From contig DASXRG010000037.1 in NCBI GenBank assembly GCA_036506735.1, positions 1,450-65,449 of the forward strand: DNA of 64,000 nt, written 5' to 3'. A program made the translations under genes and the position numbers. Positions within the stretch are counted from its first letter, which is position 1; every line of letters begins with the position of its first letter. Shown piece after piece: positions 1-64,000 of this stretch. The notes under the pieces are model-generated. The model was not told the DNA's origin, did no database searches, and saw nothing but the letters and a program-made list of their open reading frames with translations. The stretch comes from Candidatus Binatia bacterium (lineage in GTDB: Bacteria; Desulfobacterota; Binatia; UBA9968).

Positions 1-199
1 GCTGTTTTTCGTCGCCCCACAACTGAAGCATCTGCCGGAGAAATGAGTTTCGAGTTCAATGTTCCGAGTTCCAAGTTACAAGACAATGCTTGTCCGCTAT
101 CGTTGAACGTTAAACTCGAAACTTTAGACTCCTTTGGTTTGACATGCATTGCGCCATCCGCTACTTTTCGAAGAGTCGAACAAAATTCGCGGAGGTCCG

Positions 200-1135
200 A
201 TGACAGATTTTTATCAGGCGTGGCTGGATCAATCGGAGAAAAACGAAAAGGTGGTGAATGAAGCGCTGCGGGTGGCGCGCGGAAAGGATCTGCATTGGGT
301 ACGCACGCGGCAGGATTCTAAAGCCGCGCTCATGATCGCGCCCGAAACGGGGTTCCCGACCGGCGGCAGCTTGCTCATGAAGGCGGAGATTCCCGCCGGC
401 TGGCACACCGGCAAGCACGTCCACGGCGAAGAGGCGATCTATGTCGAGAGCGGTGAAGGCTTCATGGTTCTCGACGACAAGCGGTACGATTTTCATCGCG
501 GGACGATCTTTCACGTGCCGCATCGCGCGACGCACCAGCTCTTCAACACGGGCAAAGAACCCGTGCTCTATCTCTCGGGTCTCGCCTGGCCGCTCGAGGC
601 ATTCATCAAGATGGCGCCGATGCAGCAGCTCGAAGACACCGGGCAGAACGACGCGGCGGCGCTCGCAAAGGCGCCGCGCGAGGAATCGCAGAATTGGCCG
701 GTCGACGGCAGGCGCATCTCGATGCACGAGGAGCAATTCGAGAAATCCGACGAGAGCAAGCACGGCGCGACTTATTTTCTCATGGGGCGCAGCGGCAAGC
801 AGAACGGCTTCAAGGCGACGGCCGTGGCGATCAGCTCGATCTTCGTCGATCTGCCGCACACGAAAAGCCACAGCCACGCGCATCCCGAGGCTTATCTATA
901 CGCGCTGGCGGGCAGCGGCTATTCGGAGATCGGCGGCAAAAGGTACGATTGGGTGCAAGGCGACGCCGTGCACGTCCCCCCGGGAATGATGCATCATCAG
1001 CATTTCAATCCCCACGACGTCGATATGAAGGAACTCAGATTCGAGTTCGGCGTGCGCTATTGGATGGTGGACCAATGGCGCGGCTATGTCACGGTCGACA
1101 AGCACATGAAAGCCACGACCCACATGACGGACTAG
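200..1135 (+). CDS. bicupin-fold protein (two cupin domains), function unknown
   Basis: ORF 149..1135. GGAGG at 191-195 lies 4 nt before ATG 200. There are two cupin-type metal motifs, GKHVHGEEAIYVESG and HSHAHPEAYLYALAGSG, each followed by a second His motif. Confidence 0.75.
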   Translation: MTDFYQAWLDQSEKNEKVVNEALRVARGKDLHWVRTRQDSKAALMIAPETGFPTGGSLLMKAEIPAGWHTGKHVHGEEAIYVESGEGFMVLDDKRYDFHRGTIFHVPHRATHQLFNTGKEPVLYLSGLAWPLEAFIKMAPMQQLEDTGQNDAAALAKAPREESQNWPVDGRRISMHEEQFEKSDESKHGATYFLMGRSGKQNGFKATAVAISSIFVDLPHTKSHSHAHPEAYLYALAGSGYSEIGGKRYDWVQGDAVHVPPGMMHHQHFNPHDVDMKELRFEFGVRYWMVDQWRGYVTVDKHMKATTHMTD

Positions 1136-1262
1136 CAGGCTGCTGAAAAAAACTCATATGCTGCGTTGCGCTCAATCGCCTTCGCTCGACGTACTGAAAA
1201 AAGTACGCCTGCGCTCTTCGATTTTCGCGCGCCTTGCCTCTGAGATCTTTTTGAGCAGCCTA
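1136..1262 (+). repeat. structured intergenic repeat, copy A (second copy at 59573..59697)
   Basis: Starts 1 nt after the TAG stop. The ~100 nt core aligns with 59590..59691. Outer arms AGGCTGCTGAAAAA (1137-1150) and TTTTTGAGCAGCCT (1248-1261) are complementary. There is an internal CGTAC-loop-GTACG hairpin. Confidence 0.8.
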
Positions 1263-1288
1263 TAGGATATTTTTGCGAAAGGCTGCTA

Positions 1289-1573
1289 GTGAAATCGATC
1301 TACAGTAAACAGAACGCGGCTGAAACGGCAACGAGCGAGGCGCAGCGCAACAAGATGATGCTCGGCTTTATCGTGCGCCGGTGCGCGTGCGAGATCGGAC
1401 ATCCGCCGACGCCGGAGGAATTCGCCGAATGGGCTAATAATCAAAAGCGAGACGGGCGCCGCTATAGCCTTTTCGGCAAACAGATCTCCGCCGCCGCGGC
1501 CAAAATCATTCTCAGCCAGCCGGGACGGCTGGTGAGCGCGAGGCTTGAGGCCATTGTTAAAGGTTTGCGCTGA
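1289..1573 (+). CDS. hypothetical small protein (start uncertain: GTG 1289 or ATG 1355)
   Basis: Open frame with G/C-rich third positions and no recognisable motif. The GTG lies immediately after a repeat arm. Confidence 0.35.
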   Translation: MKSIYSKQNAAETATSEAQRNKMMLGFIVRRCACEIGHPPTPEEFAEWANNQKRDGRRYSLFGKQISAAAAKIILSQPGRLVSARLEAIVKGLR

Positions 1574-1581
1574 TCGTTCTT

Positions 1582-1953
1582 CTATTTCTTTTTCCCGCCG
1601 TCTTTCTTCAACAGCGTCGCCAGATTGCCGACAAAATCCGACGGGATGTAAACGTTGATCTCATAGGTCGCAAACCCGGGCGCCGAGATGCGCAGCGCGC
1701 ATTCGCCTAAAGAGGTTACTCTCACTTCGTAAAAGCCGTGCTCGTCCGTTTCCGCCGTATAACCAGCCCGGTTAGGATCTTTGCCGCCGCATAATTCGAC
1801 TTTGGCGCGCGGCTGTTTATCGACGTAGGCGACGCCCTCGAAGGCGACAAAGCCGCGCATCACACTGCGCCCCGATTGCGCGTAAGCCGCACCCGCCAAA
1901 AACGATAAAATAACGAGTGTAGCGATGGGGGCATTCTTCAGGCACAGGCACAC
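1582..1953 (-). CDS. secreted carboxypeptidase-regulatory-like (Ig-like beta-sandwich) domain protein
   Basis: GTG start with AGGAGG 6 nt upstream. Signal peptide ends AYAQ. The HGFYEVRV-type motif is typical of CarboxypepD_reg-like domains. Confidence 0.55.
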   Translation of the reverse strand: MCLCLKNAPIATLVILSFLAGAAYAQSGRSVMRGFVAFEGVAYVDKQPRAKVELCGGKDPNRAGYTAETDEHGFYEVRVTSLGECALRISAPGFATYEINVYIPSDFVGNLATLLKKDGGKKK

Positions 1954-1989
1954 GTCGGTCCTCCTTTCAAGTTCCCTATGGGAACCGGC

Positions 1990-2295
1990 TCAAAACGGCT
2001 CGTCTTCGTCGCGCTGAATCCTGGCGATCTCTTCGGCGGACAAATACCGCCTTCTATAGCGATCCAGCTCGTCCGGAAAATTCAGCTGGCGCTCGAAAAT
2101 TTCATGCAGCCGGTAAATCCATCTGCCGAGTTCATTGTCGCGGTATTTGAAGTCGCCCAAGGACGAACACCCAACGGTATGGGCATGACGCGCCGCCCAT
2201 TCTTCAGGCGTTATGTTTTTGTAGTCGCTGAACAAGCGTGCGGCCGATTTCTCGTAGCCCGGGTCGGCCAGCGGGACTTGTTCGTAGTCGGTCAT
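1990..2295 (-). CDS. hypothetical protein
   Basis: ORF 1990..2316, with ATG at 2295 preferred over the upstream TTG. Co-directional with, and downstream of, the SBP gene. No motif recognised. Confidence 0.4.
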   Translation of the reverse strand: MTDYEQVPLADPGYEKSAARLFSDYKNITPEEWAARHAHTVGCSSLGDFKYRDNELGRWIYRLHEIFERQLNFPDELDRYRRRYLSAEEIARIQRDEDEPF

Positions 2296-2346
2296 TTGCG
2301 TCGGCACGAATTGCAACTGACTGGACGTAACGAAACCGCAGGACGT

Positions 2347-3351
2347 CTACAACCGCACCTTCTCCGCGTAGAGCTTATCCATGAAGCCGCTGGCTTTGAG
2401 CTCTTCGAGAAAATGCGAGTCGAACAGATCGCCGGGCTTTATGTTCCTGGATTTCGGATCGACCACGGCGACGGTGTCAAGAATCGCCTGGGCGGCTTCC
2501 TTATCCGGAAGCGGGAGCGGCTTCAGTTGCGCGGCGAAGGCTTCATACATCGTATCCAGCGCCGCCGGATTGGAGCCGCTGAAATATTTTTTGATGATCG
2601 CCATGCTCTCGGGGCGGCGGGTGAGGTAAAAGTGGATGGCTTCGACGTAGCCTTTGATGAAGCGTCGCACAGTATCCTCGTCGCGCCTGATGAAAGATCG
2701 AGTCGTCATCAGGAGCGCCGTGACGATCGGAATCTCTTTCACGTCGAGGATTTTGACGCCGAGCTTTTTCGCCTCGACGGCAAATTGCTGATTCAACGGC
2801 GCGCCCTGAATCAAATTTTTGGACAGGGCCAATATCCGGTTGGGCGCCATTCCCGCGGAGACGACCTCGACGTCGTTGGCGGGATCGAGGCCGGCCCGCC
2901 GCAGAATCACGCGGGCGACGAGGTCGGACCTCCCGCCGAGTTCGGAGACGCCGATTCTCTTGCCTTTGAGGTCGGCGACCTTGCCGATATTGTCGGTGAC
3001 GGCCATCCCGTAAGGCTCGACGCTCACGTGCGAGCAGAGCGAGACGATATCCGAGCCGGCCAGAACCGGCTGAACGATCGCCAGAGGATTGCCGAAGCCG
3101 ATCACGAAATCCGCGCCGATCAGCGACTGCACGCCGCCGGCGAGCAAATCGCGGATGAAAATCTCTTCGACCTCGATGCCGTTTTGCTTGAAGACCCCGC
3201 CGTCGATGCCGATGTAGGCGATGGCGGCGCCGACCTCCCAGCCAACGTAAGCGAGCCGCACTTTTTTGGGTTCCGCGGCCGCCGCGGAAGATGCCCACAG
3301 CAGCGCGCCCAAAAATAACGCGGCGAATTTCAAGTTCCAGGATTTTTTCAT
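2347..3351 (-). CDS. periplasmic solute-binding protein, NMT1/THI5-like (NitT/TauT-type ABC SBP fold)
   Basis: ORF 2347..3531 trimmed to MKKSWNLKFAALFLGALLWASSAAAAEP (signal peptide), with GGGGAA upstream. Paralogous to 12 other ORFs in the window. Confidence 0.8.
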   Translation of the reverse strand: MKKSWNLKFAALFLGALLWASSAAAAEPKKVRLAYVGWEVGAAIAYIGIDGGVFKQNGIEVEEIFIRDLLAGGVQSLIGADFVIGFGNPLAIVQPVLAGSDIVSLCSHVSVEPYGMAVTDNIGKVADLKGKRIGVSELGGRSDLVARVILRRAGLDPANDVEVVSAGMAPNRILALSKNLIQGAPLNQQFAVEAKKLGVKILDVKEIPIVTALLMTTRSFIRRDEDTVRRFIKGYVEAIHFYLTRRPESMAIIKKYFSGSNPAALDTMYEAFAAQLKPLPLPDKEAAQAILDTVAVVDPKSRNIKPGDLFDSHFLEELKASGFMDKLYAEKVRL

Positions 3352-3459
3352 TGGTTCCCCCAGATCGAGGTCGGGCGCGCGATTGAGCGATAACGGCGCC
3401 GACCGCTCAAGGTAATATTTTCGTCGCGCAGTTGCAAGCTTGCTCCCACAGTCCGTCCC

Positions 3460-3468
3460 TGGTATTTT
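3460..3468 (+). promoter_or_regulatory. extended -10 box TGgTATTTT, 6 nt upstream of the uvrB ATG (leaderless candidate)
   Basis: TG at 3460-3461 and TATTTT at 3463-3468, with ATG at 3475. There is no Shine-Dalgarno sequence in between. Confidence 0.35.
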
Positions 3469-3474
3469 TTTTCG

Positions 3475-5514
3475 ATGGCGTTCGAGCGCAGAGAGGGCCG
3501 CTTCGAGCTGGTCTCGGCATTTCAGCCGCAAGGGGACCAGCCTCAGGCGATCGAAGAGCTGGAGCAGGGAATCCTACAGGGCAAGCGACATCAGGTTCTT
3601 CTGGGCGTCACCGGGTCGGGTAAAACTTTCACCATGGCCAACGTGATCGCGCGCGTGAATAGGCCGGCACTCGTGATCGCGCCGAACAAGACCCTCGCCG
3701 CGCAGCTCTACAACGAATTCAAGGAGCTGTTCCCGCAAAACGCGGTGCGCTATTTCGTCAGTTATTACGACTACTATCAGCCGGAGGCGTACGTTCCGTC
3801 GACGGACACGTACATCGAAAAGGACGCCTCGATCAACGACGAGATCGACAAGTTGCGCCACTCCGCGACCAAGGCGCTGCTCGAGCGGCGCGATACGATC
3901 ATCGTCGCCAGCGTCTCGTGCATCTACGGTCTCGGTTCCCCCGAGGCGTACTTCGACCTGATGGTCTACCTCGAAGAGGGGATGGAGATCGAGCGCGACC
4001 GCGTGCTGCGAAAGCTGGTCGATATCCACTATCAGCGCAGCGATTACGACTTCCACCGCGGCACCTTCCGCGTGCGCGGCGACGTCGTCGAGGTGTTTCC
4101 CGCGTATGAGGACAGCTCGGCCGTGCGGGTCGAGTTTTTCGGCGATCGCATCGAAGGTCTGGTCGAAATCGATCCGATCCGGGGCAAGGCGCAAAGACGG
4201 GTCCACAAAGCGGCGATCTATCCGGCGAGCCACTACGTGACGACCAACGAAAGGATGAAGCTGGCGGTCGAGGGCATCCGGGTCGAGCTGACGGAGAGGC
4301 TCGCCGAGCTGCGCGCGCAGAACAAACTGCTGGAGGCGCAGCGGCTGGAGCAGCGCACGCTCTACGATCTCGAGCTTCTCGATGAAATGGGCTTCTGTCC
4401 CGGCATCGAAAATTATTCGCGCCACTTGACCGGCCGCAATCCCGGCGACCCGCCGCCGACCTTGCTCAGCTACTTTCCCGACGATTTTCTGTTGGTCATC
4501 GACGAGAGCCACGTGGCCGTGCCGCAGATCGGCGGCATGTACCGCGGCGACCGTTCGCGCAAGGAGACGCTCGTGGAGTTCGGCTTCCGCCTGCCGTCGG
4601 CGCTCGACAATCGTCCTTTAAACTTCGACGAATTCGAAGCGATGGCGCATCAGGCGGTCTACGTTTCGGCGACCCCGGCGCAGTACGAGATCGATAAGAG
4701 CGGGCGAATCGTGGTCGAGCAGGTCATCCGCCCCACGGGTCTGATCGATCCGGAAGTCGCCGTGCGTCCCGCGCGCAATCAGGTGGACGATCTCCTCGAC
4801 GAGATTCGCAAGCGGAAGGAAAAAAACGAGCGGGTGCTGGTGACGACTCTGACGAAGCGGATGGCCGAAGACCTGACCGATTACTACCAGGACTTGAACG
4901 TCAAAGTGCGCTATCTCCACTCGGACATCGAGACGCTCGAGCGGGTCGAAATCATCCGGGATCTAAGAAAAGGGGTTTTCGACGTCCTGGTCGGGATCAA
5001 TCTGCTGCGCGAGGGGCTGGATCTCCCCGAGGTCTCGCTGGTGGCGATTCTCGACGCCGACAAGGAAGGATTCCTGCGCTCCGAGCGCTCGCTGATTCAG
5101 ACGATCGGCCGCGCGGCGCGGAACGTGAACGGCAGCGTCATCCTCTACGCCGACACGGTGACCGATTCGATGAAACGGGCGATCGACGAGACCAACCGGC
5201 GCCGCCGTCGGCAAACCGAATATAACAAGAAGCACGGCATCACGCCGCAAACGGTCGTGCGCTCGCTCGGCACGCCGCTGGTGGAGGTCTACGAGGCGGA
5301 CTACGTCACGGTGCCGCTGGTGGCGGAAAAAGGCGAGCGCTACGACGCGAAGCAGGACGCGCGCGCGATCGAGCGGCTCAGAAAAGAGATGAAGCAGGCG
5401 GCGGCGAGCCTGGAGTTCGAGAAAGCGGCCGAGCTGCGCGACCGCATCCGGCAGATCGAAGAACGGGAATTGGGCTTGAAGAATCCGTTGCTGGCGCGCG
5501 GCGCGGACGGATGA
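3475..5514 (+). CDS. uvrB: excinuclease ABC subunit B
   Basis: 679 aa. N-terminus has [16 protein letters not shown] followed by Walker [10 protein letters not shown]. Helicase motifs are present, as is the C-terminal UVR domain ([12 protein letters not shown]). Confidence 0.97.
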
Positions 5515-5536
5515 TCGCGGCAGTGATCCGTCGGCA

Positions 5537-7078
5537 ATGACAAGGCTCATCCTAATTTCCATTCCCTGTTTTGCCCTCCTTCTTTTCTTCGGCCGCGCCA
5601 TTCTTGCCAGTATCAAGGAGGGAAAAATTTCACGGACCGCGCCCGCTCTGGCGTGGGAGAGACGCCGCGATCCGCTTATTTTCTGGTCGTTCCTCGCGCT
5701 CTTCGGCCTGATCGTGGCTCTTGCCGCGACGGTACTGGGCCGGGCCACGGCTGTTTTCTTGGCGCGGATTCCGACCGTGCAAGAGTTTGCGCTCAGACAA
5801 TGGAGCGCGGCGGCGCAAAAATGTTCCGACAGTCTCGATCGTCCCGACGTAGCCATCAAACTCTGCACCCAGGCGCTCGACTCGCGCGAGCTTTCGAACT
5901 TGAATCGCGCGCTGACCTTCAGCAACCGTGGCCAGGCCTATGAAGGGAAAGGAGACCATGCCCGTGCCATCCACGACTATGACGCAGCGTTGGAGCTGGA
6001 GCCTAACCTGATGATCGCGCTCGCGAACCGTGGTGTTGCCTATGCCCGCAAAGGAGATTTCGACCGCGCGCTCCGAGATTGCGATGAAGCGATTCGGCTG
6101 CAACCGGACAATGCGGCGCTTTTTAACGGCCGCGGGGTCGTCTATTTGCTCAAGGGAGATTACGATCGCGCAATCGAAGACCACGACCGCGCCTTGCAAC
6201 TGGCGCCGAACTTCTCCCTGGCGCTCAGCAATCGCGGTGCGGCGTACGTCGCCAAAGGGGAGTACGACCGCGCCGCTCAGGACTACGAACGGTCGCTGCG
6301 GCTCGACCCGAACAATGCCGAGGCTTTCTACGGCCGAGGTTATCTTTACCATAGCAAAGGCGAATACGACCGGGGGATACAGGACTATGACGCGGCGCTC
6401 AGGTTGGATCCTGACAACGCGGCGATCTATGTCGACCGTGGATTAGCCTACGTGCGCAAGAAAAACTACGACCGGGCTATACAGGACTACGACGCGGCGA
6501 TCCGGTTGGACCCGAGGATTGCGCTGGCGTTCAGCCGGCGCGGCGGGGCCTACTTTCGCAAAGGCGATCTTGCGCGCGCGATTCAGGACTACGACGAGGC
6601 GATCAATATCGACCCGAATAATGCCCAGGCCTTCAGCGGCAAAGGCCGCGCGCTTTTTTATCTCGGTCGGTTGGGCGATGCGCGGGCGGCTTTCGCGACA
6701 GCCGTCAAGGTTGCGCCGAAAGATATGTACAATGCCCTCTGGCTCTATTTGGCGCGGAGCCGGGCGGGACAAAATGGAAAAGAAGAGCTCGCCGCCAACG
6801 CGAAGAACCTGGACGCGAACGAATGGCCGCGGCCGATCGTGCAGCTCTATCTCGGCGCAGTAACGCCGAAGAACGTTCTCGCGTCCGCCGCCGATTCGGA
6901 CCCGAAGAAAAACCGCGAGCGAAATTGCGAGGCCTATTTCTATCTCGGCGAGCAGGCATTGATACGGGGCGACCGGCAAGAAGCGATAAGATTGTTTCAG
7001 GCCACGCTCGAGACCGACGTCACGAACTTCATCGAGTACCAGGCCGCACAGGCCGAGTTGAAACGCTTAGCGCCCTAA
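5537..7078 (+). CDS. membrane-anchored TPR-repeat protein with NlpI-like C-terminal module
   Basis: Two N-terminal hydrophobic helices, then about 11 consecutive 34-aa repeats (YDRAIxDYDxAxxLxPxxA). The C-terminus is paralogous to 29835..30578. Confidence 0.85.
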   Translation: MTRLILISIPCFALLLFFGRAILASIKEGKISRTAPALAWERRRDPLIFWSFLALFGLIVALAATVLGRATAVFLARIPTVQEFALRQWSAAAQKCSDSLDRPDVAIKLCTQALDSRELSNLNRALTFSNRGQAYEGKGDHARAIHDYDAALELEPNLMIALANRGVAYARKGDFDRALRDCDEAIRLQPDNAALFNGRGVVYLLKGDYDRAIEDHDRALQLAPNFSLALSNRGAAYVAKGEYDRAAQDYERSLRLDPNNAEAFYGRGYLYHSKGEYDRGIQDYDAALRLDPDNAAIYVDRGLAYVRKKNYDRAIQDYDAAIRLDPRIALAFSRRGGAYFRKGDLARAIQDYDEAINIDPNNAQAFSGKGRALFYLGRLGDARAAFATAVKVAPKDMYNALWLYLARSRAGQNGKEELAANAKNLDANEWPRPIVQLYLGAVTPKNVLASAADSDPKKNRERNCEAYFYLGEQALIRGDRQEAIRLFQATLETDVTNFIEYQAAQAELKRLAP

Positions 7079-7166
7079 GACCGCCTGACCCGCCGTGCGG
7101 GTCGCTGCGGCAGCTTGTGGCGCCGACGGCCAAGACGTATGATTCCAACAAAGCAATGACAACGGC

Positions 7167-7760
7167 ATGCGCACGATGAAGCGGTCTATCAAAAAGCGAC
7201 GAGCGGTCGGCTTCAGAGAAACGGCGCGGTTTGCGGGGGCGGTTCTGCTGCTGTTGACCGCTTGTTTCCAGCCGAGCGAGGAGCAGCGGGCGAAGAACGC
7301 GGTGGCCGTCTTCTACGACGTCTACCTCAAGCTTCATCCGTCCGGCGTGCCGCCGAAGGAGCAACAACTGGAATTCAAGAAGGTGACGTCGTCAGGCTTG
7401 GCGAGTCTTTTAGACGACGCATTCATGATCGAAGACTCGTCCCGAGAGCCGAAAAGCGGGTCGCAGCCTAAAATCGAGGGCGACCTGTTTACTTCGGTGG
7501 ATGAGGGCGCGGTTTCGTACAAGACCTTACAGTGCGAAATTCAGAAGGAATCCGCCGCCTGCGTCGCGGAACTTACGAACGTCGACGATCGCAACGGTTC
7601 CAAGCTCGCGTGGAAAGATCGGTTGTTCCTTATCAAGGAAGGAAACCGATGGGTCGTGGACGATATCGAATATCTCGGCGACCGGCCGTTCATGCACAAA
7701 GGACATCTCAGGGATGTTTTGCGACAGGTGATCGAGGAGGGGAAAAATCCGGACGATTGA
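7167..7760 (+). CDS. putative lipoprotein, unknown function
   Basis: Basic N-terminus followed by the lipobox LLLTAC. No catalytic motif recognised. Confidence 0.55.
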   Translation: MRTMKRSIKKRRAVGFRETARFAGAVLLLLTACFQPSEEQRAKNAVAVFYDVYLKLHPSGVPPKEQQLEFKKVTSSGLASLLDDAFMIEDSSREPKSGSQPKIEGDLFTSVDEGAVSYKTLQCEIQKESAACVAELTNVDDRNGSKLAWKDRLFLIKEGNRWVVDDIEYLGDRPFMHKGHLRDVLRQVIEEGKNPDD

Positions 7761-7777
7761 ACGGCTGCGGCGTCGAA

Positions 7778-8590
7778 TCACGAAGCGGGCGCCAAGCGCT
7801 CCGCGTGCCCGGGATGATGGCCCGCGCCGGCAAAGCCCAGCTGGTGCGACATCTGGCGGGCCGCATGCTTGATGAGCTTCACGTGGCTCTCGTACTTATG
7901 TGATCTCATCTGGCTCTCGGTGCCGGTCAATCCGACCGCGGCGACCGTCCGGCCTTCCATGTTAAAAATCGGCGCCGCTATGCAAACCACGTCGAGGTTG
8001 TTCTCGCTGTCGTCCGTGGCGTAGCCCTGCGCTCGCACCTGCGCCAGCTCGCGGAGCAGATGACCCAAGGTCGTGATCGTCTTGGGCGTGCGTTTGGGCA
8101 ATCCGCGGTCGCGAACGATTTCCTCGACGATTTCCTGAGGCAAGTGAGCGATCAATGCCTTGCCGACGGAAGTGCAGTGCACGTCCATCCTCCGCCCCAC
8201 CCAAGTGTTCATCCTTATGAACCCGGGCTTGTCGATTTTTTCTATGTAGACCGCCTCATGCCCGTCGAGAATGGCGAGGTGTCCGGCGAGGCCCGTTTTT
8301 TCCACCACATCTTGAAGCAGGGGATACGCCACGTCGTGAAGCTCCAGACCGCGGAGCGCCTGGCTGCCGACGCTGAACAGTTTGGCGCTGATGCGGTATT
8401 TCCCCAGAGCGTCGTCCCTGTGCAGATATCCGCGCTGCTTCAAGGTGCGCAGGATATAGCTGGCGGTGCTCTTCGGTATTTTGATCTTTCGGCTGATTTC
8501 CCCGTTGGTGAGGCCTTTTTTGCTGTGGCCCACGAGCTCGAGAATCGTCAGGGCCCGGTCGATCGCGTTAACGGTCAGCTTTTCTTTCAT
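7778..8590 (-). CDS. IclR-family transcriptional regulator
   Basis: N-terminal winged HTH ([12 protein letters not shown]...[25 protein letters not shown]) plus a C-terminal IclR effector domain. Divergent from isocitrate lyase. Confidence 0.9.
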
Positions 8591-8643
8591 ACCCCTTCAC
8601 CGGTTGTCCTTTTCTGGCGCGACAATCGTCTAATAGAATATTT

Positions 8644-8659
8644 GTTCACTATTATGAAC
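8644..8659. promoter_or_regulatory. candidate IclR operator O1 (GTTCACTATTATGAAC)
   Basis: Imperfect palindrome about 55 nt upstream of the IclR-family gene start. Same half-sites as O2 and O3. Confidence 0.5.
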
Positions 8660-8688
8660 AAAAACTTTGCGTGTCAACACTTATGCTG

Positions 8689-8717
8689 TTGACTTATGCC
8701 GTATCGGCCGCTAAATA
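8689..8717 (+). promoter_or_regulatory. sigma-70-like promoter for isocitrate lyase (TTGACT-17 nt-TAAATA)
   Basis: The -35 hexamer is at 8689-8694 and the -10 at 8712-8717, with an exact 17-nt spacer. It lies upstream of O2/O3 and of the GGAGGG RBS at 8791. Confidence 0.5.
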
Positions 8718-8741
8718 CAATGATCGGTATTCAGAATCTCA

Positions 8742-8781
8742 GTTCACAATAGTGAACAGATATGAGTTCACAATAGTGAAC
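8742..8781. promoter_or_regulatory. two identical perfect palindromes GTTCACAATAGTGAAC (candidate operators O2 and O3)
   Basis: Sites at 8742-8757 and 8766-8781, 24 nt centre to centre. They sit between the predicted promoter and the isocitrate lyase start. Confidence 0.6.
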
Positions 8782-8802
8782 GCTGAAAAAGGAGGGACGG
8801 AG

Positions 8803-10158
8803 ATGAAAGGCAATGGTAAGAACGGCAACCATGCCGATGCGATATCGTCGACCGCTCAAAGCTGGAAAACCGACCGGCGCTGGAAAGGAGTCGTTCGGCC
8901 GTACAAAGCGGAGGACGTTTTCAGGATACGAGGCTCGGTGCCGTTGCAGCACGGGCTCAAGAGGATCGCCGGGCTCGGCGCCGAACGGCTGTGGAATTTG
9001 CTGCAGGGCGGCGGCTACGTTCCTGCGCTCAGCGCGATGGACGGAATCCAGGCGGTGCAGCAGGTCAAAGCCGGCCTCAACGCCATTTACTGCAGCGGCT
9101 GGCAGACCGCCGCCGGCGCCAACAGCGCGCGAAAGATGTACCCCGATCTCAGCCTCTATCCGGCCGACAGCGTCCCGACGCTCGTGCGCGAGATCAACAA
9201 CGCGCTGCTTAGACAGGACGAGATCGACCGGTCGGAAGGGAAGAACGGAACACACTGGTTCGCTCCGATCGTCGCCGACGCCGAGGCGGGCTTTGGCGGA
9301 AATTTAAATGCCTTTGAATTGATGCGGGCCATGATCGATGCCGGGGCCGCGGCGGTCCACTACGAAGACCAGAACTCCTCGGTCAAGAAGTGCGGCCACA
9401 TGGGCGGCAAAGTCGTCGTTCCCACCTCCGAATTCATCCAGAAGCTCGTGGCGGCAAGGCTCGCCGCCGACGCGGAAGACGTGCCGACCTTGGTGGTCGC
9501 GCGAACCGACGCGAACGGCGCGACCCTGCTTACGAGCGACGTCGACGAAAGAGACCGCCGCTTCATTACCGGAGAGCGAACGTCCGAAGGCTTTTTTGTC
9601 GTTCGCGCCGGACTCGACGCAGCGATCGCTCGCGGCCTCGCTTACGCCCCTTATGCCGACATGCTCTGGTGCGAGACCTCCGAGCCCGATCTCAAGGAGG
9701 CCAAAACTTTCGCCGAGGCGATCCGCAAACAATTTCCGGATAAGCTGCTCGCCTACAACTGCTCGCCGTCGTTCAACTGGAAGCGAAAGCTCGACGATCC
9801 CACGATCGCCAAATTTCAAAGCGAGCTCGGCGCGATGGGCTACAAGTTCCAGTTCGTGACCTTGGCCGGATTTCACTCGATGGCCGAGGCGATCTTCCGG
9901 CTCTCGATGGACTATCTCAAGCGTGGGATGGCGGCGTACGCCGACCTGCAGCAGCGGGAATTCGAGCTGGAGAAGTTCGGCTATGACGCCGTCAAGCACC
10001 AGCGATCGGTCGGCGCGGGTTATTTCGATGCCATCGCGCAAATAGCGGCCGGCGGCGCATCGTCCACGCTCGCGCTCACCGGCTCGACGGAGGATGCGCA
10101 GTTCATTCCCGCCGGCCGTGGAGCCGGACACGCCTCCGCGGCGGTGCGAAAGAAATAG
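8803..10158 (+). CDS. aceA: isocitrate lyase
   Basis: ORF 8671..10158 trimmed to the ATG at 8803 (GGAGGG at 8791-8796). Catalytic signature KKCGHMGGK. 451 aa. Confidence 0.93.
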
Positions 10159-10178
10159 CGTCTGCGGGGTGCGCGGCC

Positions 10179-11000
10179 TTAGGCGTCGATCGTTTGCCCG
10201 CCGTCGATCACCAGCGCGTGGCCGGTGACGAAAGACGATTCGTCCGAGGCGAGGAAAAGAACGCCGTAGGCGATCTCCTCCGGGCGGCCGATGCGCAAGA
10301 GCGCTTTGTTCAAGTTCGCCATTCGGGCGCGCTGCTCGTCGGTGAATTCCCCGGAGGCTTTGGGCGGGAAACCTCTGAAGCGCGCCGTTTCCACGCTACC
10401 GGGACAGACGCAGTTCACTCTGATTCCGCTCGGTCCGTAATCGAGCGCCATCTGGCGCGTCAGGTTGACGATCGCGGCTTTGGTCGCGCAGTACGCCGGA
10501 TACTTTTCGCTCGCCAGGAGTCCAAAGGTCGAAGCGGTGTTGACGATGTTTCCGCGGCCCATTTTTAGGAAGTGGGGAATGGCCGCGCGGACACCGCGGA
10601 AGATGCTGTTCAAATTCAAGTTCAGGATGAAGTTCCATTCGTCATCGGTATGCTCGTGAATCATTTTGCGAATGCCGCCGCCGGCGTTGTTGAATAAAAT
10701 GTGCAAATCGCCGAAGCGTTCCAGCGCTGTGGCGATCATCCGGTCGCAATCGGTCTGAACCGTGACATCGATTTTGGCGAAAACCGCTTTGCTGCCGTCT
10801 TCCTCAATGAGCTTGTCGATTCGCGGGCTGACGGTCTCCTGAATGTCGCAGCAGACAACCTTGGCGCCCTCGCGCGCGAAAAGTCGCGCCGTGGCGCGGC
10901 CGATGCCGCTGTTGGCACCCGTAACGATAGCGACTTTGCCCTGAAGTCTGCCCAACCCCTGCCCGAGTCCGGGATGCTCGTCGGTATCGGCTTGCGCCAT
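10179..11000 (-). CDS. SDR-family oxidoreductase
   Basis: Cofactor motif TGANSGIGRA and catalytic YCATK (Y-x3-K). Lies 12 nt downstream of the SBP gene 11013..12011. Confidence 0.9.
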   Translation of the reverse strand: MAQADTDEHPGLGQGLGRLQGKVAIVTGANSGIGRATARLFAREGAKVVCCDIQETVSPRIDKLIEEDGSKAVFAKIDVTVQTDCDRMIATALERFGDLHILFNNAGGGIRKMIHEHTDDEWNFILNLNLNSIFRGVRAAIPHFLKMGRGNIVNTASTFGLLASEKYPAYCATKAAIVNLTRQMALDYGPSGIRVNCVCPGSVETARFRGFPPKASGEFTDEQRARMANLNKALLRIGRPEEIAYGVLFLASDESSFVTGHALVIDGGQTIDA

Positions 11001-11012
11001 TTTAGACCTCTG

Positions 11013-12011
11013 TTATCTGCCGTATAGCTGCTTGATGAACCCGGAGCTCTCCAGCTCTTGAACAAAGCTCAGGTCGACGAAAGATTTCGGATCGGCTGTC
11101 GTCGCCTTCGGATTCGTGCGCGCCAGATCGTCGAGATAAGTTTTCACGCCTTCCGCGTCCGGATACGGCGCCTCACGAAAGATCGGCGCATAGCTCTTGT
11201 ATGCTCTCTCGAGGCTTTCCGGGTCCGTCACTCTTAGATTTTTGGTGATGACCGTCTTCGTGCCTTCCTTGTCGGTTTTGATGTAGTGAATCGCTTCGAC
11301 GATCGCGCGGGTGAATCTAAGCGCCAGCGGCCGCTTGGCTTTGATGAACGATTCGGTCGTGAGAATGCCGTTGGTGTGAAACGGAATTTTGAGCGGGCCG
11401 ACGTCGACGAGAACTTTGAAGCCCGCCTTCTCGGCTTCCCGGGTAAAAGGCTCGCCCATCATGGAGAATTGAATGACGCCGCGTGAGAGTGCCGCGAGCC
11501 GCTCCGGGTTTCCTCCCACCGCGATGATCTTGACGTCTTTATCGGGATCGATGCCGATGCGTCTCAAGCCGTGGCGCAGCGACATGTCGGACGAAGTGTT
11601 CTGGCGGTTGACGCCGCCGGTTTTGCCCTTGAGCTGTTCCGGCTTCGTGATGGAAGGCAAGGTGACGATCTGGTCCATGAAGTAGGGGACCACCGTGGCG
11701 ATCATCGTCGTATCCGCGCCGCCGAGGCGAGAGGCGACTAGAGACGGCACAGAAATGACGGCCAGCTCGATTTCTTTGGCGAGCAGGGCCTGAAGCGCCG
11801 TCACGCCGCTGTTGACGGCGATGACCTCGGCCTCGATTCCTTGCTTTTTAAAAAACCCCCTGTCACGAGCGGTCCACACCGGCGCGGGTGCCAGGGTTGA
11901 TCCCGCCCACGCGACCCGCGCGCGCTCCTGGGCGATGGCCGCGGCGTGATAGCCGAACAGGAAAATCGTGGAAAAGATCGCCGCAAGAAGTGCACGCTTA
12001 GTTTGAGACAT
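11013..12011 (-). CDS. periplasmic solute-binding protein, NMT1/THI5-like
   Basis: 332 aa with a signal peptide ending AIAQ. Close paralogue of 12112..13110 and 13531..14514, sharing the C-terminal SGFIKQLY. Confidence 0.8.
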   Translation of the reverse strand: MSQTKRALLAAIFSTIFLFGYHAAAIAQERARVAWAGSTLAPAPVWTARDRGFFKKQGIEAEVIAVNSGVTALQALLAKEIELAVISVPSLVASRLGGADTTMIATVVPYFMDQIVTLPSITKPEQLKGKTGGVNRQNTSSDMSLRHGLRRIGIDPDKDVKIIAVGGNPERLAALSRGVIQFSMMGEPFTREAEKAGFKVLVDVGPLKIPFHTNGILTTESFIKAKRPLALRFTRAIVEAIHYIKTDKEGTKTVITKNLRVTDPESLERAYKSYAPIFREAPYPDAEGVKTYLDDLARTNPKATTADPKSFVDLSFVQELESSGFIKQLYGR

Positions 12012-12111
12012 GGTTCAGCTTATATTCCTTCCCGTCTCGAAATTGCTTTCACTTCTTCGCGGCCGCCTCCTTTGGCGCGGCTGTCAATCAGATAGGTCGC
12101 GAGATGCCGTC

Positions 12112-13110
12112 TTACCTTTTATATAGCTGCTTGATGAATCCGGACGCTTCCACCTCTTTGACCAGACTCTGATCGACAAATGCTTTTGCATCCGCCGTCG
12201 CCGCCTTGGGGTTCGAGCGCGCAACATCGTCGAGCATGGTCTTCACGCCTTCGGGCGTGGGAAGCAGATTATCCGGGAAGACCGCAGTATAGGCGCGATA
12301 CGCGCGCTCCAAGCTGTCGGGATCGGTGATGCGGAGATTCTTGCTGAAGATCGCTTTGGTCGGCTCTTTCTCCGTCTTGATGAAATGAACCGATTCGACC
12401 ATCGCGCGCGCGAACTTGGAAAAGATCGGGCGCTTCGTTTTGAGAATTGATTCTTGCGTGAGGACTGCGTTCCACCAGAATGGAATCTTCAACGAGCCGA
12501 TATCCAGCAGGTCTCTGAAGCCCAGCTTCTCGGCTTCACGCACGAACGGCTCCGGCATGATGGCGAATTGAATAACTCCTTTCGAGAGCGCCGCGAATCT
12601 TTCCGAGTTGCCGCCCGCGGTGATAATCCTGGTGTCCTTCTCAGGATCCACTCCAACCCTTCTGAGCGCCAGGCGCAGTCCGAGGTCCGACGTGCTGCCG
12701 AGCCGGTTGACGCCGCCCATCTTTCCCTTGAGTTGCTCCAACGCGGTGATGGATTTCAAGGTGATGATGTGATCCACGAACGTCGGGACCATGCCGAGAA
12801 TCATCACGATGTCGGCGCCGGCCAAACGTGAGCTGACCAGGGTCGTTACCGACGTGACGATCACGTCCACTTCGCCGGCGAGCATCGCCTGCAGCGCGGT
12901 GGGGCTGGCGCTGATGCGAATAACTTCGCCGATCAGGCCGTGTTTTTTGAGCAAGCCTCTCTCCTGAACCACCCAGATCGGGCTGTTGGCCGGGCTGTCT
13001 CCGGCCCAGGCGATGCGGATGCGATCTTGGGCCGAAGCTGCATTTAGCGGGCCGAGTAGAAGTAAAACCCCGAAAATAAGCGTTAGAAAGATACCCGTGA
13101 CTCTTTGCAT
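12112..13110 (-). CDS. periplasmic solute-binding protein, NMT1/THI5-like
   Basis: 332 aa with a signal peptide ending ASAQ. Tandem paralogue. Confidence 0.8.
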   Translation of the reverse strand: MQRVTGIFLTLIFGVLLLLGPLNAASAQDRIRIAWAGDSPANSPIWVVQERGLLKKHGLIGEVIRISASPTALQAMLAGEVDVIVTSVTTLVSSRLAGADIVMILGMVPTFVDHIITLKSITALEQLKGKMGGVNRLGSTSDLGLRLALRRVGVDPEKDTRIITAGGNSERFAALSKGVIQFAIMPEPFVREAEKLGFRDLLDIGSLKIPFWWNAVLTQESILKTKRPIFSKFARAMVESVHFIKTEKEPTKAIFSKNLRITDPDSLERAYRAYTAVFPDNLLPTPEGVKTMLDDVARSNPKAATADAKAFVDQSLVKEVEASGFIKQLYKR

Positions 13111-13137
13111 GATTTTAACCTCGCTCCATTCCGGGTG

Positions 13138-13167
13138 AATCTAACCCTCCAACGAAACGCATGTCAA
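13138..13167 (-). promoter_or_regulatory. sigma-70-like promoter (TTGACA-18 nt-TAGATT) for SBP gene 12112..13110
   Basis: On the reverse strand, TTGACA is at 13167-13162 and TAGATT at 13143-13138. A GGAGCGAGG RBS follows. Confidence 0.4.
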
Positions 13168-13284
13168 CAAAGAGCTTGCTAGATTGTAACGGGCGGCACC
13201 TCGGGGGTTGTGCTCGGAGTCAATCTCCGTTATACGACGATTGGTTGGCGGTGGCCTGAAAAAACACTTGGGAGGTGACACGAT

Positions 13285-13503
13285 ATGAACCCGATCAAAA
13301 TCCTGGCAATCGTTCTGATCGTGGCGGGCGTCCTCGGGCTGGCGTACGGCAGCTTTAGTTACACAAAGGAAACGCACGAGGCGAAACTCGGACCGCTCGA
13401 GCTGCAGGTCAAAGAGAAGGAAACGGTCAATATCCCGCAGTGGGCAGGTATCGGCGCGATCGCGGTCGGCGTGCTGCTCCTGGTTGTCCCGATTAAGAAG
13501 TAG
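13285..13503 (+). CDS. small two-helix membrane protein
   Basis: 72 aa with GGGAGG upstream. Hydrophobic helices sit at both ends around a polar KETHEAKLGPLELQVKEKETVNIP core. Confidence 0.6.
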   Translation: MNPIKILAIVLIVAGVLGLAYGSFSYTKETHEAKLGPLELQVKEKETVNIPQWAGIGAIAVGVLLLVVPIKK

Positions 13504-13507
13504 AGCG

Positions 13508-13534
13508 GTAGGCGAGCTGGAACCTCGCGCCTAC
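13508..13534. terminator. imperfect hairpin between convergent genes
   Basis: GTAGGCGAG pairs with CTCGCGCCTAC (one bulge). The hairpin overlaps the stop codon of the SBP gene. No clear T-tract. Confidence 0.25.
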
Positions 13535-14514
13535 TTCTTATAGAGCTGCTTGATAAAGCCCGAGGTATCCAGCTCTCTCACAAAGCTCGGATCGACGAAG
13601 GCCTTCGGATCAGCCGACGCGGCTTTCGGGTTGGTGTGTGCGAGGTCGTCAAGCATCGTCTTCACCCCTTCCGGCGTGGGATACGGAACTTCCGGAAAGG
13701 CGTTGGAATAATCCCGGTAGGCTCTCTCCAGCCCGTCAGGATCTGCAATGCCCAAATTCTTTTTGAAGATCGCCTTGGCGTATTCCCTTTCGGTTTTTAT
13801 GATATGAATCGCTTCGACCATCGCGCGCACCAGCTTTTGTAACAGAGGCCGCTTGGCTTTGACGATCGCCTCGCGCGACAAAATGCCGTTCCACCAAAAG
13901 GGGATTTTGAGCTCGCTGATCTTATAGAGATTGCGAAAGCCGAGCTTTTCCGCCTGGGTCAGGAATGGCTCCGGTATGATTGTGAACTGAGTGATGCCCT
14001 TTGAAAGCGAGGCAAACCTCTCCGCGGTTCCTCCGACCGGAATTATCTTCACGTCCTTCTCCGGATCGACGCCCAATTTTCTCAGCGCCAGCCTGAGCCC
14101 GAGATCCGACGTGCTGCCCAGGCGATTGACGCCGGCGGTTCTCCCTTTGAGCTGTTCCACCGCGGCGATGTTCGACAACGAGACGATGTAGTCGACAAAA
14201 GTCGGCACGACGCCCATGATCATCACCGAATCGGCGCCGGCAAGGCGCGAGCTCACCAGAGTCGTGACCGAAATGCTCGCGGCTTCGATCTCATTGGCGA
14301 GCAACGCTTGAAGCACCGTCGGGCTCGCGTTGATCGCGATGATTTCCGGCCGAACGCCCATCTTCTGCAATATTTTGCGATCTTCGATGACCCAAACCGG
14401 GCTGTTGGTCGGGCTGAATCCCGCCCAGGCGAGGCGGAGCCGTTCTTGCGCGGCGGCGGAAGCGGTGACAACGAGAAGAGCCAGCAGGGCTGGGATCGTA
14501 ATCGGAACACGCAT
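13531..14514 (-). CDS. periplasmic solute-binding protein, NMT1/THI5-like
   Basis: ORF 13531..14529. The second ATG (14514) is preferred because GGAGGG lies 7 nt upstream of it. Signal peptide ends AAAQ. Confidence 0.8.
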   Translation of the reverse strand: MRVPITIPALLALLVVTASAAAQERLRLAWAGFSPTNSPVWVIEDRKILQKMGVRPEIIAINASPTVLQALLANEIEAASISVTTLVSSRLAGADSVMIMGVVPTFVDYIVSLSNIAAVEQLKGRTAGVNRLGSTSDLGLRLALRKLGVDPEKDVKIIPVGGTAERFASLSKGITQFTIIPEPFLTQAEKLGFRNLYKISELKIPFWWNGILSREAIVKAKRPLLQKLVRAMVEAIHIIKTEREYAKAIFKKNLGIADPDGLERAYRDYSNAFPEVPYPTPEGVKTMLDDLAHTNPKAASADPKAFVDPSFVRELDTSGFIKQLYKK

Positions 14515-14646
14515 GGCAGGACCCTCCATGTTACGGCGAGATTAACACCACCCTTTCCTGCGGGTCAATCTTCTCCGCTCGCGTGCGCGCTGTCAAGAAA
14601 TCAGCGGCGGAATTTTAGCGCGACGGCTGGGCCGGGAATTGTGTCG

Positions 14647-15411
14647 CTAGGGCTCCTCGTAAAGGGAAGAACCCGCCGGGGCCACCGCTTGGTCGAGAAG
14701 CGGCGCGAGGGCGACGTCTACCGCGCGCTGATTGCGCGCTTCATTGGCGAAAAGCTCGTGGCGTGGGACCGGCGTGAAATTTCTGCCGGAGAGCTTGCTG
14801 AGAACCTGAATCCCGCCCGCATTGAGGTACATGTCGACGTCGTTCGCGTCCGAGAGGGCCACGAACAAAGACAGCGCTCCCACGGTGCCCTGATAAGGCC
14901 CGTTGAAAAAAGAGCTCCAGGCGCCGCCGGTCATAAGCGGTTCGGTCGTTCCGTGCCATGCCGCCCGGTTGTTGCCGAAATTGACTTTGACCACGTTGAT
15001 CACCGCGTCGAATACGGCGTCCGCTTTGGTTTTTGCCGTTACCTCGCGCACGGCATGCTCCCGGGCGGTTTTGACTTTCTTGTCGTCGCGCTTTCCGGTG
15101 AGCGGATCGAAGAAGCCGCCTAAACTCTCCGTTATCTGCTTCCACACCGCTGCGTACTCCGACGACGGCACCACCTTGTAACCCGCCGCCGTCAGCTTGG
15201 CGGTGATGAGCGACTCGAATTTTGCCTTCACCGGCTCCGCATCGTCGATATCGCCGGGAAGATTGACCGGCGCCAGCGCGATGACTTTGACTTTGGCTTT
15301 GATATCGGCCTGCGGAACCTTGAAAGGATTGACGGCGGGAGCTCGAGGAGCGCAGCTTGCAAGCGTCAGCGCAACGAGCGGATACAGCCAAAGCGACGAT
15401 CGGAATCTCAA
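14647..15411 (-). CDS. putative lipoprotein, unknown function
   Basis: Lipobox LTLASC after a basic N-terminus. Co-directional with the upstream M48 protease gene. Confidence 0.6.
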   Translation of the reverse strand: MRFRSSLWLYPLVALTLASCAPRAPAVNPFKVPQADIKAKVKVIALAPVNLPGDIDDAEPVKAKFESLITAKLTAAGYKVVPSSEYAAVWKQITESLGGFFDPLTGKRDDKKVKTAREHAVREVTAKTKADAVFDAVINVVKVNFGNNRAAWHGTTEPLMTGGAWSSFFNGPYQGTVGALSLFVALSDANDVDMYLNAGGIQVLSKLSGRNFTPVPRHELFANEARNQRAVDVALAPLLDQAVAPAGSSLYEEP

Positions 15412-15438
15412 GGCTATCCTTCCCGGGCAAAAGACGAA

Positions 15439-16629
15439 TTAAGGCGCCCGCGATTCTTTGACATAGCCGGCGATGATCGGCGCGTCGATCGCCGTGGGTT
15501 TCAAGGCGAGGTACTTCTCGAACTCCGCCCGCGCCTCCTGTGAGCGCGATTGCGCGCGGTAGAGCAGCCCGAGCTCCCGGTGAGGATCGGCGTATTGGGC
15601 GTCGAGAGAAGCCGCCTGGAGGTAAGCTTTGAGGGCTTCATCCATACGCCTGGTTCGACGACAGAGCTCGCCCATAATAAAGTGCCCGCGCGCGCTATTG
15701 GGGTCGCGAGCGAGATGCTTGTCGATTGCCAGCTGCGCAATTTTCGTTCGGCCGAGCTCCAGATCGAGCATGGCGTTATCGAGCAGAACCTGATGAATTC
15801 TCGATCGATACTCTTCGGTATTTGCGCGCCGATCCGGTCGCTGCGCCGCGCCTTGATACCTTTCATTGAGCAGCCGTCGATAGTTGCCGATACGTTCCTC
15901 TAGAAGAGGATGGGTGCCAAAGAAGAAGGGCTCTTTGACTTTGGTCTCATCCCGTTCCTGATTCAACAGGTTAAAAGCGTTAATCGACTCGTTCGGGTCA
16001 TAGCCGGCTTCGACCATGGCCCTCAATCCGTCCTCGTCGGCTTCGGTTTCGAGATCCTTGGAGTAGCCGCTGACCGACGCCGATGCCCACAGAGCCGGCA
16101 GCGGATCCGCGAGGCTTCCGAAAAGCGTTCCGACCAGTACGACTTGCAGCACCCTGGCCGCCACCACTTTGTTTTGAGCGTTACGCAGTTCCTTCGCCGT
16201 ATGTCGATTGATGAAGTGCGTCAGCTCGTGACCCATTATGGTAGCGAGCTGCGCCTCGTTGTCCATCCGCGCGAGCAGTCCGCTATGAAAATAAATCGAG
16301 CCGTTGGGTAGAGTAAAGGCGTTGAGGAAAGGGTGTTTAATGACCTTTACTCGCGGCGCGACCTGAGCGGCTTGGAGCCTGCCGGCCAGAAGCTTTGCCG
16401 CGACCGCTTCAAGATAGGCTTCAAGCTCGCGATCCTCGTAAAGAAGGCCGCTCTTCTGCAAACGGGTTTGAATCTGGTCGGCGGTCTCCCATAGCTTCTG
16501 CTCGTCTTTTTCCGCCTGGAAGGCTTGGGCTCCGGAGCCGATCGGCGCTAAGTTGACAGGAGTACAGGAAGGCACCGCTGCGAGAGCGGCGAGCAGAGGT
16601 AGAGCTAGGATTGACCTGCGGCTCATCAT
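15439..16629 (-). CDS. M48-family zinc metallopeptidase with C-terminal TPR domain (BepA-like architecture)
   Basis: HELTH zinc motif within IMGHELTHFINRH. ORF trimmed to MMSRRSILALPLLAALAAVPSC (signal/lipobox). The C-terminal repeats are TPR-like. Confidence 0.85.
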   Translation of the reverse strand: MMSRRSILALPLLAALAAVPSCTPVNLAPIGSGAQAFQAEKDEQKLWETADQIQTRLQKSGLLYEDRELEAYLEAVAAKLLAGRLQAAQVAPRVKVIKHPFLNAFTLPNGSIYFHSGLLARMDNEAQLATIMGHELTHFINRHTAKELRNAQNKVVAARVLQVVLVGTLFGSLADPLPALWASASVSGYSKDLETEADEDGLRAMVEAGYDPNESINAFNLLNQERDETKVKEPFFFGTHPLLEERIGNYRRLLNERYQGAAQRPDRRANTEEYRSRIHQVLLDNAMLDLELGRTKIAQLAIDKHLARDPNSARGHFIMGELCRRTRRMDEALKAYLQAASLDAQYADPHRELGLLYRAQSRSQEARAEFEKYLALKPTAIDAPIIAGYVKESRAP

Positions 16630-16778
16630 AGAGATAAGTCGGCCGGCGGCGCCGGCTCTAGCGTGGATGGCCTCCTTGCAGGCGTTGTTTTTATTGTTTT
16701 TCGCAACTAAAGTCAATCACTATCCGACAATGACGGATCGTGCTCGACTATTCTCGCTGGAGATCGGCCGAAAAGTTT

Positions 16779-16787
16779 TGCTATAAT
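16779..16787 (+). promoter_or_regulatory. extended -10 box TGcTATAAT, 7 nt upstream of the uvrC ATG (leaderless candidate)
   Basis: TG at 16779-16780 and consensus TATAAT at 16782-16787, with ATG at 16795. No Shine-Dalgarno sequence. Confidence 0.45.
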
Positions 16788-16794
16788 TTTACCG

Positions 16795-18639
16795 ATGCCC
16801 GACATCGAAGAAAAACTCGACGCCTTGCCGGCGCAGCCCGGCGTGTACCTGATGCGCGATCAGCACGGCAAGGTCATCTACGTCGGCAAGGCCAAGAACG
16901 TGCGCGCGCGCGTGCGGGGTTATTTCCGCGCCGGCGACGGCCGGTCGCAGATCCAATTTCTCATGAACCGCTGCGGCGACATCGAAACCTTGCTGACGAG
17001 CAATGAAAAAGAAGCGCTGATCCTGGAAAATAACCTGATCAAGCAGTACAAGCCGCGCTACAACATCCGTCTCAAGGACGACAAAAGCTATCTCAGCATC
17101 AAGGTCAACGTGCGGCACCCGTGGCCGAGAATCACGGCGACGCGCAAGATCGTCAAGGACGGCAGCCGCTACTTCGGCCCGTACTCGTCGGCGTTCGCCG
17201 CGCGCGAGACGCTCGACATCATCGAAAAGCATTTTCTGCTGCGCAACTGCACCGAGTACAATTTCAAGAACCGCGCCCGTCCCTGCCTGCAGTATCAGAT
17301 CAAGCGCTGTCTTGGCCCGTGCGTGCTGGAGGTCGACCCCAAGGAGTACCAGGAAAATCTGCGCGAGGCGATTCTCTTCATCGAGGGCAAGCGCCAGGAA
17401 TTGATCGACGAGCTGCGGCGCAAGATGGAAGAGAAAGCCGAGGCGCTGGAGTACGAGGCGGCGGCCAAGATTCGCGACCAGATCCAGGCGGTGGAAAAGA
17501 CCGTGGAGAAGCAGCGCATGGTGTCGCATTGGGGTAGCGACCAGGACATCTTCGGCCTCTATCGCGAAGGCGGCTTCATCGAAGTCCAGGTGCTGTTCGT
17601 GCGCCAGGGAAAGCTCACCGGCAATCAAGCCTATTCGCTCGAAGACCTGGAATTTTCCGACGAGGAGATCATCGAGTCTCTGCTCACGCAATTCTATCAG
17701 GGCGAGCGCTTCGTCCCGGATGAGATCGTGCTGCCGGTGGACATCGAGGATCGCGAGGCGCGCGAGGAATATTTGTGCGAGCGCCGGGGCAAGAAGGTGT
17801 CGATCATTTCCCCGCAGCGCGGCGACAGGCGCCAGCTCGTCGAGATGGCGACGCAGAACGCGCGCCAGAGCTACGCCGAGCGGCACGATCAGGAGAAAGA
17901 GCGTGAGAAAATGCTGCTCGAGCTGAAAGAAAAGCTCCGGCTGCGCCACTACCCGCAGCGCATCGAATGCTACGACATCTCGAACATCCACGGCTCGCAC
18001 GCCGTCGGCTCGATGGTCACGTTCATCAACGGCGAGCCGGACAAGAGATTTTACCGCCACTATCGCATCCGTACCGTGAGCGAGGACGCCGGCGGGGACG
18101 ACTTCGCGATGATGTACGAAGTGCTCAAGCGCCGCTTCATTCGCGGCGTCCAGGAAGGCGATTTGCCGGACCTGGTCGTCGTGGACGGCGGCAAAGGCCA
18201 GCTCAGCATGGCTTTGTCCGCGCTGCGCGATCTCAACGTGAAGGACATCGACGTCGCCGGTCTCGCCAAGATGCGCGTGGAGCGGTCGCCGCGGAGCGCG
18301 GAGATCCAGCGCCTGGAGGAGAGAGTGTTTGTCCCGGGCCAGAGCAATCCGATCGTCCTCAGGCGCAACTCGAACGCGCTGTTTCTCCTGCAACGCGTGC
18401 GCGACGAGGCGCACCGGTTCGCGATCACTTACCATAAGAAGGTAAGAGCCAAGCAAACGCTCTACTCGGCGCTGGATAAGATTCCCGGCATCGGCGGCGC
18501 GCGCAAGCGTGCCCTGCTGCGCGCCTTCGGCAGCGTCAAGCGGATCGAAGAGGCGTCGATCGACGAGCTGCTGAAAGTTCCATTGATCAACGAGAAGGTC
18601 GCTCAGGAAATTCTTGACAGCTTGAGATCGGCTTCATAA
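16795..18639 (+). CDS. uvrC: excinuclease ABC subunit C
   Basis: 614 aa. GIY-YIG N-terminus (PGVYLMRDQHGKVIYVGKAKNVRARVRGYF), a UVR domain, an endonuclease V-like domain and a C-terminal (HhH)2. Confidence 0.97.
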   Translation: MPDIEEKLDALPAQPGVYLMRDQHGKVIYVGKAKNVRARVRGYFRAGDGRSQIQFLMNRCGDIETLLTSNEKEALILENNLIKQYKPRYNIRLKDDKSYLSIKVNVRHPWPRITATRKIVKDGSRYFGPYSSAFAARETLDIIEKHFLLRNCTEYNFKNRARPCLQYQIKRCLGPCVLEVDPKEYQENLREAILFIEGKRQELIDELRRKMEEKAEALEYEAAAKIRDQIQAVEKTVEKQRMVSHWGSDQDIFGLYREGGFIEVQVLFVRQGKLTGNQAYSLEDLEFSDEEIIESLLTQFYQGERFVPDEIVLPVDIEDREAREEYLCERRGKKVSIISPQRGDRRQLVEMATQNARQSYAERHDQEKEREKMLLELKEKLRLRHYPQRIECYDISNIHGSHAVGSMVTFINGEPDKRFYRHYRIRTVSEDAGGDDFAMMYEVLKRRFIRGVQEGDLPDLVVVDGGKGQLSMALSALRDLNVKDIDVAGLAKMRVERSPRSAEIQRLEERVFVPGQSNPIVLRRNSNALFLLQRVRDEAHRFAITYHKKVRAKQTLYSALDKIPGIGGARKRALLRAFGSVKRIEEASIDELLKVPLINEKVAQEILDSLRSAS

Positions 18640-18743
18640 GAATACAGAGCCTGGAGCGACTGAACGGCCGAGCCCGCAACGTGACAGTTTGGTCGAGGCT
18701 GATTTCAACCAATGCACATGTGTATGGCTTTGTGCTTTATCCG

Positions 18744-18850
18744 TCATTCCCGTGAAAACGGGAATCTAGGACCCCCTCTGAATCTCCCCCTTGCCAAGGG
18801 TTCACCCCCTCTTAATCTCCCCCTTGCTAAGGGGGAGACAGAGAGGGGGT
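18744..18850 (+). repeat. REP-like nested palindromes
   Basis: Hairpin ATTCCCG-tgaaaa-CGGGAAT at 18746-18765. A ~29-nt unit CCCCCTCTnAATCTCCCCCTTGCnAAGGG occurs twice, and the second copy extends into the palindrome ACCCCCTCT...AGAGAGGGGGT (18804-18850). Confidence 0.75.
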
Positions 18851-18864
18851 CGGCTTTCGCGGGA

Positions 18865-19974
18865 GTGACGACGCAAGTTGCGCTGTTCTTCCTTTCCCTA
18901 TTCTGGGCGGCCGCGGTCCACGCCGCCGACGCCAAACCGGGATGGCAGGCGGAATGGGATAGAACTCTGGCCGCTGCAAATCAGGAGGGGGAGGTCACGC
19001 TCTATGGCCAGGCGCGCAGCCCAGCGAGCGACGCCATGAAAACTTTCCAGAAGGCCCACCCCAAAATCAGACTCAACTTCGTCGGTGGAACCGGAAACCA
19101 GCTAGGACCTCGAGTCATGGCTGAGAAAAGGGCCGGTAAACATCTGGTTGACGTAGCGATCGGCGGGCCAGGCACGATGGTGGCGGTCTATTACAAGGCC
19201 GGTCTTCTGGAACCCATCGGTTCGGCGTTTATACTCCCGGAGGTCCAGGATGCGTCTCTATGGTGGGACCGGCAACATCATTTTGCCGATCCGGAAAACC
19301 GCCACGTCATGGCGATGACGGGCGACGTGTCGTCGACCATCGGCGCTTATAATTTTAATCTCGTGAAGCCCGGCGAGATTCAATCCTGGTGGGATCTGCT
19401 GCATCCCAAGTGGCGCGGCAAGATCGTCGCCACCGACCCGAAGTCCGCGGGCAACATCCAGAACTGGCGGTATCTGTATTACAGCCCGGAACTGGGGCCG
19501 AAGTTCATTCGCAAACTTCTCGCCGAAGCGGAGGTGAGGTTTTCCTCCGACGAGCGTCAAATGATGGACTGGCTGGCGTCCGGAAAATATGCCGTTCACC
19601 TTTTCGCCAAAGGCGCGAACCTCGATAAGGCGATCGAGCAAGGACTTCCCGTCCGCGAGCTGAACAGCCAAAAAGAGTCGGGCAGCATCGGCACCGGCTC
19701 CGGCCACATCGGATTTTTCAAGAACGCGCCTCATCCCAACGCCGCCCGGGTCTACATCAACTGGATGCTGTCGCGCGAGGGCCAACTGAACTGGCAACAG
19801 TTGACTAAAGACAACTCGCTGCGCGTCGACATCCCGAAGGACGCGGTGCCGAAGGAGAGCATTCCGGTCGAGGGGAAAAAATATATGATGCTGAGCTCGC
19901 CGGAGTACGAAGACGTGACCGGTCTCAAAAAAGTCATCGACGAGGTTTTAACGCAAGGCCGGGGCAAGCAGTAG
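18865..19974 (+). CDS. extracellular solute-binding protein, family 1 (iron(III)/AfuA-like fold)
   Basis: ORF 18712..19974 trimmed to GTG 18865, because the upstream part translates the repeat. Signal peptide ends VHAADA. Paralogue of 55205..56266. Confidence 0.7.
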   Translation: MTTQVALFFLSLFWAAAVHAADAKPGWQAEWDRTLAAANQEGEVTLYGQARSPASDAMKTFQKAHPKIRLNFVGGTGNQLGPRVMAEKRAGKHLVDVAIGGPGTMVAVYYKAGLLEPIGSAFILPEVQDASLWWDRQHHFADPENRHVMAMTGDVSSTIGAYNFNLVKPGEIQSWWDLLHPKWRGKIVATDPKSAGNIQNWRYLYYSPELGPKFIRKLLAEAEVRFSSDERQMMDWLASGKYAVHLFAKGANLDKAIEQGLPVRELNSQKESGSIGTGSGHIGFFKNAPHPNAARVYINWMLSREGQLNWQQLTKDNSLRVDIPKDAVPKESIPVEGKKYMMLSSPEYEDVTGLKKVIDEVLTQGRGKQ

Positions 19975-19997
19975 GCATCGAGAAAGGAGCGGGAGAA

Positions 19998-21098
19998 ATG
20001 GCCGTTCAAGAAAAACAAAAACTGTGGTCGATTACTCCTTTCGAAAAGTGGGTCGAGGAAGAGGGGTTGCCGGTTATTGGCGGGCAGTACGTTTACGACA
20101 TCTCGGATGTAAAACTTTCACCTTGGGAGCGCACGGGATGTTACGGGGCGCTGCTCGACCTCGAGTCAGACCCGATTCCGGGCGCGCTCGTCAGCGGCGC
20201 GGGCATGACCGCCTATATCTGCGACATACCGCCGCGCGGGAAGTTCAAGGCGGAAAAACATCTCTACGAAGAAGTGATTTACGTCGTCAAAGGAATGGGT
20301 GGCGCGACGATTTGGAATGAAAGCGGCGGGAAACAGACCTTCGAGTGGCAGGAGGGAAGCCTCTTCGCGATTCCTTTGAACGCGTGGCACGAGCTGTACA
20401 ACGGGCAAGGGGACGATACGGCGCGCTTGCTGACCGTCACCAACGCGCCCGCTGTGATCAATCTCTATCGAAGCAGGGAGTTCGTCTACAGCAACGCCCA
20501 CGTTTTCTCGGATCGATTCAGCGGCGACGAGCCCGACTATTTCGATCCCAGGGGCAAAAAGCTCGAAGCCAGGTTTCTGGAAACAAACTTCGTCGCAAAT
20601 GTAAAGACGCTGGAGCTCGACGGCTGGTCGGAGCGGGGCCCGGGGAAAAACATGATGTTCATGATCGCCGACGGCGCGTTGATGGCGCACGTCTCGGAGT
20701 TTCCCGTCGGCACGTACAAGAAGGCCCACAGCCACCATCTGCAGCACGGCAGGAGCGGCTTCGCCGGCAAGGCCCACATTTTAGTCCTGAGCGGCGCCGG
20801 ATACGATCTCCAATGGCCGCCGGCGGACACCACACACAGAGAAAAAATCGACTGGAAAGAGGGAACGCTCTTTACCGCCGGCCGCGGCTACCATCAGCAC
20901 TTCAATACTTCCGATCGTCCGGCGCGCTATCTCGCTTTCCGCACCGGCAATCCCAGATATGCGGGCGCGACCGGAACGCGCTACAAGATGACCGGTGGAG
21001 AACAGGTCGAGTTTGCTGAGGAGGATCCGCAAATCAGAACTATGTTCATCGAGGAGCTGAAGAAGAAGGGGATCGCCTGCGCGATGCCTTCTCGCTAA
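19998..21098 (+). CDS. bicupin protein (paralogue of 49659..50747)
   Basis: Two cupin halves. Shares blocks with 49659..50747: AYICDIPP, TFEWQEGSLF, FPVGTYKKAH, HQHFN and ARYLA. Confidence 0.75.
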   Translation: MAVQEKQKLWSITPFEKWVEEEGLPVIGGQYVYDISDVKLSPWERTGCYGALLDLESDPIPGALVSGAGMTAYICDIPPRGKFKAEKHLYEEVIYVVKGMGGATIWNESGGKQTFEWQEGSLFAIPLNAWHELYNGQGDDTARLLTVTNAPAVINLYRSREFVYSNAHVFSDRFSGDEPDYFDPRGKKLEARFLETNFVANVKTLELDGWSERGPGKNMMFMIADGALMAHVSEFPVGTYKKAHSHHLQHGRSGFAGKAHILVLSGAGYDLQWPPADTTHREKIDWKEGTLFTAGRGYHQHFNTSDRPARYLAFRTGNPRYAGATGTRYKMTGGEQVEFAEEDPQIRTMFIEELKKKGIACAMPSR

Positions 21099-21106
21099 AG
21101 TTTCGG

Positions 21107-23590
21107 ATGCGCGTAGACGACACCGCTTCAGCGTCGCGAGGCTTTCTTTTCCGCTATCCTTCTTCCTGGCTCATCGTTGCGACGATTGCGCTTCTCGCCG
21201 GCCAGGCCCTCGCGGCAAGTCCGGTCCTTCCTCCGCCGATTTATTTGTCGCTGCTGCTCGTGCCGCTTCCGTTGATCCTTTGGCGCGCCGGCGTCGCCTG
21301 GGCCTTTATTTACCTGCTCGCCGCCGGGACTTTTTCCCTCGGCTATTGGCGGCACGTTCAGCTCATCCGCCCGGAATTTCCTCCGGACCATTTGCGCTCG
21401 GTGATGGAAGAGGGCTCTCAGATTTATCTCGAAGGCGTGCTCAAGAAAGAGCCGGAAAAGTTGCCGCAGCGCAGCCGCTGGCTGGTCCGTGGGCAACGGA
21501 TCTGGCATCTGACCGGCGCGCAGGAAATATCGGGCGATCTCCTCGTCACGGTGCGCAGCAGCGGCCGGGATTGGCGCTATGGCGACCGGATTCGTTTTTG
21601 GATCGAGCCGCGGATTCCGGGCGACAGCGGAAATCCCGGCGGCTTCGACTACGCCGCGTTCCTGGCTCGGTCGGAGATCTACGCGACCGGTTTCCTCGTG
21701 AGCGATCAGGGCGTTGAATTGTTGTCCCGGGCGCCGCCGGGGCCGTGGAGCGCGCTCGAATATCTGCGCCGCGAGATCCGGCGTTTTATCGATAGCCGCT
21801 TCGCTTCGCGCGACAACGCCGCGTTGATGAAAGCGCTCGTCGTCGGAGACATGGGCGAGATCTCCCGCGAGGTGCGCGCCGACTTCACTACGGCCGGCGT
21901 CAATCACGTCCTTTCGATCTCGGGCCTGCACGTCGGCATGCTCGGCGTGGTCGTGTTTTTTATCGTGCGCTTTCTCGGTTCGCGCAGCGAAACACTCCTG
22001 CTGCGCTGGAGCCTGCTCAAAATCGCCACCTTCTGCTCTTTTATCGCCGTGCTTTTCTACACCGGACTTGCCGGCGCGGCGGTACCGACGGTGCGCTCGG
22101 CGATCATGATCGGGGTCTACGAGGTGGCGGTTCTGTTGGACCGGGAAGAAGAAATTTTCGCCAGCCTCGCATTCGCCGCGTTCCTTATCGGTCTCGCCTG
22201 GCCCGGGGTGGTCATGGATATTTCGTTTCAACTCTCGTTTCTCGCGGTGCTGTTCATCGTCTGGGGCTCGCGCAAGATGCAGGAATGGTGGCCGGCGCGC
22301 CGCCGCCGCGACGAGCTGCCGCAAGAGCGCAGCCGGTGGCTGCCCAGGCTGCGTGCCGCCACCTTATATCTGGCAATCCCGCTTTTAGCGACGGTCGGGA
22401 CCGGCCCGATGATCGCGCATCATTTCGGCCATCTGTCGTGGGCCGGTTTCGTCTCCAACCCGCTGGTCGTGCCGGTCGTCGGCTTCGTTATTGTTCCCTT
22501 GGGTCTCGTGATCGGTTTTTTCGCCGTCACGGCCCCTCCGCTCGCCGCGCCTCTGATCGCGGCGGCCGAGCCCCTGCTGTCGCTCGTCCATCGGATGGTT
22601 CATTTTCTGTCGCGCCTGCCGATGGCGAATCTCGCCGTGCCGCTCCCGAACTATTGGGAAGTCGCGCTGCTCTACGCAACGATCCTGTCGGTTTTGCTCT
22701 TTCGCCGCAGGCTCTACCTCGCGGTCGCGCTCGGCGTGTGTCTGGTTTTGATCGCCGGCGACGGCCTCTACTGGCGGCAGGAGCGCCGGGCCCGGAAAGA
22801 ATTGAGGATCACTCACCTGAGCGTCGGCCAGGGCGACGCCGCGGTGATTGAATTTCCCGGCTCGCGCGTTTTGCTGATCGACGCGGGCGGCACCGCCAGC
22901 AGCGAGTTTGATACCGGCGATTTTATCATCGCGCCGTTTCTGCGCTCGCGAAAGATCCTGAACGTGGATTACCTGCTGGTGAGCTACCCGAGGATCGATC
23001 ACTACGGCGGGATGAGAAGCATCGTCGAGCAGTTCGCCCCGACGGAGTTCTGGTCGGGGCCCAGTAAGGGCCGGACGGCGCGTTATGAAGGGCTGGAGGA
23101 AACGGTCGAGCAAGCCGGCATCAAGAGAATCTATCTAGGCAGCCGCGAGCCGTGCCGTGCGATCGAGAGAGTCAAGTTGTGCGCGGTTTATCCGCCGGAA
23201 GACAAAACCGGCGCCGCGCCGGTCGTGCTGCGTCTCAGTTTCGATCAGATCCACTTTCTCTTCGGGAGCGACATCGACGGCAAAGACGAAAAAATTCTTC
23301 TCGGCAGCGGCGCGGAGCTTTCCAGCGCGGTGGTGAAAGTTCCGCGTCATGGCAGCCTCAGCTCGAGCACGGAAGAATTTGTCAAAGCCGTGCGGCCCAA
23401 ATTGGCGGTTTTTTCGTCCGGCTTACGGAATGCCGCGGGGCTGCCGCGCGAAGAGGTCGTCGCGCGCTACGCGGCCGCGGGCGCCGAGATCCTGCGCACC
23501 GACGTGGACGGCGCGATCATGATCGAGACCGACGGCAAGACGATCCGTTACAACACTTACCGCACCGGGAAAAGGGGACTTCTCGAGTAA
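21107..23590 (+). CDS. comEC: ComEC/Rec2-family DNA internalisation channel protein with C-terminal metallo-beta-lactamase-like domain
   Basis: 827 aa. Polytopic membrane core (GVNHVLSISGLHVG motif) and a C-terminal MBL-like domain (HLSVGQGDAAVIEFPG...LIDAGG). Confidence 0.88.
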   Translation: MRVDDTASASRGFLFRYPSSWLIVATIALLAGQALAASPVLPPPIYLSLLLVPLPLILWRAGVAWAFIYLLAAGTFSLGYWRHVQLIRPEFPPDHLRSVMEEGSQIYLEGVLKKEPEKLPQRSRWLVRGQRIWHLTGAQEISGDLLVTVRSSGRDWRYGDRIRFWIEPRIPGDSGNPGGFDYAAFLARSEIYATGFLVSDQGVELLSRAPPGPWSALEYLRREIRRFIDSRFASRDNAALMKALVVGDMGEISREVRADFTTAGVNHVLSISGLHVGMLGVVVFFIVRFLGSRSETLLLRWSLLKIATFCSFIAVLFYTGLAGAAVPTVRSAIMIGVYEVAVLLDREEEIFASLAFAAFLIGLAWPGVVMDISFQLSFLAVLFIVWGSRKMQEWWPARRRRDELPQERSRWLPRLRAATLYLAIPLLATVGTGPMIAHHFGHLSWAGFVSNPLVVPVVGFVIVPLGLVIGFFAVTAPPLAAPLIAAAEPLLSLVHRMVHFLSRLPMANLAVPLPNYWEVALLYATILSVLLFRRRLYLAVALGVCLVLIAGDGLYWRQERRARKELRITHLSVGQGDAAVIEFPGSRVLLIDAGGTASSEFDTGDFIIAPFLRSRKILNVDYLLVSYPRIDHYGGMRSIVEQFAPTEFWSGPSKGRTARYEGLEETVEQAGIKRIYLGSREPCRAIERVKLCAVYPPEDKTGAAPVVLRLSFDQIHFLFGSDIDGKDEKILLGSGAELSSAVVKVPRHGSLSSSTEEFVKAVRPKLAVFSSGLRNAAGLPREEVVARYAAAGAEILRTDVDGAIMIETDGKTIRYNTYRTGKRGLLE

Positions 23591-23605
23591 AGAAATCTTT
23601 TTACG

Positions 23606-23634
23606 TTGACAACCCGCGTGACTGCCGATACGTT
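23606..23634 (+). promoter_or_regulatory. possible sigma-70-like promoter (TTGACA-17 nt-TACGTT) upstream of the first DUF885 gene
   Basis: Consensus -35 and a weak -10. Lies only 11 nt before GTG 23646. Confidence 0.25.
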
Positions 23635-23645
23635 TTAACCCAACG

Positions 23646-25439
23646 GTGAAACGCAACTTCCTCCTGGTCGTTTGTCTCGCGCTGCTCGGGTGTGGCGGCG
23701 CGCGCCAGGCCTTGCTGCCGGCGGGCGCCGAGCAAACGGCCGAAGCGCGCAAGCTGCACGAGATTCTCGATCGCGACTTCGAGGAGTATCTTCAGCTCTT
23801 CCCGGTCTTCGCCACTGAGATCGGCGATCACCGTTACGACGACCGCTACAGCGTAGCGATCAGCGAAGAACACCGCGCCCGCCAGCGCGCGGTCGCCGTC
23901 AAATATCTCGGCGAGCTTGCCGCGGTGGACAAGAATCGGCTCAGCCGCGAGGACACGCTCAACTATGACCTGTTCCGCTACGTCTTGAACGAGGAGCTGG
24001 GGAAGCTCAAGCGCAATCGCCATCTCATCCCGGTCACGCAGCTCTCGGGCGCTCCCATCGACTTTCCCTTGTTGGGCTCGGGAAGGGGGTTGCACCCGTT
24101 CAAAACTCCGCGGGACTACGACAACTTCCTCAAGCGCGTCGACGGCTTCGAGTCCTGGATCGACACGGCGATTGCGAACATGCGCCGCGGCGCCGAGCAG
24201 GGCTTGGTGCAGCCGCGCGTGGTGATGGACCGGACCTTGCCGCAGATCGAGGCGATGATCGTCGCCGACGCGAAGCGAAGCATGTTCTACCAGCCGATTG
24301 CGCAGATGCCGGATGATTTCAGCGCGGCGGATAAGGCGCGGCTGGCGCGCGCCTACTCGCAAGCGATCGACACGCGGATCGTCCCGGCCTACAAAAAACT
24401 CCACGCGTTTATCCGGCAGGAATATCTGCCCAAGACCCGGGCGACGGTCGGAATGTCCGATCTGCCCGGCGGCAGCGACTGGTACGCCGAGCTCGTGAAG
24501 ATCCGGACCACGACCGATCTGAGCCCGGACGCGATCTTCGAGATGGGCAAGCGGGAGGTCGCGCGAATCAGAAGCGAAATGGAAAAGATGCGCGCCGCGA
24601 GCGGATTTGCCGGAAACTTCGCCGAGTATGCCGAGTATCTATATAAAAACGCCGCGCCACGCTACGCCAGTAAAGCGCAGCTGGTCGGCGGGTATGAGAG
24701 CCTGCGCGGAAAAGTTGCGCCGCTGCTGCCGAAGTTGTTCGGGCGGCTGCCCAAGGCGCCGTTCGAAATTCGGCCGGTGGAAGAGTTCCGCGAGAACTCG
24801 GCGCCGTCGCAGTATTGGTCCGCGTCGCCCGACGGCTCGCGGCCGGGAATCTTCTACGTCAACGCCTCCTGGATGGGCGACGGTGCCGCGGGTCCCATCT
24901 CGGAATGGCTTTTTCTTCATGAGGCGATTCCCGGCCACCACTTTCAGATCGCGCTGCAGCAGGAGCAGGAAAACTTGCCGCGCTTCCGTCGCTTCGGAGG
25001 CTATACGGCCTTTGTCGAAGGCTGGGGGCTTTACGCCGAGAGCCTGGGGCGCGAGCTGGGGTTGTACGCGGAGCCGCACCAATACTTCAGCCGGCTCAAC
25101 TCGGAGCTGTTTCGCGCCGTGCGCCTGGTGGTCGATGTCGGCCTGCATCAGAAGCACTGGCCGCGGGCCGAAGCGCTGAAGTACATGATGGACAACATGT
25201 CCATCGGCGAAGCGGGCGCGCTGCTGGAGATCGACCGGTACATCGCGAACCCGGCTCAAGCGCTCGCCTACAAAGTCGGCCAGCTCAAGATCGCCGCCAT
25301 TCGCTCGAAGGCGGAAAAGGCGCTGCGAGCGAAATTCGACATCCGCGCCTTTCACGACGAACTGCTCAAGGACGGCGCGCTGCCACTCGATTTTTTGGAA
25401 GGCAAAATGGACGCATGGATAGAGAGCCAGTTGCGGTGA
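23646..25439 (+). CDS. DUF885-family protein (putative lipoprotein, metallopeptidase-like HExxxH site)
   Basis: Lipobox LLGCGG. Contains HEAIPGHHFQ. Tandem paralogue of the next gene. Confidence 0.85.
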   Translation: MKRNFLLVVCLALLGCGGARQALLPAGAEQTAEARKLHEILDRDFEEYLQLFPVFATEIGDHRYDDRYSVAISEEHRARQRAVAVKYLGELAAVDKNRLSREDTLNYDLFRYVLNEELGKLKRNRHLIPVTQLSGAPIDFPLLGSGRGLHPFKTPRDYDNFLKRVDGFESWIDTAIANMRRGAEQGLVQPRVVMDRTLPQIEAMIVADAKRSMFYQPIAQMPDDFSAADKARLARAYSQAIDTRIVPAYKKLHAFIRQEYLPKTRATVGMSDLPGGSDWYAELVKIRTTTDLSPDAIFEMGKREVARIRSEMEKMRAASGFAGNFAEYAEYLYKNAAPRYASKAQLVGGYESLRGKVAPLLPKLFGRLPKAPFEIRPVEEFRENSAPSQYWSASPDGSRPGIFYVNASWMGDGAAGPISEWLFLHEAIPGHHFQIALQQEQENLPRFRRFGGYTAFVEGWGLYAESLGRELGLYAEPHQYFSRLNSELFRAVRLVVDVGLHQKHWPRAEALKYMMDNMSIGEAGALLEIDRYIANPAQALAYKVGQLKIAAIRSKAEKALRAKFDIRAFHDELLKDGALPLDFLEGKMDAWIESQLR

Positions 25440-25492
25440 TATCCCGGGACGCCACACGCCCGCCACAACAAACTTTTTCCGGACAAGGCCTG

Positions 25493-27268
25493 ATGCGAAG
25501 AGAGCTGAAGTTTCTTACCGGCGCGCTCGTTTTACTTTTATGTTGCTTGCCGGTCCGTCTTTCGGCGGGGGAGGATAAGTTGAACGACGCGGGGAAAATT
25601 CTCCATGCCCTTTTCGACTCCGAATGGGACTACTGGCTGGAGCAATATCCCACCTGGGCCTCCACGTTGGGCGATCGCCGCTGGAACGACCGGTGGGAGA
25701 ATCTAAGTCTGGCAGCGATCGACCGGCGCCATGAGCATAGCGTCGAAGTGCTGGGAAAATTGACAGCGTTCGATCGCGACGCGCTTTTGCCGCCCGACCG
25801 CCTGAACTACGAGCTCTTTCTCAAGGACTACGAAAACGGAGTCGAGCAACACCGATATCGCTGGTACTTGATCCCGCTGCACCAAAGGGGTGGTATCCAA
25901 ACCGCGGACGAACTGGCCGACAGTCTTCGCTTCGAGACCGTCAAGGACTACGAGGATTGGCTGGCGCGGCTGCGCGCGTTTCCCGTTTATATGGAACAGA
26001 CGATCGCGCTGATGCGCGAGGGAATCAAGGCGCGGATGCTGCTCCCCAAGATCGTCTTGCAGCGCGTTCCGGCACAGATCGACCATCAAATCCTCGGCGA
26101 CCCGAAAGCCAGCGGATTCTACAAACCCTTCACCAAATTTCCCGCCGCGATTTCCGCGGCCGAGCGCGAGCGGCTCGGCGCGGCGGCCGGGCAGGCGATC
26201 GCCGAGTCGGTGATTCCGTCGTTCCGGCGGCTCAAGGAATTTTTTCGTGACGATTACCTGCCGGCTTCGTTGGAGCAGGTCGGCATCTGGCAGTTGCCCG
26301 AGGGCGAAGCCATGTATAATTTTTTCGCTCGCGAGCACACAACCACGCGGCTGACGCCGGCCGAGATCCACAAGATCGGCCTCGGCGAGGTCAAGCGCAT
26401 TCGCGCCGAGATGCAGGCGATCATCGACAAGCTCGGGTACAGAGGCTCGTTCGCCGATTTCCTCAAGTTTTTGCGCAGCGATCCGCAATTCTACTACAAG
26501 ACGCCGGAGGAGCTGCTGGAAGCCTACCGGGCGATGACGCGGCGGATCGATCCGCTGTTGCTGAAAGTTTTCAAGACTCTGCCGCGCGCGCCCTATGGAG
26601 TCGAGCCGATTCCGGAAAATATCGCGCCTGATACGACGACCGCTTATTATCGCAGCCCGGCGGCGGACGGTTCGCGCGCGGGAACTTACTTCGTGAATCT
26701 TTACAAGCCCGAGACCCGCCCCAAATATGAAATGATGGCTCTGTCACTGCACGAAGCGGTGCCGGGGCACCATCTGCAGATCGCCTTGGCGATGGAGCAA
26801 GGGCAGATACCGAACTTCAGGCGCTACGGCGGATACACGGCCTACGTGGAAGGCTGGGGGCTTTACGCGGAATCGCTCGGCGACATGATGGGGCTTTACG
26901 ACGATCCGTATGCGAAATTCGGACAACTGACGTACGAAATGTGGCGCGCGGCGCGCCTGGTCGTCGATACCGGCATCCACTACATGCGCTGGGAGCGGCA
27001 GAGGGCGATCGATTTTTTGCTGCAAAATACCGCCAAGCAGGAATTGGACGTCGTGAACGAAGTCGATCGTTACATCACTCTGCCGGGACAGGCGCTGGCT
27101 TATAAAGTGGGACAGCTCAAGATCTCCGCGATTCGCTCCAAAGCGGAGCAGGCGCTGGGGCCGAAATTCGACATCCGCGCGTTTCACGACGAGCTGCTCA
27201 AGGACGGCGCGCTGCCGCTGGACGTGCTGGAAGCCAAGATGGACCTATGGCTGGAAAGTCAAAAGTGA
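25493..27268 (+). CDS. DUF885-family protein (secreted)
   Basis: ORF 25415..27268 trimmed to MRRELKFLTGALVLLLCCLPVRLSAG. Contains HEAVPGHHLQ. Confidence 0.85.
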   Translation: MRRELKFLTGALVLLLCCLPVRLSAGEDKLNDAGKILHALFDSEWDYWLEQYPTWASTLGDRRWNDRWENLSLAAIDRRHEHSVEVLGKLTAFDRDALLPPDRLNYELFLKDYENGVEQHRYRWYLIPLHQRGGIQTADELADSLRFETVKDYEDWLARLRAFPVYMEQTIALMREGIKARMLLPKIVLQRVPAQIDHQILGDPKASGFYKPFTKFPAAISAAERERLGAAAGQAIAESVIPSFRRLKEFFRDDYLPASLEQVGIWQLPEGEAMYNFFAREHTTTRLTPAEIHKIGLGEVKRIRAEMQAIIDKLGYRGSFADFLKFLRSDPQFYYKTPEELLEAYRAMTRRIDPLLLKVFKTLPRAPYGVEPIPENIAPDTTTAYYRSPAADGSRAGTYFVNLYKPETRPKYEMMALSLHEAVPGHHLQIALAMEQGQIPNFRRYGGYTAYVEGWGLYAESLGDMMGLYDDPYAKFGQLTYEMWRAARLVVDTGIHYMRWERQRAIDFLLQNTAKQELDVVNEVDRYITLPGQALAYKVGQLKISAIRSKAEQALGPKFDIRAFHDELLKDGALPLDVLEAKMDLWLESQK

Positions 27269-27283
27269 GTCACAGCGCGCTTC

Positions 27284-27838
27284 GTGTCCTGGGTCGGTCA
27301 TAACATGCGGCCGCCCGAGCTTTTACAAACCGATCGTCTGTGGCTGAGGCGCGCGCGGGTCGAGGACGCAGAGACGATCTTCGACGCCTATGGACAGGAC
27401 CTGGAGGTCACGAGATATCTCGCCTGGAAGCCGACGGGTAAAATCGAGGACACGCGCACGCATTTATTGGCGGCGCGGGCCGCATGGGAAGAAGGCAAGG
27501 CGTTCCAGTGGGTGATTTTGGGCAAGGGGCACGCCGATCTCTTGGGAGTGGTTGGAGTGCGCGTCGATGGCCACAAAGTCGAGCTGGGATATCTCTTGGC
27601 CAAGAAGTTCTGGGGCAACGGCTATATGACCGAGGCGGTTCGCGCCGTGGTCAACTGGGCGCTCGACGAACCGGATTGCTATCGGGTCTGGGCGGTCTGC
27701 GACGTCGAAAACCCGGCTTCCGCGCGCGTCATGGAGAAAGTTGGAATGAAACGAGAAGGTATTTTGCGGCGGTGGTCCGTTCACCCGACTCGCAGCGACG
27801 AGCCGCGGGATTGCTATTGCTACGCGATCACTAAATAG
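27284..27838 (+). CDS. GNAT-family N-acetyltransferase (RimJ/RimL-like)
   Basis: TDRLWLRR N-terminus and a WGNGYMTEAVRAVVNWA acetyl-CoA-binding region. Start may be GTG 27284 or ATG 27305. Confidence 0.85.
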   Translation: MSWVGHNMRPPELLQTDRLWLRRARVEDAETIFDAYGQDLEVTRYLAWKPTGKIEDTRTHLLAARAAWEEGKAFQWVILGKGHADLLGVVGVRVDGHKVELGYLLAKKFWGNGYMTEAVRAVVNWALDEPDCYRVWAVCDVENPASARVMEKVGMKREGILRRWSVHPTRSDEPRDCYCYAITK

Positions 27839-28082
27839 GCGTCTGTCTCGACCCCTGAACGCTTGTCTGCATTGCCCTGGCAAAGCTTGTTCCCCTGGCC
27901 CCAATCACCAGGGCACCGTCTGATTTCCAGTTGATATCTAGCCCGTTCGAGGGTCGTTTACCGTGCCCGTGTAACCCTTTTGTTAACGTAAAACGTCATA
28001 TGAGTGGCCTGGTTAGATGGCAATTCATGACCAAACTCTTTTCCCGCACTTAAGACCCTGGGTAAAGTGGCGATTAGATATT

Positions 28083-28098
28083 TGGCAGAATCACAGCT
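28083..28098 (+). promoter_or_regulatory. weak sigma-54-like -24/-12 element (TGGCAG-N5-CAGCT)
   Basis: The GG and GC dinucleotides are 12 nt apart, but the -12 region is poor. Confidence 0.15.
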
Positions 28099-28150
28099 AT
28101 ATTCGAGGGATGCAAACAGAGCCGTTCTATGATTTTCTCGGGGGGTCGCC

Positions 28151-28166
28151 TGGCATCTATATTGCT
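28151..28166 (+). promoter_or_regulatory. sigma-54-type promoter candidate TGGCATctataTTGCT
   Basis: Matches TGGCAC-N5-TTGCW with correct GG/GC spacing. Lies about 72 nt upstream of the protease ATG, inside an AT-rich non-coding stretch of about 400 nt. Confidence 0.45.
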
Positions 28167-28237
28167 GCTGCATTCCATACAGACATAGTGCCGGAACAGC
28201 CTAATACCCCAATCTTTTAATGGAGGTTTACGAATAA

Positions 28238-29302
28238 ATGAATCTTTCAACGCTTCGTTCCAAAGTAGTCTTTGCGGTCACCGCGGTAGCCATCATCGTT
28301 TCCCTCGGTTCGGCGGGCCATGCGCAAGCTCAATCGGCTGCCGCCAATCCGTTACAGGGGCTGCGGGAATTTCTCTCCTCCAGCATCGATGTCCAGCGCC
28401 GCCACCACCGCCAGCTGATGGCTGCGCCACAGGTCGTCGGGACCGCGGTCGGCCTTACGGAAGACGGCAAACCGGCGATCAAGGTATACACGAAGTCTGC
28501 AGCGCTAGCGGGGATACCCGCGACCCTCGACGGCGTTACCGTCGAAGTAGAAGAAACCGGCGAGTTTCACGCGATCGCCGCGAAGAATACGTTCACCAGC
28601 GCAAGAACCCGCGTGAGAGTCAATCCGGCGGTCTTATTTACGCGGCCGGTGCCGATCGGCGTATCCACCGGCAATGCGGGCGAATGCTCGGCCGGCACGA
28701 TCGGCGCGCGGGTCAAGGATTCCAGCGGAAATGTCTACGCGCTCAGCAATAATCACGTTTACGCGTTGGAAAATAGCGCCGCCCTTAACAGCCAGGTTTT
28801 GCAACCCGGACTCTTCGATACCAACTGCAGCTTCAACCCCGGCAACGTTATCGGCACTCTTTCGAACTTCGTTCCTCTCAATTTTTCGGGCAACGATAAT
28901 ACGATCGATGCGGCAATCGCCGCGTCCGATATTTTCCAGTTGGGCAAATCCACTCCCTCGAACGGATACGGGACGCCGCGCTCGGCAACAGTCTCGGCTT
29001 TTGTCGGGCAGAAGGTAAAAAAATACGGCCGGACCACTTCCCTGACTTCCGGCCAAGTGATCGGTATCAACGCAATCGTTATGGTCGGGTACGGCTCCGG
29101 CACGGCGCAATTTACCGATCAGATCGTTGTCAGCGGCAGGAAGTTTATCCTGGCTGGAGATTCCGGCTCGCTGCTGGTCACTTCGACCGGCAACAATCCC
29201 GTTGGGCTGCTCTACGCCGGCAGCTCGAACGGAAGGACGGCGATCGCGAACCGTATCGATTTAGTGCTCAACGCGCTCGGCGTAACCATCGACGGCAACT
29301 AG
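28238..29302 (+). CDS. secreted S1 (chymotrypsin-fold) serine protease with alpha-lytic-protease-type N-terminal pro-domain
   Basis: Signal peptide ends AQAQ. Triad contexts are LSNNHV (His), TIDAAIA (Asp) and AGDSGS (Ser). Pro-region reads VVGTAVGLTEDGKPAIKVY...TLDGVTVEVEETG. Confidence 0.8.
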   Translation: MNLSTLRSKVVFAVTAVAIIVSLGSAGHAQAQSAAANPLQGLREFLSSSIDVQRRHHRQLMAAPQVVGTAVGLTEDGKPAIKVYTKSAALAGIPATLDGVTVEVEETGEFHAIAAKNTFTSARTRVRVNPAVLFTRPVPIGVSTGNAGECSAGTIGARVKDSSGNVYALSNNHVYALENSAALNSQVLQPGLFDTNCSFNPGNVIGTLSNFVPLNFSGNDNTIDAAIAASDIFQLGKSTPSNGYGTPRSATVSAFVGQKVKKYGRTTSLTSGQVIGINAIVMVGYGSGTAQFTDQIVVSGRKFILAGDSGSLLVTSTGNNPVGLLYAGSSNGRTAIANRIDLVLNALGVTIDGN

Positions 29303-29415
29303 CGATAATTTTTCCCGCTTGATTCTCTGGGCGCAAGGGGTAAGAAGGGTAAGTGCCCCTCTGCGCTCACGGCGACCGTTGGAATTCCCGCGACGTTAGG
29401 CTATTCATCGCGACC

Positions 29416-29718
29416 ATGCTCTTGCTTGCCGTCTGGGGAGCAATGGCCGCGTGCAATCGTGCCGAACCCGTTACCGGAGCAGGAAATGTGATGGCCGGAA
29501 TGACCATTGACGAAGCGGTCAAACAACACGCGACTCGTTTAATGTCGGTTCCCGGCGTGGTCGGCGTCGCGGTCAGTAAGTGCGACGGAAAGCCGTGCAT
29601 CCGAGTCCTGGTCGTGGAGAAAACGCCGGAGCTGCGGAGTAAAATCCCCTCGACTCTGGAAGGATATCCGGTGGTGCTGGAAGAGACGGGGCCGATCCGG
29701 CCGCTCGACCGGGGCTAG
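29416..29718 (+). CDS. lipoprotein consisting of a single protease-pro-domain-like module
   Basis: ORF 29353..29718 trimmed to MLLLAVWGAMAAC (lipobox). LMSVPGVVGVAV..DGKPCIRV...IPSTLEGYPVVLEETG aligns with residues ~60-110 of the adjacent protease. Confidence 0.6.
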   Translation: MLLLAVWGAMAACNRAEPVTGAGNVMAGMTIDEAVKQHATRLMSVPGVVGVAVSKCDGKPCIRVLVVEKTPELRSKIPSTLEGYPVVLEETGPIRPLDRG

Positions 29719-29748
29719 CAGATTACAGGAAAGCTGAAAGATGAAAGC

Positions 29749-29775
29749 GGAAAACGGATATTGAGCCCGTTTTCC
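29749..29775. terminator. bidirectional intrinsic-terminator-like hairpin
   Basis: GGAAAACGG-atattgagc-CCGTTTTCC between convergent genes. T-rich sequence follows on the + strand, and a T-rich tract follows on the reverse strand too. Confidence 0.5.
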
Positions 29776-29834
29776 TGCTTCATGCTCTTTCGGCTTTTAT
29801 TTCCGTTTTCATCGTTTCCGGTTTCATCCTTGTC

Positions 29835-30578
29835 TTATGCGCCCAGCCGCTTGAGCTCGGTTTTCGCTCCTTCGTATTCGGGGAAGTTCGTTACGTTGGT
29901 GGCGACCGCGGCGCGAAGCATTTTGATCGCCTCGCTCTTCTTTCCCTGGATCAAGAGCTGTTGCCCCGCATAGAAGTAGAACTCGCATTTTTTCTCGCGC
30001 TGCGTCTTTGGATTTTGCACGTCGGCGAGGGGTCGCAGCACGTCTTGTTGTTTGGCCTGTCCGCGATACATCAGGACCAGGGGACCCGGCCATTCAGCCA
30101 AATCCATTTGCCTCGTCGCCCGCTCCAGATCGGCGGCGCCGTCGCCGCCGGTTTTGGCCTGGACGATATAGCGCCATAGGAGCGCGTACAAGTCAGCAGG
30201 CCTTTCTTGCACTGCCCTCGTAAAGTCGGTTACCGCAGGCTTGAAATCGCCGAGAAAAAATCGCGCGAAACCCCGGGTGTTGAAGCCTTGTGCGAGCGTC
30301 GGGTCCAACCGGACCGCTTCGTCGAACTCCGGAATCGCCCGCTTGTAATCTTTCTTGGACATGTAGATAGTGCCGCGATAGTAGTAAATTGTAGCGAGAT
30401 TGTTTCGGTTAAGCTCGCCTGACTGAATCGCGCGATTGCAAAAAGGCATCGCCCGATCCGCATTCATGGTCTCGGGTTTGGTGTATTCGAAACAGTTTTG
30501 GGCATCTTCGTTCCATTGCGCCCACGCCGGTTCGACCAGCGCAAGCAGCATGACTAGCAGCGCGGTTGATAGCCGCAT
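29835..30578 (-). CDS. secreted TPR protein, NlpI-like
   Basis: ORF 29835..30872 trimmed to MRLSTALLVMLLALVEPAWA (GGAGG upstream). The C-terminal block EWPGPLV...CEFYFYAGQQ...NFPEYEGAKTELKRL matches the C-terminus of 5537..7078. Confidence 0.8.
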   Translation of the reverse strand: MRLSTALLVMLLALVEPAWAQWNEDAQNCFEYTKPETMNADRAMPFCNRAIQSGELNRNNLATIYYYRGTIYMSKKDYKRAIPEFDEAVRLDPTLAQGFNTRGFARFFLGDFKPAVTDFTRAVQERPADLYALLWRYIVQAKTGGDGAADLERATRQMDLAEWPGPLVLMYRGQAKQQDVLRPLADVQNPKTQREKKCEFYFYAGQQLLIQGKKSEAIKMLRAAVATNVTNFPEYEGAKTELKRLGA

Positions 30579-30697
30579 AGCTTCCTCCCTTTCACAGAGC
30601 GAAAAATTTCTTTGAGTATGTGTTGCCAAATTCGCGATTGCAAGTCCGCGGCCGGTTTCCCGCAGGGCCTGCCCGATTTTATCCGTTCGGCGGGTGC

Positions 30698-31702
30698 TCA
30701 ATACGTGTCGAACATGCGTTGAATCTCGTCGGCATTGTTGGTTTTCGTCAGGGCCAAAGCCAGCAGCGCGCGAGCCTTCCAGGGCTGGAGGTTGTCGCCG
30801 GCGACAAAGCCGCGTTTGGCGAGTCCCGGGCTCCGGACCACGCGTCCCGAGCCCACCCGGCTGCAGAGGCACATCATCACGCCTTTTTCTTTGTAGACCC
30901 GGTCGAACGCTTCATCTTCCGCCGGCGTCGGTCTTCCCGCGCCGGTCGCCGCGCTGACGATTCCCTTGGCGCCGGCGTCCGCGGCCGCTTCGATCATCTT
31001 GCCGTCGGCGCCGACATAAGAGACGACGACGTCGACACGTGGCAGCGATTGCAGGCCGCGAACGTCGAATTCAGTGGCCACGGTGTGCTTCTTTTCGGTG
31101 CGATGATAGTAGACGATCTTCCCGTCGGCATCGGCGTAGCCGAGCGGCCCGAGGTCCCGGCCCTGGAACGCCTGCACTCGATAGGTGGCGGTCTTGGTTA
31201 CGTCGCGACCGCTGTAAATCGTATCATTCATCACCAGCAAACATCCACGGCCTTTGGAGTTCGGGTCGGCGGCGACTTTAGCGGCGTTGACGAGATTCAA
31301 ATAACCGTCGGCGCTGAGCGCCGAAGCCGGCCGCATCGAGCCGACGATCACCACGGGCTTGTCGGTCTTGAGTGTCAGGTTGAGAAAGTAGGCCGTCTCT
31401 TCGATCGTATTGGTTCCGTGCGTCACGACGATGCCCTCGGCTTTGTCGGCGTCGAAGATCGCATGAATCGTCCGCACCATGTCGAGCCAGTCTTTATCGA
31501 CGAGCGCGTGGCTCGGCAGCCGGCGGAAAGGCACCTCTTCGACTTGCGCGATCGACTTCAGCTCGGGGAGCTGGGCCAGCAACTCCCCGGTGTTCAGCCG
31601 TTTTGCCGCTTCGATGTACCACGCCAGATCGAGACGGTCTTTGCCGAGCGAGTCGATGGTGCCGCCGGTAATGATCAACGCGACGCGAGGCAGATCGCTC
31701 AT
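30698..31702 (-). CDS. L-asparaginase/glutaminase (type II-like fold, no signal peptide seen)
   Basis: Signatures ITGGTIDS and HGTNT. 334 aa. Confidence 0.9.
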   Translation of the reverse strand: MSDLPRVALIITGGTIDSLGKDRLDLAWYIEAAKRLNTGELLAQLPELKSIAQVEEVPFRRLPSHALVDKDWLDMVRTIHAIFDADKAEGIVVTHGTNTIEETAYFLNLTLKTDKPVVIVGSMRPASALSADGYLNLVNAAKVAADPNSKGRGCLLVMNDTIYSGRDVTKTATYRVQAFQGRDLGPLGYADADGKIVYYHRTEKKHTVATEFDVRGLQSLPRVDVVVSYVGADGKMIEAAADAGAKGIVSAATGAGRPTPAEDEAFDRVYKEKGVMMCLCSRVGSGRVVRSPGLAKRGFVAGDNLQPWKARALLALALTKTNNADEIQRMFDTY

Positions 31703-31926
31703 TCTTGATTCGTCCTTTCGCTATGCGCCGCGGCCGCCGGAATTCGATCGTGCGGCGCGCGATTTTTTATTATCGCAACGCGAAATAAATGTCCATCGCG
31801 GGCCGCGCGGAAATGGCGTCCATCCGTTGACGCAAGAGCCCTTATCGGTTACTCTCCGCCAACAGTCGATTCAACATCCGGGTTACCGCCGTCTCGTTGC
31901 CGATCTGAAAAGGAAGTCCGCGCCCG

Positions 31927-32847
31927 ATGACGCTGCACCAGTTGCAGGTATTTACGACGGTCGCCAAGCTCGGAAGCTTTACCCAGGCGGGAAAGGCGCT
32001 GCGTATCGGCCAACCGTCCGTGACCGCTCTCGTCCGTTCCTTGTCCCGCGAATTGGGAGTGCAACTCTTCGAGCGATTCGGCGTGAAGTCCCGTCTAACG
32101 GGACTTGGCGAGGAATGGCTCCGGCTTGCCGAAGAGATCCTGGGCACGGTGGAGCAGGCGAAGCAAAGGATCGCGGAGGTGAGCGGTCGTGAGAGGGGAA
32201 AAATTTTGATCGGCGGCTCATCCAGCGCGGCTTCTTCTTTCCTGCCCGTGGCCGTTCAAGCGTTCAAGAAGAAGCACGCCGGGATCGAAGTTACACTAAA
32301 AATAGAGCGGAGCGAAATCTTGGAGCGAAAGCTTCTCGAGGGAGAACTCGATACCGCGGTAATGGGACAGCTGCCCCGTTCTCCTCTATTGAAAGCGGTG
32401 CCTTATCGCGAAGAAGAGATCGTTCTGATCGCGCCGCCCAAGCATCCGCTCGGCAAAAGGCGGTCCGTGTCTTTGAAGCTTATTGCGAAACAGCCGTTGA
32501 TCGCCAACGGCACCGGTTCATACGTCCGCGCCGGAGTTGAAAAGAGATTTGCTGAAATAGGCCTTCCGTTTGCGCCGGTGCTGGAGGTGACGGACCATAT
32601 GAGCGGGGAAGCGATCAAAAGCGCCGTGGCCAGCGGTCTGGGAATCGGATTTATCACGAAATGCCACGTCCTCTCGGATATCGAAGCGGGAAAACTCCAA
32701 GTGCTGAAGGCTCCCGACCTGAAGTTGAAGCGAACGATGTATCTCGTGGTTTATAAAAAACGGCGAAGTTCTCCTGCCGTCCAGACCTTCGTTGATTTCT
32801 TGAGAAGTATAGAAACGGCGCTCAGAGCGCCTGAGGCTTCTAAATAA
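31927..32847 (+). CDS. LysR-family transcriptional regulator
   Basis: N-terminal HTH (LHQLQVFTTVAKLGSFTQAGKALRIGQPSVTALVRSLSRELG) plus a LysR substrate-binding domain. Confidence 0.92.
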   Translation: MTLHQLQVFTTVAKLGSFTQAGKALRIGQPSVTALVRSLSRELGVQLFERFGVKSRLTGLGEEWLRLAEEILGTVEQAKQRIAEVSGRERGKILIGGSSSAASSFLPVAVQAFKKKHAGIEVTLKIERSEILERKLLEGELDTAVMGQLPRSPLLKAVPYREEEIVLIAPPKHPLGKRRSVSLKLIAKQPLIANGTGSYVRAGVEKRFAEIGLPFAPVLEVTDHMSGEAIKSAVASGLGIGFITKCHVLSDIEAGKLQVLKAPDLKLKRTMYLVVYKKRRSSPAVQTFVDFLRSIETALRAPEASK

Positions 32848-33766
32848 CCGGCATCGCCTCGCGGGCGAAGCGCTCGATCTGCTCCACGCGCTCGGGCCAA
32901 TGCGGCACCATAAATTGCAGCGCGAGGTGCTCCACGCCGATGGTTTTGTAGCCTGCGAGCGCTTCGGCAATCTGCGCGGGCGAGCCGCGCAGCCGGTCGT
33001 GCTCTTGAGGCGACGGCTCGCGCGTCAATTCGATCGGCAGACAGCAGTTGAGGCTGATCCGGTCGGGATCTTTCCCGGCTTTCTCGGCCGCGCGCCGGAC
33101 GTTGTCGAAGCGCCGCGCCAATTCCGCCGGCGTCATGCGCACGAAGTAGGGAAACCAGGCGTCGCCGTATTCGCCCGCGCGGCGCTGCGCCCGGCTGCCT
33201 TCGCCCCCGACCCAGATCGGAATCCGCGGTTTTTGTAAAGGCTTCGGATAAAAAGCGATCTCGTCGAAGCGATAATGCCGTCCGGAAAATTTTATCCGCT
33301 CTTGCTTCCACAGTTCCTGCACCAGATCGAGCTGCTCGTCGGATAATTCGCCGCGCTTTTCGAAGTTCGCTCCGAGCGCCGCGAACTCCTCGACCATCCA
33401 GCCGACGCCGACGCCGAGAATCAGCCGGCCTTTCGACAGATGGTCGATCGTGGTGGCGATCTTCGCCCAGTAGAGCGGTTGGCGGTAGGGGAGGACGAGG
33501 ACGCTGATCCCAAGGCTGATCTTTTCCGTGCAACCTGCCAGAAACGCCAGGCAGGTGAGCGGCTCGAAAAAAGGCCGGTCGGGCGGGACGATAAAACTCT
33601 GTCCTTCGCTGTAGGGATAGGGCGTCTTGATCTCCCAGGGGATAATGATCCGGTCGGCGCACCAGACTGAATCGAAGCCGAGAGTTTCGGCTCGGCGCGC
33701 CGCGTCCATCAAAGTCGTGGGCCCCGCGGCGCGGCCGGAAATCGGTAGAAACACTCCAAACTTCAT
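32840..33766 (-). CDS. luciferase-like monooxygenase (LLM) class, probably F420-dependent oxidoreductase
   Basis: ORF 32840..33826 trimmed to MKFGVFLP. Typical LLM blocks are LGFDSVWCADR and GRLILGVGVGW. Cofactor assignment is an inference. Confidence 0.8.
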   Translation of the reverse strand: MKFGVFLPISGRAAGPTTLMDAARRAETLGFDSVWCADRIIIPWEIKTPYPYSEGQSFIVPPDRPFFEPLTCLAFLAGCTEKISLGISVLVLPYRQPLYWAKIATTIDHLSKGRLILGVGVGWMVEEFAALGANFEKRGELSDEQLDLVQELWKQERIKFSGRHYRFDEIAFYPKPLQKPRIPIWVGGEGSRAQRRAGEYGDAWFPYFVRMTPAELARRFDNVRRAAEKAGKDPDRISLNCCLPIELTREPSPQEHDRLRGSPAQIAEALAGYKTIGVEHLALQFMVPHWPERVEQIERFAREAMPVI

Positions 33767-33838
33767 ATCATTTTTAGATTCTCTTGACCGCCGCACGTCA
33801 CGTGGATAGTGTGCGATCTGTAGCACAAAGGGGGCTCG

Positions 33839-34810
33839 ATGGCTATTTGCCGGTTCGTCATATTAACTTTGTTTGCGCTGTCGTCTCTCGCGGAAGCGCA
33901 GGAGCTTAAAAAAATCCACGTCGCGATTCCCGCCGTCACGCCGGCTGCAACGACGTTCGCGGTCGCTAAGGAAAAGGGTTACTATCGTGAGGAAGGTCTC
34001 GACGTCGAGTTAATCGTGATGCCTTCTGCGGTGGGAACACAGGCGCTTATCGGCGGCAACGTCAAGTTTTCCACCGTGGGCGGAGCCGGTCTTCCGCCGG
34101 CTCTTCGAGGCGCGCCGATCCGTTTCCTCTTCACGACCTTCAACCGGCCCATGTTCTGGCTCTTTGCGAAGCCGGAAATCCGCTCCATCGCAGATCTTAA
34201 AGGGAAAAGAGTCGGGGTCTCCAGCCTTGGCAGCGGGCCGGATTCGATTCTCCGCGATCTGTTGCAAAAGCACGGTCTTGAAGGCGGGCGCGAAGTGGTG
34301 ATCATGCCGATGGGCGCGGGCACGGCCCGATTCGCGGCCTTGCAAGCCGGCTCCGTCGATGCCGCGATGCTCTCGATTCCCAGTAACTTCCTCGCGCACG
34401 AGGCGGGCTTTCGACAACTGGTTTCTTTCATCGACAGTGACCTCGTTGAGTTGCAGGGAAGTATCCTCACGTCTGCGCAGCTCCTGGAATCCGAGCCGAT
34501 GGCAGCGGAACGGTTTGTGCGCGGATCGGTCAAGGGATTCCTCACTTTCCGCGACAATCGCCCGGGCACCATCCAAGTGTTGACTCGCTTTCTCAGGCTC
34601 AAAGAGGAGATGGTCACAAAGATCTACGACCTGGTTCGGCCGGGCATGACGCCGGACGGGACGATCGGCGAAACGCTGCAGAAAAAATCGATCGAGCACA
34701 TCGTCGGGCGCGTGGGAGTGAAGGACCCGCCGCCGCTGGAAAAGATTTTCGATTTTTCGCTGACGCGGAAGATCAACGACGAGCTGCGGGGGAAAGGATG
34801 GCGTCCATGA
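33839..34810 (+). CDS. periplasmic solute-binding protein, NMT1/THI5-like
   Basis: Signal peptide ends AEAQ. Closest paralogue is 48641..49621, sharing the block GAGTARFxAxxAGSV.AAxLS.PSNF. Confidence 0.8.
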   Translation: MAICRFVILTLFALSSLAEAQELKKIHVAIPAVTPAATTFAVAKEKGYYREEGLDVELIVMPSAVGTQALIGGNVKFSTVGGAGLPPALRGAPIRFLFTTFNRPMFWLFAKPEIRSIADLKGKRVGVSSLGSGPDSILRDLLQKHGLEGGREVVIMPMGAGTARFAALQAGSVDAAMLSIPSNFLAHEAGFRQLVSFIDSDLVELQGSILTSAQLLESEPMAAERFVRGSVKGFLTFRDNRPGTIQVLTRFLRLKEEMVTKIYDLVRPGMTPDGTIGETLQKKSIEHIVGRVGVKDPPPLEKIFDFSLTRKINDELRGKGWRP

Positions 34811-34910
34811 AGACATGCAAGGCAGGTTGTCCGGTCGAGAGAGTTTGTGCTAATCCACTCAAGAAACGGCATCAGCGGAGACACAAAGATCAAAATAACA
34901 GGAGCCACGG

Positions 34911-35417
34911 ATGAAGCCCGAGTATGCCTCGATTGTTTACGAATCATTAAAGGAGGCCGGAATTAATTTTGTCGCTTACCTTCCGGACGATCAGATTCAC
35001 GATGCGCAGAAGCTCGTCGTGGAAGATCCGGCTTTCATCGCGGTTGCGGTAGCCAACGAGGGCGAAGGAGTGGCGGCGTGCGCCGGCGCTTGGCTGGGCG
35101 GAGGAAAGCCTGCATTGATCATCGCGGACTCCGGACTCCTGGTAGCCACCTGGCCGCTGGCTTCGCTGACGGTTTCCTATGGCATCCCGATCCTTGTGAT
35201 CATCGCTCATCGAGGAGAGGTGGGAGATCGCGCCAACTGGCGTTTCATCACCTACAAGTTTACCACCGAGCCCCTGCTCCAAGCGCTGCAGATTCCCTAT
35301 GTCACTGCGCGGCAACCTGAAGAAACTAAAGAGACGATTACCGGAGCTCAGTTGTCGGCGAGTCTTTGGCAGCATCCCGTCGCGGTACTGCTGTCAGGGG
35401 AAATCCTGCGCGATTGA
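34911..35417 (+). CDS. thiamine-diphosphate enzyme, N-terminal (pyrimidine-binding) subunit, ComD/sulfopyruvate-decarboxylase-alpha-like
   Basis: 168 aa with AGGAG upstream. Contains ANEGEGVAACAGAWLGGGKPALIIADSGL. Paralogue of 56323..56820. Confidence 0.75.
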   Translation: MKPEYASIVYESLKEAGINFVAYLPDDQIHDAQKLVVEDPAFIAVAVANEGEGVAACAGAWLGGGKPALIIADSGLLVATWPLASLTVSYGIPILVIIAHRGEVGDRANWRFITYKFTTEPLLQALQIPYVTARQPEETKETITGAQLSASLWQHPVAVLLSGEILRD

Positions 35418-35427
35418 GACAGACGAG

Positions 35428-36030
35428 ATGACTCGATTTGAATGTCTGAAAATCCTGGCCCCGCTGCTGAACGACGACGATCTGGCGGTTACGGCGCTCG
35501 GCTGGGTCGCGGGAGAATGGCACTCGCTCAGACCCAAAGAGTCGAACCTCTATCAAATCAACATGGGAATGTGCACTCCGCTGAGCCTGGGTCTTTCTCT
35601 CGTTCTTCCGCACCGGCGCGTCATCGCCTTGGAATCGGACGGCAGCGTGCTGCTCTATCTAGGCAACCTGACGACCCTGGCAAATAAAAAGCCCAAGAAC
35701 CTCACCGTGGTTGTTTTTGATAACCAGTGTTATTTGGCGACCGGAGGTCTCCCCACGGCCACCGCGGGAGTTACCGACCTCGCGGCGATGGCCCGCGCCG
35801 CCGGTCTCGTTCATGCTTACGAAGTGAGAACGCCTTCAGACTTTGCCGAGCAGGCGCGCGCTGCGCTCGACCGAGAGGGGCCATCCTATATCGTCGCAAA
35901 GGTAGAGGCGGTGGGGAAAAGGATGTCCACGAATATGGATGGCAAGGAAGCTAAATATCGCTTTGTGCGCTACATAGAAAAGTTGGAAGGCATTAAGATT
36001 ATTGGCACCCACGCGATGAAAATGGGGTAA
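35428..36030 (+). CDS. thiamine-diphosphate enzyme, C-terminal (diphosphate-binding) subunit, ComE/beta-like
   Basis: ORF 35299..36030 trimmed to ATG 35428. ThDP motif ESDGSVLLYLGNLTTLA...VVVFDNQ. Paralogue of 56814..57440. Confidence 0.75.
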   Translation: MTRFECLKILAPLLNDDDLAVTALGWVAGEWHSLRPKESNLYQINMGMCTPLSLGLSLVLPHRRVIALESDGSVLLYLGNLTTLANKKPKNLTVVVFDNQCYLATGGLPTATAGVTDLAAMARAAGLVHAYEVRTPSDFAEQARAALDREGPSYIVAKVEAVGKRMSTNMDGKEAKYRFVRYIEKLEGIKIIGTHAMKMG

Positions 36031-36111
36031 GAATGCGAGCCTGTGCGGTAAGAGAAGTCGTTCGATCCTTCCGGGGCCGGTAGAGTAGCGGAGAAGCGAT
36101 TGTTCTCGGAA

Positions 36112-37023
36112 TCATCCGGCTGGAGGCCATCCGGCTTCAGCGAGTTTAGCGCGTAACTCGTCGCGCTCTTTTTCTGCGAGCTGCTTCGCCGGCCAGCGCG
36201 GATACATCTTCATCTGAATGCCGCGTATCCGATAGAGCTCTTTATAGGCGGTGCGGCCCACTCTTTTGGTCAGATCGGCGACCACGCCGTAAATCTTTTT
36301 GACTTTTTCCTCGAGCGCCGACGCCTGGTCCTGCTCTTTCCGAGTCGCGGCGCGCCACGTCTCGACGCAGATTTCCGGAAAGACGCTCGCCAGCGGCGCG
36401 ATTGTCCCGCGCACGCCGACTCCGGCGCCGGAGACCGTCTCCGTCGGCGTGCCGGGAAAGACGCCGAAATCGTGTCCCTTCAACGCCTCGATGTAGCTCG
36501 TCGATTCCTGAAGCGTGCCCCAGGCGAGCTTGACGCCGCGAATCGTGGGAACCGCCTCGACCAAGCGCCGGGCGTAATCCGGCGTGATGTCGATGCCGGC
36601 GTAGCGTTTGTTATTGTAGATGTAGATGGGAAGCGGGACTTTTTTTGCCACGGCTTTGTAGTGCTCGGTGATCTCGTACTCGTTGTGGTCGGTGTAATAA
36701 TAAGGCGGCACAATCAGCAGCGCGTCGACGCCGATCTTGCCGCTGTGCTCCGCCAGCTCCAGAACCGTTTGAATATCGGGCGCGCCGACGTGGATAACGG
36801 CCGGGACGCGGTTCTTTACCTGATCCAGCGCGATCTCGGCCACGTTTTTTCTCTGATCCACTCGCATCACCGGTCCCTGACCGTAGGACCCGCAGGCCAT
36901 CACGCCGTCCGCGCCCGCGTTCAGCTCGAAGTCGATGATCTGGCGAAAAACTTTTTCGTCGACTTCGCCGCGCTCGTCGAAGGGCGTGGGAAGCGGAATG
37001 ACGGTGCCGCCGAGATTTGCCAT
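36112..37023 (-). CDS. dihydrodipicolinate synthase/N-acetylneuraminate lyase family (class I aldolase)
   Basis: 303 aa with a DapA-family layout (PLPTPF..., PPYYY, IRGVKLA lysine region). Substrate unknown. Confidence 0.8.
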   Translation of the reverse strand: MANLGGTVIPLPTPFDERGEVDEKVFRQIIDFELNAGADGVMACGSYGQGPVMRVDQRKNVAEIALDQVKNRVPAVIHVGAPDIQTVLELAEHSGKIGVDALLIVPPYYYTDHNEYEITEHYKAVAKKVPLPIYIYNNKRYAGIDITPDYARRLVEAVPTIRGVKLAWGTLQESTSYIEALKGHDFGVFPGTPTETVSGAGVGVRGTIAPLASVFPEICVETWRAATRKEQDQASALEEKVKKIYGVVADLTKRVGRTAYKELYRIRGIQMKMYPRWPAKQLAEKERDELRAKLAEAGWPPAG

Positions 37024-37035
37024 TCGTGATTCTCC

Positions 37036-38100
37036 TTAGAGCCCGCGGTGGGTTTCACCCTGTCCTTCTTCGCGGTACAAGCCGAACGCCTGCAGGATCG
37101 GCGCGTCGTGCATGGAAAAGAGGATCGCCTCTTCTTTGGCAGAGCGGTTGGCGTGCTCGTGCCAACTCCATAGAGGCACGACGAAGGTATCGCCTTTTTC
37201 CCAGTGAAACGGCCGGCCGTTGATGATCGTCGTGCCGCTGCCGCTGAAGGCGTGATAGATGCTGGTGCTCGTGTGCCGGTGCGCTTGCGTTCTCATGCCG
37301 GGAAGCAGCATCTGAAGCCGGAGCGACAAGGTCGGCAAGGTCGAGCCGGCAGTCAGCGGGTTGGCGTACTCCAACGCCGCGCCGTCATAAGCATTCGGAA
37401 TCCCTTCGGCTAAACGCTTCAGAGTCGGGTAAGTATCCCGCCAGCGATAATGGAGCGGACGTTTATTCGCCGTTTCTCCGGAAGTCACGGGACGCGTCAT
37501 GCCGTAGTCGGGCGTGTGGTCGGAAGCGCTCGTGACCTGAAGCCGCTTCTCCTTATACGGTTCGAAGGAAATCACCTGCAATGCCTGGACGAACGGCACG
37601 TCGAGGCCGTCGATCCATACCATGGGCTCGTCGCCCTCGTGCGCGTGCTCGTGCCAGGTCCACTGCGGCGTTAAAATCAGATCGCCCGCCTCCATCAGCA
37701 TCTTGTGTCCATCGACCGTCGTGTAAGCCCCTTTTCCCTGCAGGATAAAGCGGATCGCGGCCATGGTGTGGCGATGCGCGGGCGCGACTTCGCCCGGCTG
37801 TATCAATTGGAAGGAAAAGAGCATCGTGTGCGTGGTCATCTCGCTCTGCTCCAATCCGGGATTGACCAGGCGGATGACTCTGCGCTCGACGTTTCCTTTT
37901 TGGATGCCGATTTGGTCGCGCGCCTGAATCAGGCTGTCGTAGATGTCCGCCCATTTCCATAAATGGGGTTGCACCGTGGTGCGGGGGTCGAGCGGGCGTT
38001 CGCCGCGGCCGATGCGCCAGATGCCGGACAGACCTCGCTTGCAGAGCAGTTGATCCAGCTCGGTGAGCGGATGGGCTTCGGGATTCGACTCCGCTTTCAT
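37036..38100 (-). CDS. gentisate 1,2-dioxygenase-like bicupin
   Basis: Block PGEVAPAHRHTMAAIRFILQGKGAYTTVDGHKMLMEAGDLILTPQWTWHEH matches the gentisate dioxygenase signature as I remember it. A second cupin carries AHRHTSTSIYHAFSGSG. Confidence 0.7.
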   Translation of the reverse strand: MKAESNPEAHPLTELDQLLCKRGLSGIWRIGRGERPLDPRTTVQPHLWKWADIYDSLIQARDQIGIQKGNVERRVIRLVNPGLEQSEMTTHTMLFSFQLIQPGEVAPAHRHTMAAIRFILQGKGAYTTVDGHKMLMEAGDLILTPQWTWHEHAHEGDEPMVWIDGLDVPFVQALQVISFEPYKEKRLQVTSASDHTPDYGMTRPVTSGETANKRPLHYRWRDTYPTLKRLAEGIPNAYDGAALEYANPLTAGSTLPTLSLRLQMLLPGMRTQAHRHTSTSIYHAFSGSGTTIINGRPFHWEKGDTFVVPLWSWHEHANRSAKEEAILFSMHDAPILQAFGLYREEGQGETHRGL

Positions 38101-38191
38101 GAGAGACCTCCAGTTATAAATAATAAGGAGGAAGGCTCCGCCATAAAAAGAGGCGGATCAGCCTTTGGCTGAGGAAGGATGAAAGTCACGT

Positions 38192-38944
38192 TTATCCCAG
38201 CGGCAAATTTTTATACCGGCGGTAAATGCCGTCGTAAAAAGTCGTCATCATCTGGACCGAGACCTTGGCGCAGTATTCCAGCGGCCATCCGGCGCGCTCC
38301 TGGCCGTAGCCTTCCATCAGCGCCGCTTCGAGAATCCGCTGATTGGTGCCGCCGTGCTCTTCGCTCAAGTCGGCTTCCTCGTGAATCCGGAAGTAGGACA
38401 TGTCTTCTTTCGACAAGCCGTACTTGGGCAGCGCCATGCGATAATCCTGCGCGATATGTCCGAAGATCTCTTCTTCCAGATGAATCGCGTAACATTCCGC
38501 CAGCGGCACGTCGATCCAGGAACGGACGAAGAAATCGACCAGGCCGCGCGCTTCGGGAATCAGCTCGGCCTCGATCATCTCCTTCGGCTCCACTCCCAAC
38601 GCCTTCCCGAGCTTCAACAGCACCCGTGCGTGGCCGCCGAGCGCCGGCGTGGTGAATTCTTCGCCGATCTTTTGCGCGACCATGTCTTCCAGCTCGGGGT
38701 GGCGCTTAAAAAAACCGACGAACTGATGATAGACGGTGGCCATTCCGGTGTTGACCTCGACCGCGAAGGCATGCCAGTTCTTGATCCAGAACTTGAGATG
38801 GTCCTTTTCCAGCGTCCCGGCTCGGAGATCTCTGAAGTATGGATGGTTCTTGATCTCCTTCTCATAGGTGTCGAGAACGATCTGTCGCAGCGCGGCGACT
38901 TTTGCTTTTGCTTCCTGCGGCGTCATTTTGATATGTTCGCTCAT
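38192..38944 (-). CDS. haem-oxygenase-fold protein, PqqC/CADD/TenA-like (iron-containing redox enzyme family)
   Basis: Paired carboxylate/His motifs IGEE...GGH, HLEEE and HEEADLSEEH. Start uncertain (ATG 38944 or 38926, or the upstream ATG at 38980). Confidence 0.7.
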   Translation of the reverse strand: MSEHIKMTPQEAKAKVAALRQIVLDTYEKEIKNHPYFRDLRAGTLEKDHLKFWIKNWHAFAVEVNTGMATVYHQFVGFFKRHPELEDMVAQKIGEEFTTPALGGHARVLLKLGKALGVEPKEMIEAELIPEARGLVDFFVRSWIDVPLAECYAIHLEEEIFGHIAQDYRMALPKYGLSKEDMSYFRIHEEADLSEEHGGTNQRILEAALMEGYGQERAGWPLEYCAKVSVQMMTTFYDGIYRRYKNLPLG

Positions 38945-39070
38945 GGGTCGAAACCTATCGAATGTGAATTGGCTTGTCAACGATCCTTATGGACTTCCGA
39001 GCGCGCCGCGGATAAGACTGTTTCAGAGTTGAAGAGTTTCAAGGTTTTAGGATTCACGGGAAGAAAAAGC

Positions 39071-40042
39071 ATGGATCAAAGAGCCGGTTGGCTGCTGTTA
39101 GGGTTGTTTTTGTGGCTCAGCGGAGCGAGCGAATGTCAGGCGCAGAAGCTCGAACGCGCGCTGGTGACGCATTCGAGCGAAAGCATCAGCATCACGCCGC
39201 TGATTTACGGCATCGAGAAGGGGCTCTACAAAAAGGAAGGCGTCGATCTTCAGTTTCGCATTTTGCGCGGCGATCTGGCGATCAGCGCCATGGTGAACAG
39301 CAAAGACGTGGACTACATCTACGGGGCGGGCACCGCGTTTCTCGCCGCGGTCAGGGGAGCCCCGGTCAAGATTCTCTCGCACGATTTTAAAAGCGTGCTT
39401 TTCTACCTGATGGCGCAGCCGAACGTTCAATCAGCCAAGGATTTGAAGGGAAAGAAGATCGCCGTGAGCTCGCTCGGCGGCACGGGCGCGGCGTCGGCCC
39501 GGGCGTCGATCAGAGCGCTCGGCCTCGATCCGGATAAGGACGTCACCTACATCGTCATCGGCGCCGCCTCGGTGCGCATGGCGGCCATGGAGGCCGGCTC
39601 CATCGAGGCGGCGATCATGCCGGTGCCGTGGAACTTTCGCATGAAGCAGAAAGGATTCAGGGACCTGATCTTCGCCGGCAGCGTTATGCAGCAGCCGCTG
39701 ACCGGCATCGCGACCACGAAGGAAAAGATCGACAAGAATCCCGATCAGGTGCGCAAGGTGCTGCGCGGCTTTCTCCGCGCCTTGAAGGCTGTGCGCCAGG
39801 AGAAAAAAGAGGTGATCGAGTTCATCGGCCGTAAATTCAATCTCGATGCGCCGTCCGCCGAAGAGACGTACAAGGTGGTGCTGCAAACCCTCAGCGACGA
39901 CGGCACGGTGAGCGCGGAGGCGCTCCAGGATCTTCTCGAGCAGGTCAAAAAGGAAACCGGCGTGAGCCGTGATTTTTCCGTCGGCGACATCGTCGATTAT
40001 AAAATGCTGAAAGAAGTGTCCAAGGAAGGAGTCAAAGGGTGA
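39071..40042 (+). CDS. periplasmic solute-binding protein, NMT1/THI5-like
   Basis: ORF 38354..40042 trimmed to MDQRAGWLLLGLFLWLSGASECQAQ. Its TGA stop overlaps the GTG of the next gene (GTGA at 40039). Confidence 0.8.
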   Translation: MDQRAGWLLLGLFLWLSGASECQAQKLERALVTHSSESISITPLIYGIEKGLYKKEGVDLQFRILRGDLAISAMVNSKDVDYIYGAGTAFLAAVRGAPVKILSHDFKSVLFYLMAQPNVQSAKDLKGKKIAVSSLGGTGAASARASIRALGLDPDKDVTYIVIGAASVRMAAMEAGSIEAAIMPVPWNFRMKQKGFRDLIFAGSVMQQPLTGIATTKEKIDKNPDQVRKVLRGFLRALKAVRQEKKEVIEFIGRKFNLDAPSAEETYKVVLQTLSDDGTVSAEALQDLLEQVKKETGVSRDFSVGDIVDYKMLKEVSKEGVKG

Positions 40043-42324
40043 CTTCGCCGATCGGACAAAACGTCCCGCGCGCCGACGGCAAGGACAAAGTGACCGGCGC
40101 GGCGGTGTACACCGGCGACATGAAGTTGCCGGGAATGCTTTACGGTAAGGTTCTGCGCAGCCCGCTGCCGCACGCGATAATCCGGCACATCGATTCGGCA
40201 AAAGCCGAGGCGATTCCCGGCGTGCTCGCCGTTCTCACGCGGGAGAATCTCCGCGTCGCGGCGCCGCTGCACGGCGCGTACGTGAAGGACCAGGCGGTCG
40301 TCGCGCTAGAAAAAGTCCGCTACGCCGGCGACATCGTCGCGGCGGTGGCGGCGACCGAAGAACGAATCGCGCTAGAGGCGTTGAAGGCGATCGAAGTCGA
40401 TTACGAAGAGCTGCCCGCGGTTATGACCGTCGACGAAGCGCTGGCTGAAGGCGCGCCGCTGGTGCACGAGCGGTTGGAAGGCCGCAAGCAGGCCGATTAC
40501 GGCACGGGCGCGACTCAGGTCGACCACGACCATAGCAATATCTGCCTCCACTTTCGCTACCAGCGCGGCAATGTCGATGGCGGCTTCGCCGCCGCTGATC
40601 AGGTCTACGAAGACACGTTTCATTTTCCCAGCGCGCAGCACTACCCGATGGAGCCGCACGTCAGCCTGGCGAAGTTCGACGGCGACAATTTAATAGTCTG
40701 GTCGTCCACGCAAAGCCCGTTTCCCCTGCGCCAGGAGCTGGCGCGGATCTTCGGCTTGCCGTTGAGCCGCGTCCGCGTCATCGTCCCGTACGTCGGCGGC
40801 GGCTATGGAGCGAAGAGCGGCGTGAAAAACGAGGCGGTCGCCGCGGCTCTGTCGCGGGTATCGGGCCGGCCCGTGCGTCTGGCGAACAGCGCGGAAGAGA
40901 CGTTCCGGACCATGTGCCAGCCGCGCGCGAAAATCACGATTAAGACCGGCGTGAAAAACGACGGCGCGTTCGTCGCGCGGCGCTGCCAGCTTTATCTCGA
41001 CGGCGGCGCCTACGCGAACTCCGGCCCGTCGGTCACGGAAAAAGCGGGCTATCGATCGCACGGGCCTTATCCGATCCCAAACGTCCTTACCGATGCTTTT
41101 ACCGTGTACACGAACACGGTTCCGGCCGGCGCGTTTCGCGGCTTCGGCGCGCCGCAGGTGGCGTACGCCTACGATTCGCATCTCGAAATGATCGCGCGGC
41201 GGATGAATCTCGATCCGGTGGAGCTGAGATTGAAAAACCTGCTCGGCCGCGGTGACGAGTACGCTTTGGGCGACACGCCGATCGACTGCGATCTCAAATC
41301 GGCGTTGGGGCGAATTGCCGAAGAGTTTAAGGGTTCTACGGTTGAAGTGAAGAGTTCCGGAGTGAAGAGAGGAAGAGGAGTTGCAGCGTGCGTTAAAGAC
41401 GGCGGCGGGACCAACAAGGCCGCCCATGCCATGGTAAAAATTCTCGCCGACGGCAGCATCCTCATGTCCATCGGTTCCGTAGAGATCGGCCAGGGAATGC
41501 GCACCGCCTTTCTTCAGTTGGTGGCGGAAGAGCTTTCGCTGCCGGTCGAAAGCGTGCAGGCAGCGGAGCTGGACACGCAGTACACTCCATTCGATAAAGG
41601 CACCAACGCGAGCAGCGCGACGTCCGTGATGGGCCGCGCATTACAGATGGCGGCGCGCGACGCGCGCGAGCAGCTTCTCGGCGCCGCCGCGTCGGTGCTC
41701 GGGGCCCAGACTCAGGAGATAGAGCTGCAAGAAGGAAAGTTGAGCGCGGGCGGCAAGAGCATGACCCTCGGCGAGGTGGCGCGCCGCCATTTTGCGCAAT
41801 CGGAAGGCGAGATCGTCGGGCGGGGATATTTCAAAGCGCCGCGCAGTCAGGCGCCCCTCGGATACGTCTCGCCGTTTTGGGAAATCGGCTTCGGCGCCGC
41901 CGAGGTCGAGGTCGACGGCGGCACAGGAGAGGTGAAGCTCGTCGATTATCTTTCGCTGACCGATGCCGGGAAAATGATCAACCCGAAACAATGCGAGGGC
42001 CAGGACGAAGGCGCCGCCGTATTCGGCCTCGGCCAGACTTTTTTTGAAGACCTCGTCTATCAAGGTGGCGAGCTGGTGAACGGCTCGCTCATCGACTACC
42101 GTCTGCCGCGGTTCAGCGATCTGCCGGGCTCGTTTCATACGATCATCCTCGAAGAAGGCGGCGGGTGCGGCCCGTACGGCGCGAAAGGAATGGGCGAGGG
42201 CGGAATCCTCGCCGTCGCGCCCGCGATCTGCAACGCCGTGGAGAACGCGGTCGGAGTACGAATCCAATCTGTGCCGCTGACTCCGGAGAAAGTTTGGAGA
42301 GAGCTCAAGAAGGTTAAAAGTTGA
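40039..42324 (+). CDS. xanthine dehydrogenase-family molybdopterin-binding (large) subunit 1
   Basis: 761 aa. Contains VPRADGKDKVTG, PYVGGGYGAKSG and the C-terminal AKGMGEGG. Confidence 0.9.
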   Translation: MTSPIGQNVPRADGKDKVTGAAVYTGDMKLPGMLYGKVLRSPLPHAIIRHIDSAKAEAIPGVLAVLTRENLRVAAPLHGAYVKDQAVVALEKVRYAGDIVAAVAATEERIALEALKAIEVDYEELPAVMTVDEALAEGAPLVHERLEGRKQADYGTGATQVDHDHSNICLHFRYQRGNVDGGFAAADQVYEDTFHFPSAQHYPMEPHVSLAKFDGDNLIVWSSTQSPFPLRQELARIFGLPLSRVRVIVPYVGGGYGAKSGVKNEAVAAALSRVSGRPVRLANSAEETFRTMCQPRAKITIKTGVKNDGAFVARRCQLYLDGGAYANSGPSVTEKAGYRSHGPYPIPNVLTDAFTVYTNTVPAGAFRGFGAPQVAYAYDSHLEMIARRMNLDPVELRLKNLLGRGDEYALGDTPIDCDLKSALGRIAEEFKGSTVEVKSSGVKRGRGVAACVKDGGGTNKAAHAMVKILADGSILMSIGSVEIGQGMRTAFLQLVAEELSLPVESVQAAELDTQYTPFDKGTNASSATSVMGRALQMAARDAREQLLGAAASVLGAQTQEIELQEGKLSAGGKSMTLGEVARRHFAQSEGEIVGRGYFKAPRSQAPLGYVSPFWEIGFGAAEVEVDGGTGEVKLVDYLSLTDAGKMINPKQCEGQDEGAAVFGLGQTFFEDLVYQGGELVNGSLIDYRLPRFSDLPGSFHTIILEEGGGCGPYGAKGMGEGGILAVAPAICNAVENAVGVRIQSVPLTPEKVWRELKKVKS

Positions 42325-42332
42325 AGGGGTTT

Positions 42333-42380
42333 CCCTCACCCCTTCCGCTCTCCCCGTGGGAGAGGGTGAGGGAGAGGGCC
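42333..42380 (+). repeat. palindromic GC-rich repeat, copy 1 (CCCTCACC..CTCTCCC-loop-GGGAGAGGGTGAGGGAGAGGGC)
   Basis: Nested hairpin. Near-identical copy in the same orientation at 44723..44771. Confidence 0.8.
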
Positions 42381-42394
42381 AAAGGAATTCTGAA

Positions 42395-44695
42395 ATGGCA
42401 TCTTCAATTCAAAATTCAAAATTCAACATTCAAAATTGGGACCCCGAGCCCCGGTCCGACCTCCAGGAAAAGGTGGTGGGCAGGGCCAAGTACGTCGAGG
42501 ACCTGCCCGATCTTCCCGGCATGGCTTACGGCGCGATGCTATCGAGCCCGTACTCGCACGCGCGCATCCGCTCGATTGATTCCTCCAACGCAGAAAAAGT
42601 TCCCGGCGTGCTCGGCGTCTTGCACCGCGACTGTCTCGACGGTTTGAATCCGCTCCTGCCCGCGCCGCGCCATGAGCTGTTGAAGCTTACCGACGACGAG
42701 AACTTCATCGCGGTCGACAAGGTCCGCTTCGACGGCGAGCTGGTCGCTGCCGTCGCCGCGGAAGATCTCCGCACCGCGCGCCATGCAGCGGAGTTGATCG
42801 AGGTAGACTACGAGCCGCTTCCCGTCGTCTTCGACGCCAGGGCAGCGCTCGCGCCCGGCGCGCCGATCCTGCACGAGAGCAAAGGCACGAATCTCCTGCT
42901 CGAAGACAAGCTCGAATGGGGCGACATCGAGCGAGGATTCAAAGACGCCGACCGTGTTTTCGAGGAGACCTACAGCTCTCCCGCCATGTTCCACCATCCG
43001 ATGGAAAACATCGGCGGCTGCGTGGTCCAGTTCGTCAACGACGAGGTCGACCTCTGGGCCGGCACCAGCTCGCCGGTACGAGACGCCGGCGAGATCGCCC
43101 ATTTCTTCGGCCTGGAGCCGGACAAGGTGCGTCTGCGTGTGCCTTATATCGGCGGTGGCTTCGGCTCGAAGGTGACGACCAACTCGATTCTCGCGGCGAT
43201 TTTTCTGGCGCGCAAAATTCGTCGTCCGGTCAGACTGATGCCGTCGGCGGCGGAGAGCTTCCGGCAAAATTCGCGCCATGCGATGGAGTACAGGGCCAAG
43301 ATCGGCGTCAAGTCGGACGGCACCTTGACCGCGCTGCAAGTCGATCTCCTGGTCGACACCGGCGCGTACACGACCGGCGGCGCGACGACGACGCACAACG
43401 CGGTGATTTCGGCGTGGGGCTGCTACCGGATTCCGCACCTCGGGATTCACGCGCGCTGCGCTTACACGAACAAGGTCCCGGCGAGCCATACGCGCGCGAC
43501 CGGCAAGGTCCAGACGACCTTCGGTATCGAGTGCGCGATAGACAGCATCGCGCGCCAAATGGGAATGGAGCCGCTGGACTTTCGCAAGAAGAACGTTTTG
43601 CTGCGCGGCGACTTCGTCGCCAAGGGAACGCCGAAGATGGACACGGATTACGACGATCTCATGCGGCAAGCCCTATCGGCCATCCAGTGGGACGGCCGCC
43701 CGTCTTCGAGCGGCCTGCCCCGCACCTCTCACATTGCGCGCGGGCGCGGCATGGCGCTGAGCCTGCGCCACGGCTCGCAGGGCGGCGGGAGAGCGCACGC
43801 GCTGGCGACGATCGATGCGAAAGGCATCGTCAAGATTCAGCACGCGGCGCCCGAGATCGGCCAGGGGACGCACAATTTGATCGGCGTGGTCGCGGCGAAG
43901 ACTTTGGGCATTCCCCAGAGTCAGGTGCGCGTGGCGCAGCCAGATACCGCGGTCCATCTTCCGTTCGGCGGCGTCAGCGCGCAGCGCACGACGATGCAGA
44001 TGGGAAAAGCGGTGGAGAACGCCTGCGAGAACCTCAAGCGCGAGCTGGTGTTGCTCGCCTGCCAAACCAAGGGTGGGAAGCCGGAAGAATGGAAAGTAGC
44101 CGAAGGACGCTTGTGGCGTGCGGAGAACAGTTTCTCTTTCGCCGAAGTCGTTCGCTTCGCCGGCGGAAATTCCGTAGTTAAAGCCGTCGGCGCCCATAGC
44201 GCGCCGCCGACGGAGAAGGAGTCGGCGTTCCATGGCATGGACCATTGGGCGCCGAGCGCGGGAGCGGCGGAGATCGAGATCGACTGCGAGACCGGCGAGC
44301 TCAGGATTTTAAAATTCGCCGCGATCGCCGACGCGGGCCGCGCGCTGCACTATCCGTCGGCCAAGGCGCAGGTCGAAGGCGGCGCGGTGATGGGCATCGG
44401 CCACGCGCTCTTCGAAGAGGTCGTCTATCAGGACGGCCAGATGATGAACGGCCATCCCGCCGAGTACCGCTTGCCGGTCATGGCCGACACGCCGGAATGG
44501 TTTTACGCCGCGATGCTCGAGAACGAAGACGGGCCGGGTCCGTTCGGTTCGAAGGGCATGTCGCAGACTTCGATCGTCACGGTCGCGCCGGCGATCGGCA
44601 ACGCGATCTACGACGCCGTCGGCGCCCGGGTCCGGTCGTTGCCGATAACGGCGGAAAAAATTCTCCGGGCGCTGGGGAAATTAGGCGAGCGCTAA
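42395..44695 (+). CDS. xanthine dehydrogenase-family molybdopterin-binding subunit 2 (divergent active-site loop)
   Basis: ORF 42356..44695 trimmed to ATG 42395, because upstream codons translate the repeat. Contains PYIGGGFGSKVT. The C-terminal loop reads SKGMSQTS where the paralogues read AKGMGEGG. Confidence 0.85.
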   Translation: MASSIQNSKFNIQNWDPEPRSDLQEKVVGRAKYVEDLPDLPGMAYGAMLSSPYSHARIRSIDSSNAEKVPGVLGVLHRDCLDGLNPLLPAPRHELLKLTDDENFIAVDKVRFDGELVAAVAAEDLRTARHAAELIEVDYEPLPVVFDARAALAPGAPILHESKGTNLLLEDKLEWGDIERGFKDADRVFEETYSSPAMFHHPMENIGGCVVQFVNDEVDLWAGTSSPVRDAGEIAHFFGLEPDKVRLRVPYIGGGFGSKVTTNSILAAIFLARKIRRPVRLMPSAAESFRQNSRHAMEYRAKIGVKSDGTLTALQVDLLVDTGAYTTGGATTTHNAVISAWGCYRIPHLGIHARCAYTNKVPASHTRATGKVQTTFGIECAIDSIARQMGMEPLDFRKKNVLLRGDFVAKGTPKMDTDYDDLMRQALSAIQWDGRPSSSGLPRTSHIARGRGMALSLRHGSQGGGRAHALATIDAKGIVKIQHAAPEIGQGTHNLIGVVAAKTLGIPQSQVRVAQPDTAVHLPFGGVSAQRTTMQMGKAVENACENLKRELVLLACQTKGGKPEEWKVAEGRLWRAENSFSFAEVVRFAGGNSVVKAVGAHSAPPTEKESAFHGMDHWAPSAGAAEIEIDCETGELRILKFAAIADAGRALHYPSAKAQVEGGAVMGIGHALFEEVVYQDGQMMNGHPAEYRLPVMADTPEWFYAAMLENEDGPGPFGSKGMSQTSIVTVAPAIGNAIYDAVGARVRSLPITAEKILRALGKLGER
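42407..42434 (+). repeat. four tandem AT-rich heptamers (ATTCAAA x3, ATTCAAC x1)
   Basis: Read directly at the 5' end of the subunit-2 reading frame (codons 5-14). Confidence 0.8.
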
Positions 44696-44722
44696 CTTCG
44701 CGGTCTTGGCGTCTTGGCGCGA

Positions 44723-44771
44723 CCTTCACCCCTTCCCTCTCCCGCACGCGGGAGAGGGTGAGGGAGAGGGC
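44723..44771 (+). repeat. palindromic GC-rich repeat, copy 2
   Basis: CCTTCACCCCTTCCCTCTCCC-gcacgc-GGGAGAGGGTGAGGGAGAGGGC. Lies between subunit 2 and the 2Fe-2S gene. Confidence 0.8.
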
Positions 44772-44839
44772 ATCTCGCGCAAAGACGCAAAGGTCGCTAA
44801 GAAAACGGTGAACAATGCGCCCAGGAGATAAATACAGAG

Positions 44840-45337
44840 ATGCAGGATGAGTTGAACACGTCGCAGACCGTCGCGCTCTCGCTGACGATCAACGGCAAGC
44901 CTTGGAGCGGCGAAGTGACGGTCGAAGAGACACTGCTCGAGTTTCTCAGAAGCCGGCTCGGCCTCACCGGCACCAAACGCTCGTGCGAGTCGCAGGTGTG
45001 CGGCGCCTGCACGGTGCTGGTGAATCAACGGCCGATCAGCTCGTGCAGCTATCTCGCCTTCGAGGCGCGCGGCAAGTCGGTGCTGACGATCGAAGGGCTC
45101 GCGGACGGCGAGCAGCTCGATCCGCTTCAGGCGGCTTTCATCCGCAATCTCGGCGGCCAGTGCGGTTACTGCACGCCGGGGCAGATCATGGCGGCCAAAG
45201 GACTGCTGCTGGAGAATCCCGCGCCGACGAGAGAAGAGATCGCCCATTGGCTCCGCGGCAACATCTGCCGCTGCGGCTGCTATCCGGGGATCGCCGCGGC
45301 GATTTTGGAGGCGAGTAAAACCACGTACGAGCGATGA
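44840..45337 (+). CDS. (2Fe-2S)-binding small subunit of molybdenum hydroxylase (CoxS/XdhC-small type)
   Basis: Cys clusters CESQVCGACTV, CGYCTPG and CRCGCY. 165 aa. Confidence 0.92.
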   Translation: MQDELNTSQTVALSLTINGKPWSGEVTVEETLLEFLRSRLGLTGTKRSCESQVCGACTVLVNQRPISSCSYLAFEARGKSVLTIEGLADGEQLDPLQAAFIRNLGGQCGYCTPGQIMAAKGLLLENPAPTREEIAHWLRGNICRCGCYPGIAAAILEASKTTYER

Positions 45338-46323
45338 AAAAAGGCTCCAAGACAAAACGACGCCACGGCGCCGTCATTCTGTTAGTCATTTTGCTCACTG
45401 GCGGGTTTGATTGCCTCGCCGCCGGCGCAGACAAGGTCCGCTTGTCCATCTCGAGCGTGGATATGTCCTTTCTCACCGGCGCCGTGGCGCTCAAGAAGGG
45501 TTTTTTCAAAGAGGAAGGGCTGGAGGCGGAAGTCATTCGAATGAACGCCAATGTCTCGATCACCGCGCTCGCCACCGGCGATATCGACTATACGATGATC
45601 TTCGGATCGGTGGTGCGCGCGGCGGTCCGCGGTTTGCCGGTGAAAGTCGTCGCCAGCTTCATGGACAGCTCCACGCATACGTTGGTCGCGCGCGCCGAGT
45701 TCAAGTCGGTCAAGGAGCTGAAAGGACGAACTCTCGGGGTCAGCTCGTTCGGCGCCACCGCGGACGTGGTCGCGCGAATGATGTTCAGAGCTTCCGGTAT
45801 CGATCCCGAGAAGGAGATAAAAATCATCGCCCTGGGCTCGGACCAGGCGCGCTTCGCCGCGTTGAAGGAGGGCGTCGTGGACGTCGCGGTCATCTCCCCG
45901 CCGGCGGACATCGAAGGAAAAAAGCTGGGCTTCAACGTCGTCGCCCGCGCCTATGAGGTGTTCAGCCTGCCGTTCATCGGCCTCGGCGCCAACCATAAAA
46001 AAATCAAAGAAAGGCCCGACGAGATCAAGCGCGCGCTCAAGGCGCTGATCCGAAGCAATCGCTACATTACCGCCAACCGGGACGGAGCCATTCAGGTATT
46101 GATGGAGTGGGGCAAGACGGATCGGGAAAGCGCCGCGACTTCCTACGACGCCACGGTCAAAGTATTCAACGTGGATGGAAGCATTCCGGAAAGCGGCCTG
46201 AAGCTGGTGATCGAGCAGGCGAAGCAGGCGTTGAAGGTCGAGCGGCCGGTTTCGTTCGACGAAGTGGCCGACTTGGGACCGTTGCGTGAAGCGCAAAAGG
46301 AATTGGGAGTCAAAGGACGATGA
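45334..46323 (+). CDS. periplasmic solute-binding protein, NMT1/THI5-like
   Basis: ATGA overlap with the 2Fe-2S gene. Has a signal peptide. Very similar to the next gene. Confidence 0.8.
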   Translation: MKKGSKTKRRHGAVILLVILLTGGFDCLAAGADKVRLSISSVDMSFLTGAVALKKGFFKEEGLEAEVIRMNANVSITALATGDIDYTMIFGSVVRAAVRGLPVKVVASFMDSSTHTLVARAEFKSVKELKGRTLGVSSFGATADVVARMMFRASGIDPEKEIKIIALGSDQARFAALKEGVVDVAVISPPADIEGKKLGFNVVARAYEVFSLPFIGLGANHKKIKERPDEIKRALKALIRSNRYITANRDGAIQVLMEWGKTDRESAATSYDATVKVFNVDGSIPESGLKLVIEQAKQALKVERPVSFDEVADLGPLREAQKELGVKGR

Positions 46324-47297
46324 GTTTATTCAAAGCGGGCGCGCGCAAATGGTTTGTTTCGGCGGCGGCGGTATTATTGCTCTGTGATTCCGCCCTTGCC
46401 GCGGACAAGATCCGGGTCTCGATCTCGAGCCTCGACGTGGCGTTTCTCACCGCGGGCGTGGCGCTGAAAAGAGGCTTCTTCAAAGAAGAAGGATTCGAGG
46501 CGGAGCTCATTCGTATGAACGCGAACGTGTCCGTCACGGCGCTCTCCACCGGCGACGTCGACTACACGATGATTTTCGGATCGGTAGTGCGCGCGGCGAT
46601 CCGCGGTTTGCCCATGAAAGTCGTCGCCAGTTTCCTCGACAGCTCGACGCACACGCTCATCGCCAGGCCCGAATATAAATCGGTCAAGGATTTACGGGGA
46701 AAAACTTTAGCGGTGAGCTCTTTCGGCGCGACTTCGGACGTCGCCGCCAGGATGATGTTTCAAAGATCGGGAATCGATCCGGAAAAAGAGCTCAAGATCA
46801 TCGCGCTCGGCTCCGACCGCGCACGTTTCGGCGCGCTGAAGGAAGGCATCGTCGACGTGGCGGTGATCTCCCCGCCGGCCGACGTCGAGGGGAAAAAGAT
46901 GGGCTTCAACGTGCTCGCCCGCGCCTACGAGCTTTTCACCCTTCCCTTCGTCGGTCTGGGCGCCAACACAAAAAAAATCAAAGAAAGGCCGGACGAAATA
47001 AAGCGGGTCCTCAAGGCTCTGATCAGGGCAAATCGTTACATCACGGCCAATAGAGACGGAACGATTCAGATCCTGGCCGAATGGGGCAGAACCGACCGCG
47101 AGAGCGCCGCGGCTTCCTACGACGGCACGGTTAAAGTCTTCAACGCCGACGGCAGCATTCCGGAAAGTGGACTCAAGCTGGTCATCGATCAGGCGAAACA
47201 GGCGCTGAAGGTCGATCAGCCGGTTGCGCCGGATCAGGTCGCCGACTTGGCACCGCTGCGCGAAGCGCAAAAAGAGCTGGGGATCAAGGGAAGATAA
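46320..47297 (+). CDS. periplasmic solute-binding protein, NMT1/THI5-like (tandem duplicate)
   Basis: ATGA overlap with the previous gene. Long near-identical protein blocks, e.g. MIFGSVVRAA(V/I)RGLP(V/M)KVVASF. Confidence 0.8.
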   Translation: MSLFKAGARKWFVSAAAVLLLCDSALAADKIRVSISSLDVAFLTAGVALKRGFFKEEGFEAELIRMNANVSVTALSTGDVDYTMIFGSVVRAAIRGLPMKVVASFLDSSTHTLIARPEYKSVKDLRGKTLAVSSFGATSDVAARMMFQRSGIDPEKELKIIALGSDRARFGALKEGIVDVAVISPPADVEGKKMGFNVLARAYELFTLPFVGLGANTKKIKERPDEIKRVLKALIRANRYITANRDGTIQILAEWGRTDRESAAASYDGTVKVFNADGSIPESGLKLVIDQAKQALKVDQPVAPDQVADLAPLREAQKELGIKGR

Positions 47298-47329
47298 ATT
47301 CGAGGTCGTTGACTTTTAAAGGGGGCACG

Positions 47330-48613
47330 ATGGCTTTAGGCGACGATGCAGTATCGCGAATCGATAAGAAAGAGCTGGTAGATCTGGCGTTGGCCATTTG
47401 CAACATCGACAGCGCGGGGCCGACGGAGCGGCCGGTTGCCGAGCACGTTTCTGGCTGGCTGCAAAACGAGGGCTTCAAGGTGCGCAAGGTCGGATTGCTG
47501 GCCGACCGGTTCAACGTCATCGGAAAGCTTCCCGGCACCGGCGGCGGCTACAGTCTTCTCTTCAACAGCCACATGGATACAGCGGTGCGCGCGACCGATA
47601 TCTGGCGGCGGAAAGATCCGGGCGCCGATGTTTTTCATAAGGCCTGGATCGAAGGTGACGAGCTTGTCGGAGAGGGCATCGTCAACGACAAAGGCCCGAT
47701 GGTCGCGTTTTTGATCGCGGGCAAAGCAGTCAAAGCAACGGGGGTTCCGCTCAAGGGAGATTTGCTTCTCACCGCCGTCGTCGGCGAGACCAGCCGTGAG
47801 CCGTCCGATGATCCGCCCGGCGTCATGATGGAAAGCAAGGATCTCGGGGCGCGCTTTCTGGTGACCCACGGGGGCGTCGCCGATTACGCTCTGATCGCGG
47901 AAGGGACCGGGTTCAGTCTGGTTTCCGTCGAGGCGGGAGAAGCGTGGTTCAAAATCACCTGGCTCTCCGACCGGCCGGGGTATTACACCCCCTACCTGCC
48001 TGATCGGACGGCCATGCAGGAGAGTCCCAACATGATCGTGCGGAGCGCTGCCGCGATCGCAGCCCTGGAGCGGTGGGCCGCCGATTATCAGAAGCGGTAC
48101 GCCTACGAGTCGTCCGGCGGTCCGGTCGTTCCCAAGGCTCAGGTAGGCGCGATCCGCGGAGGTGATTCGACCGGGATCGGTGGAACGCCGGAAGTGTGCA
48201 GCCTCTACCTCGGCGCGTTCACCGTGCCGGGGCAAGATCCTTTAGAGCTGCGGGATGAGATCGAAGACGTCTTGCGGACGGCTGGAATTCCGGCCACCGA
48301 CATCGAGCTCTATCACTTCCGCCGGGGTTACGAAGCAAAGAATGCCGATCGTCTCAAAGAGACGCTGCTGCGCGCGCACAACGCGACCTTCGGCGCTCCG
48401 CCGCCCCGTCCGAATCCCGCGACTTCGAGCATGTGGCGCGACGTTAATATTTTCAACGAGGTGGGGATTCCCGCGATCACCTACGGTCCCAGATCGGAAC
48501 ACCACTCCGAGAAACGTTCGTTCAAGACCGAGTCGCTCTATCAGGCCGCGTGCGTCTATGCGCGGCTCATCGTTGACCTATGCAATCAGGAGAAACCCCG
48601 ACGCAAACGGTAG
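47330..48613 (+). CDS. M20-family metallohydrolase (ArgE/DapE/amidohydrolase type)
   Basis: ORF 47309..48613 trimmed to ATG 47330. Motifs LLFNSHMDT and GIVNDKGPM. Confidence 0.8.
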   Translation: MALGDDAVSRIDKKELVDLALAICNIDSAGPTERPVAEHVSGWLQNEGFKVRKVGLLADRFNVIGKLPGTGGGYSLLFNSHMDTAVRATDIWRRKDPGADVFHKAWIEGDELVGEGIVNDKGPMVAFLIAGKAVKATGVPLKGDLLLTAVVGETSREPSDDPPGVMMESKDLGARFLVTHGGVADYALIAEGTGFSLVSVEAGEAWFKITWLSDRPGYYTPYLPDRTAMQESPNMIVRSAAAIAALERWAADYQKRYAYESSGGPVVPKAQVGAIRGGDSTGIGGTPEVCSLYLGAFTVPGQDPLELRDEIEDVLRTAGIPATDIELYHFRRGYEAKNADRLKETLLRAHNATFGAPPPRPNPATSSMWRDVNIFNEVGIPAITYGPRSEHHSEKRSFKTESLYQAACVYARLIVDLCNQEKPRRKR

Positions 48614-48640
48614 ATTCGAAAGAACTCCGGCGTTTGAAAC

Positions 48641-49621
48641 ATGAAGCTGAAGCTGCCGTTTAAATTTCTCGTGGTGCTTTTTGTCGCGGTCCTGGCGGGC
48701 CAAGCGGGAGCCGAAAAGGTGCGCGTGGCGATGCCCGATTTCAGCATGTCGCTGATCGCATTCATCGTCGCCAAAGAAAAGCGCTTCTATCAGGAGGAAG
48801 GATTGGAAGTGGAGCTGATCAAGATGAGCGCCCCGGTGGCGAATCTCGCCTTGATTGCCGGGAACGTGGAATTCGGCGCGGCGGGCGCGGCCGCGATCCC
48901 ATCAGTGGTGCGCGGCGCGCCGCTCCAATTTCTCTTCCATACGTATCAGCGCCCGCTCTACTGGCTCTACTCCCTGCCCGACATTCAAAGCGTCCAGGCG
49001 CTCAGGGGAAAAAGAGTCGGCGTCTCGGGGATCGGCAGCGGCCCGGACTTGCTTCTCCGCGACGTCTTGAGAAGATACGGCGTGGATGCGGGCCGCGAGC
49101 TTACCATCATGGCGCTCGGCGCCGGGACGGCGCGATTCATGGCGATGAAAGCCGGATCGGTGGAAGCCGCCGTGCTGTCGCCGCCGTCCAATTTCATGGC
49201 CGAGGAAGCGGGATACCGGGAGTTGCTGGCGTTTGTGAACGAGGATCTTGTCGAGCTTCAATCCGCCGTGGTCGTCAGGGAAGGGATGTCTCAATCGAAT
49301 CCCGCTCTGGTCGAAAAATTCGTTCGCGGCACGCTCAAAGGATTTTTCTATTCACGCGACAACCGCGCGGGCACGATCAATATTCTAGCCAAGGTTCAAG
49401 GCGGCAAGCCGGATCTCGCCGTCAAGACGTACGACGCCTCCCGGCCGGCCATGACACCGGACGGGACCGTAAGCCAGGAATTGCAGCGACAGACGTTGGA
49501 ACAAGCGGCTAAACGCCTTGACCTCAAGGAAGTTCCTCCATTGCGGAAGGTTTTCGATTATTCGACCGCTCAAAGAATCCGCGCCCAACTGACCGCGCAG
49601 GGATGGAACCCGAAGGATTAA
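48641..49621 (+). CDS. periplasmic solute-binding protein, NMT1/THI5-like
   Basis: Signal peptide ends AGAEK. Paralogue of 33839..34810. Confidence 0.8.
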   Translation: MKLKLPFKFLVVLFVAVLAGQAGAEKVRVAMPDFSMSLIAFIVAKEKRFYQEEGLEVELIKMSAPVANLALIAGNVEFGAAGAAAIPSVVRGAPLQFLFHTYQRPLYWLYSLPDIQSVQALRGKRVGVSGIGSGPDLLLRDVLRRYGVDAGRELTIMALGAGTARFMAMKAGSVEAAVLSPPSNFMAEEAGYRELLAFVNEDLVELQSAVVVREGMSQSNPALVEKFVRGTLKGFFYSRDNRAGTINILAKVQGGKPDLAVKTYDASRPAMTPDGTVSQELQRQTLEQAAKRLDLKEVPPLRKVFDYSTAQRIRAQLTAQGWNPKD

Positions 49622-49658
49622 TTCAATCAAAGCCAAGTGAAAGGAGATCGCAAACATC

Positions 49659-50747
49659 ATGCTAGAGCCTAAAATCTCAACGCAGCAAATCGCCGAGAAA
49701 AAAAGCTCGTATCGCAAATGGATCGAAGCGGAAAAGATCCCGCTGATCGAGGGGTTCTTTCTCGAGGACATCAACACGGCGCCGCTCAAGCACTGGGACC
49801 GCCTCGGCGCGCCCGCCGTGCGGATTTGCCTGGAGGGCACCGGGGAGACCAATGACGCCTACATCTGCGAGATCCCGCCGGGCAAATCGCTCAACCCGCA
49901 GAAACACATGTACGAGGAGCTCGTGTACGTCGTCAGCGGCCGCGGCGCGACGACCATCTGGCAAGACGGCGGCCCCAAGCGCACGTTCGAGTGGCAAGAA
50001 GGATCGCTCTTCTCACCGCCGCTCAACACGCGCTACCAGCACTTCAACGGCAGCGGCAATCAGCCGGCGCGCTACCTCGCCGTCACCAGCGCGCCGATCA
50101 TGATCAACCTCATCCACAATATCGACTTTATCTTCAACTGCCCCTACGTCTTCAAGGATCGCTTTAACTCCGAGGACGATTACTTCTCGCGCGAAGGCCA
50201 GTGGTTTGCAGGGCGGGTCTGGGAGACCAACTTCGTTCCCGACGCGAAGAATCTGAACCTCATCGAATGGAAGGAGCGCGGCGCCGGCGGGTCGCAGGTT
50301 CGCTTTCAGATCGCCGAGAATACGATGTGCGGCCACGTCTCGCAGTTCCCGGTCGGCACGTATAAGAAGGCCCACTATCACGGGCCGGGCGCGCACGTCA
50401 TTATCCTATCCGGCAAAGGCTACTCGCTGATGTGGCCCAAGGGCCAGGCGATCACCCGCTACGACTGGAAGCCGGGCAGCGTGATCGTTCCACCGGCGGA
50501 TTGGTTCCACCAGCACTTCAACGCGGGCGCCGACCGGGCCCGCTACCTCGCACTCCGTTGGGGCAGCAAGAAATACTACGGCATCATGGGCGAAGGCGGC
50601 GGCCAGACCGATGTGGACGTCAAGCTCGGCGGCCACCAGATCGAATACGAGGACGAAGATCCGATGGTGCGGCGGATTTTCGAAGAGGCCTGCGCCAAGG
50701 CCGGCGTTAAAAGCCAGATGGACAAGTACTACAAGAAGTCGGCTTAG
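49659..50747 (+). CDS. bicupin protein (paralogue of 19998..21098)
   Basis: AGGAG upstream. Shares blocks with 19998..21098. Confidence 0.75.
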   Translation: MLEPKISTQQIAEKKSSYRKWIEAEKIPLIEGFFLEDINTAPLKHWDRLGAPAVRICLEGTGETNDAYICEIPPGKSLNPQKHMYEELVYVVSGRGATTIWQDGGPKRTFEWQEGSLFSPPLNTRYQHFNGSGNQPARYLAVTSAPIMINLIHNIDFIFNCPYVFKDRFNSEDDYFSREGQWFAGRVWETNFVPDAKNLNLIEWKERGAGGSQVRFQIAENTMCGHVSQFPVGTYKKAHYHGPGAHVIILSGKGYSLMWPKGQAITRYDWKPGSVIVPPADWFHQHFNAGADRARYLALRWGSKKYYGIMGEGGGQTDVDVKLGGHQIEYEDEDPMVRRIFEEACAKAGVKSQMDKYYKKSA

Positions 50748-50765
50748 CGGCAGAATTAAATACTC

Positions 50766-50996
50766 ATGGTTTACCTTAGATCCCGTGTGCTGCTCCTTGT
50801 GCTTGCGTGGGTTATGGCTTCGAGCCCAGCTTACGCCCAGAGCTCCAAGAAGTTGATCCTGGGTCTTGCGAGCAGAATCGACACGCTTTACGTCACCAAG
50901 AAAACCGGCGCCTTTACGCGCAACGGCCTGGAGGTCGATCTGGTTCTGTTTCAAGGCGGAACGCAGGCGTTACAGGGACGAGAGCGGCTTCATTGA
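50766..50996 (+). pseudogene. N-terminal remnant of an NMT1-like SBP gene
   Basis: The 76-aa ORF is a signal peptide plus KKLILGL...YVTKKTGAFTRNGLEVDLVLFQGGTQALQ. This aligns with the first ~70 residues of 57440..58420 and then stops. No RBS. Confidence 0.55.
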
Positions 50997-51028
50997 CCGG
51001 CTCTACAAGAAAAACTGAAAAAACAGAA

Positions 51029-51970
51029 ATGATGCTGCGCTGGATAATTGGCATTCTGTTGTTGCTCTATCCGATCACCACGGGCGCGGCGGAGAGAGTC
51101 CGCTATGCCTATCCGGCGAAGAGCCTCAACTACCTGCCGCTTTTTTTAGGAAAGGAAAAAGGGATTTACGCGGGCGAGGGGATCGATTTGGAGCTGGTCC
51201 TGGTCACGTCGCGCATCCAGGTGACGGCGCTGACGACCGGCGACCTCGAGTTCTCCGGCGCGCAGAGCCAAGTCTCCGGCGCCGCGGCGATCGGATTTCC
51301 CGTAAAAGTCGTCGGCTTCTTGACCGTCAAGCCGACCTTCTGGCTGATCGCGCGACCGGAGATCCGCGCAATCCCCGACCTTAAGGGCAAGGTCATCGGT
51401 ATTACCGCGATCGGTTCTTCCACCGATACGCTGGCGCGCTACATTGTCCGAAAGTACGGCCTGGTTCCAGATAAAGAAGTCGCGCTTTTTGCGACGGGAA
51501 CCACATCCAACATTCTTGCCGCGCTGAACGGGGGCTCGGTGCAGGCCGGCATGCTGTCGCCGCCGTTTCACGCGATGGCGCAGCAGATGGGATTTCACAT
51601 ACTGGCTTACTTAGGCGATCACGTCGAGCAATCGCTCTCCGGCGTGGGAACTTCGGAGAAGATGCTGCGCGAGCGGCCGGAGACGGTCAAGAAAGTCCTG
51701 CGCGCGACCTTGAAGAGCCTCCGCTACATCCGGCAGAACCGCGAACAGACCGTGCAGCACGTTCTCCGTGAATGGAAAGTCGAGCGGCCGCTGGCGGAAG
51801 AGCTTTACGCGTCGATGCTGCCGGCTTTTTCTCCCGACGGCGGTATGAACGAAAAAGGCATCCGTGACGCGTTGGAGCGCGAGATGGGCCGGGTGGACAA
51901 GAAAGAAGAGATCCCGCTTTCGCGGGTAGTGGATTTGCGCTTGCTAAAGGAAGTACAAAAGGAGCTGTAA
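51029..51970 (+). CDS. periplasmic solute-binding protein, NMT1/THI5-like
   Basis: ORF 50807..51970 trimmed to MMLRWIIGILLLLYPITTGAAE. Confidence 0.78.
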   Translation: MMLRWIIGILLLLYPITTGAAERVRYAYPAKSLNYLPLFLGKEKGIYAGEGIDLELVLVTSRIQVTALTTGDLEFSGAQSQVSGAAAIGFPVKVVGFLTVKPTFWLIARPEIRAIPDLKGKVIGITAIGSSTDTLARYIVRKYGLVPDKEVALFATGTTSNILAALNGGSVQAGMLSPPFHAMAQQMGFHILAYLGDHVEQSLSGVGTSEKMLRERPETVKKVLRATLKSLRYIRQNREQTVQHVLREWKVERPLAEELYASMLPAFSPDGGMNEKGIRDALEREMGRVDKKEEIPLSRVVDLRLLKEVQKEL

Positions 51971-51975
51971 AAAGG

Positions 51976-52935
51976 ATGGCCAAGCGGATTACATTCGCCG
52001 GCGGAGATTACGACCGCACGCACGCGTTGATCGAAGGCAGCATCAAACCAGAAGGGCTCGAGCTCGACTGGAAAATTCTCCCTTACCACGACATCTGGAC
52101 GCGGATGCTCAACCGCTACGAGTTCGACGCATCGGAGCTATCGCTCTCGTCCTACCTGATTGCGCGCACGATGGGGAAACCGCTGATCGCGCTGCCGGTC
52201 TTTCCGGCGCGCGCCTTTCGCCATTCCTGCATCTTCGTCAACGCGCGGAGCGACATCCGCGAGCCGCGCGACTTGATGGGTAAAAAAGTCGGCCTGGCGG
52301 AGTTCCAGCAGACTGCGACCGTGTGGGTGAGAGGCGCGTTGCAGCACGACTACGGCGTCGATTTAGACAAGATCCATTGGTTCACCTGGTCGAAGATGCG
52401 AATGGAAATCGAGATGCCGCGGCGCTACGACGTGAGTCAGATTCCTTCCGACAAGGCGCCTGACGAAATGCTGGCGCGCGGCGAACTGGATGCGATGATC
52501 TGCGCGAATCTGTTTCCGTTGCTGCTGAAGGGCCATCCGCAGATCCGCCGTCTGTTCGAGGACTATCCGGAAGTCGAAGCCGCTTACTTCAAAAAGACCG
52601 GGATCTTCCCGATCATGCACACGGTCGCCATGCGAGAGGAGCTATGGAAAGAGTCGCCGTGGATGGCGCTCAGCCTCTTCAAGGCTTTTCAACAGGCGAA
52701 GGCCGAGGCCTACGCTAGACTCAACGATCTCTCGCCGTATAAGATCAGTCTCGTCTGGTTCCGCGAGCCGGTGAAGCAACAGAAAGAAATTCTCGGCGAC
52801 GATCCCTGGCCGTATGGTCTGGCGAAAAACCGCCACGTGGTGGAAACGTTGATGGGATATCTCTACGAGCAAGGACTGGCGCGGAAGAAACTCCCGGTCG
52901 AGGAGCTGTTCGCGCCGAATATGTTGGAGCTTTGA
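51976..52935 (+). CDS. cytoplasmic SBP-fold protein, 4,5-dihydroxyphthalate decarboxylase-like
   Basis: No signal peptide. The N-terminus ITFAGGDYDRTHALIEGSIKPEGLEL...FDASELSLSSY resembles the PhtD-type decarboxylase family as I recall it. Confidence 0.55.
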   Translation: MAKRITFAGGDYDRTHALIEGSIKPEGLELDWKILPYHDIWTRMLNRYEFDASELSLSSYLIARTMGKPLIALPVFPARAFRHSCIFVNARSDIREPRDLMGKKVGLAEFQQTATVWVRGALQHDYGVDLDKIHWFTWSKMRMEIEMPRRYDVSQIPSDKAPDEMLARGELDAMICANLFPLLLKGHPQIRRLFEDYPEVEAAYFKKTGIFPIMHTVAMREELWKESPWMALSLFKAFQQAKAEAYARLNDLSPYKISLVWFREPVKQQKEILGDDPWPYGLAKNRHVVETLMGYLYEQGLARKKLPVEELFAPNMLEL

Positions 52936-52944
52936 CGTGGCGAG

Positions 52945-55170
52945 ATGACAACGGACAAGTTCAAGATCATCGGGACGTCCGTCAACCGCGTCGACGGAGT
53001 CGATAAAGTCACCGGCCAGGCGAAATACGTCGGCGACATCGCAGTGCCCGGAATGGCCGAGGGAAAATTTCTCCGCAGCCCGTATGCCCACGCGCGCATC
53101 GTCTCGATCGACACGGCGGAGGCCGAGCGGCTTCCCGGCGTCGTTACGGTTTTGACCGCGAAAGATCTCGGCGACATTCATTTATATTTGGGCAGAAAAG
53201 AGCGGAAAGACCAGCCGATCATCGCCGTCGATCGCGCGCTCTACGCCGGCCAGCCGGTCGCGGCGGTCGCGGCGGTCGATCCGTTCACCGCCGAGGAAGC
53301 GCTGAGCAAGATTCACGTCGAGTACGAAGAATTGCCTGCCGTAATCTCCGTGCCGGAGGCGATCGCCGACAGCGCGCCGCAGATTCATTCCTTCGCGGCG
53401 AAAAATATCTGCTTTCAGGACGAGCTGATAAAAGGAGACGTGGCAAAGGGCTTCGCCGAGTCCGAGGAGATCGTCGAGGATACCTTCGAATTCCCGATGG
53501 TCTATCATTATTCGATGGAACCGCACACGACCATCGCCAAAATAGACTCGGAAGGCATCACTGTCTGGTCTTCGAACACGCACCCGTTCGGCATTCGCCA
53601 GGAGCTCGCCGAGATCTTCGGCTGCTCGCTCGCGAAGGTGCGCGTGATGGTGCCTTTGGTCGGCGGCGCTTACGGCAGCAAGTCCGGCTGCAAGATCGAG
53701 CCGCTGGTCGTCGCGCTGGCGCGCAAGGCGGGAACCGCCGTCAGAGTGAGGCAGAGCGTGTCCGAGGCGATGATGACCGTGCGCCGCCACTCCGTCACCT
53801 GCAAGGTCAAGACCGGAGTAAAAAAAGACGGCACCCTGGTGGCTAAACAGGCCGAGATTTACCTCAACACCGGCGCTTTCGCCGAGACCGGACCGATCGT
53901 GACCGGCCGGACACTGACGCGCATCCTGGGGCCGTATCGAATTCCTCACCTCAAGGTGAAAGCTTACTGCGTCTATACCAACACGGTCTCCGCCGCGTCT
54001 TTTCGCTCCATCGGCGGGCCGCAGACCGCCTGGGCGACGGAATCGCAGATGGACATCATCGCGCAGAAGCTCGGCCTCGACCCGGTCGAGTTGCGCCGCA
54101 AAAATCTGCTGCGCAAAGGAGAGGAGCTGAAGCCCAAAGGCAATCCGCTCGACGCCGATCTCTTCACAGCGCTCGACAGGGTCGCGCGAAAGATGGAATG
54201 GGACGGGCCGGCGCCGGCGAGCGGACGCGGCAGAGGCATCGCGTTCGGCGTCACGGATCCGGGCGCGCCGCTGGCCTCGACGGCGACGGTGCACGTGCTG
54301 TCGGACGGCAGCGTGGTTCTTCTCGCCGGCACCGTGGAATGCGGGCAGGGCGCGCGGACGGTCATGAGCCAGATCGTCGCGGAAGAGCTGTTGGTGCCGC
54401 TCAAATGCGTGACCATGCGCGCGCCCGACACCGCTTACACGCCTTTCGACCGCTCCACCGGCTCGAGCCGCTCCACGACCGTGATGGGAAAAGCGGTGCA
54501 GCTCGCGGCGCGGGACGCGCGCCGGCAACTGCTGGATTTGGCCGCGGAGCAGTTCGAGGCGCCGCTGGAAGCGATTACTCTGCAAGACGGAAGCGCCGCC
54601 GCCGGAAACAAGACGGCGCCTTACGGCGATCTCATTCGCCGCCACTTCGCGATGCAGGGAGGGGAGATCGTCGGCTGCGGCTACGCGCACGGCGGCATGG
54701 CCCCCAAGCCTGCGAACCCGCTCTTCTGGGAGGTCGGCATCGGCGCGGTCGAAGTGGAGGTGGACCGGGAGACCGGAAAGATCCAGGTCACGAAATACAT
54801 CTCCGCCGCCGACGCCGGCAAAGCGCTGCACCCGATTCAGTGCGAGGGCCAGGACGAGGGCTCCGCGATGATGGGCGTCGGCCACACTTTCTACGAGTCG
54901 GTCATTTACGACGGCGGGCAGATCGTCAACGCGAGCCTCGTCGATTACAAGGTTCCGACTTTCGACGACGTGCCCGGCGAATTCGACACGATCCTGATCG
55001 AAGACCAAAACGGGCCCGGACCCTATGGCGCCAAGGGCATGGGCGAGGGCGGCATCATTCCGGTCGCGCCGGCGATCGCCAACGCGCTCGCCTGGTCGAC
55101 GGGCGCGAGGATCAAAGAGCTTCCGCTCACCCCGGAGAGAGTGTGGCGCGCGCTCAAGAAACGGTCCTGA
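52945..55170 (+). CDS. xanthine dehydrogenase-family molybdopterin-binding subunit 3
   Basis: 741 aa. Contains VNRVDGVDKVTG, PLVGGAYGSKSG and AKGMGEGG. Confidence 0.9.
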   Translation: MTTDKFKIIGTSVNRVDGVDKVTGQAKYVGDIAVPGMAEGKFLRSPYAHARIVSIDTAEAERLPGVVTVLTAKDLGDIHLYLGRKERKDQPIIAVDRALYAGQPVAAVAAVDPFTAEEALSKIHVEYEELPAVISVPEAIADSAPQIHSFAAKNICFQDELIKGDVAKGFAESEEIVEDTFEFPMVYHYSMEPHTTIAKIDSEGITVWSSNTHPFGIRQELAEIFGCSLAKVRVMVPLVGGAYGSKSGCKIEPLVVALARKAGTAVRVRQSVSEAMMTVRRHSVTCKVKTGVKKDGTLVAKQAEIYLNTGAFAETGPIVTGRTLTRILGPYRIPHLKVKAYCVYTNTVSAASFRSIGGPQTAWATESQMDIIAQKLGLDPVELRRKNLLRKGEELKPKGNPLDADLFTALDRVARKMEWDGPAPASGRGRGIAFGVTDPGAPLASTATVHVLSDGSVVLLAGTVECGQGARTVMSQIVAEELLVPLKCVTMRAPDTAYTPFDRSTGSSRSTTVMGKAVQLAARDARRQLLDLAAEQFEAPLEAITLQDGSAAAGNKTAPYGDLIRRHFAMQGGEIVGCGYAHGGMAPKPANPLFWEVGIGAVEVEVDRETGKIQVTKYISAADAGKALHPIQCEGQDEGSAMMGVGHTFYESVIYDGGQIVNASLVDYKVPTFDDVPGEFDTILIEDQNGPGPYGAKGMGEGGIIPVAPAIANALAWSTGARIKELPLTPERVWRALKKRS

Positions 55171-55204
55171 GAAGCGGCGTGATAAAAGGCCGCGGAGAAA
55201 AGTT

Positions 55205-56266
55205 ATGAAGCATAAACTTCGAAGCCTAGGATGGTTGATCCTCTGGTTGGCCGCGCTGCCCGGCACCGGACACTCCGACGTCGGCGACCTTCTCACGCAA
55301 GTCAATCGGAAGCCGGCGGAGGAGCGACAGCAGTTGTTGTTGGACAACGCCAAAAAAGAAGGCGGCTTGACTCTATATACCGCGACCAACGTCCGCGACA
55401 CTCAGGACGTGATCGCCGGATTCAACAAACATTATCCTTTTTTGAAGGTGAGCTCTTTGAGCCTGGGCGGTCCGGGCGTGCTCAACAAGATCACGACGGA
55501 GTACCGGGCGGGAGTGCACAACGCCGACGTGGTCGTGCTGACCGGAAATAACGCCCTGGAGCTGATCGACAAGAAAATCGTTGCTATCTACAGGAGTCCC
55601 ATGATTCCTTTCGTGCGCAAAGGCTTTGTCGACGAGGAGGGATTGTGGCCCGGCGTTTACGCGATCGGATATACCATCATCTATAATACGAAGAGAGTCG
55701 CTCCCAGAGAGATCCCGAAGCAGTACGAGGACCTGCTGAATCCCAGGTGGAAGGGCAACATGCTCATGGATGCCGAGGCCCACGATCTGCTCGCCGGCCT
55801 GATCGATCTTTGGGGCGAAAAAAAGGCGACTCATTTCCTGCAACAGCTCGCCGATGTGCAGGGGGTTCGGTTCGCGCGGCAGTCGCATACCTTCATGACC
55901 CAGCTCGTCGCCGCGGGAGAACACGATCTGATCGTCGATGGCTACGTGCACAATGCCGTCAAGATGAAATCCGAGGGCGCGCCGATCGATTTTGTTTCTT
56001 TGAATCCGACCATCGTGAGGACGCCGTCCGTCATCGCGATTTCGTCGCATGCCCCGCACCCTTACGCCGCGGCGCTCTTCGAGGACTATCATCTCTCGAA
56101 AGAGGCGAGCGAGATCATGGTGAAGAACCAGGGGAGATGGGCGCCGCGCAAGGACGTGAAATGGACGGTCGAGCCTGAAACCGACGTGCACGTCGTGCCC
56201 ATGTTCGTATGGGGAAGAAAAAACCGGGAGCTGGTCGAATTTTTCAACAAGCTGGCGAAACGCTAG
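55205..56266 (+). CDS. extracellular solute-binding protein, family 1 (iron(III)/AfuA-like fold)
   Basis: ORF 55025..56266 trimmed to MKHKLRSLGWLILWLAALPG (GGAGAA upstream). Paralogue of 18865..19974. Confidence 0.72.
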   Translation: MKHKLRSLGWLILWLAALPGTGHSDVGDLLTQVNRKPAEERQQLLLDNAKKEGGLTLYTATNVRDTQDVIAGFNKHYPFLKVSSLSLGGPGVLNKITTEYRAGVHNADVVVLTGNNALELIDKKIVAIYRSPMIPFVRKGFVDEEGLWPGVYAIGYTIIYNTKRVAPREIPKQYEDLLNPRWKGNMLMDAEAHDLLAGLIDLWGEKKATHFLQQLADVQGVRFARQSHTFMTQLVAAGEHDLIVDGYVHNAVKMKSEGAPIDFVSLNPTIVRTPSVIAISSHAPHPYAAALFEDYHLSKEASEIMVKNQGRWAPRKDVKWTVEPETDVHVVPMFVWGRKNRELVEFFNKLAKR

Positions 56267-56322
56267 AGCGCCGGTCAAGCAGCGTAGCTTTTCCGCGCGG
56301 AGCCGAGGAGGCGTACTTCAAG

Positions 56323-56820
56323 ATGAAGGTCGAAAAGGCAGAATTGGTCGTGCAGGGAATGAAAGAAGCCGGCATTGATTTCGCCGTCGGCGTTCCCGAC
56401 GCGCAGTTTATCGAAGTCTACAAGATGGTGGATGAAGATCCCGACATTTACTACGTGGGCGCCGCCAATGAAGCCGAAGCGGCTGGCATCGGCTTGGGCG
56501 CCTGGTTCGGCGGAAAAAAGCCGGCCCTGATTATCGCCACCTCCGGATTGTTGGTGGCGACGTATCATCTGGCGCGCATCAATCTTCTCCACGAAGTGCC
56601 GCTTTTGATCGTCATCCCGTACCGCGGCGACATCGGCGATCCGCGCTGGCTGGGACTCTACAAAAAAACCACCGAGCCCGCTCTGCAAGCCATGGATATT
56701 CCCTACCGGGTGGTGCGCCGTCCCCAAGACACGATCAGGACCATCAAAGAATCGAACGAGAGCGCCAGGGCCTGGCTAAAACCGGTGGCGGTGCTTTTGA
56801 CCGAGGAGGCTCTATGGTAA
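56323..56820 (+). CDS. thiamine-diphosphate enzyme N-terminal subunit (ComD/alpha-like), second copy
   Basis: ORF 56209..56820 trimmed to ATG 56323 (GAGGAGG upstream). Contains ANEAEAAGIGLGAWFGGKKPALIIATSGL. Confidence 0.75.
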   Translation: MKVEKAELVVQGMKEAGIDFAVGVPDAQFIEVYKMVDEDPDIYYVGAANEAEAAGIGLGAWFGGKKPALIIATSGLLVATYHLARINLLHEVPLLIVIPYRGDIGDPRWLGLYKKTTEPALQAMDIPYRVVRRPQDTIRTIKESNESARAWLKPVAVLLTEEALW

Positions 56821-57440
56821 CTCGATTCGCATTGCTGAAGGCGCTGTCGTCGGTTCTATCGGACGACGTGCTGGTCGTCGCCAGCATCGGCAACAACAGC
56901 GGCTTCTGGGGGCAGTTGAAGGAGAGAGAATCGAACTTGTTTCATATTACGCTCGGCATGTGCACTCCCACGGCGCTGGGTCTTGCGCTGGCGTTGCCGA
57001 ACCGGAAAGTCGTCGCGCTCGACGCCGACGGGAATCTCATCTTGAACCTCGGAGTGTTGGGGACGGTCGCCAACGAGAATCCCCGAAACTTGACCGTGAT
57101 CGTCATGGATAATCGCAATTACCTGGGGAGCCACAAGAACGAGCCGGGGATGCCGACGGCGACGGCCGGTAAGATGAACCTGGAGGGCGTGGCCAAGGCG
57201 AGCGGGATACGCAGCGCGAGCACCGCAAGAAACGTGGGCCAGTTTCACAAAAGCGTAAAGGCCGCGCTGGCAAGAAAGGGTCCGCACCTCATCGTCGCGA
57301 AGATTGCGTCTTTGGACAACGACCGGCCGGCCAGAGCCCGGCGGCTCCCGGACCCGCGCGAAAACAAGTATCGATTTGCTGCCTACATCGAAAGAACGGA
57401 ACGAGCGGAGATTCTCGGCAGCGGACTTGGAGGAGGATAA
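56814..57440 (+). CDS. thiamine-diphosphate enzyme C-terminal subunit (ComE/beta-like), second copy
   Basis: Its ATG lies inside the last codons of the alpha gene (ATGGTAA). ThDP motif LDADGNLILNLGVLGTVA...VIVMDNRNY. Confidence 0.75.
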   Translation: MVTRFALLKALSSVLSDDVLVVASIGNNSGFWGQLKERESNLFHITLGMCTPTALGLALALPNRKVVALDADGNLILNLGVLGTVANENPRNLTVIVMDNRNYLGSHKNEPGMPTATAGKMNLEGVAKASGIRSASTARNVGQFHKSVKAALARKGPHLIVAKIASLDNDRPARARRLPDPRENKYRFAAYIERTERAEILGSGLGGG

Positions 57441-58420
57441 TGAGTGCAGTGCTGGGCCTCTTCAAGCGAGTGTCGCTCTGCTCGCTGACGCTTTTGTTTC
57501 TGCTGTCGTCCGTTAGAGCGGCAGAATTGAAGAAGATCACTTTCGGTTATTCCAGCATCGGCGGGATGGCGACCGGCGTATGGATGACAAAAGAGGTCGG
57601 GGCGTTTGAGAAGTATGGAATTCAAGCGGATCTCATCTATATATCCTCCGGCCCCGTCGTCGTGCAGGCTCTGATCGGAGGCGACCTTCAGGGAGGCAGT
57701 GGCGCCAGCAACGCGGTGATCAACGCGATCTTGAACGGCGCGCAGATCGTAGCGGTGGGCGGCACCGCCAACCGGCCCTATCACAGACTCTGGGTGCAGC
57801 CGGAGATCAACCGCCTCGAGGATTTGCGCGGCAAGACTCTCGGCGTCACGCGCTTCGGCTCTATCACGGACAACCTGACGAGAATTTTGCTCAGGCGGAA
57901 TGGCTTGGAAAACGCGGTGACGGTTCGCCAGATGGGCGGGACGCCGGAGGTCGGCGCCGCGTTCCAGCAGAAGGCGATCGCGGGCGCGGTGACTTCCGAT
58001 CTCCGCGTCGGCGCCCACGTGCCGGCGAAGATCCTGCTGAACTTCGTCGACCTGGGTATTCCCTACTCGATGAATATGATCGCGGTCTCGCGCGATTACT
58101 ACCGGCGCAATCCGGAAACCGTGGAAGGGATGGTCAGGGCCTACACCGAGGGAGTGGCGGCGATGAACGATCAGAAGGACCGCGCGCTCAAGGTGATTGC
58201 CAAGTACGCGCGCCTGAGCGATCCCAAACAGATCGAAGAGCAATATAAAGACTCCGTAACTTATCTGGAGCGCGTCCCCCGCGTCGAGCCCGAGGCGGCG
58301 GCCACGATCCTCGAGTTCATGGGCAAGAAGGGGATTCCGCTGGAGACTTTTTTCGATAATTCGATAGTGGACCGGATGGTACGTGAGGGGTTCATCGACA
58401 AGCTCTATAAGAAAAGGTAA
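57440..58420 (+). CDS. periplasmic solute-binding protein, NMT1/THI5-like
   Basis: TAATG overlap with the previous gene. Signal peptide ends VRAAE. Confidence 0.8.
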   Translation: MSAVLGLFKRVSLCSLTLLFLLSSVRAAELKKITFGYSSIGGMATGVWMTKEVGAFEKYGIQADLIYISSGPVVVQALIGGDLQGGSGASNAVINAILNGAQIVAVGGTANRPYHRLWVQPEINRLEDLRGKTLGVTRFGSITDNLTRILLRRNGLENAVTVRQMGGTPEVGAAFQQKAIAGAVTSDLRVGAHVPAKILLNFVDLGIPYSMNMIAVSRDYYRRNPETVEGMVRAYTEGVAAMNDQKDRALKVIAKYARLSDPKQIEEQYKDSVTYLERVPRVEPEAAATILEFMGKKGIPLETFFDNSIVDRMVREGFIDKLYKKR

Positions 58421-58432
58421 ACAGGAACAGTC

Positions 58433-59167
58433 ATGGCGGAGATCGTCGCGCGGAAGCTGACGCAGGAGGAGGGCGGCATTCCCGGCTACATCGCCCATCC
58501 GGCGCGCGCCGAGCGGGGACCGGGATTATTGTTGATCCACCAACACTCCGGTCTGACCGGCTACTTGAAGACCGAGGCCTACAAGTTCGCGAAGCTCGGT
58601 TACTGCACCGTGATCCCTAACCTGTATCATTTGCTCGGCTATCCCGCGGAGACTCATATCCACACGGGGACCGAGATCCAGAACAAAACTCCCGACGGAG
58701 ATTTCGTGCGCGTCATCGACGCGGGCTGGCGATTTCTTATCGGCCGCGACGACGTCGATCCTGCGCGGGCCGGGGCGATCGGCTACTGCATGGGCGGCCG
58801 GATCGGCATTCACTTCGTGGCCGCCACTCCGCAAGTGCGAGCGTTCGTCGCCTACTACCCGTCCGTGAGAAACGAGCAGCCGACGCGTATACGGCCGCGC
58901 CACCCTTGCGACGCGGCGCGCGAGATCAAATGCCCTTCGATGGTGTTCTACGGCGGCCATGATTCCACCAGCACGATAGACGTGCAGCAGCGCGTCATGG
59001 AGAGTTTTCTCGCCAACGGCCAACCGCTTGAATGGCATTTTTTTCCGCGTGGAAATCACGGCTTCGCTTCGACGGAATCGGACGGCTACCAGCCTGAGCT
59101 CGCGGAGCTGGTCTGGCCGCTGGTGGTAGATTTTTTCAACCGCGAATTCAGGCAGCCGGCCCGCTAA
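58433..59167 (+). CDS. dienelactone hydrolase-family protein
   Basis: Nucleophile motif GYCMGG, alpha/beta-hydrolase layout and an HGF near the C-terminus. Confidence 0.82.
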   Translation: MAEIVARKLTQEEGGIPGYIAHPARAERGPGLLLIHQHSGLTGYLKTEAYKFAKLGYCTVIPNLYHLLGYPAETHIHTGTEIQNKTPDGDFVRVIDAGWRFLIGRDDVDPARAGAIGYCMGGRIGIHFVAATPQVRAFVAYYPSVRNEQPTRIRPRHPCDAAREIKCPSMVFYGGHDSTSTIDVQQRVMESFLANGQPLEWHFFPRGNHGFASTESDGYQPELAELVWPLVVDFFNREFRQPAR

Positions 59168-59230
59168 ATACGAAGGCGCCATGCCGGACAACCACACGAG
59201 CGACCAACCAGAATAAAGAAGGAGGGCACT

Positions 59231-59569
59231 ATGGAAAAGCCGAGAATAAGACATATCGCGATCAACGTTCAGGACCGGGACAAGGAGGCGGAATACTACA
59301 AGCGCGTCTTCGGCATGGAAGAAAAAACGCGCGGGCCGGGCGGCACGATCTATCTTTCCGACGGCCACGTCGACGTCGCGCTGATCAGCACGACCAAGTA
59401 TCCCTGGGGCATCAATCATTTCGGCTTCAAAGTCGACAGCGTCAAGGCCGTCGAGCAGACCGCCGACACGAAAGCGGAAGACAACACGTTCGGCGCGATC
59501 GCGGAAAGCTGGATCAAAGACCCGGAAGGCAATCGGGTGGATGTCTCCGAGCACGGCTGGCCGATATAA
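59231..59569 (+). CDS. VOC-family (glyoxalase/bleomycin-resistance/dioxygenase fold) protein
   Basis: 112 aa with AGGAGGG upstream. Contains IRHIAINV and INHFGFKV beta-alpha-beta-beta-beta modules. Confidence 0.8.
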   Translation: MEKPRIRHIAINVQDRDKEAEYYKRVFGMEEKTRGPGGTIYLSDGHVDVALISTTKYPWGINHFGFKVDSVKAVEQTADTKAEDNTFGAIAESWIKDPEGNRVDVSEHGWPI

Positions 59570-59572
59570 GTC

Positions 59573-59697
59573 GTGCGATGAAAAAGGCCCATATACTGCG
59601 TTGCGCTTCGAAACCCCTTGCTCGACGTACTGAAATGAGTACGCCTGCGCTCGTCGCTTTCTCGCGCGCCTTGTCTCTGGGACCTTTTTGATCGCGC
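59573..59697 (+). repeat. structured intergenic repeat, copy B
   Basis: Starts 4 nt after the TAA stop. The core is homologous to 1155..1254. Outer arms GTGCGATGAAAAAGGCCC and GGGACCTTTTTGATCGCGC are complementary but differ in sequence from the arms of copy A. Confidence 0.8.
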
Positions 59698-59730
59698 TCT
59701 AAACTTGAAATTTTCGCGGAGAGGAAGCAC

Positions 59731-60438
59731 ATGGACGAAAACGACTGGCGTTCGGCGCTCGGCGAGCTGGCGCGCGAGACGATGGCATCGCCGGAGGTAG
59801 AAAAATATTTTTCCGTGCCGATCACCAGGGCGCGGGCGCAGATCATCTTGCAGCAGTTGTCGCTTTACGTGCGCCACCGGCGCGACTGCTGGGCCTACGT
59901 CTCGGGCAACTGCCCCGTGCTGGCGGTGAAGCAGAAAATTCTCGGCCACGAGTACGAGGAGATGATCCGTGATTCACACTCCGAGCACGGCCATCTGGAT
60001 CTGATCATCCGACAGGGAAAAGCGATCGGCCTCACGGCGAAAGATATTCTCGAGACCAAGCCGGTTCCCTCGACGATGGCTACCTTATATAGCTGGGGCT
60101 GGATGACCAAGGCGAAGAGCTGGCTCGAAGGGTTGGGCGCGATGACAATCACCGAGTGGAATCAGGACGACCGCCTGCTCGGCGACCTGGGCGGCGGCCA
60201 CGCGTACAAGATGGGCCAGCGCTGGGTCGATCACCTGGGTCTCACCTGGGACGACCTGCCCAATTGGAAGGCGCACCGCGAAGCCGACAAGGAGCACACC
60301 GACATGTTTCTTCCCGTGCTCGCCGAATTCGCGGTCGGCGAAAAAGAGGCGATCGTTTTACAAGCGGCGCGCGAATCCGAAGAGCTTTACCGCACGTACC
60401 AGGCGGGGATAACCGCCGCGATGGAAGCGATCGACTAG
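59731..60438 (+). CDS. haem-oxygenase-fold protein, PqqC/CADD-like, cassette 1
   Basis: 235 aa with no signal peptide. Motifs GHEYEE, TITEW and HREADKEHTDMF. Conserved RHRRDCWAYVSGNCP. Confidence 0.7.
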   Translation: MDENDWRSALGELARETMASPEVEKYFSVPITRARAQIILQQLSLYVRHRRDCWAYVSGNCPVLAVKQKILGHEYEEMIRDSHSEHGHLDLIIRQGKAIGLTAKDILETKPVPSTMATLYSWGWMTKAKSWLEGLGAMTITEWNQDDRLLGDLGGGHAYKMGQRWVDHLGLTWDDLPNWKAHREADKEHTDMFLPVLAEFAVGEKEAIVLQAARESEELYRTYQAGITAAMEAID

Positions 60439-60445
60439 GAAAGAA

Positions 60446-61441
60446 ATGCGCGTGCTGAACGGTTTCGTCAAAGCGTACCGGCGTCGTGCGGTGTTCATGA
60501 CCGCGCTCGTGATTATCGTTGCGGCGGCGGGACTTGAGGCCGCGGACGCGCCCAAAGAGAAAGTCACTTTCGGATGGGCCGCGGTCAGCCCGACGATGGC
60601 CGGCATCTGGATGGCGAAAGAGACCGGCGCATTCGAGCGAAACGGCCTCAACGCGGAACTGGTCTATATCAGCTCGGGCGCCGTCGTGATCCAGGCGCTC
60701 GTCGGCGGCAGCGTGACCGCGGCCTTGGGCGCGAGCAACGCGGTGGTTGCAGCGATCCTCAAGGGCGCGCCGATCGTCGCCGTCGGCAGCAACACGAGCC
60801 GTCCCGGCATGGTGTTGTGGGTGCAGCCCGAGATCAGCAAGCCGGAGCAGTTGCAGGGGAAGACGATGGCGATCACGCGCTACGGCTCCACCAGCGACTT
60901 TGTCACCCGATTGATCCTGAAAAAACTGAACCTCGACGGCAAAGTCGAGATCCGCCAGTTCGGCGGCGTCGTCGAGGCCGACGTCGGCTTCCGCGCGCGC
61001 CAGGCGGCGGGCCGCGTCGCGTCGCAGGCGCCCGACCCGCAGGCCAGGGCGCTGGTCGACGCCGGGGAGCTCGGCATTCCGTTTTCGATGAACCTGCTCG
61101 CGGTGAGCAACGAGTTTTACCGGAAGTCGCCGTCGGTCGTCGAGCGGGTCGTCAAATCCTACGTCGACGGCATTGCGGCGCTGAGAACTAACAAGCAACA
61201 GGCGCTGCGCGTCCTGGGAAAATACATGGGCCAGCGCGGCGGCGCGCCGGAGATGCACTACGATTTCGTCGTCAAGTATCTCGATCCGGTGCCGCGCGTC
61301 GATCCCGCGGCGGTCGATACCATTCTCGAAATGGTCGGCCACTCCGGGCCCGCGCCGGCCAAGCTCTTCGACAACGCGGTGATCGACAAGCTGCGCAGCG
61401 AAGGCTATTTCAATAAATTGTATCCCGCGGGGAGCCGCTGA
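60446..61441 (+). CDS. periplasmic solute-binding protein, NMT1/THI5-like, cassette 1
   Basis: Signal anchor AVFMTALVIIVAAAGLEAADA. Paralogue of 57440..58420 and 62174..63133. Confidence 0.8.
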   Translation: MRVLNGFVKAYRRRAVFMTALVIIVAAAGLEAADAPKEKVTFGWAAVSPTMAGIWMAKETGAFERNGLNAELVYISSGAVVIQALVGGSVTAALGASNAVVAAILKGAPIVAVGSNTSRPGMVLWVQPEISKPEQLQGKTMAITRYGSTSDFVTRLILKKLNLDGKVEIRQFGGVVEADVGFRARQAAGRVASQAPDPQARALVDAGELGIPFSMNLLAVSNEFYRKSPSVVERVVKSYVDGIAALRTNKQQALRVLGKYMGQRGGAPEMHYDFVVKYLDPVPRVDPAAVDTILEMVGHSGPAPAKLFDNAVIDKLRSEGYFNKLYPAGSR

Positions 61442-62151
61442 TGAACGAAGCCGGCTGGAAAGATATTTTAGGCCGGATGGTGCGCGACTATATTCGCTCG
61501 CCTGAATTGGAGCGTTATTTTTCCGTTCCCATGACGAAGCGGCGCGCCGCGGTCATGGTGACGCAGCAGAGCCTGTTCGTGCGCCACCGGCGCGACTGCT
61601 GGGCCTACGTCTCGGGCAACTGCCCGGTGCTCGCGATCAAGCAGAGAGTTCTGGAGCACGAGTACGACGAGATCATCCGCGACCAGTTTTCCGAGTACGG
61701 CCACCTGGCGCTGATCATCAAGCAGGGGCAGTCCGTCGGGCTTACGCCCGAGGAGATCATCGACGCCGAGCCGCTGCCGGCCACGCGCGCGACGCTCTAC
61801 GCCTGGGGCTGGATCACGAAGGAAAAAAGCTGGCTCGAAGGGCTCGCCGCGATGACGATCACCGAATGGTGCAACGACGACCGGCTGCTCGGCGATCTCG
61901 GCGGCGGCCAGTCCACGCGCATGGCGAAGCGCTGGATGGAGGACATGGGGTTTACCTGGAAAGAGATTCCCAATTTACAGGCGCACAGCCAGGCGGATGA
62001 AAAGCACAGCGATATGTTCGTGCCTTTTTTGGCCCAGTACGCGACCGGCGAAAAAGAGGCGCTCGCGCTGCGCGCGGCGAAGGAGTCGTTGGACCTGAAC
62101 GCGATGTACCGCGAGGGCATCGCCGAGGCGCAGGAGCGGCTGACGGCGTGA
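61441..62151 (+). CDS. haem-oxygenase-fold protein, PqqC/CADD-like, cassette 2
   Basis: TGATG overlap with the previous SBP gene. Motifs EHEYDE, TITEW and HSQADEKHSDMF. Confidence 0.7.
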   Translation: MNEAGWKDILGRMVRDYIRSPELERYFSVPMTKRRAAVMVTQQSLFVRHRRDCWAYVSGNCPVLAIKQRVLEHEYDEIIRDQFSEYGHLALIIKQGQSVGLTPEEIIDAEPLPATRATLYAWGWITKEKSWLEGLAAMTITEWCNDDRLLGDLGGGQSTRMAKRWMEDMGFTWKEIPNLQAHSQADEKHSDMFVPFLAQYATGEKEALALRAAKESLDLNAMYREGIAEAQERLTA

Positions 62152-62173
62152 CGACTCTTGGAAAGCACGGCCG

Positions 62174-63133
62174 ATGTCGCAGATGAAGCGATTCAGCTTG
62201 ATCCTGACGGTCTTCTCCGCAGTCGCATTCGCTGCGGGCAGATGCGTCGCGCAGCAGAAAGTTACCGTCGCGTACTCTGCCGTGAGCCCCATCATGGCCG
62301 GCGTATGGATGGCGAAAGAGATCGGCGCGTTCGAGAAATACGGACTCAAGGCGGACCTGGTCTATATCAGCTCGGGAGCGATCACGGTGCAGGCGATGGT
62401 CGGCGGCGATCTGCACATGACCGTCGCCGCAAGCAACGCGGTGATCAGCGCGATCTTGCACGGCGCGCCGCTGGTCGCGGTCGGCAGCGTGACGAACCGT
62501 CCGGCGATGAGCCTGTGGGTCCAACCTGACATCACCAAGCCGGAGCAGCTCCAGGGAAAAATTTTAGCGATCACGCGTGCGGGATCGACGACCCATTTCT
62601 TGACCCTGGCCGTCCTCGACAAGCTCGGGGTTCGGGATAAGGCGAAGCTCCAATCCTTCGGCGGCACCATCGAGGCCGATACCGCCTTTCGCGCGGGGCT
62701 CGTCGCGGGCCGCGTTGCGTCGGTCAAGCCTGCGCCGCAGGCTCATTCACTGATCGATCTGCCGAAGCTCGGAATTCCTTTCTCGATGGATTTCATCGCG
62801 GTCAAGACCGATTTCAATCGGACCGCTCCAAAAACCGTCGAAGCGATGTTGAAGGCCTATATGGAAGGCGTGACGGCTCTCAGGTTGAAGGATCAGGCCT
62901 ATAGAGTATTGGAAAAATATCTGCGCCGCCCGGCCGCGACCCTCGACGAGCCGTACGAGTATGCCGTCAAGTACCTCGAGCGCGAGCCGAGAGTCGATCC
63001 GGCCGTGGTTCAGACGGTTCTGGATTGGGAAAGTAAACCGGACGTGCCGGTAAGCAAGTTTTTCGACAACGGCATCGTCGATCGCCTGATCAAGGAAGGT
63101 TTTGTCGATAATCTCGTCAAAGGAGGACGTTAA
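62174..63133 (+). CDS. periplasmic solute-binding protein, NMT1/THI5-like, cassette 2
   Basis: Signal peptide ends CVAQQ. Confidence 0.8.
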   Translation: MSQMKRFSLILTVFSAVAFAAGRCVAQQKVTVAYSAVSPIMAGVWMAKEIGAFEKYGLKADLVYISSGAITVQAMVGGDLHMTVAASNAVISAILHGAPLVAVGSVTNRPAMSLWVQPDITKPEQLQGKILAITRAGSTTHFLTLAVLDKLGVRDKAKLQSFGGTIEADTAFRAGLVAGRVASVKPAPQAHSLIDLPKLGIPFSMDFIAVKTDFNRTAPKTVEAMLKAYMEGVTALRLKDQAYRVLEKYLRRPAATLDEPYEYAVKYLEREPRVDPAVVQTVLDWESKPDVPVSKFFDNGIVDRLIKEGFVDNLVKGGR

Positions 63134-63852
63134 TGGAGGTTTCAGCCTGGAGAGAGCGCGTCGGCGAGATGGTGCGGGAGCACATGCGCTCGCCCGAGCT
63201 CCAGCATTATTTCTCGGTCAAGATGACGCGGCCGAGGGCGCAGCTCATGCTCGTGCAGCTCGGGCTCTACATCCGCCATCGCCGCGACTGCTGGTCCAAC
63301 GTTTCGTCCAATTGTCCGGAGATGGCGGTGAAGCACAAGATCCTCGAGCACGAGATCGGCGAGGTGATCAAGGACCGCTATTCCGAGCACGGCCACCTGG
63401 ACCTGATCGTGCGCCAGGGGCGCGCCGTCGACCTCAGCACGGAAGACGTCCTGAACGCGAAACCGATCCCGACCACGCAAGCGACGCTCTACGCCTGGGC
63501 GTGGATGACGCGCGCGAAGAGCTGGATCGAGGGGCTGGCGGCGCTCACCGTTACGGAATGGACCAACGACGACCGGCTGCTCGGCGATCTCGGCGGCGGC
63601 CATTCGACACGGATGGCGCGGCGCTGGATGGACGATATGGGCCTCAAGTGGAAGGACCTCCCCAATTTCGAAGCCCACGCCGAAGCGGACGAAGAGCACA
63701 GCGATATGTTCCTGCCGTTTCTTTCCACCTTTGCCACGGGAGAGAAGGAGAAGATGGCGCTGCAGGCGGTGCAAGAATCGCTCGATCTGTTTGCGATCTA
63801 TCGCGAAGGCGTGGCGGTGGCGATGGAAAAACTGGAAGAAAGTAAAAAGTAA
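63133..63852 (+). CDS. haem-oxygenase-fold protein, PqqC/CADD-like, cassette 3
   Basis: TAATG overlap with the previous SBP gene. Motifs EHEIGE, TVTEW and HAEADEEHSDMF. Confidence 0.7.
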   Translation: MEVSAWRERVGEMVREHMRSPELQHYFSVKMTRPRAQLMLVQLGLYIRHRRDCWSNVSSNCPEMAVKHKILEHEIGEVIKDRYSEHGHLDLIVRQGRAVDLSTEDVLNAKPIPTTQATLYAWAWMTRAKSWIEGLAALTVTEWTNDDRLLGDLGGGHSTRMARRWMDDMGLKWKDLPNFEAHAEADEEHSDMFLPFLSTFATGEKEKMALQAVQESLDLFAIYREGVAVAMEKLEESKK

Positions 63853-63866
63853 AAAAGGAGCGAAAA

Positions 63867-64000
63867 ATGAGCTATTGGAAAGAAGCAAGAGAAGAGATCG
63901 ACGCGACCCTCAACCGGCACTTCGACACGCCGGAGTATAAAAGGCTGTTCGGCGTAAAAATCACGCCCGAGCGAAATAAAATTCTGAACCTGCACTACCC
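63867..64000 (+). CDS. 5' part of a further gene, possibly another haem-oxygenase-fold paralogue (truncated by window end)
   Basis: AAGGAG at 63855-63860, ATG at 63867. The open frame MSYWKEAREEIDATLNRHFDTPEYKRLFGVKITPERNKILNLHY resembles the SPE(V/L)E(K/R)YFSVP(I/M)T N-termini of the three genes upstream. Confidence 0.45.
   Translation, partial: MSYWKEAREEIDATLNRHFDTPEYKRLFGVKITPERNKILNLHY

Follow-up and report, generated by a model that had tools for sequence, protein, structure and literature searches.

The window, that is the whole 64,000-nucleotide stretch of DNA analyzed here, encodes 15 intact secreted solute-binding proteins (SBPs), 13 of the NMT1/THI5 type and two PhnS2-like, and no ABC permease or ATPase. 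The best explanation, which we consider fairly probable, is a catabolic supercluster in which cassette-specific orphan SBPs are served by a generic ABC translocon encoded elsewhere.

The DNA stems from a metagenome-assembled genome (MAG) of Candidatus Binatia, a soil bacterium belonging to Binatia, a class without cultured members. An earlier note, made from the sequence alone, had counted 13 intact NMT1-type SBP genes, two further SBPs, a truncated remnant and a signal-less homologue with the SBP fold. All 13 ORFs matched Pfam NMT1 (PF09084) and/or NMT1_2 (PF13379) above the gathering scores. The two further proteins (18865 and 55205) matched SBP_bac_1/6/8/11 and, weakly, PhnS2, and the HMM classification suggested in that note places 13 proteins in NMT1/NMT1_2 and two in SBP_bac_1/6/8. 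The remnant was found as described: the ATG at 50766 opens a 76-codon ORF with a signal peptide and the first SBP strand-helix, followed by a stop. N-terminal signal peptides, which the note had claimed for every intact copy, were recognized in 15 of 15 by heuristic reading of a basic n-region, a hydrophobic h-region and an AxA-type site; that of S02347 reads MKKSWNLKFAALFLGALLWASSAAAA. The SBP genes are as follows.

2347-3351, minus strand: NMT1-type SBP S02347, alone beside uvrB (NMT1 55 bits, NMT1_2 44 bits)
11013-12011, 12112-13110 and 13531-14529, minus strand: tandem trio of NMT1-type SBPs, then an SDR gene at 10179-11000 (Pfam)
18865-19974, plus strand: PhnS2-like SBP (Pfam SBP_bac_1/8/11), bicupin gene 19998-21098 downstream
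33839-34810, plus strand: NMT1-type SBP (Pfam NMT1 80.7 bits)
39071-40042, plus strand: NMT1-type SBP, its stop overlapping the start of the XDH-family Mo subunit 40039-42324 (Pfam, junction)
45334-46323 and 46320-47297, plus strand: tandem pair of NMT1-type SBPs (Pfam)
48641-49621, plus strand: NMT1-type SBP (Pfam)
50766-50996, plus strand: SBP remnant, 76 codons, signal peptide and first beta-alpha unit (translation)
51029-51970, plus strand: NMT1-type SBP (Pfam NMT1 72 bits)
55205-56266, plus strand: PhnS2-like SBP (Pfam SBP_bac_1/6/8/11)
57440-58420, plus strand: NMT1-type SBP with an overlap at its start (Pfam)
60446-61441 and 62174-63133, plus strand: NMT1-type SBPs alternating with TENA/PQQC/haem-oxygenase-like genes (Pfam)

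SBPs account for 15 of about 53 genes in the window (28%), compared with 0.22-5.13% of genes in 49 model bacteria (PMC9602780). Even against the 5.13% background, the binomial P is ~4e-8, a value that is illustrative only because the genes cluster.

The SBP genes are interleaved with genes for cytoplasmic enzymes, and in many places the stop codon of one gene overlaps the start codon of the next. The overlaps reported in the earlier note are all present in the sequence: GTGA at 40039, ATGA at 45334 and 46320, TAATG at 57440 and 63133, and TGATG at 61441. The ATGA overlaps tie SBP 45334 to the upstream gene and to SBP 46320, and those at 61441 and 63133 join SBPs to TENA-like genes in the 59731-63852 run, the SBPs of which are 45-53% identical to one another. 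The neighboring enzyme and regulator genes are listed below.

7778-8590, minus strand: IclR-type regulator (Pfam)
31927-32847: LysR regulator (Pfam)
40039-42324 and 42356-44695, plus strand: two XDH-family molybdopterin large subunits (Pfam Ald_Xan_dh_C, MoCoBD_1/2)
44840-45337, plus strand: XDH-family [2Fe-2S] small subunit (Pfam Fer2_2)
47309-48613, plus strand: M20 amidohydrolase, upstream of SBP 48641 (Pfam)
49659-50747, plus strand: bicupin, dioxygenase-like (two Pfam Cupin_2 domains)
51976-52935, plus strand: 4,5-dihydroxyphthalate decarboxylase homologue, SBP fold, no signal peptide (PDB 9jp7)
52945-55170, plus strand: third XDH-family Mo subunit (Pfam)
56209-56820 and 56814-57440, plus strand: split TPP-dependent decarboxylase (Pfam)
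58433-59167, plus strand: dienelactone hydrolase (Pfam)
59231-59569, plus strand: glyoxalase-fold protein (Pfam)
59731-60438, 61441-62151 and 63133-63852, plus strand: TENA/PQQC/haem-oxygenase-like proteins (Pfam Haem_oxygenas_2, TENA_THI-4)

The XDH-family subunits at 40039-45337 carried neither a signal nor a Tat motif and are read as cytoplasmic; none of them reached an NCBIfam equivalog cut-off. The split decarboxylase resembles sulfopyruvate/phosphonopyruvate decarboxylase in NCBIfam, below the cut-off. A second split TPP decarboxylase (34911-36030) lies downstream of SBP 33839, which is divergent from a luciferase-like monooxygenase gene (32840-33826). The interleaved enzymes appear suited to the breakdown of (hetero)aromatic acids and, since they are cytoplasmic, the compounds they act on have to pass the inner membrane. 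Several of these associations recur in related genomes. The order TENA38192/SBP39071/XDH-L is syntenic in loci L003, L008, L013, L015 and L016, and the pair of XDH-L 52945 and PhnS2-like SBP 55205 recurs in L011 with 91-93% identity. The M20 gene (47309) and SBP48641 are both present in L003, L009, L011, L013 and L015 and both absent in L008, L010, L016 and L022; the two come and go together as one cassette. The bicupin 49659 is 89-91% identical across all syntenic loci (107 members in its 90%-identity cluster), and ORF 51976 is conserved at 80-90% identity in 15 loci. At the position of the 50766 remnant, relatives have one or two additional intact SBP genes.

The claim that the window contains no ABC permease or ATPase gene withstood three kinds of scan. 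ABC_tran and BPD_transp_1 gave no Pfam match across about 52 window genes. A six-frame phmmer search with E. coli TauB, TauC, SsuB and SsuC and with lineage-specific NitT/TauT permeases as seeds found nothing in the window at E<=0.01; the identical scan picked up the positive controls L106 and L107. By hydropathy, the only genuine multi-TM ORF is that of ComEC.

21107-23590, plus strand: ComEC, sole integral membrane protein of the window (Pfam Competence, DUF4131, Lactamase_B; hydropathy)

We extended the analysis to ~0.93 Mb of related loci, comprising 18 GTDB-species loci around S45334 orthologues and 78 metagenome contigs. Among 240 SBP-like ORFs, a single one adjoins a NitT/TauT permease: the orthologue of S12112 in L071 (82% identity), the only family member found in such a position. 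In the 18 GTDB-species loci the sole transporters, both in L024, are a MacB-type and a Tup/Mod-type system. Across the 560 kb of the 78 metagenome loci, with 133 SBP matches, there are only TOBE-type or ABC-F ATPases and one NitT/TauT permease fragment, in L071. The earlier note had conceded that a cognate permease and ATPase beside these genes in a corrected assembly would overturn its reading; in independent NCBI, ENA, JGI and Logan assemblies the layout is likewise transporter-free. The orphan layout is conserved across genomes and not an artefact of assembly.

Pfam and, for S45334, also an AF2 model (pLDDT 91.7) identify the window SBPs as genuine NMT1-type binding proteins. The top Foldseek matches of the model in the PDB are 3qsl, the thiamin SBP 4nmy, ThiY 3ix1, TauA, PqqT and SsuA, and NrtA is also matched. 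None of the 13 NMT1-type SBPs reached the NCBIfam cut-offs for SsuA, TauA or SaoX. The paralogues are old and diversified: identity between groups is 22-34%, all 13 have orthologues at least 55% identical in other genomes, and a profile search returned 4,592 clusters (50% identity) at E<=1e-30. Within the window, SBPs 45334 and 46320 are 81% identical, members of the 11013/12112/13531 trio 56-64%, and SBP 33839 and S48641 48%. Orthologues were found in more than 120 clusters for the 45334/46320 pair (69-100% identity), in 11-46 loci for the trio (up to 88-92%) and in five loci for S02347 (up to 77%); for SBP 51029 identity reaches 90%. SBP 18865, with a weak NCBIfam phnS2 match (1e-9), is 23-27% identical to both SBPs of a complete PhnS2/T2/U2-like operon in L074. 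The NMT1-type orphans have in common a D144/R148/Y271 signature, which is absent from TauA, SsuA and the SBP of a Binatia NitT/TauT operon.

This permease-SBP-ATPase operon, seen in the Binatia assemblies GCA_050735975.1 and GCA_035315225.1, is a candidate for the shared translocon, and the orphans may use it. Its 258-aa permease shows 80-98% identity over 120 clusters, of which four carry the name Candidatus Binatia, and it lies in conserved housekeeping synteny (FemAB-like ... purM, purN, mgtE, htrA, tatA). Co-evolved docking on this core translocon is not evident, because the operon-encoded SBP is only 21-27% identical to the orphans and lacks all three hallmark residues. The hedged reading of the earlier note, a shared transporter elsewhere or a sensory or other non-transport role, is supported by SBPs that are genuine and are orphan in the window and about 100 related loci, and by the NitT/TauT operon elsewhere in Binatia MAGs.

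It is unlikely, but deserves consideration, that the orphan NMT1 SBPs feed heterologous or multiple ABC translocons, such as a PhnT2/U2-like fused-permease/TOBE-ATPase system, and not the core NitT/TauT operon. Loci L072, L074 and L080 each have a PhnT2/U2-like transporter with an orphan-type NMT1 SBP gene immediately downstream (two PhnS2-like SBPs, 576-aa fused permease, TOBE ATPase, NMT1 SBP, MobA), hinting at possible partners other than the core translocon. In L074, and similarly in the other two loci, the NMT1 SBP has the orphan hallmark residues and follows the ATPase by 210 bp on the same strand. PhnS2-like and NMT1 orphans are also mixed within one gene run of the window, and Rhodoplanes likewise has TTT SBP genes linked to genes for ABC and TRAP systems (PMC5994714). 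However, the arrangement occurs in just 3-4 of the 78 loci, the 210-bp gap could contain a separate promoter, and the NMT1 SBP adjoining the Tup/Mod-type system of L024 is on the opposite strand. Moreover, a given structural cluster of SBPs usually works with the permease family that belongs to it.

A mainly sensory role, in which ligand-loaded SBPs signal via membrane sensors and induce the adjacent catabolic genes, seems improbable to us. Transmembrane receptors are widely stimulated through SBPs (PMC9602780), and for the orphan SBPs of the TTT family a sensing role has been put forward too (PMC5994714). Yet neither the window nor the ~0.93 Mb of related loci revealed a histidine kinase, a chemoreceptor or any further membrane sensor beside the SBPs, and the sole regulators in the window, IclR 7778 and LysR 31927, are cytoplasmic one-component types that require the ligand inside the cell. 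Both points weaken the sensory alternative, and the cytoplasmic enzymes would still require an uptake route.

We likewise give little credence to the idea that the secreted NMT1-fold proteins, or a part of them, act on the same compounds in the periplasm, as enzymes or by sequestration, instead of serving as transport receptors. Enzymes do use this fold, as THI5 and DszB among the Foldseek matches illustrate, and the signal-less ORF 51976, which matches 9jp7 over residues 4-318 (E 2.2e-65), lies in the same operon. Nevertheless, the closest structural matches of the S45334 model are true SBPs, THI5 sequence matches are weak (E ~1e-6), and ORF 51976 can hardly be aligned with the 13 SBPs, giving just one match (20%, to S62174). 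Loss of transporter genes through mis-assembly, chimerism or frameshifts is highly improbable: the source is a MAG and taxon labels are inconsistent among related MAG contigs, but the gene order is repeated in independent assemblies, the genes are intact and follow one another closely or with overlaps, and errors in gene calling do not affect the six-frame search.

Orphan SBPs dependent on another system have a precedent in E. coli, where MppA, encoded away from a permease, borrows the Opp translocon (OppBCDF). MppA is a single orphan close to OppA, whereas here dozens of orphans are about 25% identical to the operon SBP. The window proteins share Pfam family and fold with the SBPs of NitT/TauT importers (SsuABC, TauABC, ThiXYZ/ThiY, NrtABCD, PqqT), and a canonical operon of this type is present in Binatia; but canonical operons place one SBP gene beside permease and ATPase, in contrast to 13 SBP genes with neither. 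ThiY, the M20 deformylase YlmB and TenA form a thiamin-pyrimidine salvage module, and NMT1 SBPs, an M20 amidohydrolase and TENA/THI-4-like proteins co-occur in the window. Here, however, the copies are multiplied and joined by bicupins, decarboxylases and hydroxylases of the XDH family. The TENA-like proteins better match Haem_oxygenas_2, and none of the window proteins reached an NCBIfam TenA or ThiY equivalog. This speaks for a breakdown of related heterocycles and not for salvage of thiamin.

The likeness to Bug/TctC expansions drawn in the earlier note holds as an analogy of genome organization, not as homology. In Bordetella, Cupriavidus and Rhodoplanes, too, secreted SBP paralogues (about 320-330 aa) are numerous and mostly encoded away from membrane components, often beside metabolic and regulator genes; translocons are proposed to be far fewer than SBPs, many Bug proteins being served by one, with sensing as the other explanation (PMC5994714). 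The importers differ, ATP-driven ABC NitT/TauT here versus secondary TctAB, as does the lineage, uncultured Binatia, for which our SBP counts come from the window and related loci. Several SBP genes per operon with overlapping stop and start codons are a further difference. None of the window SBPs belongs to the TctC family (PF03401 versus NMT1/PF09084).

We therefore return to the catabolic supercluster with a translocon encoded elsewhere. The window would be part of a Binatia supercluster for (hetero)aromatic or N-heterocyclic acids, the probable ligand class of the SBPs, in which every enzyme cassette is equipped with a dedicated high-affinity binding protein that is secreted and either NMT1-type or PhnS2-like. 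With SBP and enzyme genes co-transcribed, induction of a pathway would also make its periplasmic receptor. Ligand-loaded receptors may then dock on a generic ABC translocon, for the NMT1 family possibly the conserved NitT/TauT operon beside purM and purN, and for the PhnS2-like pair possibly a PhnT2/U2-like fused-permease system as in L074. The orphan layout is thus the ABC family's counterpart to the expansions of orphan Bug/TctC proteins.

The strong GC3 bias of the window allowed about 53 likely genes to be picked, at 58-63% G+C. Thirteen of them, with ORFs of 313-334 aa, encode NMT1-type solute-binding proteins (SBPs), in exact agreement with the list in an earlier note made from the sequence alone. 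All 13 exceeded the Pfam gathering scores for NMT1 (PF09084, 33-91 bits, cut-off 20.5) and/or NMT1_2 (PF13379, 30-77 bits, cut-off 24.7). Two further SBPs, previously assigned to family 1, were recovered by matches to SBP_bac_1/6/8/11 and show a weak likeness to PhnS2.

SBP-related genes of the window (NMT1-type and PhnS2-like SBPs from Pfam, remnant from translation)
2347-3351 (-), NMT1-type SBP
11013-12011 (-), NMT1-type SBP
12112-13110 (-), NMT1-type SBP
13531-14529 (-), NMT1-type SBP
18865-19974, PhnS2-like SBP (weak likeness)
33839-34810, NMT1-type SBP
39071-40042, NMT1-type SBP
45334-46323, NMT1-type SBP
46320-47297, NMT1-type SBP
48641-49621, NMT1-type SBP
50766-50996, SBP remnant, 76 codons
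51029-51970, NMT1-type SBP
51976-52935, putative SBP-fold decarboxylase
55205-56266, PhnS2-like SBP (weak likeness)
57440-58420, NMT1-type SBP
60446-61441, NMT1-type SBP
62174-63133, NMT1-type SBP

The ORF at 50766, described before as a truncated SBP, indeed runs only through a signal peptide and an SBP's first strand-helix before it stops. The ORF at 51976, which had been taken for an SBP-fold enzyme homologue, lacks a signal peptide and matches the solved 4,5-dihydroxyphthalate decarboxylase 9jp7 over its whole length (E 2.2e-65, residues 4-318 of 319), and both properties mark it as a putative SBP-fold decarboxylase. Signal peptides had been claimed for all 15 intact SBPs, and by heuristic reading each has a basic n-region, a hydrophobic core and an AxA-type site. 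A similar reading detected an N-terminal hydrophobic segment in 104 of 113 orthologues of S45334 (the SBP encoded from 45334) and in 115 of 121 family representatives. Every overlapping stop/start junction quoted in the earlier note is present in the sequence.

Two gene starts deserve comment. The NCBI record of S45334 (HEY2986551.1) begins 36 codons downstream, giving 293 aa instead of 329 aa. The signal peptide, kept in orthologues of 318-335 aa, is lost by this late start, so that automated annotation would call S45334 cytoplasmic. Between uvrC and the first PhnS2-like SBP gene, the leader contains 1.9 copies of a 33-bp unit (18771-18833, 93% match). It reads as PPLNLPLAKG twice within a long ORF opening at 18712, suggesting that the true start of the SBP gene is probably 18865.

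Four NMT1-type paralogues compared with NCBIfam models stayed below the equivalog or subfamily cut-offs of SsuA_fam (61-78 bits, cut-off 163.5), TauA (25-27 bits, cut-offs 304-490) and SaoX (35-42 bits, cut-off 300). A TAXI-TRAP identity was rejected, as matches to NMT1_3/TAXI were weak and under the cut-off.

The 13 paralogues span 22-81% identity within 64 kb. Mutual identity is 56-64% for the SBPs starting at 11013, 12112 and 13531, 81% for 45334 and 46320, 48% for 33839 and 48641, and 45-53% for 57440, 60446 and 62174, and between groups it is 22-34%. All 13 have orthologues at 55-100% identity in other loci. The paralogues are old and diverse, and each is conserved in its own right. A profile of the 13 retrieved 4,592 clusters (50% identity) at E<=1e-30 and 30,135 at E<=1e-10 among 1.84 billion representatives. 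D144, R148 and Y271 (S45334 numbering) are near-invariant, being retained by 78-87% of the 150 top-ranking representatives, but are missing from TauA, SsuA and the SBP of the Binatia core operon described below. We infer that these residues may hold a moiety shared by the ligands, for example a carboxylate. The subfamily bearing this signature is very large in metagenomes. The AF2 model of S45334, the one paralogue modelled (pLDDT 91.7, pTM 0.85), has the two-lobed class II SBP fold. Its nearest structures were the Bordetella exported protein 3qsl, the thiamin SBP 4nmy, ThiY, THI5, TauA, PqqT, SsuA and NrtA, with Foldseek probability 1.0 and TM 0.70-0.76 for 3qsl, 4nmy, 3ix1, TauA and SsuA.

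The claim of the earlier note that the window holds neither a permease nor an ATPase gene withstood Pfam, six-frame and hydropathy scans. ABC_tran and BPD_transp_1 had no match among about 52 window genes. A six-frame stop-to-stop search, seeded with E. coli TauB, TauC, SsuB and SsuC and 24 lineage-specific NitT/TauT permease sequences, gave no NitT/TauT permease or ATPase match in the window at E<=0.01, but recovered both components in two positive-control loci (L106, L107). The only genuine multi-pass membrane protein in the hydropathy scan was ComEC; two other matches were antisense ORFs within TPR and uvrC genes. Off the SBP theme, comEC is followed immediately downstream by two tandem DUF885 paralogues (23646-27268, 597 and 617 aa), each with a hydrophobic signal at its N-terminus.

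SBPs make up 15 of about 53 window genes (28%), compared to 0.22-5.13% of genes in 49 model bacteria (PMC9602780), a nominal binomial P of ~4e-8 that is illustrative, as genes cluster. Riboswitch control of the SBP genes, by the xanthine type ('NMT1 motif') or any other, was rejected, as the window gave no Rfam match at the gathering scores. A promoter and terminator scan of 44-64 kb found sites no commoner than in shuffled sequence and was uninformative on operons.

The window proteins are identical to NCBI HEY2986551-HEY2986555, which come from a MAG of Candidatus Binatia. S45334 has more than 120 orthologue clusters (69-100% identity), and the gene order around it recurs across independent assemblies. 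The common backbone runs from a TENA-like gene through an SBP, XDH-family Mo subunit(s), a 2Fe-2S subunit, an SBP pair, M20 and an SBP to a bicupin, more SBPs, the decarboxylase homologue, a glyoxalase and SBP/TENA modules. Among 18 GTDB species-representative loci, ABC components within 10 kb were found only in L024 (MacB-type efflux and Tup/Mod-type). In 78 metagenome loci collected with the alignment of the S11013 group (560 kb, 133 SBP matches), any ABC similarity was limited to six: five had ABC ATPases, and L071 had a fragment of a NitT/TauT permease. Those of the ATPases that were scanned are TOBE-type (L074, L088) or ABC-F (L070). A NitT/TauT identity of the ATPases near SBPs in L024, L070, L072, L074, L080 and L088 was rejected, as these are MacB-type, Tup/Mod-type, ABC-F or PhnT2-like TOBE proteins. 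Altogether, 240 SBP-like ORFs in about 0.93 Mb had one NitT/TauT permease neighbor (L071), and no other NitT/TauT permease turned up in about 1 Mb of loci sampled around SBPs, a choice that biases the sample.

Several contigs with Binatia-type clusters (L009, L011, L016, L020, L023) or permease matches (P0165, P0185, P0264), at 78-88% identity, carry the public labels Syntrophobacteraceae, Verrucomicrobiia, Udaeobacter, Zixibacteria or Eisenbacteria. Mis-binning or mislabelling is a more likely explanation than wide horizontal transfer.

The SBP genes are interspersed with genes for enzymes, none of which reached an NCBIfam equivalog cut-off.

Enzyme genes of the window
40039-45337 and 52945-55170, three XDH-family molybdopterin subunits and one 2Fe-2S subunit
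34911-36030 and 56209-57440, two split TPP-dependent decarboxylases
38192-38980 (-), 59731-60438, 61441-62151 and 63133-63852, four TENA/PQQC/haem-oxygenase-like proteins
Window, four bicupins
Window, one M20 amidohydrolase
Window, one each of luciferase-like monooxygenase, DHDPS-family lyase, dienelactone hydrolase, glyoxalase-fold protein and SBP-fold decarboxylase homologue

Such a set of enzymes points to aromatic or heteroaromatic acids being hydroxylated, decarboxylated and cleaved at the ring. The M20 amidohydrolase and the SBP at 48641 (47309-49621) were found together in five syntenic loci and were jointly missing from four (the comparison took in L003, L008-L011, L013, L015, L016 and L022), a pattern of shared gain or loss. 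The bicupin and the decarboxylase homologue were present in every compared locus, with one to three SBP genes between them depending on the locus; in the window, the remnant at 50766-50996 lies there. The window and L011 share the pairing of the XDH-family large subunit at 52945 with the PhnS2-like SBP. The window has three XDH-family large subunits to one 2Fe-2S small subunit, and a FAD-binding (CoxM/XdhB-type) subunit is absent from it and from the syntenic loci L005, L008, L009, L010, L016 and L022.

Some further features of these enzymes were observed. The four TENA/THI-4/PQQC-like proteins take turns with NMT1 SBPs, one for one, and have their higher scores on Haem_oxygenas_2 ('iron-containing redox enzyme'). 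They matched no NCBIfam model, and the nearest PDB entry was 4lqx at only 1e-9; the four may be not thiaminases but haem-oxygenase-like di-iron oxidases. Both split TPP decarboxylases (alpha/beta) adjoin an SBP gene and resemble sulfopyruvate/phosphonopyruvate decarboxylases, under the cut-off. The ORF at 35299 shares 119 nt with its partner and therefore probably starts at a more downstream position. The GTG start of the second XDH-family subunit (42356) is doubtful, and just within the 5' end of this ORF lies an (AATTCAA) x4.6 array (42406-42437), odd in its A+T richness for a genome of about 60% G+C.

A candidate transporter was found elsewhere. In L071, an SBP 82% identical to that at 12112 adjoins a single permease fragment, which aligns to the SsuC N-terminus and to JGI 'NitT/TauT permease' proteins. 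The 114-aa fragment yielded 24 matches, mostly partial. With a full-length query rebuilt by hand from frameshifted long-read contigs (L106 and L107; L106-L108 are frameshift-ridden), a 258-aa permease was found at 80-98% identity across the 120 best clusters, four of which name Candidatus Binatia. In the Binatia assemblies GCA_050735975.1 and GCA_035315225.1, it heads a permease-NMT1 SBP-ATPase operon in the order metH, DUF1178, FemAB-like, operon, purM, purN, LPG synthase, mgtE, htrA, tatA, a conserved neighborhood of housekeeping character. The core permease (L110:10001-12641, L112:4182-6795) is unusually conserved and always lies between the FemAB-like gene and purM/purN. By NCBIfam the operon is NitT/TauT-like (SaoP/SaoA, SsuC, TauC), with no equivalog cut-off reached. 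Thus, at a distance from the orphans, i.e. the secreted SBPs with no adjacent transporter genes, the lineage encodes at least one canonical translocon that is strongly conserved. A caveat to sharing is the low identity, 21-27%, between the SBP of this translocon and the orphans.

We consider it fairly probable that SBP and enzyme genes are co-expressed as receptor-plus-enzyme cassettes, that the secreted SBPs, as predicted receptors, would capture related substrates, and that the loaded SBPs would pass them to a common ABC translocon encoded elsewhere. E. coli MppA borrows the Opp translocon, a loan that this model mirrors. The Bug/TctC orphans, up to 181 SBPs for at most four membrane systems, have been explained in a like manner (PMC5994714). 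The likeness to Bug/TctC drawn in the earlier note holds for organization but not for family, since no protein matched TctC (PF03401) in Pfam and a Bug/TctC identity was rejected.

A further complete importer, of PhnS2/T2/U2-like type, was found in L072, L074 and L080, and L088 has the same ATPase at a contig end. In L074 (65-7229), and likewise in L072 and L080, a pair of PhnS2-like SBPs, a fused permease (576 aa) and a TOBE ATPase are followed by a same-strand NMT1 SBP with the orphan signature and a MobA-like molybdenum-cofactor nucleotidyltransferase, an order that links an NMT1-type SBP to a non-NitT/TauT transporter. This importer is a plausible partner for the two PhnS2-like orphans of the window and a possible alternative partner for the NMT1 orphans. 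Service of the NMT1 orphans by heterologous translocons is the foremost alternative to the model above, but an unlikely one. A role of the orphans mainly in sensing seems quite improbable: no sensor kinase or chemoreceptor was found near the window SBPs, and the sole regulators in the window are IclR and LysR types. We think a periplasmic non-transport role very unlikely as well. Periplasmic XDH, cupin, M20 or TENA enzymes would make uptake needless, but this was rejected for want of any Tat or Sec signal, and the enzymes beside the window SBPs are predicted to be cytoplasmic on the same grounds. That the missing transporter is an assembly artefact is ruled out for practical purposes by the orphan state being kept across related loci.

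Within the shared-translocon model, a more far-reaching version is offered tentatively, as a serious possibility rather than a probable one. One or very few ultra-conserved core NitT/TauT translocons, an ABC-type counterpart of the Bug systems, would serve dozens of SBPs at 20-30% identity. The SBPs would be plug-in modules that confer specificity, and each would be inherited, gained or lost in a 'receptor + enzyme' cassette together with one catabolic enzyme. In a stronger form, NMT1-type and PhnS2-like SBPs would also cross between translocon families.

Orphan-SBP expansions are of a known kind, but we found no description in the literature searched of one in the NMT1/NitT-TauT family, or of Binatia SBPs; the text of the main Binatota genome survey (PMC8262859) does not contain 'transporter', 'ABC', 'xanthine' or 'aromatic'. 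Notable in the present case are the multiple SBP genes per operon, the stop/start overlaps with enzyme genes, the cassette-wise turnover and the size of the signature-bearing subfamily. Because SBP genes overlap or abut specific enzyme genes, screening the SBPs for ligands would give direct access to the substrates of a catabolic cluster that lacks annotation, with its bicupins, TENA/haem-oxygenase-like proteins, putative SBP-fold decarboxylase and XDH-family hydroxylases that have no FAD subunit. If the shared translocon is real, the orphan-SBP principle would reach from secondary TTT systems to a primary ABC family, with the structural puzzle of one permease dimer recognizing SBPs that are about 25% identical, and counts of transporter operons in MAGs would badly underestimate uptake capacity. 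In Binatia with this cluster, which are abundant but uncultured in soil and sediment, the substrate range would then be set not by transporters, but by a large and fast-diversifying set of periplasmic receptors.

Follow-up and report, generated by a model that had tools for sequence, protein, structure and literature searches.

Genes for periplasmic binding proteins of the SsuA/TauA family stand beside genes for O2-dependent cytosolic oxygenases of the imported solute in the ssuEADCB and tauABCD operons, and TenA with ThiXYZ constitutes a described salvage operon, in which an NMT1-type binder (ThiY) is combined with a helical bundle of the TenA/PqqC/heme-oxygenase-like type. Expansion of orphan binding proteins is known from the Bug/TctC family of Bordetella. 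For the HDO superfamily the metal site is stated to consist of three histidines and three carboxylates, the SznF ligands including H311, D315 and H318 (PMC7848743, PMC13108848), and the ligand-bearing core helix 3 is reported to be flexible (PMC13108848).

The locus described here forms the 3' end of a 64,000-nt stretch (the window) of contig DASXRG010000037.1 from a Candidatus Binatia bacterium, an uncultured soil organism. All of the array reading frames delimited by an earlier, sequence-only reading of this DNA are present on the + strand, and the features to which we refer are as follows.

Two-subunit thiamine-diphosphate decarboxylase, 56209-57440 (alpha 56209-56820, beta 56814-57440), + strand: assigned from Pfam and synteny
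S0, 57440-58420, + strand: third gene of the S subfamily, upstream of the array (Pfam; 45-47% identical to S1/S2)
DLH, 58433-59167, + strand: dienelactone-hydrolase-family protein, syntenic member of the cluster (Pfam DLH, 4e-34)
VOC, 59231-59569, + strand: 112-aa glyoxalase/dioxygenase-superfamily protein (Pfam Glyoxalase, 4.7e-8)
E1, 59731-60438, + strand: 235-aa heme-oxygenase-like putative dimetal oxidase, unpaired paralogue (Pfam PF14518, 3.6e-10)
Gene-conversion tract, E1 copy, 59868-59915, + strand: 48/48 identity to 61578-61625
S1, 60446-61441, + strand: 331-aa secreted SsuA/TauA-like (NMT1) solute-binding protein (Pfam NMT1, 5e-14)
E2, 61441-62151, + strand: 236-aa heme-oxygenase-like putative dimetal oxidase, partner 3' of S1 (AF2, Foldseek, conserved ligand positions)
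Gene-conversion tract, E2 copy, 61578-61625, + strand: 48/48 identity to 59868-59915
S2, 62174-63133, + strand: 319-aa secreted NMT1-type solute-binding protein (Pfam NMT1, 4e-14)
E3, 63133-63852, + strand: 239-aa heme-oxygenase-like putative dimetal oxidase, partner 3' of S2 (Pfam PF14518, 2e-10; TENA_THI-4, 1.5e-8)
E4 (5' part), 63867-64000, + strand: divergent paralogue of E type rather than a binding protein (full length of 228 aa at L001:4421-5107)
F5, 38192-38944, - strand: distant TenA/heme-oxygenase-like paralogue outside the array (tblastn; Pfam TENA_THI-4, 2.8e-9)

Beyond base 64000 the array was read from L001, a near-identical 10.4-kb metagenome contig (5 mismatches in 4554 nt), which supplies the extension that the sequence-only reading had proposed as a check. 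On L001 E3 is followed by E4 and then by convergent genes; the array is therefore E1-S1-E2-S2-E3-E4, i.e. four E and two S genes, and not a pair occurring three times over, as had been claimed. S0, which Pfam and its identity to S1/S2 place in the S subfamily, had not been listed; the gene for the beta subunit of the thiamine-diphosphate enzyme, which lies upstream, ends in an overlap with the S0 start. E4 is 33% identical to E2 (E 2e-34), and its orthologues, which have no Pfam match and are annotated 'hypothetical protein', keep all six of the ligand positions discussed below. The putative fifth member of the fold, F5, is indeed a distant relative by tblastn and TENA_THI-4, but it lies on the minus strand, divergently transcribed from an NMT1 binding-protein gene (39053-40042), and carries a deviant HxxxDxxxxH motif.

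Gene order was surveyed in 73 related loci, almost all from Binatia. Across these loci the tight, conserved unit is S followed by E, the reverse of the E-then-S phase first assigned to the cassette: S1 and E2 are spaced by -5 to +11 nt in every one of 31 loci, S2-type genes mostly lie 5-15 nt before E, and the median distance from E1 to S1 is 154 nt. In the window the S1 stop and E2 start overlap by 1 nt (TGATG at 61441), as do the S2 stop and E3 start (TAATG at 63133), and the translational coupling previously suggested is thus supported at the S-to-E junctions, both by these overlaps and by the spacing across loci. An S1-type gene lies upstream of E2 orthologues in 34 of 43 cases, and S-subfamily genes precede the E2/E3 clade, with E1 and E4 never preceded by S. 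Upstream of members of the E1 orthogroup (31 members, ~80% identity) lies another E gene or VOC, and members of the orthogroup of E3 (c11) are elsewhere usually found between DLH and VOC. Coupling of S and E is not obligatory, since E2 stands without S1 in a few genomes and since one deep Binatia lineage (L064-L075) has no S gene and still contains three E paralogues and VOC.

The sequence-only reading had regarded the pairing of the two folds as unusual. A limited literature search found no description of an S/E pairing of these two families; in the wider sense, NMT1 genes beside cytosolic enzyme genes are common here, about 16 of roughly 60 window genes (about a quarter) encoding NMT1-type binding proteins, which adjoin enzyme genes throughout (e.g. 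an SsuD-like luciferase-like monooxygenase gene beside an NMT1 gene). Because this genome is very densely populated with binding-protein genes, some adjacency of S and E is expected by chance, and the whole arrangement might be a by-product of such density in Binatia genomes, with no functional meaning and with E and VOC acting on an endogenous or diffusible substrate. The gene order VOC-E4-GGT-E-E1'-VOC of the S-less lineage, and the genomes in which E2 occurs without S1, would agree with such a view, which we consider rather unlikely in the face of the invariably short S1-to-E2 spacing, of start/stop overlaps retained across 60-90% protein divergence, and of a dedicated S subfamily that tracks the E2/E3 clade and is never found before E1 or E4. 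The locus resembles the Bug/TctC expansion of Bordetella in its many paralogous genes for periplasmic binders without adjacent membrane components; it differs in that the S family is NMT1/NitT-TauT rather than TctC, that the binder genes are systematically placed beside genes for cytosolic enzymes, and that S1 and S2 are translationally coupled to theirs.

Other genes recur with the array. VOC adjoins E genes in 21 of the 29 loci in which the array is >3 kb from both locus ends, and this adjacency extends to lineages without S genes. S0 is syntenic in most related loci and the synteny of S0 with DLH is found in many; the thiamine-diphosphate decarboxylase, also syntenic, is distantly related to the sulfopyruvate and phosphonopyruvate decarboxylases, its NCBIfam matches lying below cut-off.

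The proteins are 58-61% (E1/E2/E3) and 51-53% (S1/S2) identical, and each paralogue has its own orthologues in other genomes, at 60-93% identity, so that the paralogues are old and recent duplication, one of two origins earlier considered, does not account for the array. The other, gene conversion, holds locally. The tract 59868-59915 is exactly identical to 61578-61625 over 48 nt, vs an overall nucleotide identity of 68%, and E2 of this lineage has the E1-type residues AYVSGNCP where most E2 orthologues have AH/ANVSANCP; E1 has converted E2 locally over this tract.

Profile searches of the kind the sequence-only reading had proposed assign the E proteins to Pfam Haem_oxygenas_2 (E 2e-10 to 4e-11) and TENA_THI-4, and the S proteins to NMT1 and NMT1_2. 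The AF2 model of E2 (pLDDT 93.1, pTM 0.90) has the seven-helix heme-oxygenase-like fold, as had been anticipated, and its top Foldseek matches are CtCADD, SSO2700, PqqC, BesC, FlcD, UndA and HrmI, TenA also being matched; TM-scores are 0.75-0.83 for CADD and 0.81 for PqqC, and 0.65-0.83, with probability 1.00, over CADD, BesC, UndA, FlcD and HrmI. On the basis of these models the E proteins can be assigned with confidence to the heme-oxygenase-like helical bundles, with CADD and PqqC as their nearest structural relatives. They form a small, discrete clade, marked by RHRRDCW and HExxE signatures of its own, of which only 38 representatives, taken at 50% identity, reach E<=1e-30; a signal-peptide-like N-terminus occurs in none of 212 E-family proteins, in agreement with the cytosolic location first proposed. 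The motifs originally quoted for E1-E3 are all present. The two-Cys block occurs in these three proteins, but its second Cys is not conserved (Cys in 70% of E1 orthologues, Ala in E4) and its first is Ala in one orthogroup.

Alignment aligns D81 (or E77), H88, E142, H182, D186 and H189 of E with E81, H88, E142, H174, D178 and H181 of CADD/PabS, which we take to be metal ligands; the first carboxylate is ambiguous between alignments, E77 or D81. The six E2 positions D81/H88/E142/H182/D186/H189, a predicted constellation of three His and three carboxylates, are invariant across 209 E-family ORFs from five orthogroups, and are largely kept in distant representatives. At the level of sequence this pattern, whose HxxxDxxH motif on core helix 3 corresponds to the SznF ligands, follows the superfamily rule (PMC13108848, PMC7848743); the fold and Pfam PF14518 are likewise shared with HDOs. 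It suggests that the E proteins would bind a dimetal centre (Fe/Fe or Fe/Mn) and act on O2, and are probably iron-dependent. Residues 79-81 of the E2 model, within the D81-H88 ligand segment, have low pLDDT, a feature that may, by analogy only, be likened to the flexible ligand-bearing helix of HDOs. Unlike HDOs, which occur singly in a natural-product cluster, E occurs as three to five old paralogues in a catabolic-looking array, with some copies translationally coupled to genes for secreted binding proteins, and the clade is set apart by its signatures and by H73, E74 and E77, which are invariant beyond the ligand set.

As CADD is the top structural match of E and the numbering of the ligand positions is almost the same in both, E might be a self-sacrificing synthase of the CADD/PabS type, i.e. 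might convert one of its own residues by radical hole-hopping into p-aminobenzoate or some other small metabolite, with the S genes as functionally unrelated neighbours. The many invariant Trp and Tyr residues of E (W54, W122, W131, Y120) are reminiscent of the CADD radical-transfer chain (PMC9522330). However, E scores 19-32 bits against the NCBIfam CADD model TIGR04305 (cut-off 200), and in alignments of low confidence (hhalign probability 53%) the sacrificial Tyr27 of CADD falls on E Ser28 (Gly in E4) by both hhalign and MAFFT, and its neighbouring Lys152 on Asp152 or Trp165 (CADD residues from PMC9522330). Identification of E as a CADD-type p-aminobenzoate synthase was rejected on these scores and residues; since a single-turnover cofactor synthase would moreover not be expected as four to five anciently diverged paralogues in a catabolic array with tight S-to-E coupling, we regard this explanation as improbable.

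S0, S1 and S2 have signal-peptide-like N-termini, as had been noted for the partner proteins, and by inspection and hydropathy they and their orthologues show a hydrophobic N-terminal segment and AxA-like sites followed by a conserved mature start. In the S1 model (AF2 pLDDT 91.2) an N-terminal helix (residues 2-29) precedes a type II binding-protein fold, for which Foldseek returns TauA (2.5e-17), 3qsl and ThiY; TauA is the only match of S2 in a PDB sequence search. Among PDB sequences the S/NMT1 profile scores best with 3qsl, an uncharacterised 'putative exported protein' of Bordetella bronchiseptica (7e-23, vs 3.5e-14 for TauA and 2.7e-7 for ThiY). Members of the S subfamily are 45-53% identical to one another vs ~25% to the other NMT1 genes of the window, and reach 60-96 bits against NCBIfam SsuA_fam, below its cut-off of 163.5. 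Pfam, the model with its Foldseek matches, and the N-termini agree with the earlier view of S as exported NMT1-type partners of E, and the S proteins are secreted relatives of the SsuA/TauA binding proteins.

A link to thiamin, implied by the mention of THI5, ThiY and TenA in the sequence-only reading, is not borne out. In an iterated salvage module for the thiamin pyrimidine, S would bind formylaminopyrimidine in the manner of ThiY and E would hydrolyse aminopyrimidines as TenA does; such salvage does combine these two folds, the structural neighbours of S1 include ThiY (3ix1) and Thi5, and E just exceeds the TENA_THI-4 gathering score (23-35 vs 22 bits), a model that also covers PqqC and relatives. 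To our knowledge, however, TenA, a hydrolase, lacks the dimetal ligand set that E keeps in full, and no TenA model is among the NCBIfam results for E. S is nearer to TauA, SsuA and 3qsl than to ThiY; neither a TPP riboswitch nor any other Rfam family was detected at gathering score in the window and L001, or at E<=1 in 55-64 kb; and no thiamin genes were found among the ~60 window ORFs scanned. We therefore consider thiamin salvage very improbable. The same judgement applies to a PQQ module, in which a PqqT-like S would bind PQQ, or a precursor or adduct of it, in the periplasm and a PqqC-like oxidase E would complete or repair the cofactor. E does resemble PqqC closely in structure and carries the JGI annotation 'PQQ biosynthesis protein C', and the periplasmic PQQ-binding protein PqqT is among the S1 neighbours (9b1u, TM 0.64-0.71; PMC11331073), yet it ranks only about 30th there and is absent from the sequence-level matches. 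E reaches 15 bits against the NCBIfam PqqC model TIGR02111 (cut-off 240), and PqqA/B/D/E families are absent from the window ORFs scanned. PqqC is not known to require a cofactor, in contrast to the conserved metal ligands of E. Assignment of E as PqqC was discarded on the PqqC score and gene context, and a role in TenA/ThiY salvage on the thiamin-regulon context.

A parallel in organisation is ssuEADCB/tauABCD, in which, as here, an SsuA/TauA-family gene lies beside a gene for an enzyme that is (for E, putatively) O2-dependent. S keeps the anion-binding backbone elements of TauA (SG, G, GST), but has Ser, Met and Asn in place of the taurine-specific Gln30, Glu106 and Asp205 (PMC6906117). The predicted heme-oxygenase-like dimetal enzyme E replaces flavin-dependent SsuD or 2-oxoglutarate-dependent TauD, the S/E module is repeated while further E paralogues stand unpaired, and permease and ATPase genes are absent from the cluster; no ORF with Walker-A and LSGGQ motifs, as expected of a cognate ABC ATPase, was found in the 64-kb window or in 75 loci (an estimated ~1 Mb).

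Our best reading, to which as a whole we assign a probability of roughly 0.5, is that the array closes, on the 3' side, a conserved gene cluster that is essentially confined to Binatia and serves catabolism or the scavenging of nutrients. An anionic solute would be captured by S in the periplasm and, once imported, be oxidised by E, a cytosolic dimetal oxidase co-expressed with S. Exported S would bind a small solute with an oxyanion group (sulfonate, phosphonate or carboxylate) and pass it to a shared NitT/TauT-type ABC importer, assumed to be encoded elsewhere in the genome; E, a heme-oxygenase-like Fe/Fe or Fe/Mn oxidase or oxygenase, would activate O2 and oxidise the imported solute, and we propose that it is made in step with S because its gene is translationally coupled to that of S. 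The old paralogues S0/S1/S2 and E1-E4 may serve related substrates or successive steps, and the products may be processed by the neighbouring VOC, dienelactone-hydrolase, thiamine-diphosphate-decarboxylase and amidohydrolase genes. Both protein families are already known, and what the Binatia locus adds to them is a new subfamily and a new gene arrangement.

ORF listing placed all of the genes that the sequence-only reading had proposed between 59731 and 63852, together with the open frame from 63867, on the plus strand. The E genes encode heme-oxygenase-like putative dimetal oxidases, and the S genes secreted NMT1-type (SsuA/TauA-like) solute-binding proteins:

57440-58420: S0, third S-subfamily member (45-47% identity by tblastn within the window)
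59731-60438, plus strand: E1, 235 aa
60446-61441, plus strand: S1, 331 aa
61441-62151, plus strand: E2, 236 aa
62174-63133, plus strand: S2, 319 aa
63133-63852, plus strand: E3, 239 aa
from 63867, plus strand: E4, open frame; full length at L001:4421-5107, 228 aa

Mutual identities, again by tblastn within the window, are 58-61% for E1/E2/E3 and 51-53% for S1/S2. The proposed 1-nt stop/start overlaps are both present (TGATG at 61441, TAATG at 63133), and Pfam bears out the fold assignments, with Haem_oxygenas_2 (PF14518) and TENA_THI-4 on the E proteins and NMT1/NMT1_2 on the S proteins. The JGI metagenome contig L001, which differs from the window at 5 of the 4554 overlapping nt and continues past 64000, shows that the gene at 63867 is E4, an E-type paralogue (33% identity to E2, E 2e-34), and that it is followed by convergent genes for a 203-aa unknown protein, an Amidohydro_2 protein and a further NMT1 binder. 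This gives an array of E1 S1 E2 S2 E3 E4, four E and two S genes with no further cassettes on L001, rather than the three enzyme/binder pairs originally read from it. The gene for the 203-aa protein (L001:5132-5743, minus strand, convergent with E4) has no Pfam or NCBIfam match; its HDHAH and HEIH motifs recall a cupin metal site, and in the closest relatives it is syntenic with Amidohydro_2.

An AF2 model of the E protein, built on a 29-sequence alignment, is an all-helical bundle (pLDDT 93.1, pTM 0.90) with a low-confidence stretch only at residues 79-81. Foldseek against the PDB returned, in rank order, CtCADD (TM 0.75-0.83), SSO2700, PqqC (0.81), Sden_3740, BesC, TenA, FlcD, UndA and HrmI. 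When the E profile was compared with 9pj4 (4-aminobenzoate synthase), D81, H88, E142, H182, D186 and H189 fell opposite E, H, E, H, D and H. The CADD sequence, checked against 1rcw and then aligned to the E family, likewise matches H88, E142 and H182/D186/H189 with CADD H88, E142 and H174/D178/H181, the first carboxylate being D81 in ungapped and E77 in gapped register. The six matched CADD residues are its metal ligands (1RCW). [quoted passage not shown] That the E proteins are themselves self-sacrificing synthases like CADD, the first-ranked structural match, is nevertheless distinctly improbable: the CADD model scores 19-32 bits against a cut-off of 200, the sacrificial Tyr27 lies opposite Ser28, and Lys152, compared alongside it (PMC9522330), lies opposite Asp or Trp.

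Among the 209 E ORFs of five orthogroups there is no variation at any of the six putative ligand positions, nor at H73, E74, E77, R50, R51, W54, W122 and W131, and these invariant positions are mostly kept in distant representatives. The clade is small: when 1.84 billion cluster representatives were searched with the profile, 468 reached E<=1e-3 and 38 reached E<=1e-30. Orthologues of E4 (P0121-P0240) are conserved as strongly as E2 and keep the six positions; they have no precomputed Pfam match and are named 'hypothetical protein', the NCBI name for E being 'iron-containing redox enzyme family protein'. A 523-aa protein from the representative library, P0270, carries two tandem distant E-like domains of the FPHW...GNCP type, which suggests that proteins of the wider family work as dimers. 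The further fold member proposed at 38192-38944 is indeed a related gene, distant and TenA/heme-oxygenase-like with the helix-3 motif variant HxxxDxxxxH, but it lies on the minus strand, transcribed divergently from an NMT1 binder gene; in three related loci (L013, L024, L033) an orthologue lies no more than about 10 kb from the E array.

For the S proteins, NCBIfam gave SsuA and TauA matches, all sub-threshold, and PDB sequence matches were to the same two proteins; the S profile found 3qsl, an uncharacterised Bordetella exported protein, at 7e-23, then TauA at 3.5e-14, with ThiY far behind at 2.7e-7. The AF2 model of S1 (pLDDT 91.2) places an N-terminal helix (residues 2-29) ahead of a type II binding-protein fold, with TauA, 3qsl, ThiY, Thi5, SsuA and PqqT as Foldseek neighbours. 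S orthologues begin with a hydrophobic core and AxA-like sites ahead of a conserved mature start, and a hydrophobic N-terminus was found in 0/212 E proteins. S retains the SG, G and GST elements through which TauA binds its anion, whereas TauA Gln30, Glu106 and Asp205 are replaced by Ser, Met and Asn (PMC6906117), which together suggest an oxyanion-bearing ligand other than taurine. A weak NCBIfam match of S1 to SaoX, from an unrelated selenoprotein-linked transporter system, fell far below cut-off.

A thiamin salvage module, for which ThiY and TenA would be the expected relatives, is very unlikely given the rank of ThiY behind 3qsl and TauA, the absence of TenA-specific model matches to E, and the failure to find a TPP riboswitch; Rfam gave nothing, and so no other riboswitch clue, in the whole window and L001 at gathering score, nor in 55-64 kb at E<=1. 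A PQQ-related module, to which PqqC and PqqT in the Foldseek lists might have pointed, is just as hard to credit, since E scores 15 bits with the PqqC model against a cut-off of 240 and the PqqT/PqqC lead failed at sequence and family level.

A survey of one genome per GTDB species yielded 73 loci, nearly all from Binatia or from MAGs labelled 'Deltaproteobacteria'. Reference proteins mapped onto these loci gave a common order of Mo-hydroxylase, (PhnS-like binder), TPP decarboxylase alpha/beta, S0, DLH (dienelactone-hydrolase family), an S0'-E unit, VOC (glyoxalase/dioxygenase superfamily), an S2-E unit, E1, S1, E2, (binders), E4, two Amidohydro_2, VOC' and a PhnS-like binder. Clustering of 212 E and 99 S ORFs separated E1, E2, two E3-like groups and E4 into distinct orthogroups, so the paralogues are ancient. 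An S1-type gene lies directly upstream of 34/43 E2 orthologues, and each of the 31 S1-E2 junctions measured has a spacing between -5 and +11 nt; the gene upstream of the E3-like groups is mostly S2- or S0'-type, and across the related loci an S gene never precedes E1 or E4. From E1 to S1 the median distance is 154 nt. Taken together, these adjacencies make S followed by E the conserved unit, the reverse of the phase first assigned to the cassette. That this adjacency is functionally meaningless we consider unlikely.

Gene order differs among lineages: in the window, an S2 of one orthogroup adjoins an E3 whose own group is elsewhere sited between DLH and VOC, and in loci L064-L075, from a deep Binatia lineage, the order is VOC-E4-GGT-E-E1'-VOC' and the S gene is absent. 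In these complete chromosomes (for example L066:6187-11918) a TctC-like binder precedes the first VOC, GGT is a gamma-glutamyltranspeptidase, and E1' has Ala in place of Cys53. E2, S1 or E4 genes with 72-87% identity to those of Binatia also occur on contigs (L011, L035, L057, L065, P0065, P0089) assigned by binning to Eisenbacteria, Chloroflexota, Verrucomicrobiia and Zixibacteria, for which mis-binning seems a likelier cause than horizontal transfer.

The 48-nt tract shared by E1 and E2 (59868-59915 = 61578-61625) has no mismatch, compared with 68% nucleotide identity overall. In most genomes E1 orthologues have AYVSGNCP and E2 orthologues AH/ANVSANCP; in the window lineage (L001, L004 and, in more diverged form, L003) E1-type residues occur in E2, with exact identity over 45-48 nt. 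The tract is a short E1-to-E2 gene conversion, one of the two origins originally offered, and no evidence for the other, recent duplication.

The E and S genes form the 3' end of a 25-kb co-directional plus-strand array (39053-64000) of about 27 genes, with gaps of <=161 nt, several starts overlapping the preceding stop, and no regulator gene inside it. A promoter/terminator scan of L001 gave counts no higher than shuffled controls. Some 16 NMT1-type binder genes are spread over the 64-kb window, together with three from other binder families, examples being:

2359-3273, minus strand, binder
11013-14529, minus strand, binder
33839-34810, plus strand, binder
39053-40042, plus strand, binder
45334-47297, plus strand, binder
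48641-49621, plus strand, binder
50807-52935, plus strand, binder

No ABC ATPase (an ORF with Walker-A and LSGGQ) was found in the window or in 75 related loci; the binder genes are a large orphan set. All through the window they lie beside genes for cytosolic enzymes, among them Mo-hydroxylases, an M20 hydrolase, bicupins and a TPP decarboxylase. At 31927-34810 a LysR regulator and a luciferase-like (SsuD-family) monooxygenase on the minus strand accompany a divergent NMT1 binder, a pairing that resembles ssuA/ssuD. Three xanthine-dehydrogenase-family molybdenum subunits, but just a single 2Fe-2S small subunit among the ORFs scanned, lie at 40039-45337 and 52945-55170, all below NCBIfam cut-offs for known enzymes. 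The first 58 nt of the longest TPP-enzyme alpha ORF (56209-56266) also belong to the end of the PhnS-like binder gene; the true alpha start is probably further downstream, since Pfam matches the protein only from residue 44 on. Elsewhere, two tandem DUF885 genes (23646-27268; 597 and 617 aa) lie near ComEC, uvrC (16795-18639) and uvrB (3475-5514).

The best-supported model, to which we give a probability of roughly 0.5, is that the orphan periplasmic binders would catch oxyanion-bearing solutes, that these would be imported by a shared, distally encoded importer, and that the translationally coupled putative dimetal oxidase would oxidise them in the cytosol. Substrate range or successive steps may then be what the old paralogues provide, with downstream processing by the VOC, hydrolase and decarboxylase neighbours. 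A more specific proposal, speculative and on balance rather doubtful, makes S-E an unrecognised oxidative scavenging module in which a heme-oxygenase-like dimetal oxygenase would replace the flavin- or 2-oxoglutarate-dependent oxygenases of ssu/tau/phn, cleaving or oxidising organosulfonates, organophosphonates or similar oxyanion-bearing solutes from dedicated orphan binders. The weak hints behind it are the syntenic distant relative of sulfopyruvate/phosphonopyruvate decarboxylase and the PhnS-like binders; if true, this chemistry would be new to the superfamily, and it would belong to a soil lineage that is abundant and uncultured.

[quoted passage not shown] The E proteins are thus a compact, strongly conserved subfamily in a seemingly catabolic or uptake context in Binatia. 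Two or three E paralogues, each with its own binder, offer an experimental handle, in that each binder's ligand is the expected substrate of its partner enzyme. Should the binder-enzyme link fail, the locus would be one more uncharacterised paralogue array; if ligand and substrate do coincide, the role of the superfamily would be widened from secondary metabolism to nutrient acquisition, and the link would help to explain the large orphan binding-protein sets of this uncultured Binatia lineage.
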